A DNA stretch of 63,472 nucleotides, the filler included, from Reclinomonas americana ATCC 50394 (taxonomy: Eukaryota), in NCBI GenBank assembly GCA_048213135.1. It is 7 parts of 2 records of this genome, joined end to end, with 100 filler letters (N's around TTAATTAATTAA, not from the genome) between each part and the next. Parts side by side here need not be neighbours in the genome. Positions count along the whole stretch, not along the records: positions 1 to 28,074 come from PS015574.1; positions 28,175 to 35,884 come from PS015574.1; positions 35,985 to 46,488 come from PS015574.1; positions 46,589 to 54,542 come from PS015574.1; positions 54,643 to 59,569 come from PS015574.1; positions 59,670 to 61,989 come from PS015574.1; positions 62,090 to 63,472 come from PS015576.1. One strand, written 5' to 3'. Positions 1 to 63,472 of this stretch are shown here, in pieces (within the stretch, counting starts at the first letter, position 1; each line of letters starts with the position of its first letter). The position numbers and the translations under genes were made by a program. The notes under the pieces are model-generated. The model worked only from the letters and a program-made list of their open reading frames with translations, was not told the origin of the DNA and did no database searches.

Positions 1-18
1 GTACTTTAATGATGTCTA

Positions 19-1967
19 TCATTGTGGCAGTGCTCTGGAGACGGCCTCGAAGCAGAAAAAGACAAGCTGTTGCACGCACACAATAAGTGAAAAAGCGGGT
101 GGAGAGAGGAGGGAGCACGAAACTGCATGCATGGGCAGTGCTCGGATGATTGCTGGCACGAGACCGCGGTGAAAGGCAGCAATGCCTCCTTCGTGCCATA
201 TCTGTGTGCAAGCACGAGAGAGATGGGTGAAGGGTTTCCACAAAGAGAGATGGACGATCAAGCAGCACGCACTTCGCGCACACAGTGCATCAAGGCTGCG
301 AGCGCAACAAGTGAGAAAACCATGCAGTATCGATCCCTGGCGACGGGAAACGGCACGCAACAAGTGTACTGGCCCGGATGAGCGTTGCTCATGCGCGTCT
401 TCACCACATCGATGGGATACAAGGGTGGCATCCTGCAGTTGCGCTGGCGGTGAGCAAGTTGTTGCACACATAGAGTCTCCATCGATGTGACACGAACTTA
501 CCACTGCAAGACTCCGGCCACCGCACCTGGATCGGCAATCACATGTAAGTGTGCACCAGATCGCTTACCCAGCTGAACAAAAAGGAATGCACGTACCAGC
601 CACGAGACAGCGCTGCAGGGAGAGCTGATCACCCGGCTTGGCGTCGGCTGGCGTCAGCGCTCGCTTGGTGATGTCGTCTGCGGCGAAGGCGATATTTTGA
701 CTCACAAACACAAACATGTGCAGCATTCACGGAGGAGACGCAACACGTAGGGTAGTAGACGCCGAACTGGGTGCCCTCACGAATCATGGTGGCCGACAGA
801 CCGCGGAAGAGGCCGTGTCGGAATCCTTCTCTCCTCACCAGGTCGGCGACACACGCACCGGACCAGCGATACGGCGCCAGACCGCCTGCCCGTTCCCTGC
901 CTGCCGAAAGTAATCACACACCAAACAGAAAGGAGATCAGAGAGAAGGAGAGAGCGCAGTGGCGACGCCGAGAATGCAGGAGCACGGAACCTTGCATGAC
1001 AATCTTCACACGCTCAAACTAATTAATGCATTGGCGATGAGTGTTCTCGTTGTCAGTGTCCAAGCAAGTGCGGAAACAAAACACGAACGACGTGAGCTCA
1101 CCACCTGCAACACACATACACACGGTAAGAGACTCGTGCAGTGACAGCGAATGCCGCCGCACGACGCAACATGCCGGACGGGACCCTGCGCGATACCAGC
1201 AAAGAAACCGCAGGCGCCCAACTCCCACACCGACAGCTGCTTGTGCGGATCGCCGCCCTGCATCGTGCGTCGCGCCCAACCATTGGAACCGAAGCTGAGA
1301 GCAAGTCAGGAACTTGCCGCGAAGAAAGCCACAACATGCAAGCCACACACCTGATGGCGTACATGATGCCGTCTTTATCACGCAACGACGAAGGTGAGCG
1401 ACGATCTGACTCGGGTACGATACACACACACGCACTGCAGTGTCACGCAACAGCCTGCACAGCAGAGAGTCAGCAATCGCATCAACACAGAGGCACACGA
1501 CGAGGTGATCATGACAAACCACTGACAGGGCTCAACAGGCCGCGATCTTTGCGATGACACTCGTGAGCATGCAGCGGGGGCGGGTGAGCAAGAGAGAGAC
1601 GCAACAGAGCGCCCGGTAACCGTCGGCACGGATCATGGACTGCATCGTGGAGTACTGCATGCATGCAAAGCATCAGTGATCACTCGCAACACTGAGAGAG
1701 AGACACACACACACAGACCATGCCAGCACCGCTGGCGCCACGGTGCAGCTGCAGTCGCGTCTTGGCAGTGTCAAAGGGCTGTGCACGATCATGATCAGCG
1801 CCGAGGAAGGGAGAATGCCACTCATGCAGTACTCACAAAAACAGCAGTGATGCCGATCGCTCCCGCTGTGTGCATCGAGTGGAGTGAGTGAGTGGATGTG
1901 GAGGAGGACGGCGGTCAGGAAGAAGACCGATGGAGCCGGCAGCAAGGTCGTGCACCAGTGCTTGCAT
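19..1967 (-). CDS. Mitochondrial carrier family (SLC25) protein, paralog A, about 16 exons
   Basis: Manual splicing gives MQALVHDLAAGSI..., YRALYRGLLSPVSGYGIMYAI, HVFERVKIVMQ, GLFRGLSATMIREGTQFGVYYPTY, PPLYPIDVVKTRM, GFHRGL-like AFHRGLVPAIIRALPMHALVFF...PQ*. It has three carrier repeats and resembles carnitine/ornithine-type carriers. Confidence 0.9.
1102..1104 (-). other. 3-nt microexon (GTG, Val) in carrier A
   Basis: Minus strand reads tgttgcag|GTG|gtgagc. The same arrangement occurs in paralog B at 3008-3010. It restores the G-x10-E spacing before FERVK. Confidence 0.8.
1452..1454 (-). other. 3-nt microexon (GCT; completes the Gly and Tyr codons) in carrier A
   Basis: Minus strand reads tgtgcag|GCT|gttgcgt, giving SPVS-G-Y-GIMYAI. 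The counterpart in paralog B is at 3358-3360. Confidence 0.8.
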
Positions 1968-2010
1968 GACGCGACTGAAACGATGACGACGGACGATTTG
2001 TCCTTTGTTT

Positions 2011-3812
2011 TTATTGTGGCTCGGGAAGTTTGCCGAAGAGCAGTAACATGGACGCCTCGTAGCTGAAGAAGACAAGCTGTGTGGAGACCCGGCGAGAGGT
2101 CGGTCATCGGAGACAAGGGTCTCGGAAGAATGGAAACGACGTCAACGCAACTGCGTGCATCGGAAGTGCTCGTGCCAGTGCTGGGACGAGTCCGCGATGA
2201 AAGGCGCCAATGCCGCCCTCGGCGTACAGCTGCAGAACCAGACACACAGGTCAGTGTGAGAGGATCGAGGCTGTAATGGAAGCGGAGAACGTACCTTGCG
2301 AATGCAGTCCCAGACACCTGCGTTTGTACAAGGGTCTTGGTGAGCACGCGCGCTGAGTTGCATCGCATCGGGCTCGTCGTGCACAAACCAGTGTACTCGC
2401 CAGGCAATGCATTACTCATGCGTGTCTTCACGACGTCGATCGCGTACAGCGGTGGAAGCCTGCGAAAACAGAGACAAGTGTGAGCCACCGATGTGACGAT
2501 GATCAAGAGTTTGCAGCGCACCATTGTAGCACACCGGCCGCAGCGCCGGCCACCAGGCACTGAACCAGCGACACGTGGTTGGCGGGTGCATCGACTGGTC
2601 TCAGTGCCTCCTTCACCAGATCGTCTGCCACGCAGCGCAGTGAACGAGAGAGTCACGAAGAGAAATCGCTGTGAAGCGCCACGCAACAGGCTGGATAGTA
2701 GACGGCGAACTGAGCGCATTCGCGAATGGTGGTCGATGTGTTGCCACGAAAGAGGCCCTGCCTCAAACCCTCTTTCCGGATGAGATCTGCGGCACACGCT
2801 CCTGACCAGCGATACGGTGCGTGACCGCCGGCACTTTCACGAGCTGTCACACAGTCAGTGAAATGCAAGGAAACTCGACGGTACATGGCGCGTCACCTTG
2901 CATCACGATCTTGACACGCTCAAACTGCGCTCCTCCACACACGAGAGAGTTCAAGTGAGAAAAACAACGCCACGGCAATCACCTGGGTGACGGGCTCAAA
3001 TACGAACCACCTGCGTCGGGGGGGAGTGAGCCAGCAGCAGCGAGGAGAAAGACAGCACGCTTGCACGCAACATGCGTGGGAGGCGCCTGTGCGAGACCAG
3101 CAAAAGCCCCACACAGGGCCAGCTGGTACACCGAGAGTGGCTTTCCGTCTTCCCCACCCTGCATCGTGCGTCGCGCCCAACCGTATGCTGCAAAACTGCG
3201 ACATCCACGAGTGAGACCAAGCGAGTGCATTGCCAGCTCGCAGCGTGTTCGCACTCACCTGATAGCGTACATGCCACCGTCTGCGAGCGACGTGAGTGAG
3301 GAGAGCACTGCAGTGAGCAAACAACTCCACAGCGACACGGACGAGGAGACAACTCACATCCTGCCAGCATACATGCGCACCAAGTGAGGCAACTCGCCAC
3401 ATGAACGGCTTGCATGCAAGATGCACTCACCGGATACTGGTGAAAGCAGTCCACGGTATAATGAGCGCACACCGTCCTTCCGTACCAGATCGCGCATCGC
3501 CGACATCTTTTGCACACAAGAAAGGTGATTTCTCCGAGTTTTCGAACATGATCACTCACACACACAACACACGGACCATGCCAATGCCGTGCGCGCCGTG
3601 ATGCACTTGGAGGCGAGTCTTGGCCGTGTCAAACGGCTGCACAGGGGTGAACACAAGAGACGCATTACACGAGAGAGAAAAGGCGACGCACAAAGACAGC
3701 CGTGATGCCGATCGATCCAGCTGCGCACTGGTGTCAGTGGTCGCCACTCACCTCTCTTGTTACAGCACTCACCGATCGATCCAGCCACCAAGTCCGCGAT
3801 GAACGCGTCCAT
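2011..3812 (-). CDS. Mitochondrial carrier family (SLC25) protein, paralog B (tandem duplicate)
   Basis: MDAFIADLVAGSIAGSIGITAVFPFDTAKTRLQ, LYRGLLSPVSGYGGMYAI, HVFERVK, GLFRGNTSTTIRECAQFAVYYPAY, LYAIDVVKTRM. It is colinear with paralog A and shares most intron positions. Confidence 0.9.
3008..3010 (-). other. 3-nt microexon (GTG, Val) in carrier B
   Basis: Minus strand reads gacgcag|GTG|gttcgt between the PTH and FERVK exons. Confidence 0.8.
3358..3360 (-). other. 3-nt microexon (GAT) in carrier B
   Basis: Minus strand reads ctggcag|GAT|gtgagt. It differs from paralog A only at the synonymous third base of Gly (GGA vs GGC). Confidence 0.8.
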
Positions 3813-3909
3813 GGCGAAACAAAGAAAGTCCTGCACAACGGTGTCCTGCCAATCATCATCCCTCCCTCCCGTGCGCTGGTCATCCATCGCCTTCAATCGC
3901 ACACACACC

Positions 3910-4276
3910 ATGTCGTCCATGCGCAACCTCACCAAGCGACGCAACCACAGAGAGGTTGGTCTCCTCTTCATTTCTTTGACTCTCTCTCTCTCTCTCTCTG
4001 CGTGTCTCTCTGCTGTCGCCCACCTCGCCATGGAGTGTGTGTGATTTCCTCCCCTCGCCTTCTTCTTCTCGTTGTTGGGAGAATCGGGGCCTCTTTTTTG
4101 GGGGGGCGGTGGTCTGTGCATGTGAATGTGCACTTACACTCGTTTTCCGCACAGCGCTCGCAACCCGGCGCCCGCCAGCATCGCGGCCTGTTGGAGAAGC
4201 ACAAGGACTATGTGGAACGTGCTCGTGACTTTCACAAGAAGGAGGTGAGTCTTCTTCTGAGAGTGTGACACACACA

Positions 4277-4314
<38 letters not shown>

Positions 4315-5212
4315 TACACACACACACACACACACACACACTCTGGGAGCGGCCTCGTCTCCACCAGCTCACGATGAATGATCACCACGTAGGATCGTCT
4401 GAGGAAACTCACCGAGGCCGCCAGCATGCGCAACCCCGACGAGTTCTACTTCAAGATGATCAACTCGTCCACCAAGAACGGCGTTCACATTCAACTGCGA
4501 CCAGAAGAGGAGCTCGGGAAGCACACGGCTGATGAGCTGCGACTGATGCACACTCAGGACTTGGGCTATCTGCGCATGCGCAAGCAAATGGAGGAGAAGG
4601 TCGGTGTTGGTCTTCTGTCTCACACGCAGTGTGTGCGCTGTGCTCACACGTGCCACCACCACTGTTGCGCTCGCCAGAAAATCGAAAAGCTGCAGGGCGA
4701 GCTGACCTTTGCGAATGCCGATGGCCCGATCGCCACGGCCTCGCGGCCGACACATCGCGTGTTTGTGGCGTCGGAGGAGCAAATAGAGGAGTTTGATCCC
4801 ACCGAGTACTTTGACACGCCGCTGGAGCTGCTGGATGTGAAGCACAACCGGTGAGACCTTCTCGTCTTTTCCCCCCGCTCGCTCTGTCTCGCCCGCGCTC
4901 ATGCGATCCATTTTTGCCGGCAGACCTCGCACGGCCAAGGTGGCCGAACTGGCGGCCGCCATTGCTGCTGAGGGAGAAAAGGCCGTGGCTTCCAGGGTGC
5001 TGCCGCGGACCACAGAGAAGACACGGAAGCAGCGCAAGCGTTTGTACACGGAGCTTGCCGACCGCATCGATCGTGAGGAGAAGGTCGATCGAGTGATTCG
5101 CAAGCTGGAGTTGCAGAAGAATCTGATGAACAAGGGCAAGCGACGCAAGGTGGCGCCCGCCAAGGACGGAGAACCGGCGGTGTTCAAGTGGTCTCGAGAG
5201 CGCAAGCGATGA
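3910..5212 (+). CDS. UTP11: U3 snoRNA-associated protein 11 (SSU processome), 5 exons
   Basis: MSSMRNLTKRRNHRE|RSQPGARQHRGLLEKHKDYVERARDFHKKE|...RNPDEFYFKMINS...FKWSRERKR*, with four GT-AG introns in frame. Confidence 0.93.
4268..4341. repeat. (CA)n microsatellite in UTP11 intron 2
   Basis: About 37 nearly perfect AC units. CA/TG and GA/TC tracts are common in introns across the window. Confidence 0.95.
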
Positions 5213-5263
5213 ACCTCCAATGTTAATTAACCACGAATGCATGTTTGACTGTTTGTTTGTTGT

Positions 5264-7855
5264 TTACTCTCCACCATCGTGCATGGAGACCAGCTCCTGG
5301 TACCGCCTCTCGAATGTAGCGGGATCCCGCAGACTCTGCGCGGCGCGTTCGTGCACCGCAGCCACGGCGGTGAATTGCTTGCTCTCCCAGTGCGCTTGTG
5401 CCAGCTGCATCCACACGTCTGTGTGTCGGTGCAGCGATCAGTCAACCGAGAAGTGCATTGATTCGGGAGCGACAATGAGACTCACCAGCATTGACTTCGG
5501 CCACACGACCCACGGCCAGAACCGCTTCGAGGACCCGCACGGCCTCGGCCGCCAGCGACTTGTCTTTCCGCTGCAGCAGCATCGAGGACCACCGAATGGC
5601 CAACGAGGAGCGACTGTTCTCCGAGACCAGACCGCTGAGCTCATTGTACGCCTGTCGTGCCTCGGCCACTCCCGCCAGCTCCGCCGCAAGTTCCAAGTAG
5701 GTCAGAGCCAATCGCGGCGCATCGGCGCATGCGTGTAGGCACTCGCGAAGCACCGGCCGCACACCCTGGCTCCACCCAAGAGCCGCGCGATGCTGGTACA
5801 CGGCCTGCGTCAGGCACGAGGCCATGAGGTGCAGGCGACGAGTCTTGTCGGTCGACAGGAGCGCTTCTCCAGCCAGCGTTTTCGCCAGCAAGCGAATACC
5901 CTCCAGCAACACATGCTCTGCCGACTTGTAGTCGTCATCTGTGCCATTTTTCAGGCCGACAGTGAGCGAGAGAAATTGAGTGCGGCTACGCCAACGCGAC
6001 GAAACTCTTGAGGTGCGCCGACGCCGCCATCAGACGCGCCTCGGCCATCAGTGGGAACGCTGTGACATATGCGTTGCCGACACGCACCAATTCGGTCGCC
6101 GGCTGACCGCTGCTCTCCAACAGCTCGAGGTATCGTTGGAATGTTGATGCCGAGCACTCGCCGGCAGCAATCGCTCTCTCGCACACACCGACCAGAGTCG
6201 ACAACAAGCCGTACACGTCGGACACTGCCGTTTCCCTCTCGCACGCCACCGACATGCAGTCCTCCAACAGCAACGCGTACAACTCCCATAACCGTGCACG
6301 ATCGTCGCCGCTCACCCGTTGTTCGGACAGCGCCCTCTCAAACACCTCGCAGGCTGCATCCACATTCAGCTGTCGCTGTCGCAGCGCCTCCCTCTTGGCC
6401 TTGCCCGGCAACATCGAGGCCGTGTCGCCGAGTCCACTCGCCGCGCGAGCCAGTGAATCGTACAACAGTGGAGACGACGGATGCAGACGGGAGGCCACGC
6501 GAGCCATTTGGCGCGCCAGCACCGGATGCAGATCGGCACGCACACACGCCGCAAAACGCGCATGCACATCCTCTGTGTCTCCCAGATCTGCGTCGCAACG
6601 GTAGCGTTACACACACACACACACACACCACTGCGAGGGGACTCGCACAGGCGGTCGCAACTCTTGACGGCATTCTTGTAGATGATCAGACACAGAGCAC
6701 CGGCCAGCACACGCTGAAACGCAGCATCCTCCGGCGACATGTCGGCCGACACACTCTCCAACCCCTCGCTGGCAACCTCCGCAAATACTTGCTCCAAATC
6801 CGCACCACCGTCGCCCTTCTCTGCCTTCTCCTCCGTGGCCAGCGACTCGAGCAGTGCACGCGTGTCAATGGCCGAGTCGGCGGTCGCACCGACTTCATCG
6901 TCACGCTTCTCGTCAATGCCCAGAATTTGACGCCGCTGTGAGATGCGCTCCACAAACTCCAGCTCGAATCGGAAGTAGGTCAGCCACAGGTCCATCGACC
7001 GCGATCTGTAGCGCAGCGCTTGCTGAAGCAGCACTGTGGACAGAGAGCATATGTGAGAAAATGAGAACAACAAAGCCATTGTCATGTTCATGCGTCACGC
7101 ACCACGTGCGGCCTTGATGTTGCCATTCTCCTGCATCTCCCACTGCGCGGCGCGACGCCACAGCTCCTCGCATCGCGGATGCAACTGCAGCGCTCTGACG
7201 GGGGGTGGGGAGCAGAAGATAGTCAGCAACACGTAGCCGCAGAGCAAGTGGTGTCGCCCACTCACCGGGGATAGAGTCGAGCGAGCAACTGGCGACTGTG
7301 ATGCTTCTCTGCATAGTCTGCATACGTCAGCCACAGCGACACATCGCCGGGCCACTTGCGAGTCGCGCGATCAAACACGCGAATGATGCATCGTGCAGCG
7401 GCGGATCCACTCACGCCTCCCTTCTTGGCGCCTGCCACCAGTGACAGCAGCGACTTGCAAAGTCAGCGCACCACTCTCACCAATACACACATCTCTCCTA
7501 TCACACACGCACCCAGTCGCTCGCATCGCTTGAGGCGCAGCTTGTCCAGGGCCTCCTCGTACTCCACATAGCGCAGAAAGTCCTGCTTGGCGGGTCCCCG
7601 ACGATGAATGAGATGCTCAAACTTGGTGCGCCGACGCACAATCGTCTTGATCTCCTCCTGCGAGCAGCGATGCGAGTGAGTGAGGCGACGGTCGTGGTGG
7701 TGGTGGTGTAGATGTGAATGTGCACATGGACGCCACACACCCCCCGCGCACACGCAGAGACACACACGAACCGGTGTAAAGATCTCGCGCGCCTGCAGCT
7801 CCTCGAGCTCGGGAATGCTCGCCTCCAGCGCTTTGCGGATCAGCTCTGCGCTCAT
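5264..7855 (-). CDS. UTP6: U3 snoRNA-associated protein 6 (HAT repeats)
   Basis: MSAELIRKALEASIPELEELQAREIFTP|EEIKTIVRRRTKFEHLIHRRGPAKQDFLRYVEYEEALDKLRLKR, RALQLHPRCEELW, DLWLTYFRFELEFVERISQRRQILG. It ends ...SMHDGGE* at 5264. Confidence 0.9.
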
Positions 7856-8123
7856 GATGACGACGACGGATTGATGGGTGAACGACGACGTGTCCTGAGG
7901 GACAACACTCATCTCCCGCCGGCGTGTGTCACACCGCGACGAGTTGCGTAGCCGCACACCACACACACTCGTACGTCCCCTCCACTGCATCCATCCATCC
8001 ATGCATCTTCCTTTCTGTGCTCTCGCTGCTCGCACTCCAGTGTGACATCTCACACTTGTCATGTCGCGCGCACACACACACAGCACACTCTCCCCGTGGC
8101 TTCGACTGCGCATACGAGTGCAC

Positions 8124-11100
8124 ATGTCGTCAGCAGCAGACTCTTCATCCACCACACCCGCCTCCACCGCAGCGGCAGCGGGTGCAGTTGCCCCGCCGCT
8201 AAGCAGTATTCGCGTGGCTGTGCCACTGCCGCTGCGTGTGGCGGTGCGCATGCGACCCTTTCTTGCTCGCGAGCTGCAGGGAGAGGGCGGCGTGTTCGCC
8301 ATGGAAGGATGGTCGATCGACGACGAGGATCCCGCGGATGGGAGACACAGGCGACGACTAACGGAGGTGCGCATACCGCCGCCTGCACGTCCGCCCTCTG
8401 GTGGCGCTGGCAGTCCACGCGGTGGTGGTGGTGGTGGTGGTGGTGGCAGTGATGCAGCGTCGTCGTCTTCCCCGCGAGGAGGCGCCAATGACGACAGTCG
8501 GCGAGTGTCGTTCACGTTCGGTATGTCGTGCCCATCATCAGTTTGCTGGTCTGCGCGTCTCACGCCGGAGGGTGCACACAGATCGAGTGTATGGGCCGGC
8601 CGATGACACTGTCAGCGTGTACGAGGGCAGTGTGAAGGACTACGTGCAGGATGTGGCACTCGGCTTCAATGCCTCGGTGACGGCGTACGGTCATTCGGGC
8701 ACGGGCAAGGTCTGTGTCACGCCACTCCTCGTTTCACGGTGTGGTTTGTGTCGCTGATCGCTGTTGAGCAGACGTTCACAATGTTGGGTCCGCACAAGAA
8801 CGATGGCGTAATCTCGCTGGCTGTGCGCGACATTTTCGAGACCATTCGTCATGTGCGTGTGTGTGTACGAGGGTGTGCCTGCAGAGCAACAGCTGACGTG
8901 CAACTTGGGTGCAGACGCCGGGCCGCGAGTTTCTTGTCCGCGTTTCGTACTATCAGCTGTACCGCGAGAACATCCTCGACCTGCTGCGAACCAAAAAGGA
9001 CGACAAGGTGGTTCCCAGATTACGGGAGTATCCAGAGGTGCGGCGGCGGCTGCACTGCCTCACCACTGTCACTCCTTTCTCGTGCTAATCCCTCACAAAC
9101 TGGATGTTTTTCGTCGCGCAGCGTGGCATTGTCGTTACGGATCTGAAGGAGAAAGTGGTGACCTGTGAGGAAGACGTGCAGCGGCTGCTTGAACGCGGCA
9201 CTGGTGAGCATCCCCGCTGTGCTGCTTTCTCCTCACAAAGCAACAGTGGCACTGACGGTGGGAGTGATTGTGTGACTTTCGTTGCAGAGGCGCTGATCGT
9301 TCACAACTACTCGATGGATGCCGTCAACCGATCGCACGCCATCTTTTGTGTGACTGTGGAGAGTCGGTCGCTGCGCGAGCGCAGCGTGGCGCGCGTGTCA
9401 TCTCTCCAAGTGATAGACTTGGCCGGCAACGAGCGCGCACACATGGCCGGTCACCGTTCGACGCGCATGCGAGAAGGCGTCGTGATCAACCAGTCGCTGC
9501 TGTCGCTCGGCACAGTTGTCAGCAAGCTGGCCGACGGCGGCTTTGCGCACATTCCCTATCGCGATTCCAAGCTCACTCGCATTCTCCAACCGAGCCTCGG
9601 TGGCAACACCAAGGCCGTCTTCACCTGCCACGTCTCGCCCTCGGCCGGTTTCTCTGAGGACAGCATGCTCACACTCAAGTTTGGTGCGCGAGCGGCACGC
9701 ATCACCAACTCGGTGTACATCAACGAGGTGCTCGACGATCACACCCTCATCAAGCGCTACGAGCGCGAGATTCTGGAGCTGCAGTCGCACTTGCTGCGCA
9801 TCGCCGACACGATTGCTCCGTCGGCACCTGACACGGAACTCAGCAAGGTGACTCGCGTGCATGCTCGCGTGTGTGCATGTGCTAATGTCTGTCACTCACA
9901 TCTCTTGGGGCGATTTTGCAGGCCGACGCGCAAATGTTGCACAGATTGACCAGTTTGGAGCGTTCGATTCTTACCGCTCCACCGGATGTGGCGCCAGTCG
10001 GCGAGGTTGCGGGAGCTTCTCCCGTTTCGGATGCCGTCTTTGATCCATTCAGCCCGCATGCGAATCGTGCGAGGGGCGCCAACGGTGCCGGCGTGTCGGA
10101 GGTGCCGTCGCACTCGCACCAAGTCGTCGAGCACTCCAATGGTCACGCCAGCAGTGGTGGCTCCAGCAGCTCCAGCAGCAGCTCTAGCAGCAGCAGCTCT
10201 NNNNNNNNNNNNNNNNNNNNNNNNNNNNNNNNNNNNNNNNNNNNNNNNNNNNNNNNNNNNNNNNNNNNNNNNNNNNNNNNNNNNNNNNNNNNNNNNNNNN
10301 NNNNNNNNNNNNNNNNNNNNNNNNNNNNNNNNNNNNNNNNNNNNNNNNNNNNNNNNNNNNNNNNNNNNNNNNNNNNNNNNNNNNNNNNNNNNNNNNNNNN
10401 NNNNNNNNNNNNNNNNNNNNNNNNNNNNNNNNNNNNNNNNNNNNNNNNNNNNNNNNNNNNNNNNNNNNNNNNNNNNNNNNNNNNNNNNNNNNNNNNNNNN
10501 NNNNNNNNNNNNNNNNNNNNNNNNNNNNNNNNNNNNNNNNNNNNNNNNNNNNNNNNNNNNNNNNNNNNNNNNNNNNNNNNNNNNNNNNNNNNNNNNNNNN
10601 NNNNNNNNNNNNNNNNNNNNNNNNNNNNNNNNNNNNNNNNNNNNNNNNNNNNNNNNNNNNNNNNNNNNNNNNNNNNNNNNNNNNNNNNNNNNNNNNNNNN
10701 NNNNNNNNNNNNNNNNNNNNNNNNNNNNNNNNNNNNNNNNNNNNNNNNNNNNNNNNNNNNNNNNNNNNNNNNNNNNNNNNNNNNNNNNNNNNNNNNNNNN
10801 NNNNNNNNNNNNNNNNNNNNNNNNNNNNNNNNNNNNNNNNNNNNNNNNNNNNNNNNNNNNNNNNNNNNNNNNNNNNNNNNNNNNNNNNNNNNNNNNNNNN
10901 NNNNNNNNNNNNNNNNNNNNNNNNNNNNNNNNNNNNNNNNNNNNNNNNNNNNNNNNNNNNNNNNNNNNNNNNNNNNNNNNNNNNNNNNNNNNNNNNNNNN
11001 NNNNNNNNNNNNNNNNNNNNNNNNNNNNNNNNNNNNNNNNNNNNNACGGACACGCATCGCGGACCTGGAGGCATCGATGCACGATGCAATTCTGGAACGC

Positions 11101-13502
11101 GAACGCGCCTGTCAGCAGCACTATCACGTTGCGTGCGGCTATCCGTGCACTGCTTGACCGTCGACTGTGCGACGCGACTGACGTGGGGTCTCTCGTCCTC
11201 TCTTTTTGTGTGCAGCACATGCTCATTGAGCTGCAGGAGCGTCAGTCGGAGACCATGGCCACAGTGGAGCAGAAGCTCCGCGAGGACAAGTCGGCGCTGC
11301 AGGCCAAGGACGCTCACATTGCGACGCTGACGGCGCGTATCAACAATCTCGAGTCAGAGTTGCTGGTGGCCATGGAGCAGCGCGTGCAGTACGAGCAAGA
11401 GATCGCTGCGCTGTTGGGTGAGGTGGAGCGACTGCGTGAGGTGTGCGGCGAGAACGAGGCCGACGACGACGACGATGATGGTGATGATGATGAGGAGGAG
11501 GAGGGTCGCAACAGAAGCAGCGCCGCCAGCCGCCGCGCCGCCACCAAGGGTCTGTCGCCCGAGGAACGCGCCGGCTATCGTGACGCCTCGGCTCTCGCTC
11601 TCCCTCTGACACCCGGTCGCGGCGAGGGAAGTCCGCGGGCCCGATTCAAGGCACAAGTCGCACACATCAAGNNNNNNNNNNNNNNNNNNNNNNNNNNNNN
11701 NNNNNNNNNNNNNNNNNNNNNNNNNNNNNNNNNNNNNNNNNNNNNNNNNNNNNNNNNNNNNNNNNNNNNNNNNNNNNNNNNNNNNNNNNNNNNNNNNNNN
11801 NNNNNNNNNNNNNNNNNNNNNNNNNNNNNNNNNNNNNNNNNNNNNNNNNNNNNNNNNNNNNNNNNNNNNNNNNNNNNNNNNNNNNNNNNNNNNNNNNNNN
11901 NNNNNNNNNNNNNNNNNNNNNNNNNNNNNNNNNNNNNNNNNNNNNNNNNNNNNNNNNNNNNNNNNNNNNNNNNNNNNNNNNNNNNNNNNNNNNNNNNNNN
12001 NNNNNNNNNNNNNNNNNNNNNNNNNNNNNNNNNNNNNNNNNNNNNNNNNNNNNNNNNNNNNNNNNNNNNNNNNNNNNNNNNNNNNNNNNNNNNNNNNNNN
12101 NNNNNNNNNNNNNNNNNNNNNNNNNNNNNNNNNNNNNNNNNNNNNNNNNNNNNNNNNNNNNNNNNNNNNNNNNNNNNNNNNNNNNNNNNNNNNNNNNNNN
12201 NNNNNNNNNNNNNNNNNNNNNNNNNNNNNNNNNNNNNNNNNNNNNNNNNNNNNNNNNNNNNNNNNNNNNNNNNNNNNNNNNNNNNNNNNNNNNNNNNNNN
12301 NNNNNNNNNNNNNNNNNNNNNNNNNNNNNNNNNNNNNNNNNNNNNNNNNNNNNNNNNNNNNNNNNNNNNNNNNNNNNNNNNNNNNNNNNNNNNNNNNNNN
12401 NNNNNNNNNNNNNNNNNNNNNNNNNNNNNNNNNNNNNNNNNNNNNNNNNNNNNNNNNNNNNNNNNNNNNNNNNNNNNNNNNNNNNNNNNNNNNNNNNNNN
12501 NNNNNNNNNNNNNNNNNNNNNNNNNNNNNNNNNNNNNNNNNNNNNNNNNNNNNNNNNNNNNNNNNNNNNNNNNNNNNNNNNNNNCGGCTGCGGCTTCCGT
12601 CAACTCCCTCGGCGTGCCCTCCTCGTCGTCGTCCGCTGCCAGCAGCAGTGGGCCGTCAGCTGCCAGTCACCCCACCAGTACCTCCATCCAGGTGCCGCCA
12701 CTGGCGGCAGTCGGTGGTGGAGCTTCTCCGCTTGTGCCCCGACTGCCGCCGATGGTGCAGGATGCCATCGACGGGCCAATTCTGGGTGTGGGGTACGTAC
12801 GCGCACGCACACACACTTGCCATCATTTACCTCGTGCTCACCGCCGTTGTTGTATCTCTTGCAGGTCACCGAGGAGAGTCGGACAGTGGCCATCAGGTGC
12901 TGCTGCTGCGTCGCCGCCCTCGGCCCCCTTGTCGGTCGAGCCGTCGACGCTGCTGTCACTGGTGGCCGCCGGCAACACGTCGAACAAGGTACTGCTGGCC
13001 GGCATCCAGTCATCGTCGTGGGACATGCGTTCGTACACACAAGCCATTCGCGACGAAGGCAACGCAGCCATGCTCGAGAGTGCCGGCATTGGGCATGCCG
13101 GCTACTATTCTTTTGACCCAACTGGTTACGTCAGTGCCTCTACGATTGCTTGCAACGTACGTTGCCGCGTGCTCACCAATCGCTGCAGCCAAGGCGCACG
13201 CGACGCTCTTCTTGTTGTGTCTCCAGTCGGCGGTGAAGACAGAGGCTGTTACGCCGGCTGAGCCCGACGCGGCCCTCGAAACCATGGCGGTTCTCGTCGT
13301 GCGCACGTTGCACTACTACGGCATTCCGTGCAAGGCCCGTTGGTTGGAGACTCGTCGGCAGCGTGAGAGCGCGGTCATCGACGATGAGGCGGTTCTGGCG
13401 GAGACTGGGTTCTTTGTTCGCGGTCAAGCACGGCTACAGCCGTCATTTAAGCTGGCGGGCGCCGCGTTCCACAATTTCCTTGATCGTATCGAGCGTCGTT
13501 AA
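8124..13502 (+). CDS. Kinesin (Kinesin-7/CENP-E-like motor) with coiled-coil stalk; interrupted by two N gaps, so continuity is assumed
   Basis: RVAVRMRP, FTFDRVY, AYGHSGTGKTFTM (P-loop), [67 protein letters not shown]. Confidence 0.88.
10201..11045. other. Assembly gap
   Basis: N run. Confidence 1.
11672..12584. other. Assembly gap
   Basis: N run. Confidence 1.
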
Positions 13503-13535
13503 GTATAGACGTCGTTAATTTTTCTCCATCTGCCT

Positions 13536-16500
13536 TCATGGCAGTTCCAGCTGCTGTCGCATTGCACGCCGTCGACCCTCCAGCATGTCTTGATACATCA
13601 TTTCGTCGTCGTCCAGGTAATAGAACAAGTGTCGCTCCTTGGTCGGCAGGTTGGTGATCGGTGGGCCCATCCATTTGAGCAGCTTGGCTTGCACGCGCCG
13701 CACGAGATCGGTGTGCGCTGCTCACGAAATACAATCAATGGAGGCGTGGATGCAAGGTGGTGGGGCGAGCACGCAACGCTTCGGGACAACGGTGGCCGGG
13801 GGCGGGGCCTGGTAGTTGGGCGACATGACACGCAAGTTGCGTGCGCGCAGTTCCTCGATCTCCCGTACCGCCACCTGCACGTAGTGCTCGTACAGCTCGA
13901 ACCACACCTTGATATCCAGCGACCAGGCGTCTTCCACGTCACCACCTTTTCGACACGTGTAAGCCACACAACATGCAGAACAATTGTATCGTGAAGGGAT
14001 GGACGTACCGTGCGTGAGGTCGTCGATATCAGCCGGGTGGCGCAGGCGTGCCGTGTACTGGGACACCTCTCGACGAACCGCATCTTCGGCGGCCTTCTCC
14101 GCCACCTTGCCAATGTGCTTGTCGACCAGCTGATCAATGTCCTTGTGCAAGTCAGCGTACTGCACCTTGAGCACCGTGCGCACGTACTCGAGCACTTCGC
14201 GTCGACTGCAATTCGGCACATGGTCAACAAACGACGCCCCCGTGTGCCAGCAGCGACACGTGGTAAAACGTACGTGTACTGAGTAGCCAGCGCCGTCGAT
14301 GAGTAGTCCGGCAAGTACACCGCGGTGGGAAACTTGCCGGCCTGTGCGCGCACAGTACGCAGCTCCTTGCAGAACCGCCAGAGGAATTCGAACCGTGCAA
14401 ACTCGCCCTCGCCTAACTCGGCCGCCTCTTCGCTGTCCTGACCTCGACCGCTGTCGCGTGCCACCAGCTCCATCTACGGATGCCATGTAAATGGGGGAGA
14501 GGAAGGGAGGGACGGGGAGAACGAGAGCACCTTCTCCAAGCACCACGCTTCCACCAGGTTGAGTTGAACATTGCTGGCCCGCTCGGCCAGTACCAACAAC
14601 GCACGTCGCACTGATGGAGGTAGCTGCATAGAATGCGGTTCCCATCCCATTCAGTGCTTATCGTGCGCAATCGCAGAAAGCTACCGAGTTGAGCCAACCT
14701 TGGAGCTGACAGGAAAGCGCTCGTAGATCTCCTCCGTGCGCACCCGAGCAGGCTGTCGATCTGGCGATTTTTTTGGTCGCCGTCGCCGCTGCTCCGTCAC
14801 CTCTTCGTCGACGCCTGATAGCGTGCAATGTGCATTTGTTACGCGGTGAGTGCCTGACCAGCTGCCACACTCGGGAGACCACCACCAACCATTCAGCAGA
14901 TCCAACTCGACCTGCCATCGCGCAGGGAATGTACACGACTGCGAGATGATGGCGAGCACGTCGAGAGGAAAGCTGTCGCTGGTCGACACCGGCGCGACAG
15001 CATCCATGTCGTCCACCGCACTGCAGCCGCACAAGTAGCGCCGCGTGTACAAGAGGGCGGCACAGGCCGTTCGCATGTGCTTGGTGGCTCTGAAACCTGT
15101 GCGCATTAACGCGACGATGAGGATGGCGGAGCACACAAGGTCGCGGGTGGTGCCGGTGCAGGCGCACCTTGGGGATGACTGGCCAAGTGTGCAGCAAGAA
15201 TGCGAAGAAACTCGGACTCGTTTTTGCACACGGCGTCGGCGGAGGACACTTGCAAGTTGAGGAGGCGCGTCGTTCCGGAGGCCGCCGATGCATCTGCGCC
15301 GCCAAACTCCTCAAACGATCCGATCTGAGGCAGGGGAACACGAGGGGGTAAGCATCGTCAGAAGCACATGCACTTACTCGACCGTACGGCACCCACCCGA
15401 CGAGAGTCGACCGGTGGCGACGTGTCGGCCACCATGGCTTGCCGGATGACACGCACAGCGTCGACAATCCCCGGCTGTGACAGAAGCGCTGACAAGCGAG
15501 AAAGCATGTCAATGGACGATAAAATACATGGACATGCAGATCACGCCAGACTGAACCTGCGGCCTGAAGGCGCTGCCGCATACGTTGGCGGACGGCCACA
15601 CGAATGCCTCCGACAATCTCCCTTTGCAGCACGGCGCCCACTGATTCATCCGCAGCAGGTAGCGCATCCGCTGCGAGCAGCTGACGAGCCCTGCAAAAAC
15701 AAAAAAACACACGCGAGTGAATTGGGTGCAACGCCGTGAGCTCACTCACAGAGCGCACTCACCGTCGCAACACATCCACACGTCGTTGCAGATCTGCCAT
15801 TTGTCGAGCAACTTGCTGCATCTTCTTGTTCGGGTCGCGGTACAGTGGAACGCGAACGACAAACTCGCCATGTCGCTGGCCAGGTGGTGGGATGGCGGCA
15901 CGTATTCGCAGCGTCGTACCAATGGTGATGTCTGTAAAACTGTTGTGCACACACGGGAGTGAGCTACTGCATCCCGAGTCATGCAACGAACACGCAACGG
16001 CCAGTCAGGCAATGCAACGTCAAAGTCGGGGCGATCCTGTAGCGCATCAATGCTTCGTTCCGCGGCGAGCTCTTGTTGTAACCTGGTGCTCAAGTAGTGC
16101 ACGTAGCGGCCGACATCCTCGGCACTGGTGAGATCGATCTGCGGGACTCGGTTGGCCACCACACACCACAGCCGCCATACATCGGCACTTTTGCGCGCAC
16201 GCAACTCGCTGGGGGAACGACTCTGAAGGGCGCATGGTGGCAAATGCGGACGGCGGCGCCACGCTCGCAAACTCCTCGTCATCGGCGAATACCACCCGAG
16301 GCACCAGCAGCAAGCCACGAGCGCGCAAGTCTGCCAACGCATACAGCAGGATACGATAGGCTCGACGAAGAAGTGTGCGGAGTGCCTCTTGCACCTGCAG
16401 CACCGTGCGTGTGGTCAACGACTGGCCTTCTGCATGTGACTCTCGTCCAGTAAGTGCTCCGCGAGTACATGAAGGTGCTACCAACTGTGCACACACCTTC

Positions 16501-17938
16501 TGCGTTCGCGGTGGTGGTAGACGCGGCACCCTGTGCCACGGCGCCCATGATGAGGTGCTTGAGTCGCGTGGGGGTCACTGAAGACGTCGATGGTGAGAGT
16601 GAGGAAGTGGTGGGGAGGGTTGTGGGTGGGCGATGGTGAACGAACCACCGAATGGTCGCAACAGTGTGGCCACCACTCGCTGCAGCCAGCGCACAGGTGC
16701 ATTGCGATACTCGATCTCTCGCTGACGGAGGGCCGACAGCAGTGATCGGAGAAACGTGTCGGACGAGTAGGCGGCCGTCGACAGGACCTGTGTGAGGGAG
16801 TGAATGTGTCGGCAAGTATATGGAGGGGGAAGGAGCGACATGATGACACCCACCGTCCACAACAACTCAGGCTCCATGTCCGGCAGCAGCCAAGGAAGCA
16901 TGCGACTCGCGAGCGCAAAGAACTCTTGCTGCAACGAGCGGTGAGAGCGACACGGAGTGCAGCAGGAGAAGCGCCGACACACAAACCTTCATCATCAGCA
17001 ACACGTCGTCGCGTACGAGATGCCAGGCATCCTCCAGCACCGTGTTGCCTGCGTGGTGTTCACAGTCGTGAGTGCACGCAATAGGAGACGCATCACACGA
17101 AGGGGACGCACCCTCGGCCAGCTCCCGCGACCTCGTGCGCTCCACCTCCTGCTCCCTCCGCCTGCGCAACACCACGTCCAATCGCCTGCAACAAGCAAGC
17201 CACTCATGAGCCTCTCGAGCGCGCGAGTGATGAACCAGTTCTTTCTCCCGACAGACCGCCGACGCAAGTGCTGGCGCAGCAGCAGCGACACCTCGTTGGT
17301 CGTCAGTCCGCGATGTCGCACGAGTCTGACACGCGCAACTCAGCATGCAGAGATACTCTTCTTTGTGTGTGCGTGCAAGCTCACCTCTCGGCCCAATCCA
17401 GAAGCACCTGACGAGCAGCCGTAGTACGCACTCGTACTCCCTCCAGCCCATCCCGCGACGAGCTGTCGATGCTGATGGTGGATTGAGTTGTCTCGCGTTT
17501 TGCATGCATGCATGCACACACACAATCATACACACCGCAGTCCCTCGGCATCCATGATGGCCTCCAAGGCGGCCACAGTGCCTACCATCCCCCCACAGTC
17601 AGTCAGCGAGTCAGTGTGCAAAGAACACGAGTGCAAGCGCAACGATGTGGCAATGCACGATGTGGACGAGATCGACGAGCAGGAGCTTGACGACGCTGTT
17701 GCCACTCACATGAGACACACAGACGCACACTTGGAATCGCACACATGCACAGGCAGCGGACCTGTCGGAGTGCAACGCGACGCAGCAGTCGCCATTGCCA
17801 CACCGATGCGGCCTCGTCTCTCGCGTGCTGCCACATGCTACGAGTGCGCTGCACTGAGGCCTGCAACATATGCGTCACTGTGTTGGTGCATGACTCGAGT
17901 CGTGCCACCAGCGACGACCGTGCATCGTCTCTGCTCAT
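13536..17938 (-). CDS. Large multi-exon protein of unknown function (could be two genes)
   Basis: A chain of GT-AG exons joins in frame, e.g. SESFPQR|IDLTSAEDVGRYVHYL, PDWP|FTDITIG, EVLEYVRTVLKVQYADLHKDIDQLV. It ends ...RQQLELP* at 13536. No family recognised and the start is uncertain. Confidence 0.55.
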
Positions 17939-18028
17939 TCTCCATTCTATGCACGATCAGAGACGGACGGAAGTTCACTCTCACTCCCTGCGCGACTCGC
18001 CGTCCCTCTTCTCTACGGTGCTGGTGCA

Positions 18029-18215
18029 TCATCGCTGCTCGTGCAGCGTCAGCTCCTTTTCGGGTATCGCCGTGAAGTACTTGGCCACTTCGTCGTCGGC
18101 GACGTCGGCCAGTGCGGCGGGCTGCCAGTTGCGGGTGCTGCGCTTCTCAATCAGCTGCGCACGGACGCCCTCGTAGAAGTCCTTGCCGTGCTGCACCGAG
18201 CGCAAGGCAAGAGTG
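18029..18215 (-). CDS. HIBCH: 3' end of 3-hydroxyisobutyryl-CoA hydrolase (crotonase family); remainder lies in the gap
   Basis: DFYEGVRAQLIEKRSTRNWQPAALADVADDEVAKYF matches the HIBCH C-terminal motif DFxEGVRAxLIDKDxxPxWxP. Confidence 0.82.
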
Positions 18216-19124
18216 NNNNNNNNNNNNNNNNNNNNNNNNNNNNNNNNNNNNNNNNNNNNNNNNNNNNNNNNNNNNNNNNNNNNNNNNNNNNNNNNNNNNN
18301 NNNNNNNNNNNNNNNNNNNNNNNNNNNNNNNNNNNNNNNNNNNNNNNNNNNNNNNNNNNNNNNNNNNNNNNNNNNNNNNNNNNNNNNNNNNNNNNNNNNN
18401 NNNNNNNNNNNNNNNNNNNNNNNNNNNNNNNNNNNNNNNNNNNNNNNNNNNNNNNNNNNNNNNNNNNNNNNNNNNNNNNNNNNNNNNNNNNNNNNNNNNN
18501 NNNNNNNNNNNNNNNNNNNNNNNNNNNNNNNNNNNNNNNNNNNNNNNNNNNNNNNNNNNNNNNNNNNNNNNNNNNNNNNNNNNNNNNNNNNNNNNNNNNN
18601 NNNNNNNNNNNNNNNNNNNNNNNNNNNNNNNNNNNNNNNNNNNNNNNNNNNNNNNNNNNNNNNNNNNNNNNNNNNNNNNNNNNNNNNNNNNNNNNNNNNN
18701 NNNNNNNNNNNNNNNNNNNNNNNNNNNNNNNNNNNNNNNNNNNNNNNNNNNNNNNNNNNNNNNNNNNNNNNNNNNNNNNNNNNNNNNNNNNNNNNNNNNN
18801 NNNNNNNNNNNNNNNNNNNNNNNNNNNNNNNNNNNNNNNNNNNNNNNNNNNNNNNNNNNNNNNNNNNNNNNNNNNNNNNNNNNNNNNNNNNNNNNNNNNN
18901 NNNNNNNNNNNNNNNNNNNNNNNNNNNNNNNNNNNNNNNNNNNNNNNNNNNNNNNNNNNNNNNNNNNNNNNNNNNNNNNNNNNNNNNNNNNNNNNNNNNN
19001 NNNNNNNNNNNNNNNNNNNNNNNNNNNNNNNNNNNNNNNNNNNNNNNNNNNNNNNNNNNNNNNNNNNNNNNNNNNNNNNNNNNNNNNNNNNNNNNNNNNN
19101 NNNNNNNNNNNNNNNNNNNNNNNN
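18216..19124. other. Assembly gap
   Basis: N run. Confidence 1.
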
Positions 19125-22106
19125 AAGAGCAGGTCGGGCGCAAGCATGTGTGGTCGGTGAAGCTGCCGCATCGCACGTGGTACCTGGCCACGGACTTTGA
19201 GGGACAAACGCAAGAGTGGATTGTGGCCATGCGTCAGTTGGTGTTTCCGGCGCCACCGTCGTCGGCTGCGGCGGACGCTGCTGGTGGTTCGGGATCGTCG
19301 TCCACGGGGACGTCCACGCTGGCGTCTTCGGCCTCCACTCGATCCATGTCGGTGGGGTCGACGGCTGGTGGCGCGCCGAGACCAATCAGTGAGTACCTCA
19401 ACGAGGTGAAACCGGAGGTGCCAGTCACACTGCCGCCGCGGCAGTTGCGCGAGTCGATGAAGGAGGGCGACGTGTTGACAGAGAGGTAGGCATGCATTCG
19501 TGCACGACGCTACGGTAGATGCACGCGAGAGACTCAATGTCGCTTGTGCAGCGTGCGCTCGTCGGCCAACTCGGTGGCGCGATCCGCCTCCGGTTCCTTC
19601 TCCTCGCTGGCCTCGGCCTCTCTGCCTGTGGCACCCCTGGTGGATCCGGCCATGGAAGAGCGGCGGAGGCAGGAGGAGCGTGCCCGAAAGAGAAAGGCAC
19701 GGCAGACCGATCGCAAGCACGTCTCTCGACAGCGATTGGAGCGCGAGCGGCAGGAGCGCGAGCGCAAGCGGCAGGAACGGCAGCAGGAGCTTGAGACGCA
19801 GGTGTGTTGATGTGGTGCGGGCGGTCGGATGGATAAGAGAGAGATGATAATGCTGAATGTTGTTGCTGCGCAGCGCAACGCTGTGTGTCAGCGATTCGTG
19901 GGCGTCTGCAAGCGCGGCACCGGCCTCATCAAGTATCCGTTTGGCAGTGCGAAACCGGCCATGCGATGGTTCCAGCTGAGCGACGATGCCACCACACTGA
20001 ATGTTGCGATGGTGTCTGTGCGTTCACACATGCTGCTTGACTGACATGTGCGCGTATGGAATCGTGTACGCAGTACGGCAAGAAGCGCGGCAAAGTCTCG
20101 AGTTCTGTGCGCCTGGCCGACGTGTTGTGGATGGTGTATGGACCGCATACGCACGTGTTTCGGGAAAAGTTCTCTGGCGAAGGTGTGTTTGCGAGAGAGA
20201 GAGAGTGTGTGTGTGTGTGTGCGTACTGTGTGCTCCTGGCTGATGCAGTGATGTCGTGCAGGGTCGGCGCGATGCTTCAGCTTGAAGTTACCGGATCGCA
20301 CGCTGGATCTGCAGGCGACAACCGATGAAGACTGCGAGACGTGGTTCCTCGGCTTGCAGTACCTGTGTCGAGCGCAGATTCAAGCGGCACAGCGACAGTA
20401 CCTCACGCGGTCGCGGTACTTGCTCAAGGTGAGCGTCGGTTTCCCTCCTCCCCCGTCGTCTACAAGCCACTAACGTTTGTGCATCGGTCATGCAGCGTCT
20501 GCGCACCAAGTTCAAGGAGGTACTGCTGTGTTCGTGTGCGTGTGTTTGATTTGTGCCGACTCATTCTGCGCGCAGCGCAACTTTGTGCTGTCGCGGTTTG
20601 TCCGCGCGGCCGTGGCCAGCGTGCGTGACACCGAGAGACCGTATGCGGCCGAAATCCGTTTGTGTTGGAACGCATTCGACACCGACAGCAACGGCCTGGT
20701 GCAGAAGGATGAGTTTGTGCAGTTCTTCCGGCTTCTCGGCGAGGATCCCGTGCGTGACGAGTACTTTGAGGAGCTGTGGGATGAGATGGATCTCGACGGT
20801 GACGGGCAGTTGGACTTTGGAGTTGCGGGCGCAGACATGCAGTGTGCTGTGTGACATGAGGAGTCTAGCTGACCCGAGTGCTTTGTAGGAATTCATGGAG
20901 GTCGCATCGGCACTTTTTTCGATCCAAGAGCTGGCGCTGGTGGCCAAGATCCACAACATGTTTCTGCGCTACGACTCCGACCGAGACGGCAAGATTGGCA
21001 AGGAAGAGGTGCGTGGTTGCGCCGTTCGGCGCCGATGATTACGCACAGATTGCTAACTGACGCCTGTCGCTCGCACAAAGGTCTGTGCCATCTATCGCGA
21101 CTTTGAGGGCGAGGAGATGCGGCAGGAGCAGTTGGCCGATTTCTTCCTCGGTCTCGACGCGGATGAGGATGGTGTGATTACGTGGCAGGAGTTCTTGACG
21201 GCTGCCGTCAGCAATTATGCGGCGTTTGCCAATTACCACGCACACCCGCGCAACGAGCGAGAACTGTATCTGCTGTTCAACACCATCGATGCGGATGCCG
21301 ACGGCGAGTTGTCGGTGGACGAGATTGCGGCGTTTGTGCAGGATTTGGGTATGACGGTGCCGCGCTACCGCATCATTGATCTCGTCGACAAGCTCGACGC
21401 CGACGGCAACGGGGCTCTGTCGTTTATCGAGTGCGTCTCTTTCGTTTGACTGTCGTCTGCCGGTTGCATGACTGACGAGTACCCGCAGGTTCCTGCGCCT
21501 CGCTCGCGCACTGTTCAATGTCGAAGAGTTGGGCCTGTTGGCGCGCATGCGCAACTCGTTCAAGCGATGGGACAAGCGTGGCATGGACAGTATTGCGGCC
21601 TCCGACGCCAATGTGGTCACTCGAGACTTTGTTGGCTACGAGTACCCGGAGGACGGGCTGCGCACGCTGGTGCAGGCATTGCCAGTGGAGGACAATTGCG
21701 TCAAGTGGCGCGCCTTCCTCACCACCATTGTCAAGCTGCTGCCACAATTCAACGTGCGTCTACATACGTCGTCGTTGCACCCTGTCCCTCCACGCACAAT
21801 CCTAACATATCACGTGTTGTGCAGACTCGCGTCCGCTCGCTGCCCGGCAGTCCCGTCGGCGGGGCATCGTCGTCGGCTGCCGGTGCCGCTGCAACGACCA
21901 CAGCCAATGGTGCTCCAGCGCAGTCGTCGGGCGCCGCCGTCGTCACCACCGTCTCCGCGGGTGCCTCAGGAAGTGGAGCACCTGCGCCTCGACCGAGTGG
22001 CAGCGGTGGCGGTCCTTCACCCATGCCAGCCACGCCACCCACCTTCAACCAGCCGTCGCTCTTCCTGTCGGGACCCACCAGCTTCTCGACACGATTCAGC
22101 AAGTGA
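19125..22106 (+). CDS. PH-domain plus multi-EF-hand protein (5' end in gap)
   Basis: PH tail RTWYLATDFEGQTQEWIVAM, a coiled coil, a second PH (RWFQLSDD...FSLKLPDRTLDLQATTDEDCETWFLGLQYL), then EF loops DTDSNGLVQKDE, DLDGDGQLDFGE, DSDRDGKIGKEE, DADEDGVITWQE, DADADGELSVDE and DADGNGALSFIE. Confidence 0.85.
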
Positions 22107-22172
22107 AACATATGAAAAAGAATGTATTTTCTGCAAATTGTATAAGCATCTCCGTTTTCCTCCTCGCTGTGA

Positions 22173-23880
22173 TCACTGTGCCTGCGCAGTCACTGGCCGC
22201 CGTTGTCGACTGCGCAGCCAGATGTTTAGTAATCTCCGCAGCGGGTTGAACAGCGGCGTCGGCAGGAGTCCCAGCGCCCACACAATAGTCTGCAAAGTAG
22301 CAGCCGACATCGTCAACATCACGTGCAACAGACAGCAACGCGTCGATGGACGCAACGGCAAGTGACTGAGGGTGCGTGTGCACGGCCTCGAATTCGTCGG
22401 GTTGCAAAACAGTGCGCTGAATGTGCTCGGCCGCCTCCGAGGCCGTGACTTCGAACATGACGCGTCCCTTGATGCCCTTGCTCAGCTTGCGCCGTTGCAG
22501 CATTGGCGTGTCGACAAAGGCCGGTGCCACTGACGTGAAGGTGACGATGCCGTGGTACCGTTGTCGCATCGACTGCGACCACAGACGACAATAGGCAAAG
22601 TCAGTCCACTCACAACCACCCGTCGGTTCCGGATACTGCACGCAACTTGCGTCCACATGCGCAGGCCGGCCAGGCTCGCCGCATACGCTGCGCCATCGTG
22701 AAAGTGCGCGCATGTGGTGGACACCGAGTCCATCGTGACCACATGTCCGTGGCCGCGCTCCTGTGCAAACGACGATTGAGTGCGACGAAAACAACTCCAT
22801 CCTGCAACAGGCTGCAGGCACATCGCAACTCGGAGACGCGGCAGCAGCGGCTCCACCGTGTTGACCACGCCACAAAAGTTCGTGCGCAGTGCGTTGCGCA
22901 TGCGGTCGCTGCGCGAGGGTCCCGGTGCCGTCACTGCGACAACCAATCAGCATCAGCGATGAACACCACCAGCACACTCGCCCCCCGCGCTGCGCAACAT
23001 TCAGAGACACCGGCCAGCGCGCAAATCACGTCGAGCGGACGTGTGTCGTCGACACGCAGCACAAAGTCACGCATCGCCGACGCCGACTGCACGTTCAGCT
23101 CCCTGTGTCACCACAGTTAGCATTTTTGATCGCATCGCGAGGCACTGCCGAAGCTGGTGGCCACGCAACGCAAAGGTGACTTGCGCGCCAGCCGTCGTGC
23201 ACTCCTGCGCCACCTCGCGCAGCGCATCCCTGTCGAGTCCCACCAGTGCCAGAGCCACTCCAGGCGCCGCCCACTGCAACGCCAATGCACGTCCGATTCC
23301 CGAGCTGGCGCCCGTGATCAGCACCGAGGTGCCGCACGCAGCACTCCCCGCCTGCAGTCGATCGTGATGTGCGACCTGATGCCGACGCCGATCGCCCGTC
23401 ACGGCCGATATCACCGCCGAGGCCGTCGCCGGTGCATTGAGCACATCGACACTGTTATCTTCGCGCGACTCGTCACCATCATCCACAACACTAGTGCTGC
23501 TGCTACTGCTGCAGCTGCTCTCCCCGTCACTGTCATCGTCGGCATCATCACTGACGATTCCGGTCGCCGGCTGCTTGACCGCTGCGTCTGCCCCTCGCTT
23601 GCGACGACAACAACAACAACAACAGCAGCAGCAGCACCAGCGCCACACAGATGCCAGCACGTGCAACAACATGTCGCGCACTCGCTGCACCACACGCCAC
23701 ACGTACAGCGTCCACGCCAGCGACAAGCACAGCGGTCCCGACACATACGTCCACAGCAGCATCTGGCGTCGACCCCATGAGACACACAGACACACAGACA
23801 CACGAGCTCTTCCCCACAAGGGCACGTACCTGCCATAGCGCAGCACAAAAGGTGCGCAGTGATGACGGTGCTGGCGTCAT
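22173..23880 (-). CDS. Short-chain dehydrogenase/reductase with N-terminal hydrophobic segment and Cys10 tract, 7 exons
   Basis: VLITGASSGIGRALALQWA, PLDVICALAG, TNFCGVVNTVEPLLP, AYAASLAGL, SVAPAFVDTPML. Confidence 0.85.
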
Positions 23881-23961
23881 GCGCGCGACAACAGAGACGG
23901 ATTTCGTCCACCAGCTGTCCCGCGCGCTTTCGTTGTGTCTTTGTCGCTCTTTCTCTCGCGC

Positions 23962-26900
23962 ATGTCGGGTGGGCAACCTACGCCGTACTCTGGCGTGTTT
24001 GGCCGTCAAGGGCCCAAGCGTGAGCGCGATGGCGTCGATGCTGATGCTGTCTATGTGGGTGGACTTGGTCGAGGGTGCGTATGCACACACACACGCGCAC
24101 ACACACTCACACACTCTCGTGCACCATGCTCTCTTTCTCTCATGCATATTTCCACGTGCGTGTGCGTCTGTCATCATCGTCATCGTTGTGATTGATGCAT
24201 TTTGTGCATGCATGCACAGTGCGCGCGCATTCACCACCTCGGCCGAGACTGCAGCTGTGCGGACTCAGTTCTCGTACGTAAGCCACCCTTGTGATGTTGC
24301 GCAGCAGGCGCCCTTGTCTCATTGTGTGTGTGTGTGTGTGCGCGCGCGTGGCAAATCAGGGCACCTCCAAGTGGACCCAGTGGTGGCGGTCGCGGCAGTG
24401 GCCTGTTTGGTCCACGTCCGGCGGGCTACGTGCCTGGCGCAGGTCGTGGTGCAGCGCCTGCGTCGCTCACGGCTATGGATACTTGTGCGTCGCGTGATCA
24501 GGCACGTTTCTCTGTGTGCGTGTGTGCTGAAAGGCATCGTTCAATGTCGCAGTGGAACCGGCGTACAAGCGCCGCAAGATGGAGCGCGAGGGCAAGCGTG
24601 CCAACGACGAAGGCACAGTGCTCATGCCGCAGGCTCCCGCGCCGGCGCCTCCGCCAATGGGAGGTGGTGGACGAGGAGGCCGCGACGAAGAGGGCGGTGG
24701 TGAGGACGAGGGCCAGTTTGACAACTGGGCCGGCAGCGGTGCTGGTCTGTTTGCCAACGATCCCTACGACGATGAGGACCGCGAGGCCGATTCGGTGTAC
24801 CAGATGATTGACGAGCGCATGGATTCGCGGCGCCGTGACGCGCGTGAGAAGGCGCTGAAGGAGCAGATGACCAAGTTCCGCCACCAGACACCGAAGATCC
24901 AGCAACAGTTTGCCGACCTGAAGAAGAACCTCAGTGGTGCGCACATGTCTGTTCTTCTATAAGTCGTGTGTGTTAGATGATGCTCACTCGCAGTGTTTAC
25001 GCAGTGGTGTCGGCCGACGAGTGGACTGCCATTCCCGAAATTGGCGACCGCAGCATTCGCTTCCGCAAGAAGAAGGAGATCTACACTCGCGCACCAGACT
25101 CACTGCTGGAGGTGGCGCGTGCCGAGGCCACGCACATGACGACACTGGACGATCGGCAGCAGTCGGGTGCCGAGACGCCAATGACCGATCTCACGGCCGT
25201 CGGCGAGGCTCGTGGCACGGTCATGGCGGCCAAGCTGACAAAGCTCGCCGACTCGGTGTCGGGCCAGACGGTTGTGAATCCGCAGTCGTACCTCACCGAT
25301 CTCGGCTCGCTGCAAGTACACAGCGCCGCCGACATTAGCGACATCAAGAAGGCTCGTCTGCTGCTGAACTCGGTGACCACCACCAATCCTACACATGCGC
25401 CTGGCTGGATTGCCGCTGCGCGTCTAGAGGAGCAAGCTGGTCGAGTGGCGGCCGCTCGCACCATTATCAATCAGGGTTGCGAAGCGTGTCCTCTCAACGA
25501 AGATGTGTGGCTGGAGGCGTCACGTTTGGCCGTTGCGTGTTTGCGCTCTTTCCTTTCCGCCCACACACATTGTTTGATTGCCGCGCTCACGAGTTGAGGT
25601 GCAGACGCCGGACAATGCCAAAAAGGTGCTGGCGCTGGCCATCCAGAAGATTCCCACCAGCATCAAGATCTGGCTCCAAGCGGCCTCGCTGGAGAATGAT
25701 GAAAAACTGAAGAAGCGCGTACTTCGACGAGGTATGCTGGTGTTGTTGTCATTGACCGGGGGAATTCTGCTGTGAGCTGACTTGTCCGTGGCGCAGCGCT
25801 GCAACACGTGCCAAACTCTGTTCGCTTGTGGAAGGAGGCCGTCTCATTGGAGGACCCCGACGACGCTCGAATCATGCTCAGTCGCGCTGTGGAGTTACGT
25901 CAAGCCGGGCATGTCTTGTTCTTTTTTTGTGGTCGTGGACTCAAGACGAGCTGTTGCATGGTGTGCAGATGCGTGCCACAAAGTGTCGACATGTGGTTGG
26001 CGCTGGCGCGCTTGGAGTCGTACGAGAACGCCAAGAAGGTGCTGAACCGGGCACGCAAAGCGCTGCCGACAGAGCCACTGATTTGGATCACGGCCGCCAA
26101 ACTCGAGGAGGCCAATGACCACGAGGACCGCATTCAGATGATTATCAAGAACGGTATGACTGTGTGTGTGTGTTCTCTCCTTTTCTTGTGGTCCTCGACT
26201 CATCTCGGTTGCTCCGCCCTCCCACGCAGCTGTCAAGTCTCTCACGGCGCACAGTGCGGTGCTGGATCGCGAGTCGTGGATCAAAATGGCTCGTGAGTGC
26301 GAGGCCTCCGGATCCGTGCAAACGTGTCAAGCTATTGTCCGCGAGACCATTGGAATGGGTATCGATGACGAGGATCGCAAGCACTCGTGGATGGAGGACG
26401 CAGAAAAGGTGCGTGGGTGGTGTCTGTGTCTGGATTGGATCGTGTGGATTTCTTGGTTTTCATCTTTGCGTTCACAGAGCCGTGCCGAGGGATTCGTGGA
26501 GACCGCCCGTGCGATCTATGCGCACGCGCTTTCCGTGTTCCGCAACAAGAAGAGTCTGTGGCTGGCGGCCGCCAATCTCGAACGCAAGCACGGACAGCTG
26601 GGTGCGTACCGTGTCACAAACGAAAAAGTAGTATGCGAGAGCCACACTCACCTCTGCGCCACACACAGACACGTTGAACGAGTTGCTGAAGCGTGCCGTG
26701 ACATTCTGCCCTCAAGCCGAGACGCTGTGGCTGATGGCCGCCAAGGAGCGATGGTTGGCGGTTCGTAGCACGCACTACCTATCTCATGTTTGTCCGCGCG
26801 TCGTCTGAGATTCATTTTTCGCGTGCGCTCAGGGTGATGCCGATGGAGCACGTGTGATTTTGAGCGAGGCCTTTGCTGCAAATCCCGACAGTGAGGCCAT

Positions 26901-27943
26901 TTGGTTGGCCGCCGTCAAGGTCGAAAGTGAGAGCAATGCAGTGGAGGACGCTCGTCGTCTGCTAGAACGCGCACGTGAGCATTGTGCCACGGCGCGTGTG
27001 TGGATGAAATCGGCGCAGTTGGAGCGGCAGCTTGGCGATCACGAACGACAACGGCAGCTGCTGGAGGAGGCCGTGGAGCGGTTCCCCACCGCTCCCAAGT
27101 TGTGGATGATGCTCGGCCAGTTGGAGGAGGAGAGTGGCAGCGTCGAGAAAGCTCGTGCGGCCTACATTCAGGGCATTCGCCACAACAGCGACGCTGTGCC
27201 GCTGTGGCTCTGCAGTTCACGCTTGGAGGAGAAGTCTGGAAACATCACCAAGGCACGTGCCATGCTAGAGAAGGCGCGCTCGCAGAATCCGAATGTGCCG
27301 CGACTCTGGTTCGTTCTGCCTGCTTTCATGCGTTCCTCATGTCGACACTTTTGGTAACAGTTTTTTGTGTGTGTCGCAGGTTGGAAGCCATTCGAGTCGA
27401 AGTTCGTGCGTCCAGTCACAAGATGGCCGAGTCGCTGCTTGCGCGCGCCCTGCAGCAGTGCCCCAAGAGTGGCGAGTTGTGGGCCGAGGCGGTGGAGCTG
27501 GAACCTCGTGCCAGCCGACGTGCCAGAGCGCTGGAGGCACTGAAGCACTGCTCCAGCGACGCACACGTGTTGCTGAGTGCCGCCAAGATGTTCTGGCAGG
27601 ACCGCAAGCTCGACAAGGCGCGTGAGTGGTTCAACAAGGCCGTCAATGCCGATCCCGATCTCGGTGATGTGTGGGCGACCTGGTTCAAGTTTGAGCTGCA
27701 ACACGGAACCCCGGTGCGTTCACGCACCGTCGCTACTGATGTGGATGTTCTCTCTTGCTCATGTGTGTGTGTGTGTGTGTGCAGGCCCAGCAAGATGTGG
27801 TGCGTCGACGGTGTACCGAGGCCGATCCACATCACGGCGAAAAGTGGGTGTCGGTCCTGAAGGATCCACAGTTCTGCACGGTTGGCGGCTCCCGCTTGTC
27901 GACGGCCGAGGTGCTTGAGCACGTGGCCGCTCGCATCGAGTGA
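23962..27943 (+). CDS. PRPF6: Pre-mRNA splicing factor PRP6 (U5-102K), 14 exons
   Basis: [79 protein letters not shown], many HAT repeats, [33 protein letters not shown]. Confidence 0.96.
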
Positions 27944-28118
27944 TGATTCTGTATGCGTGTGCGCCGTCTGTCGGAATCCTTTGACAATACACACAGGCGA
28001 GGGTACGATTCACTCGAAAAATCATGTCATTGGTGGCTTCATCGGCTTGAACCACGGTGGCGCAAAAGCGTACANNNNNNNNNNNNNNNNNNNNNNNNNN
28101 NNNNNNNNNNNNNNNNNN

Positions 28119-28130
28119 TTAATTAATTAA
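28119..28130. other. Artificial contig spacer TTAATTAATTAA (also at 35929-35940, 46533-46544, 54587-54598, 59614-59625, 62034-62045)
   Basis: An identical 12-mer with stops in all six frames, flanked each time by about 44 N. Confidence 0.98.
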
Positions 28131-28174
28131 NNNNNNNNNNNNNNNNNNNNNNNNNNNNNNNNNNNNNNNNNNNN

Positions 28175-31100
28175 TCGCATCTTGGAGCTGGAGGACGAGT
28201 GCCGCTTGCTTCGCCTCAATGTCGAGGAGTTCAAGGCGCAGCACTCGCTGGAGCGCGAGCAACGCGAGGCCGCGGTCAACTCGAAGAAGGCCGCCCTCGA
28301 CGACAACCGCGAGCTGCAGCAGCAACTGGAGCTCATTCAGAAGGAGAAGACGCAGCAGATCCACCTGCTGCAGCGCCAGCTGCACACGCTGCAGGACGAG
28401 CACAACCAGCTGTACAACCGGCTGCAGCAGTCGCAGTCGGAGCGCAACGCCGAAGTCAGTCGGCTACAGCAGGAGCTCAACTTGGCGCAGTCGCAGGCCG
28501 AGGCACTGCGCAACATGCACGAGCAGGCCAAGGAGGAGCTTCGTGTCTCTGTGTCGCGCGTGTCGGCCGTGGAGCACGACGTCAAGTCGGCGAATATGGT
28601 GCGTGTGGAGGGATAGAGGATAGAGAGTGTGGCCGTCATTCGTGCTTTCATATCCGAGGTGGCTCACTCGATGTGTGTTTGTGTGCGCGCAGGCGGCGGA
28701 AGAGCGTGTGGCTGCGATGCAGCGTGAGCGTGACACGCTGCAGGATCGCCTCGACCTGATCGAGAAGGAGAAGACATCGATGGCCACAGTGGTGGAGATG
28801 GAGAAGCAATCGGTGACGGAGCGCACAACACAGCTGCAGGGCGAGCTGGCCAGGATACAGCAGGCCTACAACGTCGTCAATGCACAGTACATGTCGCTAA
28901 AGTCGGAGCTGGAGGCTCTCTTGGTGCGTCTGACACAGACAACCTGTGTTGTATTTTTTGCGTGTCTCTCACCCTCTCGCTCTCCTCTCTGTTTCCGGTG
29001 TACAGTCGCAACACCAGTTGGTGACTGCGGAGCGGGAGGAGATGATCCGCCAGCTGAATGACGCTCGCAAGCAGGCGCTAGAGCACGCCAGTTCACTGGA
29101 GGCCGTGACGGAGCGCATGCGCAACCGCGAGGAGGAATCACAAACGGTGCGGAAGCGCCAGGAGGCCGAGCTGGAGAGCCTGCGCAAGCGCCGCACCGAG
29201 CTGGAGCAAGACCTGCGCAGCCTCAACGACACGTACCAACGGCAGGGTGCTGAGCTGCGCACGGAGATGCATCTCATGAACCAGACCTTTGAGCAGCTGG
29301 AGGCCGAGAAGCAGCGCATGATCGAGGTGCTGCAGTCGCAGCTGGCCAGCATTCAGCGCGAGAACACCGAGCTCAACGATCGCTTCCAAGTTCTCAACCA
29401 GGATCGCCTCAAGTCCCTGCAGGTGCGCCGTGAACGGCACATTATTAGCGCCTGTGGGAAGTGTCCTCCTATTCACTGACATTCTCTCTCTCTCTCTCTC
29501 GTCTGCCCACCAGATGTTCGAGCTGAAGGACAAGGAGATGAGCGAGAATGTGCGTCTGCTGACCGAGGAGCGTGACCGATTGGGCCACCGCTACGACGAG
29601 GCCCGCAAGGAGCTGGCACAGCAGAGCAAGTCGTGGGCCGACGAGCGCGTCACCTTGACCACGCAACTCGACCAGCTGGAGTCCGACCACAAGTCGCTGA
29701 CGTCGCAGCTGGAGAACGCACGTGCCGACGTGGAGGCGCTGAAGAATCAGTTGGTGGAGACCGGCGATCGCCTGCGCGGCGACGGTGAGGCCTCGACTCG
29801 CAAGATGAGCGACCTGGCCAAGCGATTGGCCGACGCGGAGGCTTCGGATCGGCAACGCGAGAAGCAAGTGCAGTCGCTACAGGCGGCGTTTGACGATCTG
29901 CAGCAACGCTTCCAGCAAGTGAACAGCGAGCTGACGGCCATGGAGGAGGACAAGGCCAACCAGGCGCGCCAGTTCCGCGATCAGCTGCGCATTGCCATGG
30001 AGCAGAGGGCCGAGTTGATGACGGAGCTCAACACGGTGCGCCGCGAGAAGGAGATGTCCGAGACCGAGTTCAACCGCCGCGTCAACGCCATGGAGCTGCA
30101 GCAGCAGGCCGACCACCGCTCCATTGACCTGCTGAACAAGAAGCTGATTAGCGAGGTCACCAGCCGCGAGGAGTTGCTCAGCCAGCGCCAGCGCGACGTC
30201 AACATGCTGTCCACCGACCTCACGGAGACGCGGTCGCGTCTGGACGAGGCCGAGAGCCAACTGCGCCACAAGACGGAGGAGCTGGAGCGCGTGCGCCACT
30301 CGCTCAACGACCGCATCAAGTCGCTGGAGATTGAGAACCTGTCGTTGCAGTCGACGCTGCAATCGCTGCAATCGGATCACGAGACGACGCACTCAGAGGT
30401 CGTGCAGCTGCAGCAAAAGTTCCAGGACCAGACTCGACGCAACCAGGACTACATCCAGTCGCTGGAGGCCGAGAACACGGGGGCACTGGGTCGCGTGCAG
30501 CAGCTGGAGATTCAGACGGTGGAGCTGCGCGGGTCGCTGTCGCAGGCCGAGGAGCGCCTCCGCCAGGAGATGCAGGCCGCACAGCGCCGCGTGTCACTGC
30601 TGGAGAAGGAGCGTGACGACCTGAAGGCGGCGCTGACGGAAGCCAGCGAGGAGTACCGTGCCCGCTTTGCCGAGCTGGAGTCCAGCGTGCGTCAGCTGCA
30701 GGACGAGAAGGCGCGTCTGGAGATGAACGTGCAGGGTCTGGAGGAGATCAACAAGAACCAGCACGACGTGTTGGAGCGCACGCGCGAGTCGCACGCGGAG
30801 GAGCTGTCGCAAGTGCGCGCGCTGGCCGAGCGCCGCCTGCGCACGGCGAACGCCGAGTCCAACCAGGTGTCGGAGCAGCTGAGCCACGTGACGAACCAGT
30901 TGACGCACGCACACGCCACCATTGCCAATCTGTCGCAACAGAACGACAAAATCCGCACCGAGTCCGACGCGCGGCTCGGTCAGCTGGAGGACGTGGTGCG
31001 CCAGTTGGAGGCGGAGCGCAACGAGCTGGTGCTGCAGTATGAGGAGGCCATTGCCAAGCTGCGCACGTTTGCCCACGAGTTCCAGACCTTCCGCCAGACG

Positions 31101-34020
31101 GTCGAGGTGAGTATGTGTGAAGCAAAAAAGCCAATCAAGTGCCGCCCGTGTTTGCTCACCAGTGTGTGTAGATTGACGAGGAGAACTCGGCTCGCGACTT
31201 GGCGCAGTACCAGAACGCTCTGGAGCGCATGCAGGCGGAGCGCGAGAGTCTCTCGGAGGAGCGTGATGCAGCAAGGCGGCAGCTGTTGGATATCCGCTCC
31301 GAGTGCGAAGACTTGCGTGCGACGCGCGTCGTGCTGGAGCAGACGAATGCTTCGCTGGGCGTGGAGCTGCGTGCGTCCAAAGAACGCTTGCGTACGATGG
31401 AGAACGAGCTGGCCGAGGAGCGCCAGCTGCAGGCGCAGGCCCTGCTCAACCACCAGCGTGCGGCGCGTGAGGAGATCGAGAGCCTCAACTTGTACTTGGA
31501 GGAGGCGCGCAGTCAGCAGGACATTTTGCGTGAGCAGCGTGGTCAGCTGATGGAGGAGAACACCAAGCTCGGCGAGCAGATGGAGGCCATGCGTCAGGAT
31601 CAGAACAAGCGCTCCCGGGAGCACAACCAGCAGATTCAGCAGCTGAACGACGAGATCCGCACATGGCGTCAAAAGGCGACCAGTTGCGTGGACCGCGATT
31701 GTGTTTCCGTGTTGCATGCAGGCAGAAGACTCACCTCCTGTTGTGCGCAGATCTCGAGCAGGACCAGCTGCGCTCGCTGAAGCGACAACTGCAAGAGCTG
31801 CAAGTGGTCAACGTGCGCAACGAGGAGCGTGTCACGGAGCTCGACCGCGAGTTGCACGAGAAGAACCTCGCGCTGCAGGAGCTGGAGCACAAGTACACCC
31901 GCGCCATGACTGAGAAGTCGAACCAGCAGCGACAGTCGAATGCACAGCTGCAGGACGAGAACCAGCAGCTGCGTCGCAAGGTGGAGCAGCTCCAGCATGC
32001 GCTGGTGGAGAGCCGCGCTGTGTGCGATCGCACCATGCACGAGCTGACTGCCACGCAGCTCAAGGTCCGCGAGCTGCACGACCACATTGTTGCGTACGCG
32101 CGAGTCCTCAACGCGATCCTCTCCTCAACTTCTTGTGACTGACATTGTTGTTTCGTGACAGGCAACCACTCCGTCGGGTGTGGCGGCAAGCGACTTTGAG
32201 CAGGTGTCGGCCGAACTGCGCGAGATGAAGACGAACAACAGCCTGTTGCGCGAGGAGGTCAAGTCGATGCAGTCGCGTGTGCAAGAGTCGAACATGCAGT
32301 GCGATCTGTGGCACCAAAAGGCGCTGGAGTACGAGCGCCAGAGCCAGGCGGTGCGCGAGGCCTTCCAGCAGCGCGAGCAGACGATGCAGAGCACGAATGT
32401 GCAGCTGTCGAACCAGCTGCGCCAGATGCAGGAGGTCATTGAGGTGATCTCCGAGCAGCGCCGCTCGCTGCAGCGTGACAACGAGGCACTGACGGCACGC
32501 CTGGAGCAAACGCAAACGCAAGTGGCGCAAGTCAACGAAGGCGTGCAGCGCAACTCCAAGGACGCCGAGGAGCGTCTGCGCCGCCTGCAGGCTGAAAGCG
32601 TTGCGTGCGATAGGAGTAGGTTGGTTTGCTCAATTCACTCTGTTCGCTCACACTCGTCTTGTGATGAAACCAACAGCGCGAGCTGGAGGCCAAGCTACGC
32701 GAGGTCACCGAGGACCGTGACACGTGCCGCCTGCGTGCTCAAAAGCTGGAGAACCAGCTGAAGACCATGGAGCACGCGTTCGAGAAGGCACGGCAGGAGG
32801 TGGATGTCCGCGATCAACGCCAGATTTCGCTGGAGAGCAGTTTGGAGGACGTCCGCCAGGAGGCCGTGCAGGCGCGCGAGCTGCGTCGCCAGAACGAAGA
32901 TCTGCGAACTGAGACCGAAGTCCTGCGTCGCCAACACGCGGAGACGTCGTCGGCTTTGAGCGACTTGCGCGCTCAGCTGAACGAGTATGCGGCGGCCTCG
33001 GAGGACCAGTGCCATCAGCTCATGTCGCGCAATCATCTGTTGACTCGCGAGGTGAGGAGGGAGAAAATGAGAGAAGACAGAGCTTCATTTGATGTTCTTG
33101 TATGTGCTCACTCGATGCGCAGTTGTCGGAGCTGCAACACCGATACGAATCGGAGCGCCAGGCGTTCCTGCTGAAGTTGCAGGCGGCGGCTGACGATCGC
33201 AATGCGCTGCTCGGCAGCCATCACACGCAAATGTCGGCCATGGAGCACGCCGTGCGCCAGTGCAAGGACCAGATGCGCAAGACCGAGGAAGCCAACAATG
33301 TGCTCACCGGTCAGCGACGCAACCTGCAGACAGAGCTGGCGCGCCTGCAGAACGAGATGCAACAGGTTGGCGACGATCTTTCGTGACACACACACACACA
33401 CGGATCCCGATTCACTCACTTTTTTTCTTCTCTCCTCGTGTAGCACATTCTGGCCGGCTCGCACGCCTCGGTGACGTCGTACATGAACACCACCATCGAG
33501 TCGATGCAGAAGCGCCTGCGCGATGCCGAGCAGGAGAACCAGCGTCTGCAGGTGGTGGCCGATGCGGCTCGCAAGGAGGGCGAGGATGCCACGGCGCAAT
33601 TGCTGCAGCATCTGTCCGAATTGTCGGCCAGCTCGCAGGCGTTTGAGGACACGAAGGTTTGGTGCAGTCGCTGTCTTCTCCTCCGCCTCCTGCTCTTGAA
33701 GACCTTTGGCTCACCTGTCTTCCCTCCAGATGGCCAATCTGCGTCTCGAGAACGAAATCACTCGCCTGCAGGTCGAGTTGCATTCGCTGCGCCAGGAGAC
33801 CGACGAGTACCGCAACGCCATGGAGCGCGACGGCTATGCCAGCGTGCACGGCGGTGGCGGTGGCGGTATGGCACAAGCTGCCGCAGCCGCGGCGCCGTCG
33901 GCGTCGCGTTCGCGTGAGTTGCGCATGACTCTGCTCGAGCGCAAGGTCCGCGAACTGGAGGACGAGAATCAGCGACTGCTGACCGCACCGGCGGTCGGCT
34001 CGCAGAGATATGCGCCATGA
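28175..34020 (+). CDS. Very long coiled-coil protein (myosin-tail/rootletin/golgin-like composition), 5' truncated
   Basis: More than 1,500 aa of E/Q/R/L heptad-rich sequence across about 11 exons with in-frame GT-AG joins. It ends ...VGSQRYAP*. Confidence 0.85.
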
Positions 34021-34379
34021 GTGCGTGTCATCTTGCCTCACCCCCCTTTAATGTTTTTCCCATTGTTCAATTAGGTTGTTATGTGTGTGTGTTGTTTTTT
34101 AAGAAATGTTTTGCTCCCACGCTTTGTTGATTTTTTTCTGGGTCGTGTGTTATGTGACTTATATTTTTTCCCTTCACCTTTTATGCGTCACTTGCCACCC
34201 GCTGTACTCCTCCGCATGCTTGTTTGTCGAGAAGAAATTGTGTTGTTTGAAAATACAAGCAAGCGGAAATCCTTTATGACACAAAGGAGGGAAGGGAGTC
34301 GGAAAAATGATCACTTGTCCTGCGTCAAATAAGGTCCTCGTTCCTCACACACGCCACACAAAGAAGTAAGGGGAGAGAG

Positions 34380-35860
34380 ATGGCCGGCAGTCATGGACTC
34401 GATTTGCCTCGCTTCCTGCACTCGGTGTACTTTGAGTCGTTGCGTGCCACGAGTGAAAAGAGTGCCTCACAAAACCCGCACACTCGTTTACACACACACA
34501 CATGCAAACGCAGACAAGAGATGGCCATGTGTGCAGTGCACGCAGTCAACTCGCTCCTGCAAGGTACCACTATCATGCACACATGCTCACGCACTTTGCA
34601 TTGCTTTTCTCACTTTCAATGATAAGGCGCCTATGTGACCGAGGTTGATCTCGCCGATCTTGCACGCCAGGTGGAGGCGCAAGAGGCGAGAGCGATCGCC
34701 GACGTGCTGGGATCGGATTCGCAGGCGTACCTCGACTACCTGGGCGTTGCGTTCACACATGGTGTGTGTAGCACTGTGTGTGAGGACGACGACTGACAGC
34801 TGGGAGATCGCAGCGTGACAGTGAGCACATGTCGCCCGACGGAAACTTCTCTGTTGTGTAGTCGACCGCGAGAGTGTGTGTATGTGTGTTGCGCTGACGC
34901 ACCTCTGTGTGTGTGTGCGCGCGCGCGCAGGTGCAAACCATTCAGGCGGCACTCGATCCGTGGGAACTGCAGCTGCTGACGATTGACGGGGAGGGAGCGG
35001 ATCGAGCTGCCATTCGACGAGCTCCCGAGTCCGAGACGGCCTTGTTGCGTCGCCGAGGGGGAAAGAAAGAGAGTGAGTGTGTGCTGACGCACTGCGGCAC
35101 GCACAGTTTGTGCAACCAGGGCAATCACTGGTTCGCCATGAGACACTTTGGAGCGGCGTTAGGTGGACCCTGGCTCAACTTGAACAGCTGCCTGAAGCAG
35201 CCCGAGTTGCGTTGGAGATTGCTCAGCACCGCCGTTGAGTGTGCACACAGCTGATCGCCTGTCTCTACGTGCACCAGGTTCGTGTCGGACTTTTACCTGG
35301 CTGCCTTTATTGAGCAGCTTCGTCTCGAGGGGTACACCGTGTTTGCCGTGCGCGGTGAGTCGATCCGCTCACTACTACCTCCTCCTCCTCCTTGCTGGTG
35401 ACTCACTTTGCTGTGGCACACAGGCAACTTGCCACCGTGCGATGCCGACGAAATGGCGATGCAACTCAAGCTGGAGGAGTTTGAGCGCGAGGCTCCACCG
35501 CCGTCACCGGCCGATCAGCAGAACCCGTTTGCGGTCAGTCCGGGACTGCGTCGAGTGGCGTCGGAGACGGATGAGTTGATTCAGCGTGCGCTGCGCGAGA
35601 GTCTATACTCGGGCGTCGGCTCACCCGGCGATCCGCTGCCGACCATCACCCGCCGCTCGCCGATGGGATCCCCAACGGGTTCTTCGCCAGCGCCTCCGGA
35701 GCCATCAGCTCGTGAACCTGCTGCAGCAGCGGTGGTCATTCCCGAATGTCCGCCCGAGCCGCCAGCCGGCGAGGGTGTGGTGACGATCAAGTTCCGATGT
35801 CCGGCGTACGCGGCAGTGCACAACAAAGTGCGCCGCTTCTCGAGCTCATCGCCGTGCCAG
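34380..35860 (+). CDS. ATXN3: Ataxin-3-like Josephin deubiquitinase with UIM and UBX-like C-terminus (3' truncated)
   Basis: VYFESQEMAMCAVHAVNSLLQG (Cys), DGNFSVQTI, AFLCNQGNHWFAMR (His), WLNLNS (Asn), PEFVSDFYLAAFIEQLRLEGYTVFAVRGNLP, DELIQRALRESL, EPPAGEGVVTIKFRCP...VRRFSS. Confidence 0.88.
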
Positions 35861-36102
35861 GTGCGTCGCCAGCGCAGCAACGCGNNNNNNNNNNNNNNNN
35901 NNNNNNNNNNNNNNNNNNNNNNNNNNNNTTAATTAATTAANNNNNNNNNNNNNNNNNNNNNNNNNNNNNNNNNNNNNNNNNNNNGGCACAGGCGAGAGAG
36001 CTTGCTCTTCTCTTGTTGCTCAGTAAGAGAGAGAGAGAGGGAGGAGAGTGGGAGAAGGCGCGCCATGGCGGTGACAGATCTCTCTCTTCTCTTCTCTCTC
36101 AC

Positions 36103-36222
36103 CTTTGCGCCTTTCCGGTTGACGCCCTTGACCTTCTTCTTGGACTCGCTGACGAGCACTGCAGGCTCGTAGCGCACCAGCGACGGGGCCGCTTGTGGCA
36201 CACCAGATGATGATCCAATCAT
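36103..36222 (-). CDS. DNALI1: First exon of axonemal inner-arm dynein light chain p28
   Basis: PSLVRYEPAVLVSESKKKVKG resembles the p28 N-terminus SL(V/L)(R/K)YD.PVLVS. It is followed by a gtgaga donor and then the contig end. Confidence 0.65.
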
Positions 36223-36424
36223 TTGTCACTCGCACTCACACTGACACACACACTCACACAAACAGAGAAAGCAAGAGACACTAGATGCAGTAGTGGTACA
36301 ACAACAGCAACAGCAAACGAGCGAGGAGCGCGCGCTTTTCTTCAAGTTAAACGACCAGCGGAATCCGTCGCTTGCAATGGACTGGTGGATTTCGCGCTCT
36401 CTCACTCACGACACTGCCTTCTCC

Positions 36425-39400
36425 ATGGCCAACACGGCGTCGCTTGCCAACAGCGTGATCAACCTGCTTGCGTTGCGCGAGGCCACGCGACATGAGCTCA
36501 TGGATGTGCTGGGCTCGGTGTGTGTGTGTGTGTGTTCCGCGCGCGCAAACATGTCTCTCTCTCTCTCTGTGACACTCTCTGCCTCTGTGCGTGTGTGCGC
36601 GTGCGTGCAGATGAATGGCAAGAAGGCGCTGATTCTCGACCCGCAACTCATTGGCCCGCTGGATCACATTGCGGAGGTTTCTCTGCTGCGAGTTGCGTCT
36701 GACAGACTTCTCCTTCCTCTTCCAGTCTCTCTCTCTCTCACTCTCTCTCTCTCTTTTGTGTGATTAGGAGAATGGAGTGGAGAGCATCTTCCGTTTGTCG
36801 CCTGAGCCGGTGCCGACGGATCTCAAGAATTTCCTGTACTTGGTGCGACCGCGCATGGAGCTCATGCGGGATATTGCGGCGCACATTCATGCGCATCAGG
36901 AGGCCGGCACGGCCTCGAATCGGTGTGTGGGAGAAGGAGGGGAAAGGGCGAGTAGAAGGCGGAAAGGGGAAAGGGGGAGCAAAGGGGGAAAGGCGGAAAT
37001 ATGTCTGTCTGTTCGAGCTGTCAGAGCTCTCGTGTCTGGAGAGAGAGAGAGAGAGCAAGAGAGACAGAGTTGAGGAGCAGCAAGGCTTGCATCTCATCCG
37101 CAACTCGCCATGCAGAGAGAGGGAGAGGAGGGGGGAAATACGTCTGTTCGAGCTGTCACAGTGGCTTGTGTCTCTCACCCGCAACTACTGACATTCGTGC
37201 GGAGAGAAAGAGCGAGAGAGGCTGAGTTGAGGAGCAGCAAGGCTTGCTGAGTGAGACTGCAGTCTTGTGCTTTATGCAACTCACCATGCGGAGAGAGAGA
37301 AGGCTCGAGGAAGACTGCAGTCTTGAGCCTCACAGCTGGAATAGTCGCAACATGCATTCAGTGCGTTGCAGAGAGTGAAGGACAGGAGCAGCTTTCCTTG
37401 CAGCTGAGAACGCATTCGCACGTTGATGACGACAACCATCTACACGATGCATGCTGTCGTGCAATCTAGCACTCTCTCTCTCTCTCTCTCTCTCTCTGTA
37501 TGTGTGTGTGCGTCTCTCTTTCTCTCTCCGCCCCCCCCACAGAGAGCGAGAGCGAGAGAGAGGGAGATACCTTGTACAGAAGCTGGGTCACTCTGGTTCA
37601 GGAGCGACAGGAGCGATCTGCGCCTTGCAGTCTCTCTTCCTCTCTCTCTCTCTTCCTCTCCCTCTCGCGCTCGTGCCTCTTCTCTTTCTCCCCTCTCTCT
37701 CCCTTTCTCGCTCTCCCTCTCCCTCTCCCTTTCTCCCTCTCTCCCTCCCCCTCCACTGACCTCTTGACTTGCATACACGCAGAAACTACTCGGTGTTCTT
37801 TGTGCCGCGTCGCACACTGATCTGCGAGCGCGTGCTGGAGGAGGAGGGTGTCTTTGGCAATATCCTTTTTTCCCCCACCAACCCATCCGTCTTCTGCGTT
37901 ATGATGTTATTCGTCCTTGACTCTGCTGTCTTTCTCTTCCCCTCGCTGCACGTGTGACGACTGGTGAGTTCAACATGACTTTCCTGCCGTTCGACGACGA
38001 CATTCTGTCGATGGAGTTGGAGAGCTCGTTCCGCGAGTGTTTCTTGGTGTGTTGACTCTCGCCTCTGACGCTGGTGTGTAGATGGATAACTCACGTGCGC
38101 GAATCGTGCAGGAGGGCGACCGCACCTCGTTGTACTACGTGGCGCGTGGCCTCGTGTCACTACAGCTGGTGTTTGGCACCATTCCACACATAAAAGCCAA
38201 AGGCGACTGCGCCAAGGTTTGTCTCTTCCTCCGCCACTACCACCACCTCCTCGTTGACTCATCGACCGATAACTCGGCGCAGCATGTGTATGATCTCATG
38301 ACGCGCATGAGAAAGGAGTCGCCGAGAGACGTGTTTGCTGCGCCACCAGAAATCGACTCACTGTTCCTGCTCGACCGCACCGTGGACATGACGACACCAC
38401 TCATCACGCAGCTGACATACGAGGGCCTCATTGATGAGATTTTCGGTGTCTCGCACGGCTACGTCGATATTGAGGTGCGATGACACAGTCATTGTATGCA
38501 CCTCTCTTGTATGTGCATGACCCTTGCCATCGGCCACAGGTGGAAGTGCCGATTGCTGATCCGGCGGCCGGCGGAGAGGGTGGCGAAGGCAGCAGCAGTG
38601 CGGCTTCGTCTGCCACACAGGTACGCGCCCAGATAATCCCGCCACCCTCTGTGGGGTTCACATCGTGCTGATAATCCCGTCGTGTGCACAGCGCAAGAAG
38701 CAAAAGATCCCGCTGAACTCGAACGACCGAGTGTTTGTCGACATCCGCGACCAGAACTTTGCCGCCGTCGGTGCCATCCTCAACCGCAAGGCCCTGTACA
38801 TCAACGAGAACTACGAGGCGCGGCATCGCGTGCAGACGGTCAGCGAGATTCGCGATTTCATGAAGCGCTTCCCCCACTTGCAAGAGGAGCACCGCTCTCT
38901 CGGCTGGCACATTCAGCTGGCGCAGCGCATCACCGAGGTCACCAACGAGAAGGACTTCCGACAGCACCTCTCCATCGAGCAAGGTACGACGAAGAGCAGC
39001 CGTTTTGCAGGAGTGTGGTTGTTTGTTGATTTACCAGCGCAGACATTATTCTGGGCGAGAACGAAAAGGCGGTGCAGGAGTACATTGAGGAGCTGATCAA
39101 CAAGAGTGACCCGCTTTCACGCGTGCTGCGCCTGCTGTGCTTGTGGTCGGTGGTCAGCAACGGTCTGAAGCCCAAGGTGTTTGACTCGTTCCGCAAGGAG
39201 ATCATGCAGGTCAGTTGAAGAACATGAGGGAGTATTGTTGCCACTGCCTGTCTTCTGTGGCTGACTGGTGTTGTGATGTGCACAGTCGTACGGCTACGAG
39301 ACCGTGTTGACGTTGTACAATCTGGAGAAAATGGGTCTGCTGCGGCGGCAAGAAGCGTGCGTGTGCTCTGTTTCTCGTGTCTTGTGGTTTCCCGCAGCTG

Positions 39401-40483
39401 ACTTTGGTCCCCTCGGTAGTCGCACCAACTGGAGCGCCATTCGCCGCTCGATGCGTCTGATTGTGGAGCGCAGCGATGATCAGCACCCGACGGACATCTC
39501 ATACGTGTGCTCGGGATACGCGCCGCTCTCATGTCGCATCATTGAGAGCACATTCGGCGCCGGCGGTTTCAGCAGCATCATGGACACGCTGCGTGCGCTG
39601 CCGGGTGCGATTGTGCAGGAGAACCAGGAGCTGCCACCGAGCATTGTACGCCCTGGTGAGTGGAACGTGTTTTGTTGCGAGCGTAGAGTGGAGAGACACA
39701 CAGGCTGACCACTGCTGATGGTGCAGGTGAGGCCATTGCACAAACCGGTGTCGGTCGCCAGCGCAAGGTGGTGCTGGTCATGTTTATCGGCGGCGTCACC
39801 TTTGCCGAGATTTCCGCACTGCGATTCATCAGCCGGCAAGAGGATTGTTGCGTCTCTCTTTCTCCCATCAATCATTTCTCAGTCGTGCACGCTCGCGCTC
39901 TCCCTCTTGTGTGAGAAAGGCAGAGAGAGTGTGTGTGTGTGTCTCTGTGTGCGTGTGGCTCTCCGTGTTTCCCTCCTTCCCTCTCCTTGTTGTCGCTATT
40001 GCGTTTCTCTTACTTCTCGTTGCCCGCCTTCACTTTCTTGTTGCTGTTCTTCTACTTCGTTGCTCCTGCTCCTCCTCCTTGTCCTCCTCCTCCCTCTCTT
40101 GTTTTTCTTGTTCTTCATATTTTGCGCCTGCCTCTTATTCCTTCTCCCTCTCCTCTTTTTCTTCTTGTACATCTTCAAGCTCTTGCTCTCCTTCCTCCTC
40201 CTTTTCTTCGTCTTCTTCTTCTACTCCTCCATCTTCTCTTTCCTCTTCTTCATCTTGTTCTTCATCATTTGCTCCTGCTTCTTGTTCTCCTCGTTTTCTT
40301 CTTGCCGTCTTCCTCGTTCCTCTCCTCTTCATCCTCCTCCTTCTCTTCTTATTCTCCCCCTCCTTTCCTCCTTGTCCTTCCCCTCCTCCTTCCTCCACTA
40401 TGCGCTCACTCGCGCACTCCGCAGCCAACGTGGACTTTATCATTGCCACTACCAAGTTGATTTCCGGTACGTCATTCTGTGAG

Positions 40484-40518
<35 letters not shown>

Positions 40519-40619
40519 GAGGGCCCACTGGCACTGACCCTACACATCGACAATACACAGGCAAGTCACTGATGCACTCGATGTACGAGAACGTCGGCAA
40601 CATGATGACGCGCGGCTGA
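36425..40619 (+). CDS. VPS33: Sec1/Munc18-family HOPS/CORVET subunit VPS33
   Basis: GKKALILDPQLIGPL, YLVRP, VFFVPRRTLICERVLEEEGV, FLPFDDDILSME, LLDRTVDMTTPLITQLTYEGLIDE, IRDQNFAAVG, DISYVCSGYAPLS, VMFIGGVTFAEISALRF. Confidence 0.95.
37860..37951 (+). other. U12-type (minor spliceosome) AT-AC intron in VPS33
   Basis: 5' end ATATCCTTTT, branch site TCCTTGAC at 37914-37921, 3' end CTGCAC. Removing it yields EEEGVFG-S-VTTGEFNMTFLPFDDD and eliminates the in-frame TGA. Confidence 0.9.
39960..40400. repeat. Low-complexity (TCC/TTC)n pyrimidine tract within a 578-nt VPS33 intron
   Basis: Nearly purine-free stretch between the donor at 39847 and the acceptor at 40424. Confidence 0.85.
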
Positions 40620-40836
40620 GTCGAGGAGAAGATATTCCGAGCGACCTCGGTGGGGGTCCATCATCCGCCTCACCTCAATGAAAAAAATCAACAAAAAAGA
40701 CGGCACTGAGGGGCGAAAGAGGGGAATACAAGCAAGCAAAAAAAAACACCACAAAGACGACCAGGTGTTATACTAGCACACACCGCACATGTATAGAAAA
40801 GCAACGTGCGTGACAACTCTCACTCTCATCGTCTCT

Positions 40837-41064
40837 TTAACGGGCGCCCGGTGCGCCGCCACCCGTGGCCATGAAAAAGTCATCGTCGGCCACCACACCT
40901 GCTAGTGAGGCCGAGGCACCGCCACTGCCGCTCCCTGAGCCCCCGGGCAGACCCGTGGCATCCTCAAACGACCCCGCGTTGATCAGCAGTGCCTCGCCCG
41001 TCTCGTGCGACTCGGCGTGCTCCTTCATCTTTTGCTCACCAAATGCCGTGCTCAAGCTCGACAG
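40837..41064 (-). CDS. Probable last exon of a small unknown gene
   Basis: cacgcag|LSSLSTAFGEQKMKEHAESHETGEALLINAGSFEDATG...GAR*. Upstream donors exist, but I could not build a confident model. Confidence 0.4.
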   Translation of the reverse strand: MSSLSTAFGEQKMKEHAESHETGEALLINAGSFEDATGLPGGSGSGSGGASASLAGVVADDDFFMATGGGAPGAR

Positions 41065-41822
41065 CTGCGTGTGTGTGTGTGAGTGTGTTGGTGATGGCGC
41101 GTAACAGCACTCTCTTCGCTCTTGTGTGTGTGTGCGCGTGTTCAGTGAGAGAAGTGATGCGTGTGGCTGAGTGACAGGTGTGTGCATAGAGAGAGTGTGT
41201 GTGAATGTGCGCGTGTGATGGAGAAGATGCGTGCCAAAATGAGTGAGTGCACCAGTTGCTCAGAAAACGAAACCACAAAAGCACACTCACACTCGTGCGC
41301 CGCTCTGTGTGTGTGTGTGTGTGTGTGTATGTGATGGAGACGAACCTGTCCCATGGGTGTGCCACCTGGGCCAAGGCTCGTTCCAGTCAGATCCATCTCT
41401 GCGCGCGTTTTGACAACTGTGATCACAATCAACTCCGGGACACCAATCAATCGCCAACCTGTCCCGGTCTTCGCTGTGTTGTGCACTGGGTTGACCAGCA
41501 GTCCTATTGTGTGACTGATGCAAATGTGGGAGGAGATACGAAAAGCGGGAAAGCGGCTGCGAGGAGCTTGAACATGATCGACGTCGACGTCGTGCATGCC
41601 CGCGGACCACGCTTGCTCACAAAAACGCAGCAAGCTTACCCACTCATCCATGGCGACAACGGACGCACAAAGGCAATCAGCTGCAGAGAGAAAGCACTCG
41701 GACATCATTGCGCGTCCTGTGACGCAACTTTTTGACTGCCCAGTGTGCCGCGTGTGTTTCTCTCCCTCCCTCAACCAGCCTCCCTATCTCTCTATCCATC
41801 TCTCCTACCTGCACATCCTACC

Positions 41823-44512
41823 ATGTTCTCCTACCGTCCGCCCGCTGTGCTGGGCGGAGTGGAGGCAGCCGCCGCGCCTCCGGCCATTGCGCGCCACGCA
41901 CAGCAAGCACACGGCAATGGAACAGGAGGAGCAGGAACAGGAGGACGCACACACACTCGTTCCGTGTCCGCCGGACCCACCGTTCCCGTCACAGAACCCA
42001 CGATTCCCGCCCCGGTTCATCACAATGCGAGCAGCGATGAGTTGCTGCCGCCCGAACACACACCGCCGCGCGCGGTGCAGTCCACCACTGCCGCCAACCG
42101 CTCCACTCCACCACCGAGGTCGTCGGCCAGACAGAAGCGCCATGGCAGCTTCCATAAGCGCACAGAGATCTCTGGAACATCGCCCCCCGAGCTGTTTGGT
42201 GAGTGACGCAGACAGAAGGAGAGTGTGTGTTGCCAGAGAGTGGCTCATTGAGTGCTGCGCGTGTAGACTTGGAGGTGTTCAAGATGGAGGAACTGCGCAC
42301 GAGGGACCTGCGCATTCCGCGGCACGATCCGGCGTTGCGCAGCTCTGTGGGCTCCTCGTCGAGTCACGCCACGGGCGACGAGCAGCGTGATGGTGACACG
42401 CAGCATCAGTTCTCGTCTAGTTCGTCGTCGACGCTGTCGGGTGATTTGGGATCGTCGTCGGGTATGCTGTTTGCTTTTGAGGCACCACTGTTTGCGTCTT
42501 TTTTTGCTCATCTTTCTTGTCAGAGTTGCAAACGGCCTCGATTGCCGCTGATGTGGCCACGCATGTGCCGGTGCTGCCGTCGCGCCGCGCCACACTCACC
42601 ACCAGGCCTCGCAGTGCCTCGAAACTCACCACGCTGCTGCGCAACTCGGTGAGGGAGACAGATTGACACGCGACGCTTTCTTGTATCTCGGTACTGATAC
42701 GTGTGTGTGTGCACGCATGCAGAGTGTTCGCGTGTCCATTTTCCTCCAGTTCGGCTCGGCAGCCGTGCCGATTGCGACCACGGCCGGGGCCGCCGCAGCG
42801 GTGTCATTGTCCGGCAGCATGGGGTCGCCGCTGCATATGCAACCGCCACCAGCGTCCACCACCACAACGACAACCACCACCACCACCACCGCGGCGGCGC
42901 CACCATCAGGAATCGATGGGCTTCCCGAGATCCCACCTCACATTTTGGCCATGATGCAACGTGCGGCACCGCGGAATCAAAAGGCCGCCTCCAAGCCCAA
43001 CGTCAAGGTCGATGTGAGTGCCAACACCACGGTGGAGATGTTGATTCAAGAGGCGCTGCGGGAGTGCGTACGGCGGTCGATTCCACACCCCACCTTCTCG
43101 TCGTACAAGGCATACCTGCTGCGAATGGCCGACGACGAGGGTGAAGCAGAGGAGGAATTCGATCCGTTTGACTACACGCGCGTCGTGTCGAGGCTGGGCG
43201 TCAAGACATTCGTGCTGTGCATGAACCCCAAGTATGTCCCCGAACCAGGTACCGTGCTGAGCTTGCGTCTATGCACCGGAATGCGTGTTTGTGTGTACGA
43301 CAAGTGTTTCACCCTCGTTATCCAATCCGCAGAACCCGTCCCCGACCTGGCCATCGAAGATGACGACGCGCATTCGTCGACATTCAAGGCCAGGTGTACG
43401 TACGGCCTCGGCGACATTTGTATTTTTGTACATATCTTCACAGGTTTGTGCACTGAAGAGAGTGTGTGTGCGTCACTTGTCACCCCCTCACATTCCCATC
43501 TCGCCCCTCCACAGGCAACTCGGACCATCCGAGCGACCGCAAGCGCATGTTTGTACCACCGGATCTATTGATGAAAAACCTGCTGGATTTCCTGGCCTCC
43601 AACCTTGGCGTCGATCCGGCACGGTGTACGCTGGCTGAATGGCAGCCGGAGCCTCTTCCACGACCAGCATCGCCTGGTGGTGCACTAGGTTCACGCTCAG
43701 CTCCGGCCTCCACCACGGCCGCGCTGGACACAGCGTCGAGGAGGTTTGTGGGGCGCGCCGTCGACATTCCGCCCACCGACATGGAGAAAACCATGCGGCA
43801 AATCAGTGCCGGCGAGTTCAAGCTTGTCACGCAAGATGGTACCGTGCTTGTATTGAGATAGAAAGAGGAGCTGTTGGGTAACTGACGGCTTGCGTGTGCT
43901 CAGCGTTGCCGTCGGAGGAGATTGACATTCAGGGTGCGTTGCAGTCGTACTTCTTCTCCGAGTTCAGCGCCAGCCAGTACACGGATTACACGCTGGTCAA
44001 GATCAACAAGTACGGCATGCGACAGGAGCGTGTACTGGGCATTGATCGCGACAAGATCTACAACGATGTGCCGAGTGCCGACAAGACCTTTGTGTCGAGG
44101 AAAAAGACGAAGAAGGTGTGTGTGTGGTCGGTCCCTCGTTGCCGTCGCCACCTGTTGTCTCACCATGCCACAGCCGGAGCGCCTCATCCGCGACATTGTC
44201 GACGTGTACATTGTCGACGAGAAGCCGCGATACTTTGTAATGACACTGCGCCAGTCGAACAGCACCAAGGAGCAGATGTTGTTGTACGAGACGCACGGCG
44301 AGGCAGAATGCGGTTGCGTTTCGCATCGGCGGTGCATGCCCGCTCGCACACAGCCAGCTCACTCCCTTGCTTATGTGTGCACAGCCGAAGTCGTGGCCAA
44401 GCTGAGATACCTGATGGGCGTGCACACACCACACTTGCGGCTACAGGCGTCGGCCGGTCTTCCCCGAAAAAAGGCACAAGGCCGAATCGCCTCACTGATC
44501 GCCAAACCGTGA
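41823..44512 (+). CDS. MAPKAP1: TORC2 subunit SIN1/Avo1/RIP3 (CRIM, Ras-binding and PH domains); start uncertain
   Basis: SKLTTLL; CRIM AYLLRMADDEGEAEEEFDPFDYTRVVSRLGVKTFVL; PH YTDYTLVKINKYGMRQERVLGIDRDKIYN...AEVVAKLRYL. Confidence 0.85.
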
Positions 44513-44730
44513 CGAAGCGACAGCTTTGAAAACCGTGGTGCGGTGTGCGGTGCAACGCGAGAGTGCAAGCGCAAGGGAAGGGGGGAGTGAAAAACGAATT
44601 GTATAACAAGTCCTGCATCGCATTGCATTAGCAACCTCCTCCTCCTCACACGCACGCACGCGAACCGTCGTTGCTCTCCACCTTCTCACTCTGAAGTGCG
44701 TGCTGGGGGGTAGCATCCTGACCGTCAGCG

Positions 44731-46488
44731 ATGCTGAAGCCGTGGGAGTGGTTCAGACCGTTTGATTGGCTGGTTCTTGGTCAAGTGGTGCGCTCGCTGA
44801 TCAACACACACAAGCGCGCGCACGCACACACACTTACCTTCCACATGCACACGCACACGCACGCAGATCTACAGCGCTGTGACACTGGCCTCGTGGAGAG
44901 ATGGACTGGGTGAGTTGGAAGCGCACACACCATTGGCGGCCACCTGATGAGTGTCTGACCTCATACTTGTCTGTCTGTGTCTCTGTGTATATGCGCAGGA
45001 GGAGTTGGTGTTGGTTTGCTCGCTCTCAGCTTTGTCGGTGTGTTTGTGGCCTTCAAGGCGCGTCAGGCCTCGCGAGGACGCGCACTCGAGTTTCCACTGG
45101 AGAAGGCGCTGGTCGCATCGTTTCGTGTGTAGAAGAAGAAGGATCGACAGTGTGTGTGATGCTAATGGTTGCTGCGAGTAGGCATCTAGCATGCGTCGTT
45201 CTCAGTCTGTTCCTGGCCGGCATTGCGCTGCTGATGTCGGCGGCGTTTGTGGCCAAGTGTCACTCGCACAATGAGCACAGTGATGAGGTCTCTCTCTCTC
45301 TCCTCCTCCTCCTCTCGCTTTCTGCCTCCAAACAGTGCTTCACTGACCCTCCACTGCACACAGAGTACTGCGTTTTCGGTGCAAGTGTTGCACATGGACT
45401 ACTCGGTGCGATTGCCAATGATGCAGTATTGTTGTGTGGTTGACTTGTCTGCTGACTGGCGTTGTATCTGCAGTGCGGCGCCTTTGAGGGTAGATTCGAG
45501 TACTTTGAGGTCATCTGGGCCTGTATCGGCATTGGATGGATGGTGCGCTGCGCACGGAGTGAATGCTGTTGTCGTCAAGAGAGGACTGACAGCGTGAATG
45601 CTGCTGCTGCTGCTGCAGATCGTGTCGCTAATCTTCAACATCTTTTATCTGCGGCAAGTGCAAGCAGGTGCGCGGCTGATGCGATCGAATGTGTGTCGTG
45701 CAGTCGCTGACACACAGTTGCAGATATCGACAGCGGTGCGACCCGAGCGCACCCGTTCCAGCTGTCGAGCAGTCGTGCGAAAGTGGTGATTCGAGAGAAA
45801 TCACACGCGCTGCTGATCGTCGCCGTGGCACACACGGTGTGTACATGGCGTCTCGGCGGAAATGATGCACCGCATGGTTTCTCACTTGTGCTGCGACAGT
45901 TCTTTGGTGTGCTGTGTTCGCTCGATTGGCAGAGCGGTTATGCACCAGCCGGGTTCGCACTGGTGTTGTTCGGCCTCATCGGCATCTACGCGTGTCGAGT
46001 GTCGACCACGGGCGACATTGCCGAGTCGCGCGGCTACATCAATGTGTTGCGTGGGCACCACTGCTTGTCATTTGTTGAACCCAGCTGGCTCATCATGTTG
46101 ACTGATGCAGCTATTTTGTATGCTGCGTGACCACGCTGTTCGTGGTGCTCGTCATGTCGCCGACCACACTGATGCGCTGGCGAGTGTGCCAAGACTTTGC
46201 CGAGGCCAAACTCACGTCCGACGTGCCGCCGGGCTCGGAAAGCAGCACGCCAGTCGAGGGACACAGCGCCAGTACTCCTGCCTCGTCCAGTTCTCGACGA
46301 CGCCCTGCGCCTCGCGGTGGCGGTGGATCCGAATTAGATATACCCGAAGTGGAACACAACGGGTACGCCAATGTGCTCGGCCGTCCGCTCGACTGCAGGC
46401 ACAGTACACGTGTGCTGGACGCCCTCAGTGCCGTGTCGGCATTCGTTCTCGTGTTTGTGATGGTGTGTGATACTGCTGCGTGCACCAA
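44731..46488 (+). CDS. Multi-pass membrane protein of unknown family (3' truncated)
   Basis: Short exons encode several hydrophobic helices (LACVVLSLFLAGIALLMSAAF, IVSLIFNIFYL, FALVLFGLIGIYAC, YFVCCVTTLFVVLVM). Confidence 0.6.
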
Positions 46489-46588
46489 NNNNNNNNNNNN
46501 NNNNNNNNNNNNNNNNNNNNNNNNNNNNNNNNTTAATTAATTAANNNNNNNNNNNNNNNNNNNNNNNNNNNNNNNNNNNNNNNNNNNN

Positions 46589-49500
46589 AACCGGAGCGGG
46601 ATCGCGTGCCGGACGATGGGCGGACAGGTTCATCACTTGCCTGCGGCGCGGGCACTTCAAGATCCTGCGCTGCCTCGCCCTCGTGCTCAGTGACAAACTC
46701 TTCGACGCCCTGCTGCTGCTGCTGCTGCTCGTCGACTTCTGGCATAGCAGCTTCCTGTGCCTCCACAGTCTCCACATCGGGCTGCGGTGGCATGGCGGCA
46801 ATGTCGTACACAGACGAGCCACCACCGCCCATGTCGACTGAAACATCGGAGAAGGATGAGGAGCCACCGCCGCCACCACCACCAGCCTGCTCGAGTGACA
46901 CAAAGGGAAACAGGCGCTCGGCCAGCGACTGTACCGTAAAGTTCGGCGCCCGCACATATGTCAGGAACTCGGAAAACAACTGCGAAGCAGCGAGGCTCAT
47001 GAGTCCTTGTCAAGCGGGCGCTGCTTGCGAGCAAAAAAAACCAGTACACGCACCAAAAACTTGCGATTGTCGACGTGTGTCCATCCGAGTGCTCCGTTTG
47101 TTCTTCTCTCCGCAAACTGCCACGAGAGCCGCGTGAGCAGGCAATAATGACACGACAATCGAGAGCGCCAACGCACCAGCATGCCCAAGTAAGAGAGCAG
47201 AGCCAAATCTTGCTCTCCAGATAATGCCGTACCGCTCTCCGCCAGCGAAACCAGCGCCTCTATATCTCTCCGAATGCTGCGCACAAGGCTGGGTGATGAT
47301 GCTGGTCGCCGGCAGGGCGCGACAATGTAAGAGATGAAGAAACGCACCTGTCCACCAGCGGATGTGCGGCCAGAGGATGCGAGGAAAGGTAGGAGATGCG
47401 ATCGCGAAGAACGGCCTTGGTTTGTTCGGGTGTCCACACGCCACCGGTGGCCAGCTGCGGAATGGAAGAATGAGGGGCATGATGTGTACTTACACGGATA
47501 GAGGGGGAATGCAAACGCACCTCGCCCAACAGTGCCGACAACTCCATACGGCAGTACAGAGCCTGTGCATCCTGGTTGGCCTGCGACATGGGCGACGGCC
47601 AGATCGGGTGTGTGCCGACCCACTTGTACGACGAGGTCTCGCACGTGTACACATTGTAGTACTGCAGCGCGATCTGTACTCTCATCTGGTGATCCTCCGA
47701 CTGCTGGAAGCCACCGAAACGCTCCTCCAATACGGCCTCTGTTGCATCAAGTGAGCGAGTGTGCGCGTGAGTGTCGAAGCCGACGGAAACATTGCCACTC
47801 ACTCACCATCGAGTGCAAACACCACATCCTTGGGCTGCGGGAGGCGAGGAGGTTACGGAAACGCCGCTGCAACAACGACAACAATGTGCTGCTGCCTCAC
47901 CTCATTCACACCAACATCGCCGATCGAGACACGGAATGTGTCCTCACCAATCTTGTGCACGGGGTAGCTCGTCCACACTTGCTTCACATGGAAGTTCGAC
48001 AGACCCTGCAGCGTGCATTGTCAGCATCCGGGAGAGCACGTACGACATGACGCCTTCCACACGCCACCTTGACGATAATCGTAGCGCCTCGGGCGAGAAT
48101 GTCCACACAGTCGCACAGACAATCCAAAAACGGCAGCGGGAAGTCTGCGCGTGTGAAACAATCACGAGTCAGCACTGGGGAAACAACAGCGGGCGTGCAC
48201 CTGTGCGTGCCCAACCTGAGTTGACGTCGAGGGTATGATACAATCGACCTCCCATTCGCTTCGTGAGCGATCTGCAGCGATACACAACAAATGAGAAGAA
48301 TGCAGTCGCCATCTGTTCTGCGCTTTCCCTCGCACCTCAAAAAAGCAACATCCACATTGTTGCCGAGGGCACAAGCGTGCAGCGAAAAGAATCGCCGACA
48401 GCCCGACAGTGCCTTTTGCACCTCATCAAACATCAGTTGCCTGAAAGCGTCACATGTGAGTGAGTGAAGCGAAAAGTGAACAAGTTGGCGGTTTCTGCTC
48501 TCACTTTTCCTGCGCCGACAGCACTTGCGGTCCGCTGGTGATCACAATAATGTTGGAGACGGCTCCAGCCAATCTGCGGGTCCACAACACTCACTCAGTT
48601 GACCTCTACCGACGAGGGGGAAACAGCATTTCCATCACACACACCCGCCATGCTCCTGCATCTCAAAAATGGCCTTGCTAACTCCGTCCCAGAAGCGCCT
48701 GCTGTACTTGGCCTGCAGCGCATTGATAGACTTCATCAAGCTTGCCTGCGCGCAAAGCAACTCAGCCTTGAGAGAGCGATCGCTACGATGAGGAGATCGA
48801 AAATCACGCACCCTGCACGATCCAACCGCAGCCATCGGCTGCAGCATCTCCACAGTACTCCCAAACGACAGCAACGCCACACGATCTTCGTCGCGCAGTG
48901 TGCTCACAGTGAAGCGCAGCCACTGCTTGGCCAGCTCCATGTGCCGTCCCTCCATGCCTTGCGATCGATCTGTCGTCATCGCAACGACTGAGGCGCAAGA
49001 GAAAGAAACACGCCAGTGGATGTGATAAACAAACGCACCAACAGCAAACACAAACTCTTGCGGCGGCGGCTCAATCAGCTCCGAGATCACCGCCCGCACA
49101 CTGCACGTGTACACGCCCTGCCCCGAGTACCCATACGCGCTCATCTGCGGCATACTGACCGGATCGACCTCACCAACGTGCGGCGCCAGGTTGAGCCCTC
49201 CGTTCGACATCACCGTCGACGGCGTACCCGCCGAGTGCGTACTGAACGGCCGACTCGCCGCCGACTTGCTCTTCTTCTTGCGCTGCGACCATCAGAACTC
49301 AAAATCAATCACTGTTGTTGCACACACACAGAGAGAGCGAGCCAAAGACAGAGAGAGAGACTGACCACATGCCCAGCAGACATGGAGGCGCGCGGCTGGC
49401 GGTCGTCTGGCTGCGGCACCGACATGAAACCGCCGGCAGGCACTGTCAAGGGCGGTGGTGCGCCTGGCGCGCCACTCACTGGTCTGTACAGCTTGGGAGG

Positions 49501-49746
49501 CACATGGAAGCCGCCTCCGACAAACACACGGCGCACATGCACAGCGGTCTCGGGGTCAAAGTACTGCGGGAACGAACTGCCTCCGTTGCTGACAGTGGCA
49601 CTGCCGGCGCGTGGCGGCGAGGCTCCGCCTCCTCCTCCTCCTCCCCCTGTGGATGAGGCAGCACCTCCACTGCCAGCGCGACGATGGGTCCCTGCGCCTG
49701 CTGAGGACTGGCGCTGCGGGCTGCCACCTCGTGACACTGTCGACAT
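46589..49746 (-). CDS. von Willebrand factor A domain protein (3' truncated)
   Basis: Spliced EFVFAV|DRSQGMEGRHMELAKQWLRFTVSTLRDEDRVALLSFGS, SNIIVITSG, LHACALGNNVDVAFL...IAHEANG. Confidence 0.75.
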
Positions 49747-49871
49747 TGCGCGGATCGAACGTTTTGCTTGCGTGCTCGCGTGTGTTTTACAGAAACGCGC
49801 GTTATGTATTTCTTCTTTTTTTCTTCTTGGTTGCTCATTGGTCTCTTTACGTGCCTCTCGATCCTAGTCTC

Positions 49872-51439
49872 TCACGGCTCCCAGTTGTGCTGTCGCGCCA
49901 CTCGCTCGAACGCCTGTTGCGCCTCGGCCAGTGTGTACGGTGTCGTCATGTTTTGTCGGTCAAGTCGCCCGTTGCCCTGTGTGCGTGTCGACGCGTGTGG
50001 TGAGCTGCTTGTGCGTACTGTGTGCCAGCTGACGTGAAAAGTGACAGACCTCGACAATCTGTGTGCGGATGGAGATCAGAATGGACTCGATGTCGTTGGT
50101 CGGCATCCATCCGGTCGTCGTCAGCAACTCCATGCTGCGAGGAAGTGAGTGCGAGAGAAAGAGAAGCGCATCCCCCACAATACTGGCGCACCAAATGGAG
50201 CCACCAATGGTCACGTGGCCCGTGTGGAAGGCCATGCGCGGCTCCACGACGCGGATGAATGGTGGCTTGAACGGGTACTCGTGCGGGAACGTCATCTCCA
50301 TGGTGATGCAGTCCTGCGGCGCACAAAGGAGTCAGTGTGGTGCACGAGGAGTCAATCACTACCAACAACTGGCGAGAGACCTTGCCCGTTCGCCGCTTGT
50401 ACTCCTGCAGGTCCTGATGCAGTCCGCTGGAGCTGTCAAAGCCAAACAGCCGCACCTCCCACCGGAACAAGTCGTCTTCAATGGGTGTCGCACTGAAGCC
50501 CTGCCACAACCGCATGAGACCACGCGCGCGTATACAAGAACAAGGAGACGGTGGGAGGGGACGCAACAAATTCCTGCGTGCCGGTCTTCTCCATGTTGAT
50601 AAGATCCGCCATGATGCGCTCCTCTGCCGGACGTGCACCCCTGGCCACGCCGAAGCGGTCGCGCAGCTGATCCTCCTTGGACGGGCCCGTTCTGCACACC
50701 CCCGATGAGCACGACAAACACCCAGGCACACACAAGTGTCATGAAAGGCATGCACGAAACGGACGAGGTGGCGGTGCCGCGGCCGACGAGGAACCACCCG
50801 CCTCCTCGTCGTCGTCATCCAACTCCAGCTCCAGCTCCTCTGGCTGTCGCCCCATGCCCTCGCCAGTGAGCAGCGAGGAAGACAAAGAGAGCACAGAGGA
50901 GAGAGTACACAAACCTCCGAGTCATCCCCATCCTCATCGTCCTCATCGTCGTCATCGTCGCCCGCATCGCGCGTCTTCAAGAACCCGCGCGTGATGAACT
51001 CCATGAACTTGATCAGCGAGTCGTACTGCAGATCGTTGGCGTCGTTGATCACATGCGAGTACTTCTCGTCCTCGATGAAGAAGAACTGCACGGAATGTAA
51101 GGTGAGGCTATTTTCGACTGGATGTGCATGTGAATGAAGAATAGAAGGACGCAACAAAGCCATCGTCGCACGACACGTGGAAGGTGGGACCGTGTGCAAA
51201 GCCCAGCTGGAAGGTGGAATCCACCTGACAACAACAACAACAACACAAGCATTCGTCATCAACTTTTCGGAACTCTCTCCACATGCAGTCACGCACCAAA
51301 AGACAGAGGGGATAGAGAGAGGGAGGGGAGAGAGAGAGAGCAAGCACACCTCGTTGACCATCTGAATGTGAATGTCGGCCTCGTTGGCAGGCGACGCCAG
51401 CCACGTTCTCAGTTGCGCCGCAATCGATGCAAAGCTCAT
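49872..51439 (-). CDS. UBE2Q-like ubiquitin-conjugating enzyme
   Basis: EDDLFRWEVRLFGFD, MEMTFPHEYPFKPPFIRVVEPR, GHVTIGGSI-C-MELLTTTGW, YTLAEAQQAFERVARQHNW. Confidence 0.88.
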
Positions 51440-51632
51440 GGTGAAACAACGTACAGCAAGGGAAGAAGGGACAGAGAGGGAGAGGGAGAAGGGAAGGAAG
51501 GTAAAGGTGCACTCGCAGCAAAGAAGCGCACACAGAGAGGTGAGAGAGACAATTCGACGCGAGTCTCCGCTGTCACAGTCAACCCATCTCCGTCCGTCCA
51601 CCCTCCTCGCGTGTGTTGAGTGGAGGGAAAGC

Positions 51633-54542
51633 ATGAGAGAATGCGTGCTGTTTGGCGTGTTCTGTGAGAAGGATGGTCCGCGGCCATTGTTCTGCACGCA
51701 GGCACTGGGTCGTGGCATGGACGAAGGTGCGCACCTTGCTCACTCACACTCCGCCTGTTTTCTCTCTCTCTTCCTCTGCGCACGCTCTCTCTCTCTCACA
51801 CACACACATACGTACGCACACACGCACACAGAGGTGTACATTGAGGATGTGGAGTACATTACGTCGCATCCGGGCTCGGTGACCTCGCACACCGTGACAC
51901 CTCCTCCGCCGGCTGCTGCTTCGTCACCACTGCAGTCGCCTCCTGCGTCCTCTGCGGTGTCCTCCTCCTCCTCTACAACAACAGCAACGACAGTGGCGGT
52001 GGCGGTGCCGAACGCACCTGTCGTTCCGCGCGGCCGACGACGCGCCTACTCTCCTGTGCTCGAAGACGGCTCGCCCACCAACACACCCTGCACACCGCCC
52101 TCTCCTGCTCCGCTGGCGCCAACGACCGCAGCCGCAGTCGTCTCGCCGACCAAAGCAGGTGGCGCGACGGCAGTTGCGGCGGCCGATGCGCTGCGGCCTC
52201 TTGCCACTCCACGCAGATTAGAAGATGGTGATGATGAGGATGGCTATAGTCGTGGTGGTGGTGTTGGTGGTGGTGGTGGTACAGCAAACGGGCACGTGAA
52301 GCAGGCGTCTTCGTCGGCGGCGGCGGGGGATGATGATCGGTTTCAGCATCCACTGCATGCCGCAGCCACGGCGGCACTGCAGCAGCGCAAGCTGCGACCG
52401 CCCAACTACTTTGTGTCGGGGCACACCATCTCCACGCACTACAACTCCGACGCCGCCAGTCTGTGCATGAGGAGTCTGTCGGGTGAGGAAGGGAGGCGAG
52501 GGTGCCGTGAATCGACGATTAGATCCCCTGACGATTTTGGTGCAGTGGAGCACGTGGGACCAGGCAAGGAGGGTCCGGTGCTCTTTGGCAACTCCAATCC
52601 CGACTTGCCGCAGTACGCACTGGCCTACGTGTTCAAACTGCGTGACGTGCAAGCTCGTGGCTTCCAGCGGTGGTTTGCGCTCATGGTGGTGGACGACAAC
52701 TTTTCGAAACTGAGTTTTGCCTTCAAGCACATTGGAGGGTTGGTGTTTCTCTCTCTCTCTCTGCCTGTATGCGTTTGCGCGAGAGTGCATTGTGGTAACC
52801 CCGAGAGCACAGCTATCTTGGTGAACTCGTCGGCGACATGAAGGAGCGCGCCAAGCACATTTTCCTCACGGAACAAGCGGGAGAGCAGGCGCCTGCGGTG
52901 TACCAATCGTTCACGGCTGTTTCGTCTCTTGTGTCGGCTTGTGGTGTGGCGCTTCAGGTAAACCATAAAACTCACATGTTTTCCGTGCAGGCCGCACGAC
53001 AGGAGATGCGTGACCAGCTGGCGTCGACAAAAGCGAGTGAGATGAATGGAACACACACACGCAATTCTTCACTGTTTGAAGGCGTGATTCCTCCATCGGT
53101 GCGTTCCCTCCCTCTCCCATGCCTTCTCTCTGCCTCGCACTCCGGTTGACTGCTGATGCGCGCGGCGCAGAGTCCACGTGGACCGGACGAAGGCACTGCG
53201 CCACCGCCCGTGCCACTCACGGCCAGCTCCGGCAACCGCGGCTCCGAAACCGCCCGCCTGTCCACACAAGCGGTGCGCTCACAGCACGTGATGCGCGCTG
53301 CGGCACCCATCTCTGCTCGTTGCGTTTCATTCCGTCTTTCGAGAAGCACAGCGTACATTGGTGGCGCACGTAGGGCTGACGCGTGTGTGTGGCCGGCCAA
53401 CGTAGGTTCGTTTCACCGGTCGCGCTCGGTCGAGGCATTGAGACCACTCCCCAAGTTGCTGCGATTACCGGTGAGCGCGCGCAAAGTGTGACACAAGGAG
53501 GGTGGGAAGGGGAATTGCATGCAAGTGTGTCTCACTGGTTGGCATGATGCGTGCACAGGACTTCTTCGCTCAGCTGCACGCGCGCCTGTCGTGGATTCTC
53601 CGTGTGTACATGGAGAGTGTGCTGCCTGCCGAGCTCTCCGTGGTCGATCAGGAGGATGAGGTTTGTCACAGTGCAGTTTGTGTTGCGCCTGTGCTGTCAG
53701 CGGTTGAAACCATGGTGATGGTGGTGGTGGTGGCAGGTCGGCACATTCGAAAGAAGGATACCGCTGTGGAAACTGCGTCGATTCGTCAAGGAAGCCGATT
53801 TGCGAGTGATTTTGTACAATCTCGTGGTCGGCAAGCAGATCGTGGTGCGATGCAACAATCCGAGATTTGCCGACACGTTGGTGTCACTCTTCAAGGTGAC
53901 ACAGCCGCGCGTTCGCTGCCCAGCCGCCACTCACTTCTGACATGTGTCCGCTCACTGGCAGGTGATGATACCGGCGGCCTGCGCTCGAACCGGCACGTAC
54001 ACCGAGAAGTACCTGCCACCATCCGAATGCAATCTGCTGTGCATCTCGCACGACATTTCTGTCCCGCCGTCAATGGTGGACAGCGGTGCGGCCGTGGTCA
54101 TTGGTGAGCAGCTCCGACAGCGTGTGTGTCGTGCAGAGTGTGTACATCGCTACTCATACTCACCCTCGAATGGCAGACGTCACGTCGCCGGAGGATGGGG
54201 AGGCAGCGGAGGACTTCCTGGTGATGCATCAGACTACGGTGCAAGATTGTCGATTGCTCACGCAGCTGCTCAAAGTGGCAGAGTTCTTTTGCAAAAAGTC
54301 ACACGAACTGCGTTTGTTGTCGTGCATTCGCCGCGAGTGGCAGCAGTTGCGTCTTGTCAGTGCTGCAGTTGAGGCGGTGGCGGTGGCGGTGGATAGGCAA
54401 CTGAGTGGTGCATTGCAGCAACGGACGGCGCTTCGTCGATCAAACAAGGTACCGAAAGCGCTTGGGCGTGCCGGATCCAGAAACCGCCGCTGCCGAGTTC
54501 CTGCGTGTCGGCGCACAAGACGTGCCGGTGCTCAAGTTCTTC
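51633..54542 (+). CDS. FLCN: Folliculin/Lst7 (longin-DENN RagC/D GAP subunit), 3' truncated
   Basis: FGVFCEKDGPRPLFCTQ, CMRSLS, GKEGPVLFG, YALAYVFKLRDVQARGFQRWF, FFAQLHARLSWIL. Confidence 0.87.
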
Positions 54543-54642
54543 NNNNNNNNNNNNNNNNNNNNNNNNNNNNNNNNNNNNNNNNNNNNTTAATTAATTAANN
54601 NNNNNNNNNNNNNNNNNNNNNNNNNNNNNNNNNNNNNNNNNN

Positions 54643-55204
54643 ATCTCCATGACACGAACGGAGCACGAACGATGATGGTGAGGGCGGCGGCGGCAGCAGT
54701 GCGACAGGCGGATCATCCACGATCTCCTGCTGGCGAAGGCTCGATACGGGCGGTGCGGCAGCACCACGGCGACGTGGCCGACTGCGAGTTTGGCGCTGCG
54801 CAACGGGTTCCTCTGCCGTTCTCGGTCTGGCCATTCGCTGTCTCCTACGCAATCCTGCATAGCGGGGGTGCGTGTCCGGCAGATCCCTCTCGGCCTCCTG
54901 CGTGCAGCACCTCACACGTGTCAGCTGCATGCACACTATTGTCAGCGCAGCGTGCCAGCTCACCTCAATGGCATCAAAGTAGCGACTGCGCAGCTGCGCT
55001 TCCCATCGCACTCGCAGCATTGCGGCAATCGCTGCACGTTCGTGTGAATCGGCTGGCGAGCCGCATGCAGGTCGACGACATCGAATCGTGGCACTCACCC
55101 TTGGTTGCATTCAGACGCTCTCCGGACCTGGCAAAGCCAACTTTCTCGTGGTTGGCCAGCTCGTTGAGGAGATTGTACAGCAAATTGCGGGGGACCTTTT
55201 CCAT
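54643..55204 (-). CDS. 5' exons of an unknown protein (truncated at contig end)
   Basis: MEKVPRNLLYNLLNELANHEKVGFARSGERLNATK|AIAAMLRVRWEAQLRSRYFDAIE|EAERDLP..., with GT-AG joins. Confidence 0.5.
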
Positions 55205-55613
55205 GGCACCCTGCGCACCGACATGTCTCAGCAGCGTTGCCTCACTTCGAATTCACGGCGACAAGGAACTCGAGGACAGAAGAAATATCGTCTGCCGGAA
55301 AGCATGGCAGAAAAGCAGAAACGACGGCGGGTGGCACGAGCAGACGACAGAAAAGAGTGTTTTTTGACAGCATTTTGACGCAGAGTGTGTGACACATAAG
55401 CAGCAGAAGAATGAGCGAGCGCCAGCGCAGCAACAGCGAGAGTCGTGATCACAAACGAAAGGAGAAGCGACGACAGAGAGAAACTGCGACAGCGCAAGCT
55501 CCGTTCGTGTCCAATCCAGTGCCACACAAGCACCGCGGTGAGTGTCCAGGCAACAGCACAGAAGACCAGGAAGTGAGGACCGAGCCACAGTACCTCTCAG
55601 TACATGTGTCCGC

Positions 55614-56684
55614 TCAGGCAGCAGCACCACAGGCAGCAGCACCCCGGCAGAGACGATAGGAAAAGATGACGAGTTTGGTGGACGACATGGCTACCCAACG
55701 GTAAGAAGGAGGCCGCCACACAGAGGCACGTGAGAGAAAGGAGTCATGCTGCTGTGCTGCCCGAGACCATAGATGCATAGGGTAGAGCCTAATTGGATCA
55801 GAGACAGACTCGAGGTGGGTGAGACATGGCATGTCCAAGTGCAGCACCACGGTTCTTGCGCTCCGGGTGGTGAGGCACTTGGTTGTAGAGCACAGGGTGG
55901 GAGAGGGGAGGCAATAGAGTGCGGGAGAATGCGGGGCAGCGGAGATACCGGGAAAAAAGAGTTGACGGCGACATGGCCACTACTAACAACTCACCCGTAC
56001 GTGGCTGTACTTGGCGCCGTCGGACGTGACATTGAAAGTGCTGCAGCAGTAGAGAGGGGAGCAGTCAGGTCGCAAGGCTTCTCGGGGGCGGAGGGGCGGG
56101 CACATGAGCGAGCGAGCGAGGAGTGCGCGAGATCGTGGTTGGCGATGTCGCACGCTCACTTGCGGAACACACGACACTCAGAGAACGGCACAAAGCACAC
56201 TAACCTAGTGAAGAGCAGCGTCCTCTCCAGGTCGCACGTCAGCGACTCGTAGAACAAGTCGGCCTGCGAGAGAGAACGAGAGAAACCAAAAGAGGGTGTT
56301 GCTGGATGAGAGGCCGAAAATCAATCATGGCACTACACTCCGTGCAGACAACAACGCTGACCTTCTCCACGTCGGTCTTTGCGGTGAAGCGCCTCACAAC
56401 ATACCCCAACGCATACGTCTCAAACCAATGCTGAAAGTCGGGGTCGGTGGGCTGCACCTCTCGCACACGCGTACCATCCACTGTGTCGGAGTCTGTGTCG
56501 GCCACCGCTGGCACTCTGTGTTGCAGAGGCAGAGAGCAGTCAGCAGGAGACGCTTCGCACGCGAACATGCCCCACGCCCTGCCACCCCGCAGCCGCCACG
56601 AGCACGGGGGGAATACCGCTGCGCGTGTGAGTGAGTGGGTGTGCAAGTTATTGAATGGTACCTTGCGCGTGATGTCCGCGACAT
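55614..56684 (-). CDS. Small multi-exon protein of unknown function
   Basis: MSRTSRAR|VPAVADTD...FQHWFETYALGYVVRRFTAKTDVEK|ADLFYESLTCDLERTLLFT. The 3' end is not resolved. Confidence 0.4.
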
Positions 56685-57324
56685 TTTCCGCCCACTAGAG
56701 TTGCTGTGCTCCACTAATGCAAAGAGACAGACAAGAGAGAACACAAAGGGAGCGCGAGCGACTCGTCCTCGCGCACGACGCGTCCCCCACACCAAATAAC
56801 ATTCCGAAAAAGGAAAACGTGCAATGTCACCGAACACGGACACCGCATATCTGCGGCTTTGATGTGCATCACGTGCTGGCTGCGGTGCAGAGTGGACGGT
56901 GGCTGGTGAACAGCAGTGCGCAGTACAACACACACCGCGCGCATGGTTCGTAAATGTTGTCCAACAGTGTCCTGTTTCGCCCGTATTTGGCACGATCGCG
57001 ATTTAACGCGCGCGCGCAGCTGGCTGTCCAGCGTGGTGGAGTCGATTGCACACCGGTACCAGACTTGCCAGTCACGGATCCAGGTCGTAGACTCGCGGGG
57101 GGCAAAGGTTAAAAGACACGTTCCCTGATTCGATATCATCCTGGTGACCAACTTCCGACGTCCTCAACGTTTGCAACCCTCACTGGCACACACCTGTGCA
57201 TGCCCACGCAAGTAGCGCATTGCTCTTGTTGCTGCTCGTGCCTGGCAGCAGCATGTAAGGAATGCATGCGCCACATTGCATTGTCCTCCAGGCTTGGCAT
57301 CACTTCTATTCAATCAATCGCAGA

Positions 57325-59553
57325 ATGCGCGCCTTCCTCTGCCTCACTGTGTGCGTGTTGCTCGCCGTGGCCATTGCCACCGGCAACCTGTCAATGGCCG
57401 CCGCCCCGGGTGCTCGTGTAACAGTGCGTGTGTGTGTGTGTGTGTGTGCGAGAATGCGGTTCTTCCATCCAACTCTCTCACACATCCGCGTCTTTCCTCG
57501 TTCGCTTGCGCAGGTCACTGGCGCCGGTGTGAATCATGTGCTCTCGGTGTGTGTTTTCTTAAAGAGAGTGTGTGTGTGTGTGTGCGTGCTCACATTGTGG
57601 GTTCGGAGAATATAGGAGAGTCTTCCGGTGCTGCTCAAGCAGCTGCAGGTGTGTGTGTGTGTGTGTGTGTGTTGAGGTGTATGCGAGAGAGTGCGTTGTT
57701 GACAGACTCGTGCGCAGGACATTACCATTCCCGATGTGCACGGCAAGGCGGTGAGTGTGTGTGCGCGAGTGTGAGCGAGAGAGAGACGATGTGTGTGCCC
57801 ACTTCTCCTCCTGCTCTCTCTAACGCAGAACGTGGTCATTGGTGTGTGTGTGCGCGCGCATGTGTGCTTGAGAATGCGCGGATTGATCACTTTCTTCAGG
57901 CGACATTTCGTACGACTTGACGCAGATTACGCTGCGAAACTTGCAGCTGCAGGCTGTCAGCGTCGGTCTCTCGGCGCCCAACAACATCCAGCTCGGCATC
58001 TCGGGACTGAGCTTGGAGGGAGATTTCCACTGGTAGAATGAGAGGTCGTAGAGACGTGAGAGAGCGCCACCCGCTGCTAATCCCCAGCATGTGTGCACAG
58101 GCATTACAGCACGTGGTTCGCCAGCGACAGCGGCACAGGTGCACAGAAGAACATGTCTCCCTCTCTCTTTTCCTCCCTCCGCCACTGACTGTGCACGTTG
58201 GGGTGCAGGCAAGCTGAACACCGACGGCTCCACCATGAGCTTCAACGTGGTCCTCGGCGCGGCCAATGGCGAGCCGACGGTGCAGTGCACGGGCGGCAGC
58301 GTGTCGCTCAACGACTTCCACGTGAGCCTCTCCGGCGGCGCCTCGTGGCTCTACAACTTTATCGTCGGCCTCGTGCAGGGCGACATTAAGAACTCGGCGC
58401 AGGATGGTATCCGCGGCGCCGTGCAGCAGGTGATTTTTTTGCTGGGTACCATGTGTGTGCATGCGTGTTGCTGACTATTTGATGCTGGTCGTGTAGGCCA
58501 TCAACTCGAACCTGGAGCACACCCTGAGCCAGCTGAGTCTCATTGCCAAGCTCGATCCGCATTGCAGCCTCGGTGACGTGCAGCTGAACATGCGCAAGTG
58601 ATTGTGGATGGCACTGAACGCGACCTCTCCCTTCTTTTCTACAGATTTCTCGATCCCCGCTGCCCCCGAGGTCAACAGTGTCTTTTGTTTCGTCTTCCCG
58701 CTGCTCTTCCTGTCCCTTTTTTTTTTTTGTCTCGGTCATGTTTTGCTCACATTGCGTGCATTACAGTCTCACTGCCGGCGCTTGGCGAGTTCTTCGTCAA
58801 CGGCAACCGCACGCCGAGCCCCGGCACCCCCGGCGCTCTCCCCGACAGCCTGGGCACGCGCATGGCGCAGGTGTTCCTCTCCGAGTGGTGAGTGACCCTC
58901 GTAACTTCTCCCTGCGTCGTTGCATCTCATTCACAAGCGACCTTGCAGGGTCGCCGACTCGGCTGGCTACGCGTACACCGAGGCCGGAGTGCTGGAGTAC
59001 ACGCTGACGCAGCGCGACATTCCCAGCAACATCCCCATTCAGCTCAACACCACCACTTTCAAGGATCTGTTGCCGCCGTTCTACGAGATGTTCCCCAACC
59101 GCACGTTTGAGATTGCGATCTCGGTGGATCCGAGCAACTTGCCGTTTGCCCACTTTACGCCAGCCGGTGCGCTCGCGAAGCTCTCGCTGTGTTCGTGCAC
59201 ACGTGTACTCACTGTCGTTGCCACAGGTGCCAATGTGACGGTGCAGGCACTGCTGGACATTCGCCCCTTCAACGCAGACGGCAGCACCGTGTCGGCGTTT
59301 GTGCTGGGTGCGGAACTGGGTCTGGCCGGCTCGGCCACCATCAATGGGCAGATTATCCTGCCGGAGCTCACTTTTGGCACGCTGGCGCTCACGCTCAAGG
59401 TAATAGCATCCCCGCATGCGGTTCGGCGTGTGTGTTTCACCCTCACATTCTTGCTTGCAGTCGAGCATCATTGGCATCTTTGACGTGTCGAAGCTGTCGC
59501 ACGTGGTGGGCCTCCTCTTCACCAACGTCGTCATTCCGTTTGTCAACCTGAAG
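57325..59553 (+). CDS. Secreted BPI/LBP/CETP-family lipid-binding protein (3' truncated)
   Basis: Signal peptide, PGARVTVTGAGVNHV, DITIPDVHG, VSLSGGASWLYNFIV, LDFSIPAAP, GEFF, RMAQVFLSEW, LNTTTFKDLLPPFYEMFPN. Confidence 0.88.
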
Positions 59554-59801
59554 GTCCGTTTTTCGCGTTNNNNNNNNNNNNNNNNNNNNNNNNNNNNNNN
59601 NNNNNNNNNNNNNTTAATTAATTAANNNNNNNNNNNNNNNNNNNNNNNNNNNNNNNNNNNNNNNNNNNNACACGAGCAAAGAGGGAGAAGGGAAGAAGAG
59701 AGAGAGAGAGAGATAGAAAGGGAAAGGCTATCATCGATCCTCTCACTGTTTTCTCTTCTTGAGAAGAGTGCGAGCTGCTCACTATAGCTATCTCTGTGTA
59801 G

Positions 59802-60256
59802 GATGCACTGTGGTCGGCATTCCGGGCCGAGCCATTCACCCGAAGCCGCGAGAAACGGCTGTCGCGCTGACGGCGCCACAGGCGGAGTCATTGGCTTCAC
59901 CGTCGACTGCCGTTGATGGAAGCGGCTCGGCGAAATCCGTGTCGCCTGCTCCACCGCCGTCACCACCACAGCCGGCGACTCGTGCCAAGTGCGACACTGA
60001 TTATCCGGACATTGACCGACTGGCCATATCGAGATTAGCCGCCAGGGAAAGCGTTGCGTCTTTTTATGCACACGGAATAGCGGGCCTGTGGGAGATGGCT
60101 GACTCTGTGCGTGTGCATCAGGACTTGCGTCGCGAGGTGCTCGAGCTGAAGAGCGCACTGGGCTATCGCGTGTCACTGCAACCGCCCGAGTCCATCTCCA
60201 TGCTGTTCAAGGAGGTGCACGACGACTCGCTTTTGATCGATGGCAGTGGGATCTGA
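59802..60256 (+). CDS. Terminal exon of an unknown gene
   Basis: Acceptor tgtgtag followed by an open frame ending ...HDDSLLIDGSGI*. Confidence 0.5.
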
Positions 60257-60314
60257 CGTGGCGCTATCATTGAAGCGAGCGCTGTGTGATGAGATGGTTG
60301 GTTGATTGATGGTG

Positions 60315-61769
60315 TTACACTGAAGCGTCGCTCGAGTTGGCCTCCTCGTATGCCTTGGCCTTTTTTGGTGGCTTGCGGGGGATGCGCGCGGTGCTGGTCC
60401 CTGACGCGGACGGTGCGCCGACACCCGCGGCAAAGTTGGCGGCCACCTCAGCTGCTGAGGGTTTCTTCTTGGTGGTCGCTTTCTGCCGCACACGTGTGGG
60501 AGACCTCGTCCACTAACATAGAGAGAGGGAGAAAGGGGGGAGAGACGCACCTTTGGTTTCGTTGGGTTGCCCGAGAACCAGTCGCGAGACAACGCGTCGC
60601 AGTCGACTGCAAACTGGTTGATAATGTCGGAGGCCTCATCCCACGACAGCTTTTGCATGTTGAGGGTGAAGAACTGTGCGTGGGTGTCAGCCCGAGCCGT
60701 AGACGACGAGGAGATGAGAGAGCACACGCACATTCCAGCACACGGGCACCGTGGAGAGCGGATCGTGCGGCACAGGCAGACCGATCTTGACGCGCAAAAT
60801 GTCTTGCTCCACTGCACGCACGCTCACAATAAGAACTCGTCGTCGACTGCACCACGCAAACACACACGAGTGCCACGCACAGTCTTCCCAGGCCTGGAAA
60901 AAGTTGCGCACGAGCGCCCCAAACGAGGAGTACGCCAGCGACTTGTACATGAGCGTCGGCCGACGACTCAGCCCGAGTGCGCCCCACGTATCGTCGTGCC
61001 TCACAGCCAGCACAATGTGCCTGCACGAGCCTTGCTGTGTGAGAGAGGGAGAGGGGGAGAAGACATCGCCCGCCTGCTGAGCCCTCACCGATACACCTGG
61101 CGACTGGCACGAATGCGCGTTTTGAACTTGAGCGGGATGCGACAGAGACCATCGAGGCCCTGCGTCAAGTAGCTGATCGCATGCACACACACACACACGC
61201 GCGCGCGCGCGTCAACAACACGCCAGAGAGAACGAGAGTGTGACCACACAGACGCAACATGCCGAGGAACACCGCGTCGAGGCAGCGAATGGGCAAGCAC
61301 TCGCGCACCATCTCCTTGGCCGTGTCAATGACGCGACTCAGTGGGCGATCGCGCTTGCGCAGCACATACCAGTTCTGCCCATCAATGTAGTTGTACTACA
61401 TCAACGCAGTCAGAGAGTGGAGAGAGAGAGAGAGTGGAGGGCAGAGAGTGAGACAACAAAACCTCCAGACTGCTAATGTACTTCTGCACCAGGCGCAGCT
61501 TATCGGCTGTCTTCCCGCGGCATCGCTCCAGATCGGGCAGCACAGGACGCGGAGGCTACACACGCACACACAAGCGATCAACACACACACGCATACACAG
61601 AGAGAGAGCGCGCGCGAAAGGCATCCCACACACAAACCGACGGGAAACGGTCGATCGCGGCCGTGATAAAGGGCGGGATGCACTCCCACACCAGTGTGCG
61701 TGGCTTCCCGTTGCGCTTGTTCAGCTGCGTCAGCGTGCTCACACCATCGCCACGATACCCGCTCGACAT
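60315..61769 (-). CDS. VASH: Vasohibin-family tubulin carboxypeptidase; start uncertain
   Basis: RPLSRVIDTAKEMVRECLPIRCLDAVFLGIYLT (Cys), YRHIVLAV (His), WGALGLSRRPTLMYK, VKIGLPVPHDP. Confidence 0.9.
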
Positions 61770-62185
61770 CTCTGTAAAAACGAGCGGACGACGGGGTCGA
61801 TGTCGACCTGCGATTAATTGCGCACCCCACACAATTGTTTTGATTGCAGAGAGTGTGCCGAGAGAGAGAATGTTGATGTTGGAGTTCCCTGACAGCGTGT
61901 CCATCTCGCTGATTGCTGCGCTGATTGGCGTGCTGTCCAACTTTATCGTCGGCAATGTGCGTGTGTGCAAAAAAACAAAGAGAGAAAAANNNNNNNNNNN
62001 NNNNNNNNNNNNNNNNNNNNNNNNNNNNNNNNNTTAATTAATTAANNNNNNNNNNNNNNNNNNNNNNNNNNNNNNNNNNNNNNNNNNNNGAGAGAGAGAG
62101 AGATAAAGAGAGAGAAGCGGATTTCGAATGCAGCACAAAAAAAGCACCAACAGAATTCTCACGCCAAAGCTGCCACTTAACTGAC

Positions 62186-62724
62186 CTGCGCAAACTTCCT
62201 CGCAAGCAATGCCTCGTCCACCTCCTCTGCATCCCATCCCTGCTCTGCTTTCACCTCCTTCCCCTTTGTCTCCACTGCCTCCCTTTCCCCTCTACCCCCC
62301 TTTCCCTTCCCCCTTCCGCCTCACCTCCGCATGATTGCAGTACGCCCACGCCGTAAAATCATCAATCCACGACAACACCGGGGCCGCCACATACGCCGTC
62401 TCCGACAGCCGATCGGCCACGGATCCCTTCTGACACTTGAACGGTTCAGGCACACTACAAACTTTTTGAATGTTTTCTTTGATACTCCAGTCCACGCCCT
62501 CCAACACGCTGTGGCGAGCAGTCAGCGAGAGGAAGAAGAGAGGGCAGCGCAGGAAAAGTACGCAACACGTAGTACGGCGCGCCGACCTGCACGTACTTGT
62601 CGACGCCGTTGAAATAGTCGATCAGGTACGAGTCCTGCGGCAGGGCCACACGCTGATCCAGACCAATGTCCATTTGTGGAGAGATGCCAATACCAAAGCA
62701 CAGCATGCCGACGAACACAATGAT
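62186..62724 (-). CDS. NPC1: Internal exons of a Niemann-Pick C1-like sterol transporter
   Basis: DIGLDQRVALPQDSYLIDYFNGVDKYVQVGAPYYVVLEG...KVCS...SWIDDF. Confidence 0.88.
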
Positions 62725-62879
62725 CTGCGCGAAAGGGGAAGGGTGAGTGAGTGAAGGGGGCAGGGAGAAGGACGGAGATGCAGAGGGGTAAAAATGGAAC
62801 GGAGAATGAAGCGAGAGTGACAGCGAGATCAAGAGGCGTAGAAGAGAGAAGGGGAGTGTGAGAGGCGCTGAGATCAGCG

Positions 62880-62917
62880 GAGAGAGTGCGAGAAAGGAGA
62901 AAAAGGAGGAAGAGAGA

Positions 62918-62956
<39 letters not shown>

Positions 62957-63472
62957 AGAAGCGCTGAGATCTGAGAGAGAATACGAGAACGAGACAACGA
63001 TTAAGAGAGAGGAGGAAATGAGAGCAAGCGAGAGAGAACGAAAGGAGCAAAGTATGAGTGACACCGAAAGTGAAAGACATGCGCGCAGAACAAGAGAGAG
63101 AGAGAGAGAGAAAGAGAGAGAAAGAGGGATGACAGACAGCAACACATCACCGAAAGTGTGAAGACGAAGAGAGACGAAGCGAGACACAGGGAGACAAATG
63201 AAAAAGAAGAGAGGAGAAGAGATAGCGAGAGTGCCTGAGCTAAAGAGAGAGAGATGAGCGCAGAACGACGATATGAAGAAGGACAGAAGGACGGATTGGG
63301 AAAGAGAAAGAAGATTGAGACACAGCGAGTCAAGGGGGGGGGGGGAGAGAGAGAGAGAGAGAGAGAGAAGAAGAAGAAGTAGTAGACGACGAACGAAGAA
63401 GAGAAGAAAGAAAGAAGAGAGAAGAAGAAGAGAGAGAGGAGAGACATAGTAGAGACGAGGAGAGAGAGAGAC
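62880..63472. repeat. (GA)n-rich low-complexity tract, probably an NPC1 intron
   Basis: Long purine-rich GA/GAA runs on the plus strand. Confidence 0.85.

Follow-up and report, generated by a model that had tools for sequence, protein, structure and literature searches.

Does the DNA analysed here use a second 5′ splice site, shifted by one base from the ordinary donor, and what would read it? The window, a stretch of 63,472 nt from Reclinomonas americana ATCC 50394 in joined parts, is gene-dense, intron-dense and protist-like, with introns mostly of 55-95 nt whose branch motif is CTSAC and which end in CAG. All introns are model predictions from a home-made two-strand Viterbi gene finder trained on the window itself; the full model places 246, of which 244 are free of N.

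A second kind of 5′ splice site

GTTGCGT-type intron starts are a real, tightly defined second kind of 5′ splice site, used by about one-fifth of modelled introns. Ordinary donors, about two-thirds of introns, have G at +5 (GTGCGT, GTGAGT, GTGTGT and similar) and usually G at exon −1. In shifted donors, which read GTT-[G>T>A]-C-G-T, the cut falls right before GT and G is missing from −1. Modelled introns of 45-130 nt number 227 and comprise 145 with G at +5, 43 (19%) of the form GTT-N-[C/T]-G, 14 with other G+6 arrangements and 25 remaining, in agreement with the original prediction of some 40 introns, or one in five. The heptamer GTTGCGT has 42 matches on both strands of the window, against 14.67 ± 3.87 (maximum 25) in 100 dinucleotide-preserving shuffles, none of which reached 42. 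It is a modelled donor in 30 of these 42 occurrences; other heads are less donor-specific (GTGAGT 18 of 77, GTGCGT 28 of 117). GTTGCG is the top donor hexamer under a donor model that contains only GT (16 of 155 introns), and it leads again when acceptor, branch and length models accompany that GT-only model (29 of 247, against GTGTGT 16, GTGAGT 14 and GTGCGT 14). In the full model it begins 35 of the 244 N-free introns, followed by GTGCGT (27), GTGTGT (22) and GTGAGT (18). With independent donor positions, only 1.45 of the 244 would be expected to begin with it.

The shifted heptamer is nearly invariant (+4 G in 34/43, +5 C in 42/43, +7 T in 38/43). It had been described as tolerating C or T at +5, with GTTGTGT among its variants; the nearly constant C corrects this, and GTTGTGT finds no support as a variant, none of its 8 occurrences in the window being a donor. 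The GC-free variants are used, GTTTCGT in 5 of 10 occurrences and GTTACGT in 2 of 2. The variable base of GTTG[N]GT donors is C in 30/30 cases. Among ordinary GTG[N]GT donors the figure is 27/68 (p=1e-9), with T (22), A (18) and G (1) at the others. The shifted class thus obeys a narrower specificity, distinct from the ordinary one, and the proposal that it is simply the ordinary motif with an extra T is partly wrong.

The remainder of the intron machinery is the same in both classes. They have the branch motif CTCAC/CTGAC in common, and neither branch distance (17 versus 19, p=0.90) nor intron length (69 versus 69, p=0.62) differs between them; phases likewise do not differ. No snRNA gene was found within the window.

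Exon −1 and the register of U1

G occupies exon −1 in 119/145 ordinary donors but in only 4/43 shifted ones (p=1.7e-18), the covariation that the original prediction had proposed to look for; an uninformative donor model gives 88/117 and 4/37 (p=2e-12). The four shifted donors with G at −1 include 13125 and 44313, the two exceptions already named, and two more that had been overlooked, the loose variants 990 and 61462. Composition is displaced by one: shifted −1 (A11 C10 G4 T18) resembles ordinary −2 (A54 C35 G19 T37), shifted +4 (G34 T6 A2 C1) is ranked like ordinary +3 (G94 T24 A17 C10), and shifted +8 is G-rich, as is ordinary +7.

The loss of G at −1 is a prediction of a +1-shifted U1 register; canonical pairing with a simple bulge does not predict it. 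The likeliest reading, to which we give an even chance, is that U1 recognizes both donor kinds and pairs with the shifted class one base out of register. A single seven-base U1 footprint, G-[G or T]-T-G-C-G-T, would then serve both. In the ordinary class its first G would be exon −1, with the cut GT next; in the second class, T as footprint base 2 would make the only GT begin one base earlier, where U6, U5 and PRP8 would cut in the later steps. The intron G+1 would face the U1 base normally paired with exon −1, the "+1 shifted register". The shifted class fits such pairing, which is known for rare human sites. Two observations sit badly with it. T, the commonest shifted −1 base (18/43), would then be mismatched. 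Judged by the canonical U1 5′ end printed in PMC4856993, C at +5 should pair less well than A in the shifted register, yet GTTGAGT is a donor in 0 of its 3 occurrences in the window.

The invariant C at +5, which a shifted canonical U1 leaves unexplained, hints at an altered U1 5′ end or at a second U1 variant Watson-Crick complementary to most of GUUGCGU, a variant U1 being among the options of the original prediction. Either would produce a sequence-rigid class whose branch site and 3′ end remain the ordinary ones. The heptamer is far tighter than ordinary donors, not least in the fixed C, and most of its occurrences anywhere in the window are donors. The ordinary +4 order C>T>A>>G would also be expected from G, not pseudouridine, opposite +4. 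A GC-rich genome, however, could bias +3 and +4 with no change in U1. Moreover, at a shared junction one paralog may carry a shifted donor and the other an ordinary one; evolution thus exchanges the two classes freely. To our knowledge, conservation of the U1 5′ end is all but universal, which also counts against this explanation, and we consider it unlikely, if a serious contender.

We are more doubtful of a bulge, in which U1 would pair canonically with exon −1, G+1 and U+2 while the surplus U, at +3 (or +2), loops out, as in human "bulge" registers. This would offset the downstream positions by one exactly as the shifted model does; such registers have been validated by experiment and, with asymmetric loops included, make up about 1.5% of human sites (PMC4856993). 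Since exon −1 still pairs with U1 when there is a bulge, G should remain favoured there, and in the shifted class it does not. It is retained in 12/14 donors of a minor set, G/GTNNCG (the slash marks the cut), which fits a bulge and, having no T at +3, is barred from the shifted register.

Position of the cut

Among about 46 shifted donors, homology or paralogy could settle the cut at 10 junctions, and in 10/10 it is placed before GT (Table 1). The placements first proposed for PRP6 (25532, 25894), VPS33 (36692, 39847) and UBE2Q (50567) were the best in 5/5 HMM tests, and that in the EF loop (20822) keeps 12 residues with Glu at position 12. Loop length there and Pfam Josephin coordinates at 35206 complete the set with three paralog tests (1605, 1451, 361). 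Frame alone cannot exclude that the real donors are GC 3 nt downstream (GTT/GCGT, one extra codon) or other nearby sites, the heptamer being enriched as an exon-end preference, since GTT/GC stays in frame with the same acceptor; a finder without a donor model, with GC at equal cost, picked GTT/GCG three times. This is nevertheless very improbable. GTT/GC costs 5.2-6.5 bits in the HMM tests, inserts one residue in 3/3 paralog tests and would break the EF-hand loop. A GC donor cannot account for the family, since GTTTCGT and GTTACGT are free of GC, and it is impossible at 25894. At 25/43 shifted sites there is no in-frame G+5-type GT within 60 nt. GC-AG introns at GTTGCGT are rejected on the HMM and paralog tests.

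That the class is an artefact of gene modelling or base composition is hardly credible: all introns do come from a self-trained finder with known errors (26166 misplaced, 39507 false, carrier and folliculin models partly wrong), but the heptamer excess over shuffles is model-free, its occurrences are strand-specific relative to genes (4 antisense to coding exons versus 30 donors), the signal is present with a donor model carrying only GT, and the −1 covariation is extreme even though a dependence of −1 on +3 is beyond what the weight-array donor model can represent.

Among the donors named singly in the original prediction, 32 are modelled as such; those at 123, 15998 and 53319 were either not called by the finder or put 5 nt off, and hand reading supports the proposed site, in the last two cases as a probable one. 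Donors which had been assigned to the SDR (22356, 22646, 22829, 23169) and Josephin (34439, 35044, 35206) genes are also predicted.

Table 1. Donors of the shifted class by window position; in the text each is named by its first intron base (the higher coordinate on the minus strand).
Positions	Strand	Donor	Gene or context	Basis and remarks
117-123	-	GTTTCGT	carrier paralog 2	hand reading; junction equals 2151 of paralog 1; missed by finder
355-361	-	GTTGCGT	carrier paralog 2	predicted; ordinary GTTTGT at this junction in paralog 1; GC adds one residue
738-744	-	GTTGCGT	carrier paralog 2	predicted; junction equals 2687
984-990	-	GTTCCGT, loose variant, G at −1		predicted; GTGACG at this junction in paralog 1; better fit to minor G/GTNNCG set
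1164-1170	-	GTTGCGT	carrier paralog 2	predicted; junction equals 3071
1445-1451	-	GTTGCGT	carrier paralog 2, after 3-nt microexon 1454-1452	paralog 1 has 3-nt microexon then GTGAGT; 105-aa alignment without gaps; GC adds a residue
1599-1605	-	GTTGCGT	carrier paralog 2	intron absent in paralog 1, whose unbroken exon fixes junction to the base
2145-2151	-	GTTGCGT	carrier paralog 1	predicted
2681-2687	-	GTTGCGT	carrier paralog 1	predicted
3065-3071	-	GTTGCGT	carrier paralog 1	predicted
5999-6005	-	GTTTCGT	Utp6-like	predicted
6655-6661	-	GTTGCGA	Utp6-like	predicted
11128-11134	+	GTTGCGT		predicted; no in-frame alternative GT inside 60 nt
13125-13131	+	GTTACGT, G at −1		predicted
13771-13777	-	GTTGCGT		predicted
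15992-15998	-	GTTGCGT, probable		finder took GT 5 nt downstream; both readings in frame
16199-16205	-	GTTGCGT		predicted
20003-20009	+	GTTGCGA	EF-hand protein	predicted
20822-20828	+	GTTGCGG	within EF-hand loop	loop length; GC would lengthen loop
22350-22356	-	GTTGCGT	SDR	predicted
22640-22646	-	GTTGCGT	SDR	predicted
22823-22829	-	GTTGCGA	SDR	predicted
23163-23169	-	GTTGCGT	SDR	predicted
24296-24302	+	GTTGCGC, doubtful	poorly supported 5′ part of PRP6 model	predicted only
25532-25538	+	GTTGCGT	PRP6	best of all in-frame GT or GC alternatives, 60-homolog HMM; GTT/GC costs 6.0 bits
25894-25900	+	GTTACGT	PRP6	best, 60-homolog HMM; next alternative costs 9.9 bits
31683-31689	+	GTTGCGT	coiled-coil gene	predicted
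32089-32095	+	GTTGCGT	coiled-coil gene	predicted
32600-32606	+	GTTGCGT	coiled-coil gene	predicted
34439-34445	+	GTTGCGT	Josephin	predicted
35044-35050	+	GTTGCGT	Josephin	predicted
35206-35212	+	GTTGCGT	Josephin	flanking exons are Pfam Josephin positions 104-131 and 134-157, leaving exactly the split codon plus one residue
36692-36698	+	GTTGCGT	VPS33	best, 55-homolog HMM; GTT/GC costs 6.5 bits; homolog P0121 residues 56 and 57 meet at junction
39847-39853	+	GTTGCGT	VPS33, 578-nt intron to 40424	best, 55-homolog HMM; GC costs 5.2 bits
44313-44319	+	GTTGCGT, G at −1	SIN1	predicted; no in-frame alternative GT inside 60 nt
45120-45126	+	GTTTCGT		predicted
46046-46052	+	GTTGCGT		predicted
50561-50567	-	GTTGCGT	UBE2Q-like	best, 28-homolog HMM; GC costs 5.9 bits; pairwise alignments gapless across junction
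50754-50760	-	GTTTCGT	UBE2Q-like, low-complexity region	predicted
51149-51155	-	GTTGCGT	UBE2Q-like	predicted
52919-52925	+	GTTTCGT	folliculin	predicted
53319-53325	+	GTTGCGT, probable	folliculin, intron to 53405	hand reading, frame kept; single 87-nt intron with branch motif replaces finder's two introns and 1-nt exon
58687-58693	+	GTTTCGT	BPI-like	predicted
60053-60059	+	GTTGCGT	BPI-like	predicted; no in-frame alternative GT inside 60 nt
61252-61258	-	GTTGCGT	vasohibin	upstream exon aligned to last residue, matching solved VASH2 (chain residue 120) and Pfam positions 77-119; downstream exon alone did not align
61456-61462	-	GTTTTGT, loose variant, G at −1		predicted; class membership doubtful
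62560-62566	-	GTTGCGT	NPC1	upstream exon aligned to its end, human NPC1 residue 890; coarser than one residue at junction

Relation to known splice sites

Roca and Krainer, in 2009, reportedly described human atypical 5′ splice sites that are read by +1 shifted base-pairing to U1. Like the window class, the human sites have GU plus one extra base before the usual consensus, so that G falls at +6 and U at +7, and the cut stays at GU with all U1 pairs displaced by one. The "Shifted +1" test oligonucleotide has the same layout (PMC4856993), and +1-shifted pairing at human sites is also cited in PMC9311317 and PMC6140464. Such sites are rare in human, where all validated noncanonical registers together account for 1.5% of 201,541 sites (PMC4856993), whereas in the window one such motif, nearly invariant and with C needed at +5, makes up about 19% of modelled introns. 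Bulge and asymmetric-loop registers (Roca 2012; Tan et al., 2016, PMC4856993) share the surplus nucleotide and the move of G from +5 to +6, but keep canonical −1/+1/+2 pairing, in contrast to the window class with its lost −1 G.

GC-AG introns are likewise a minority donor type in major-type introns, and GTT/GC is formally possible in GTTGCGT; the difference is that the GC cut site was tested and rejected here. U12-type (minor) introns, whose 5′ splice site motif is likewise rigid, also form a second class that coexists with the major one, but their donor motif is unrelated, and the window class has the branch site, distance and 3′ end of ordinary introns in the same genes. Cryptic donors used beside the mutated +1 G of C. 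elegans unc-73(e936), and in its suppressors (SNRP-27), similarly involve a choice of GUs separated by a single base or a few, around one and the same U1 footprint, and its authors note G at +6 in 14/26 promoted sites (PMC6140464). Those sites are mutant or alternative and lie in few genes, whereas the window sites are, by the gene models, constitutive donors of conserved genes.

Abundance and composition of the shifted donors

The heptamer GTTGCGT has 42 copies in the window, counting both strands, against 14.67 +/- 3.87 copies and a maximum of 25 in 100 dinucleotide-preserving shuffles; chance is rejected as the source of GTTGCGT donors. Introns were modelled with a self-training Viterbi gene finder that covers both strands, treats introns explicitly and takes coding potential from a periodic Markov model; its first runs used a donor model of 'GT' only, as a guard against circularity. 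In these runs GTTGCG is already the commonest donor hexamer (16/155 introns). It accounts for 29 of 247 introns when learned acceptor, branch-point and length models are combined with an uninformative donor (next are GTGTGT with 16, and GTGAGT and GTGCGT with 14 each). The full model yields 246 introns, which peak sharply in length at 60-80 nt, end in CAG and carry the branch motif CTSAC; its donors are led by GTTGCG (35), followed by GTGCGT (27), GTGTGT (22) and GTGAGT (18). A genome-wide GTTGCG frequency no higher than that of a position-independent donor model would have spoken against the original prediction; in the window such a model expects only 1.45 of these donors per 244 introns.

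Predicted donors make up 30 of the 42 GTTGCGT copies, compared with 18 of 77 occurrences for GTGAGT and 28 of 117 for GTGCGT. The remaining copies comprise four antisense to coding exons, one intronic, three that are likely untranslated or intergenic, and four in the sense orientation inside gene models. The class census, limited to modelled introns 45-130 nt long (n = 227), assigns 145 to the ordinary class (G at +5), 43 (19%) to the shifted class (GTT-N-[C/T]-G, with G at +6) and 14 to a small set with G at +6 but without T at +3; the other 25 fit neither class and probably contain most of the model errors. The initial manual estimate of about 40 shifted donors, one intron in five, thus proves accurate. 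On sequence statistics and homology, the basis of all intron results here, the existence of an abundant, sequence-tight shifted donor class in the window is confirmed. (GT)n tracts are also very common: GTGTGTG has 250 copies over the two strands, where 26 are expected. Such tracts are often situated at the beginning of an intron or just within it, and blur donor placement there.

The shifted class (n = 43) has G 34, T 6, A 2 and C 1 at +4, the same order of preference (G>T>A>C) as ordinary +3, together with C 42 and T 1 at +5 and T in 38/43 at +7. Its T at +3, G at +6 and T at +7 repeat the ordinary preferences at +2, +5 and +6, whereas +5 differs from ordinary +4: C is found in 30/30 shifted donors of the form GTTG[N]GT, against C 27, T 22, A 18 and G 1 (n = 68) at +4 of ordinary GTG[N]GT donors (p=1e-9). 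Donors are found at none of three GTTGAGT and none of eight GTTGTGT occurrences, and the GTTGTGT variant originally listed for this class therefore falls away. The description of the class as the same motif with an extra T holds at +3, +4, +6 and +7 and fails at +5. Because C at +5 is so tightly kept, and GTTGAGT and GTTGTGT are never donors, the shifted class is more than an ordinary donor plus T. The forms to compare with GTTGCGT are GTTGAGT, GGTTGCGT, or one with -1 turned to G.

Position of the cut

Reading frame cannot separate a cut before GT (/GTTGCGT, the slash marking the cut) from a GC donor with one codon more (GTT/GCGT). The original view that frame and homology force the placement is sustained by homology for PRP6, VPS33, 20822 and 50567, but frame alone does not force it, and 51155, 61258 and 62566 are uninformative. 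The cut falls before GT at 10 of 10 informative junctions, four other checks being uninformative (Table). For PRP6, an HMM from 60 homologs scored in-frame GT/GC alternatives within 15 nt at 11 introns; because it exposed a gene-finder error at an ordinary donor, the test has discriminating power. The VPS33 test used 55 homologs from a full HMMER search (a homolog search with a single VPS33 exon gave no match), and the UBE2Q-like test 28 homologs. In the two tandem mitochondrial-carrier genes (carrier paralogs 1 and 2), the 105-residue alignment is gapless if the cut lies before GT (score 393, against 382 with the one-residue insertion of a GC alternative). The 27-aa vasohibin exon found no match in the PDB, and the alignment of the second NPC1 exon starts only at its residue 25. 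GC-AG introns are rejected: GTT/GC is 5.2-6.5 bits worse in 5/5 HMM tests and inserts one residue in each of three paralog tests, and GTTTCGT and GTTACGT, which are donors in 5/10 and 2/2 occurrences, have no GC. Among the 43 shifted sites, 25 have no in-frame alternative GT of the G+5 type within 60 nt.

Junctions and other features by position along the joined stretch (a slash marks the cut)
Feature	Position	Strand	Observation
PRP6, shifted donor	25532		Shifted placement scores best (HMM); GTT/GC 6.0 bits worse
PRP6, shifted donor	25894		Shifted placement scores best (HMM); next-best alternative 9.9 bits worse
PRP6, ordinary donor	26166		Moved to 26154 by the HMM (+9.3 bits)
VPS33, shifted donor	36692		Best placement; GTT/GC costs 6.5 bits; residues 56 and 57 of closest homolog adjoin exactly over junction
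VPS33, shifted donor	39847		Best placement; GTT/GC costs 5.2 bits
VPS33, predicted intron	39507		False; tblastn gives continuous exon
UBE2Q-like, shifted donor	50567		Best placement; GC 5.9 bits worse
UBE2Q-like	51155, 50760		Variable regions; HMM scores uninformative
Carrier paralog 2, shifted donor	1605	-	No such intron in paralog 1; its unbroken exon fixes the junction
Carrier paralog 2, shifted donor	1451	-	3-nt microexon then GTTGCGT; ordinary GTGAGT in paralog 1 (3357)
Carrier paralog 2, shifted donor	361	-	Ordinary GTTTGT in paralog 1 at same junction (2388)
EF-hand loop	20822		Canonical 12-residue loop kept by cut before GT
Josephin	35206		Flanking exons are Pfam Josephin 104-131 and 134-157; gap is split codon plus one residue
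Vasohibin; NPC1	61258; 62566		Upstream exons align to last residue with solved human structures; downstream exons unanchored
G/GT-N-N-C-G donors (examples)	2896, 43249, 43839, 48067, 58573		C at +5, G at +6, no T at +3
GTTGCGT, sense, in gene models	15998, 53319		Hand reading fits donors well
GTTGCGT, sense, in modelled exons of Josephin; folliculin	34746; 54346	+	May be alternative or mis-modelled donors
GTTGCGT upstream of genes	3945; 7943; 41728	-; +; -	Likely 5' untranslated or intergenic; may be UTR-intron donors
Carrier paralogs 1 and 2	20-3800	-	About 17 introns each in about 300 codons
Carrier microexons, first pair	3360-3358; 1454-1452	-	GAT / GCT; required for gapless 105-residue alignment
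Carrier microexons, second pair	3010-3008; 1104-1102	-	GTG in both; frame-neutral, less certain
VPS33 outlier intron	36923-37782	+	860 nt, among introns of about 70 nt
VPS33 outlier intron	39847-40424	+	578 nt, among introns of about 70 nt; full of CT-rich low-complexity sequence
N runs	10201-12584, 18216-19124		Break several gene models
Paired 44-nt N runs	e.g. 28075-28174		Seven places, runs spaced 12 nt; break several gene models

Intron type and proposed U1 register

Apart from the donor, the two classes are alike. The branch motif is CTCAC or CTGAC in both and is found in 35/43 shifted introns, the branch distance is 17 in shifted and 19 in ordinary introns (p=0.90), the length is 69 in both (p=0.62) and the phase distribution is similar; the acceptor has C at -3 (a CAG end) in 37/43 shifted introns. 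Judged from these features, the shifted introns appear to be of the major (U2-type) GT-AG kind, with GT at the cut, the usual branch motif and the usual AG distance. At fixed junctions, moreover, the classes interconvert between the carrier paralogs. Because the other features are equal and the classes change places between paralogs, they represent two types of 5' site on a single type of intron. U12-type introns have their own donor consensus and their own branch consensus near the 3' end; this type is rejected here since the donor motif differs from that consensus, branch motif and distance being equal to those of ordinary introns. Introner-like repeats are likewise rejected, as the listed introns share, by eye, only the heptamer, the branch motif and CAG.

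The classes differ sharply at the last exon base. G occupies -1 in 119/145 ordinary but only 4/43 shifted donors (Fisher p=1.7e-18), as the proposed check for covariation at -1 anticipated, and the contrast persists with the uninformative donor model (88/117 vs 4/37, p=2e-12). Because the invariant GT intervenes and the weight-array donor model couples adjacent positions only, the covariation is not its product. Shifted -1 (A11 C10 G4 T18) resembles ordinary -2 (A54 C35 G19 T37).

The best fit to these sequence patterns is a +1 shifted register of U1. Aligned on their constant part, both classes show the same seven bases, G-[G/T]-T-G-C-G-T, as the presumed footprint, and ordinary donors are cut after its first G. 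Shifted donors have T as the second footprint base and their sole GT begins one base earlier, so that G+1 would stand opposite the U1 base usual for exon -1, with all U1 pairs displaced by one base. Such a register would account for the loss of G at -1, for the T always present at +3, and for the G and T at +6 and +7. The original interpretation is thus supported in part: the shifted pairing remains the preferred reading, while the tight preference for C at +5 goes beyond its 'extra T'. PMC4856993 describes a +1 shifted register at rare human sites, where the U1 pairs shift by one base and the cut remains at GU; validated noncanonical registers combined make up 1.5% of human sites there, in contrast to about 19% of modelled introns for a single motif here.

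The C at +5 may involve more than register. With canonical U1 in the shifted register, A would pair better than C at this position, and C+5 may be read by a U1 with a noncanonical 5' end, by an additional U1 or by some other factor. That the lineage has a dedicated second 5' splice-site reading, in which a U1 with a changed 5' end, or an additional U1 (or U1/U6 pair), would be complementary to GUUGCGU, is a rather unlikely extension. If it were true, one fifth of introns would form a third, sequence-rigid class with the same branch site, catalytic core and 3' end as ordinary introns, and a cleavage site off the U1 footprint by one base would be the normal genome-wide state. No Rfam family matches the window at the gathering threshold. 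The canonical register with a bulged U fits the shifted class less well, because it keeps -1 paired and G would be expected there; G at -1 is indeed retained, as a bulge predicts, in 12/14 of the small G/GTNNCG set, which could be a true bulged-register set.

Significance, relatives and gene content

According to current thinking, U1 pairing gives the cut its first mark, and U6, U5 and PRP8 fix it afterwards; human sites at which U1 and the cut are one base out of step are rare curiosities or disease alleles. Work on shifted and bulged registers is said to have been founded by Roca and Krainer in 2009 and Roca et al. in 2012. In the literature searched on shifted and noncanonical registers and on jakobid and protist splice sites, an abundant GTTGCGT-type donor class was not found for any organism, and searching by motif gave only primers and unrelated matches; a genome paper might already show such a donor logo. 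The finding is of high interest for the field of splice-site definition. If about one fifth of its constitutive introns use such sites, among them introns of PRP6, VPS33, NPC1 and vasohibin, the organism would make a natural system, opening questions on the handover of the cut site from U1 to the catalytic core, on tolerated register slippage and on co-evolution of snRNA 5' ends and splice sites. Gene finders with a single position-weight donor model would go wrong on about 20% of introns of the R. americana genome, either missing them or putting them in the wrong place.

The window (63.5 kb) is GC-rich (57-60%) eukaryotic DNA with some masked stretches. Pfam searches on open-frame pieces, in which many short exons gave no match, name the carrier paralogs, Utp11, Utp6, kinesin, SDR, PRP6, a long coiled-coil gene, the Sec1-family VPS33, SIN1, a VWA protein, folliculin, a BPI-like protein and vasohibin; Josephin and NPC1 genes are also identified. 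Among named relatives of the encoded proteins, discobid protists come nearest, at low identity: VPS33 is closest to that of Andalucia godoyi, and the UBE2Q-like protein to those of Naegleria fowleri and Willaertia magna. For PRP6 the best identity in the protein libraries is 59%, and the libraries searched contain no close relative of this lineage. When metagenomes were scanned with a PRP6 exon, 24 loci were returned, each of them distant (39-54% identity, with one at 62% across 66 residues), and orthologous introns are therefore not comparable. The 3-nt microexons are kept in both carrier paralogs, each between complete introns of about 60-80 nt with their own branch motif.

Follow-up and report, generated by a model that had tools for sequence, protein, structure and literature searches.

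Does Reclinomonas americana splice exons of only three nucleotides into the mRNAs of two neighboring mitochondrial carrier genes, or are the short islands that suggest this only motifs within longer introns? The window, i.e. the whole 63,472-nt stretch of DNA that was analyzed, holds an adjacent tandem pair of SLC25 mitochondrial carrier genes:

2011..3812, minus strand: carrier paralog A, an SLC25 gene of 15 exons and 14 introns, 293 aa, stop-free when spliced
19..1967, minus strand: carrier paralog B, an SLC25 gene of 17 exons and 16 introns, 288 aa

The two are sister genes (A+B clade, 100/97), identical at 201 of 287 aligned residues. Their spliced models score 315–321 bits against a profile built from homologs only (A, 321), and their full-length homologs feature three PF00153 stretches; single exons or ORFs gave one PF00153 match of 23.8 bits and another of 21.1 bits, slightly below the 22.3 cut-off. 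The charged residues of the Px[DE]xx[KR] signature are present in every one of the three repeats of both proteins. Both proteins keep the signature proline in repeat 1 and have Val in its place in repeat 2; in repeat 3, B has the proline and A has Ala instead. Contact point II in helix 4 is Arg-Glu, invariant in the alignment, and the contact point III position is Arg. Since R[DE] at contact point II is reported as the rule for amino-acid-class SLC25 carriers (PMC10027655), A and B are predicted to fit that class, with which they share the three repeats, the contact point II Arg-Glu and the contact point III Arg (PMC10027655; PMC7611774). They differ from it in falling within a clade (100/97) where the helix-3 signature proline is mostly Val or Ile; proline substitution on H3 is known from ADP/ATP carriers (PMC7611774). 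Both genes are exceptionally intron-dense, at 16–18 introns per coding kb versus ~6 for the window, and their 30 introns are short (52–90 nt, median 65.5).

The sequence-only reading had placed two 3-nt microexons in each paralog, well under the 27 nt that an internal exon may have to count as a microexon. All four CAG-NNN-GT islands are present where it put them, and the islands and their flanking introns are arranged as follows:

3361..3430, minus strand: phase-1 intron of 70 nt preceding A1, with a branch-point-like motif ~25 nt from its end
3358..3360, minus strand: candidate microexon A1 (GAT), the last two bases of Gly69 and the first of Tyr70, helix 2
3281..3357, minus strand: intron downstream of A1, 77 nt, donor GTGAGT
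3011..3071, minus strand: phase-0 intron of 61 nt preceding A2; its donor GTTGCGT comes after an exon-final T
3008..3010, minus strand: candidate microexon A2 (GTG), encoding Val119 at the signature-proline position in helix 3
2925..3007, minus strand: intron downstream of A2, 83 nt, donor GTTCGT
1455..1519, minus strand: intron upstream of B1, 65 nt, phase 1
1452..1454, minus strand: candidate microexon B1 (GCT), the last two bases of Gly69 and the first of Tyr70
1373..1451, minus strand: 79-nt intron following B1, with an AAG acceptor; its donor GTTGCGT comes after an exon-final T
1105..1170, minus strand: phase-0 intron of 66 nt preceding B2; its donor GTTGCGT comes after an exon-final T
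1102..1104, minus strand: candidate microexon B2 (GTG), Val119
1019..1101, minus strand: 83-nt intron following B2, with donor GTGAGC and a TAG acceptor

Each island is bordered by GCAG before and GT after (4/4), and under a model of the non-carrier genes its splice sites score 3.6–7.1 as acceptors and 3.6–4.8 as donors. The eight flanking introns are all complete (61–83 nt), and all eight contain a CTNAY branch-point-like motif at most 45 nt from the AG. Those downstream of the islands measure 77–83 nt, where the median intron is ~70 nt. Were the islands skipped, the merged introns would measure 150, 147, 147 and 152 nt. The residues from both sites lie within transmembrane helices, and by symmetry the Gly69 position corresponds to substrate contact point I. 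As had been claimed, the sole difference between the A and B islands is synonymous, because only the wobble base of the split Gly codon is changed (G-GA versus G-GC), and skipping keeps the frame, the island-less forms of both genes remaining open.

How often would such islands arise by chance? A scan of 214 introns across the 63-kb window found YAG-NNN-GT at 15 of their 13,307 interior positions, giving ~0.05 expected islands per merged intron when both halves are at least 52 nt. Finding four in four merged introns would have a probability of ~6e-6, assuming independence. The introns of A and B can be treated as near-independent for this estimate, because none of the 14 paralogous intron pairs exceeds the 95th percentile of unrelated pairs and only 36 of 85 four-fold degenerate sites are identical. 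The claim that the flanking introns have diverged while the islands were kept is thus borne out; all four non-synonymous island bases are identical between the paralogs.

Alignment with SLC25 homologs likewise supports the proposal that inclusion restores the expected helix spacing. The inclusion length is found in 22 of the 26 homologs spanning site 1 and in 34/34 spanning site 2, and the skipped length is absent among these homologs at either site. In the homologs, site 1 is typically G-Y or G-F, and site 2 is typically V/I or else the canonical P. Moreover, nine of 12 related loci (L001–L009, ~four distinct sequence types) carry both sites inside continuous reading frames; the remaining three, L010–L012, are weak matches and stood outside the comparison of the two sites. 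None of the 12 loci comes from a close relative that shares the flanking introns. Measured against the homolog-only profile, skipping loses 11.4/12.7 bits at site 1 and 7.3/8.9 bits at site 2, where single-residue deletions have a median cost of ~6.5 bits and a 90th percentile of ~10.3. The site-2 loss is only slightly larger than that of an average deletion, which weighs against the microexon reading.

Trained on the non-carrier genes of the window, a splice finder that set no minimum exon size and penalized GC donors without forbidding them recovered each of the four 3-nt exons at its exact position. It preferred inclusion over skipping by 4.8–8.0 log units for the four islands, and the true island scored highest among the 0–12-nt alternatives in each merged intron. 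In a null test on 300 introns of 150 nt, an island was preferred 18 times, with margins of at most 4.8. This recovery is not fully independent, because the finder was first seeded on the carrier exons and on those carrier introns that do not flank an island; it was then self-trained on predictions that include the carriers, and the non-carrier training set was drawn from it. The finder predicted no other 1–3-nt exons among 162 non-carrier internal exons, against a geometric expectation of 2.9, and it may miss some. The earlier remark that gene finders would overlook the carrier microexons is weaker than the core reading, since this finder located them.

Taken at the level of sequence, these data suggest that each carrier paralog very probably has two 3-nt exons at functionally important helix positions. 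We favor, at a probability of roughly 0.85, the reading that all four islands are constitutive 3-nt coding exons, with intron definition as the mode of splicing and the introns taken out one by one. They would be included in essentially all functional mRNA, would predate the tandem duplication that yielded A and B, and would be retained by purifying selection. Splice sites would pair across each short intron, so that exon size would be irrelevant for recognition. The two flanking introns would be removed in succession, as a 3-nt gap leaves no room for two spliceosomes at once. By analogy with plants, where microexons are reported to undergo consecutive intron removal with the upstream intron detained (PMC8831610), removal of the downstream intron first would be the slightly favored order. 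Skipping would be disfavored on two counts: it calls for an intron of 150 nt in place of the usual ~70 nt, and it would delete one residue of a transmembrane helix. As a counterpoint, exon skipping is reported to track short exons across eukaryotes and, in a few species, short introns too (PMC6142364). The microexons probably arose when two introns ended up 3 nt apart within an exceptionally intron-dense gene, and not as a purpose-built regulatory cassette. An origin by duplication of one flanking intron was rejected at the current resolution, as the two introns flanking each microexon resemble each other no more than unrelated introns do (null fractions 0.21–0.89). An all-versus-all search of the 214 introns for introner-like families returned only microsatellite or low-complexity matches.

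Might the microexons be real but regulated, with alternative splicing producing one-residue isoforms that act as an on/off or specificity switch? Skipping leaves the frame intact, and codon-sized exons are reported to be alternatively spliced in the nank genes of Tuber (PMC4986451). Loss of the site-1 exon would convert Gly-Tyr at contact point I to Asp, while loss of the site-2 exon would shorten helix 3 directly before the matrix-gate glutamate. The GTG islands also start with GT, which opens a possible recursive or zero-length route: at A2 an AG-GT route scores 15.7 versus 17.3 for inclusion, second-best by 1.6 log units, and at B2 an AG-GTGGT route scores 7.7 versus 12.7. However, recursive use would need a GTGGT donor, with which 0/214 introns begin, and at site 1 the AG has no directly adjoining donor, hence no zero-length route. 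The short spacing occurs in no homolog at either site, carrier indels are described as almost confined to loops (PMC10027655), and skipping is reported to be associated with long flanking introns (PMC6142364), whereas the introns here are short. Set against the arrays of interchangeable codon exons or the long flanking introns by which regulated or diversifying microexons of the neural or Tuber nank type are recognized, the islands are isolated and single, with flanking introns of 61–83 nt. The evidence leans against useful isoforms, because there is no short-spaced homolog and both residues lie in transmembrane helices; regulated one-residue isoforms are unlikely. A broader version, in which 3-nt exons serve as switches that tune or silence a transporter residue by residue, and a spliceosome with two donor registers set by the last exon base disregards exon length, also seems improbable. 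In it, loss of site 1 would rewrite contact point I, and loss of site 2, perhaps with the exon's own GT serving again as a donor, would shift the matrix-gate helix.

Two further readings dispense with microexons. At site 2, the upstream exon could extend by 3 nt (GTT, also Val) into a ~144–149-nt GC-AG intron and yield an identical protein. The upstream donor does read GTT-GC in both paralogs, and protein evidence alone cannot separate this reading from a microexon, because GTT and GTG both encode Val. However, GTTGCGT is the commonest donor of the window (32/214 introns), and wherever paralog or homolog alignment can check it is cut at GT, e.g. in A introns 10 and 14, B intron 4 and the PRP6 junction at 25532. 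The finder, though free to use GC donors, chose none for the 214 introns. The GC-AG reading also gives no account of the conserved CAG-GTG-GT island, which has a branch point of its own, and site 1 offers no such route; we consider a GC donor very improbable. The same low probability attaches to the islands being chance intronic motifs within ~150-nt introns, leaving the carriers one residue short per site. The skipped forms are open, and introns of this length are not forbidden here, because two island-free introns of 145 and 148 nt are predicted, albeit rare ones (200 of the 214 window introns are at most 95 nt, and two are 140–160 nt). Yet this reading must accommodate four islands in four introns saturated in sequence, at ~0.05 expected per intron, and islands that encode exactly the residue types of the homologs. 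Tandem NAGNAG acceptors or +3 GT donors that could replace the islands are absent at site 1 on inspection.

The donors flanking the microexons partly follow a local rule, whereby GTTGCG comes after an exon end other than G in 36 of 37 cases. B1 conforms, with exon-final T followed by GTTGCGT; A1 is a minority case outside the rule, with exon-final T but donor GTGAGT. A literature search for the GTTGCGT donor gave nothing relevant among the matches listed, judged by title and abstract opening.

Plants and fungi have previously been described as having exons of 1–3 nt; the carriers are thus a well-supported new example and not a new phenomenon. Among the microexons of at most 3 nt reported for Coprinopsis cinerea, exons of exactly 3 nt number 27 and lie in 26 genes (PMC12230235). 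That species resembles the present case as an intron-rich microbial eukaryote with internal coding exons of 1–3 nt; its microexons come from long-read-based annotation (PMC12230235), whereas ours come from paralog and homolog evidence in a different lineage, whose best PRP6 matches are at most 63% identical and mostly from plants and green algae. Small plant microexons include the 1-nt exons of APC11 and VPS55 (PMC8831610; PMC4674806). As expected for the candidates here, those described are mostly included, conserved, missed by annotation and part of larger exons in other lineages, with consecutive removal of the flanking introns. The plant cases were validated by RNA-seq or RT-PCR (PMC8831610; PMC4674806), whereas the carrier microexons are known from sequence. 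Unlike in plants, there are two per gene, with introns of 60–85 nt and an unusual second donor class. The nank family of Tuber melanosporum shares 3-nt frame-preserving exons, but there they occur in receptor-like genes as multiple cassettes that are alternatively spliced for diversification (PMC4986451), in contrast to the isolated and conserved carrier microexons at structurally fixed positions, of which site 1 straddles two codons. Among the papers listed in literature searches on microexons, none dealt with such exons in SLC25 genes or a comparable protist. Routine splicing of 3-nt exons by this organism becomes much more credible through three anchors: both paralogs retain the islands although their introns are saturated, the spacing in homologs agrees at functionally fixed helix positions, and orthologous loci encode the sites free of introns. 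An annotation pipeline that imposes a lower limit on exon size would drop two key residues per carrier unnoticed, and the four microexons can serve as a paralog- and homolog-anchored positive control for 3-nt exons.

Recursive splice sites and RS-exons have been described for long introns. Both GTG islands resemble them in forming an AG-GT junction able to recreate a donor; site 1 differs in having no initial GT, and at these positions the homologs require the residue.

The window consists of eukaryotic DNA (GC ~58%), and Pfam searches with the 150 longest of its 684 open frames of at least 60 aa returned matches including Utp11, Utp6, kinesin, Sec1, Sin1, folliculin, vasohibin, LBP/BPI and PRP6-type HAT/TPR repeats; the PRP6 exon search found no match closer than 63% identity. 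Six pairs of N runs, each pair enclosing a core of 12 bases that, where read, is a stop-rich linker, lie at 28075-28174, 35885-35984, 46489-46588, 54543-54642, 59570-59669 and 61990-62089. The sequence past 28 kb is thus separate contigs concatenated, and gene neighbourhood across the N runs is meaningless. The minus strand of 19-3812 carries two SLC25 genes in tandem, with hand-built models free of stops:

2011-3812, minus strand, carrier A, 293 aa, 15 exons
19-1967, minus strand, carrier B, 288 aa, 17 exons

A and B are sister paralogs (support 100/97) in a tree of 22 rows, including 20 homologs chosen by length. Their proteins are identical at 201/287 residues, their third codon positions at 45%, and their four-fold sites at 36/85. 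B has introns at 1547-1605 and 527-596 (minus strand) that A lacks, so introns were still being gained or lost after the duplication.

The sequence-only reading had placed two 3-nt islands in each gene, and all four sit exactly where it put them, with a complete short intron on both sides. Site 1 lies at Gly69-Tyr70 of helix 2, and site 2 at Val119 of helix 3:

3360-3358, minus strand, island A1 (site 1), GAT, in the context GCAG-NNN-GT
3010-3008, minus strand, island A2 (site 2), GTG, in the context GCAG-NNN-GT
1454-1452, minus strand, island B1 (site 1), GCT, in the context GCAG-NNN-GT
1104-1102, minus strand, island B2 (site 2), GTG, in the context GCAG-NNN-GT

The lone island difference between A and B falls on a Gly wobble position and is synonymous, as had been claimed. 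The eight flanking introns measure 61-83 nt, each with a CTNAY branch-point-like motif, and the 30 carrier introns together span 52-90 nt; skipping would require introns of 147-152 nt. We consider the islands to be included microexons with a probability of about 0.9, and it is very likely that they are constitutive; the feature itself is real.

Homolog spacing was assessed with single-unbroken-exon queries, which gave 53 matches, 46 after removal of 7 non-carriers. At site 1, 22 of 26 spanning homologs have the inclusion length, most commonly with the letters GY (7) or GF (5); the other four are fragments or carry insertions (13, 15, 16 and 36 residues), and none of the 26 has the skipped length of 18 residues. 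At site 2 all 34 spanning homologs have the inclusion length, the commonest letters being V (13), I (5) and P (14). Inclusion therefore restores the residue spacing of carrier helices, as the earlier reading had expected. Moreover, 9 of 12 related metagenome loci encode both sites within unbroken frames, these nine representing ~4 distinct types (L003-L007 are near copies, as are L008-L009), and homologous loci lack the carrier introns around the islands. On the 22-homolog profile, where an average single deletion costs ~6.5 bits, the penalty for skipping is 11.4 and 12.7 bits for the two site-1 islands and 7.3 and 8.9 bits for those of site 2. Separately, exon 5 of B ends in a tandem donor (1520-1525, minus strand; GTG then GT), where the self-trained gene finder picked the donor lying 3 nt upstream, a choice that would remove one residue beside B1; homolog spacing favours the downstream donor.

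This finder has no minimum exon length and was self-trained on the window. Statistics were drawn from 214 introns and 190 internal exons, a set in which the curated carrier models are substituted and the final gene model, of low complexity and with 5 introns, is left out. The introns have a median length of 70 nt; 200 of them are ≤95 nt and two are 140-160 nt. YAG-NNN-GT occurs at 15 of 13,307 interior positions of the window's introns, or ~0.05 per merged intron (two flanking introns plus island taken as one). When retrained on non-carrier genes alone, the finder recovered each of the four 3-nt exons at its exact position, preferring inclusion over skipping by 6.9, 7.3, 8.0 and 4.8 log units; these scores come from non-carrier models descended from a finder first seeded with carrier sequence, one coding seed held some intron sequence, and elsewhere in the carriers exon 4 of B was shortened and A truncated past exon 12. 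Among 300 null introns, an island won 18 times, with a largest margin of 4.8. CA repeats lengthen a 148-nt intron in Utp11 (4245-4392, plus strand) and a 145-nt intron in PRP6 (24075-24219, plus strand), neither with a predicted internal exon; at the PRP6 junction homologs reveal no missing residue. AAG acceptors end 3/30 carrier introns and 8/214 overall (e.g. 3507, 1547 and 1373, minus strand).

That the islands are chance motifs in carriers with short proteins is contradicted by the island statistics, the finder's recovery and the homolog spacing, and is very improbable. Regulated alternative splicing, giving one-residue isoforms, is unlikely: skipping any island preserves the reading frame and a zero-length route at A2 scores near-competitively (15.7 vs 17.3), but no homolog has the short length and none of 214 introns starts with GTGGT. 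A GC donor at site 2 would yield the same Val without a microexon; however, GTTGCGT donors are cut at GT wherever checkable, which makes this reading scarcely credible.

None of 14 paralogous intron pairs exceeds the 95th percentile of unrelated pairs, upholding the claim that flanking introns diverged while islands persisted. Since these are sister paralogs with low third-position, four-fold and intron likeness, the introns around the islands were rewritten and the islands survived. Intron density is 16-18 per coding kb in the carriers vs ~6 for the window, and a geometric model predicts 1.5 exons of ≤3 nt among the 28 internal carrier exons, against 4 seen (2 independent). Among 162 non-carrier internal exons, none is ≤3 nt (2.9 expected) and two are ≤15 nt (13.9 expected); being so far under geometric expectation, tiny exons are uncommon in the window. 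An LBP/BPI-family gene (57325-59569, plus strand) has predicted frame-shifting exons of 13 nt (57829-57841) and 8 nt (58679-58686), either of which leads to a premature stop when skipped, and three consecutive predicted 33-nt exons.

The islands are probably spliced by intron definition, with consecutive removal of the flanking introns. Because three exon bases span the donor exon positions contacted by U1 and U5, the downstream intron could be removed first, while the upstream intron remains attached. In plants, PMC8831610 reports an excess of downstream-first reads for 32/49 testable microexons. The introns in question are:

3281-3357, minus strand, intron downstream of A1, 77 nt
2925-3007, minus strand, intron downstream of A2, 83 nt
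1373-1451, minus strand, intron downstream of B1, 79 nt
1019-1101, minus strand, intron downstream of B2, 83 nt

Of the five longest carrier introns, these make up four; lengths of at least 77 nt occur in 46/184 non-carrier introns and of at least 83 nt in 30/184. As a post hoc pattern from two independent events it is only suggestive, and exon size shows no general link to neighbouring intron length (Spearman rho 0.03). The commonest donor hexamer, GTTGCG (37/214 introns), defines a second donor class, which lacks +5G, resembles GTGCGT plus one T, and in 36/37 cases comes after an exon whose last base is not G (Fisher p 8e-21). B1, ending in T before GTTGCGT, obeys this rule, and the GTG islands A2 and B2 end in G and take ordinary donors; A1, ending in T before GTGAGT, is an exception. 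Examples of the class lie at 3071, 2687, 2151, 1605, 1451 and 1170 (minus strand) and 25532 (plus strand).

Comparable exons are described elsewhere: in Coprinopsis 89 gene models have exons ≤3 nt, 27 being 3 nt (PMC12230235), 1-nt exons are validated in plants (PMC4674806; PMC8831610), and exons of codon size undergo alternative splicing in Tuber (PMC4986451), according to these sources; PMC4739763 describes a microexon search method only. Our searches for microexon papers listed none that deals with exons of this kind in SLC25 genes or a comparable protist. The carrier 3-nt exons are thus ordinary as a class, and their value is as a control, anchored in both homologs and paralogs, for other microexons of the genome.

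By standard helix geometry, deleting one residue rotates the downstream helix face by ~100 degrees, so skipped carrier products would probably be non-functional. When homolog P0029 is aligned to the bovine ADP/ATP carrier (1okc), the site-2 Val stands opposite the Pro of the Px[DE]xx[KR] signature, and the site-1 Gly-Tyr matches G182-I183 in cross-repeat alignment (counted along the alignment). I183 is part of contact point II, whose helix 2 counterpart, contact point I, is described as discriminating substrates within a class (PMC7611774). From this alignment and these definitions, microexon 1 would, via three-fold symmetry, encode most of Gly69 of contact point I, and microexon 2 is placed in the signature-proline slot, two residues ahead of the matrix-gate Glu. 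By sequence, A and B fall in the amino-acid class because contact point II is Arg-Glu (PMC10027655), a source that also describes carrier indels as almost confined to loops and introns as rarer in helix cores. Among A, B and homologs P0003-P0042 there is an apparently unnamed clade (12 rows, 100/97) that mostly has Val/Ile in place of the helix-3 signature proline. Four residues upstream of that slot the clade has a conserved Pro, and in helix 5 a W-x-P-P motif is conserved.
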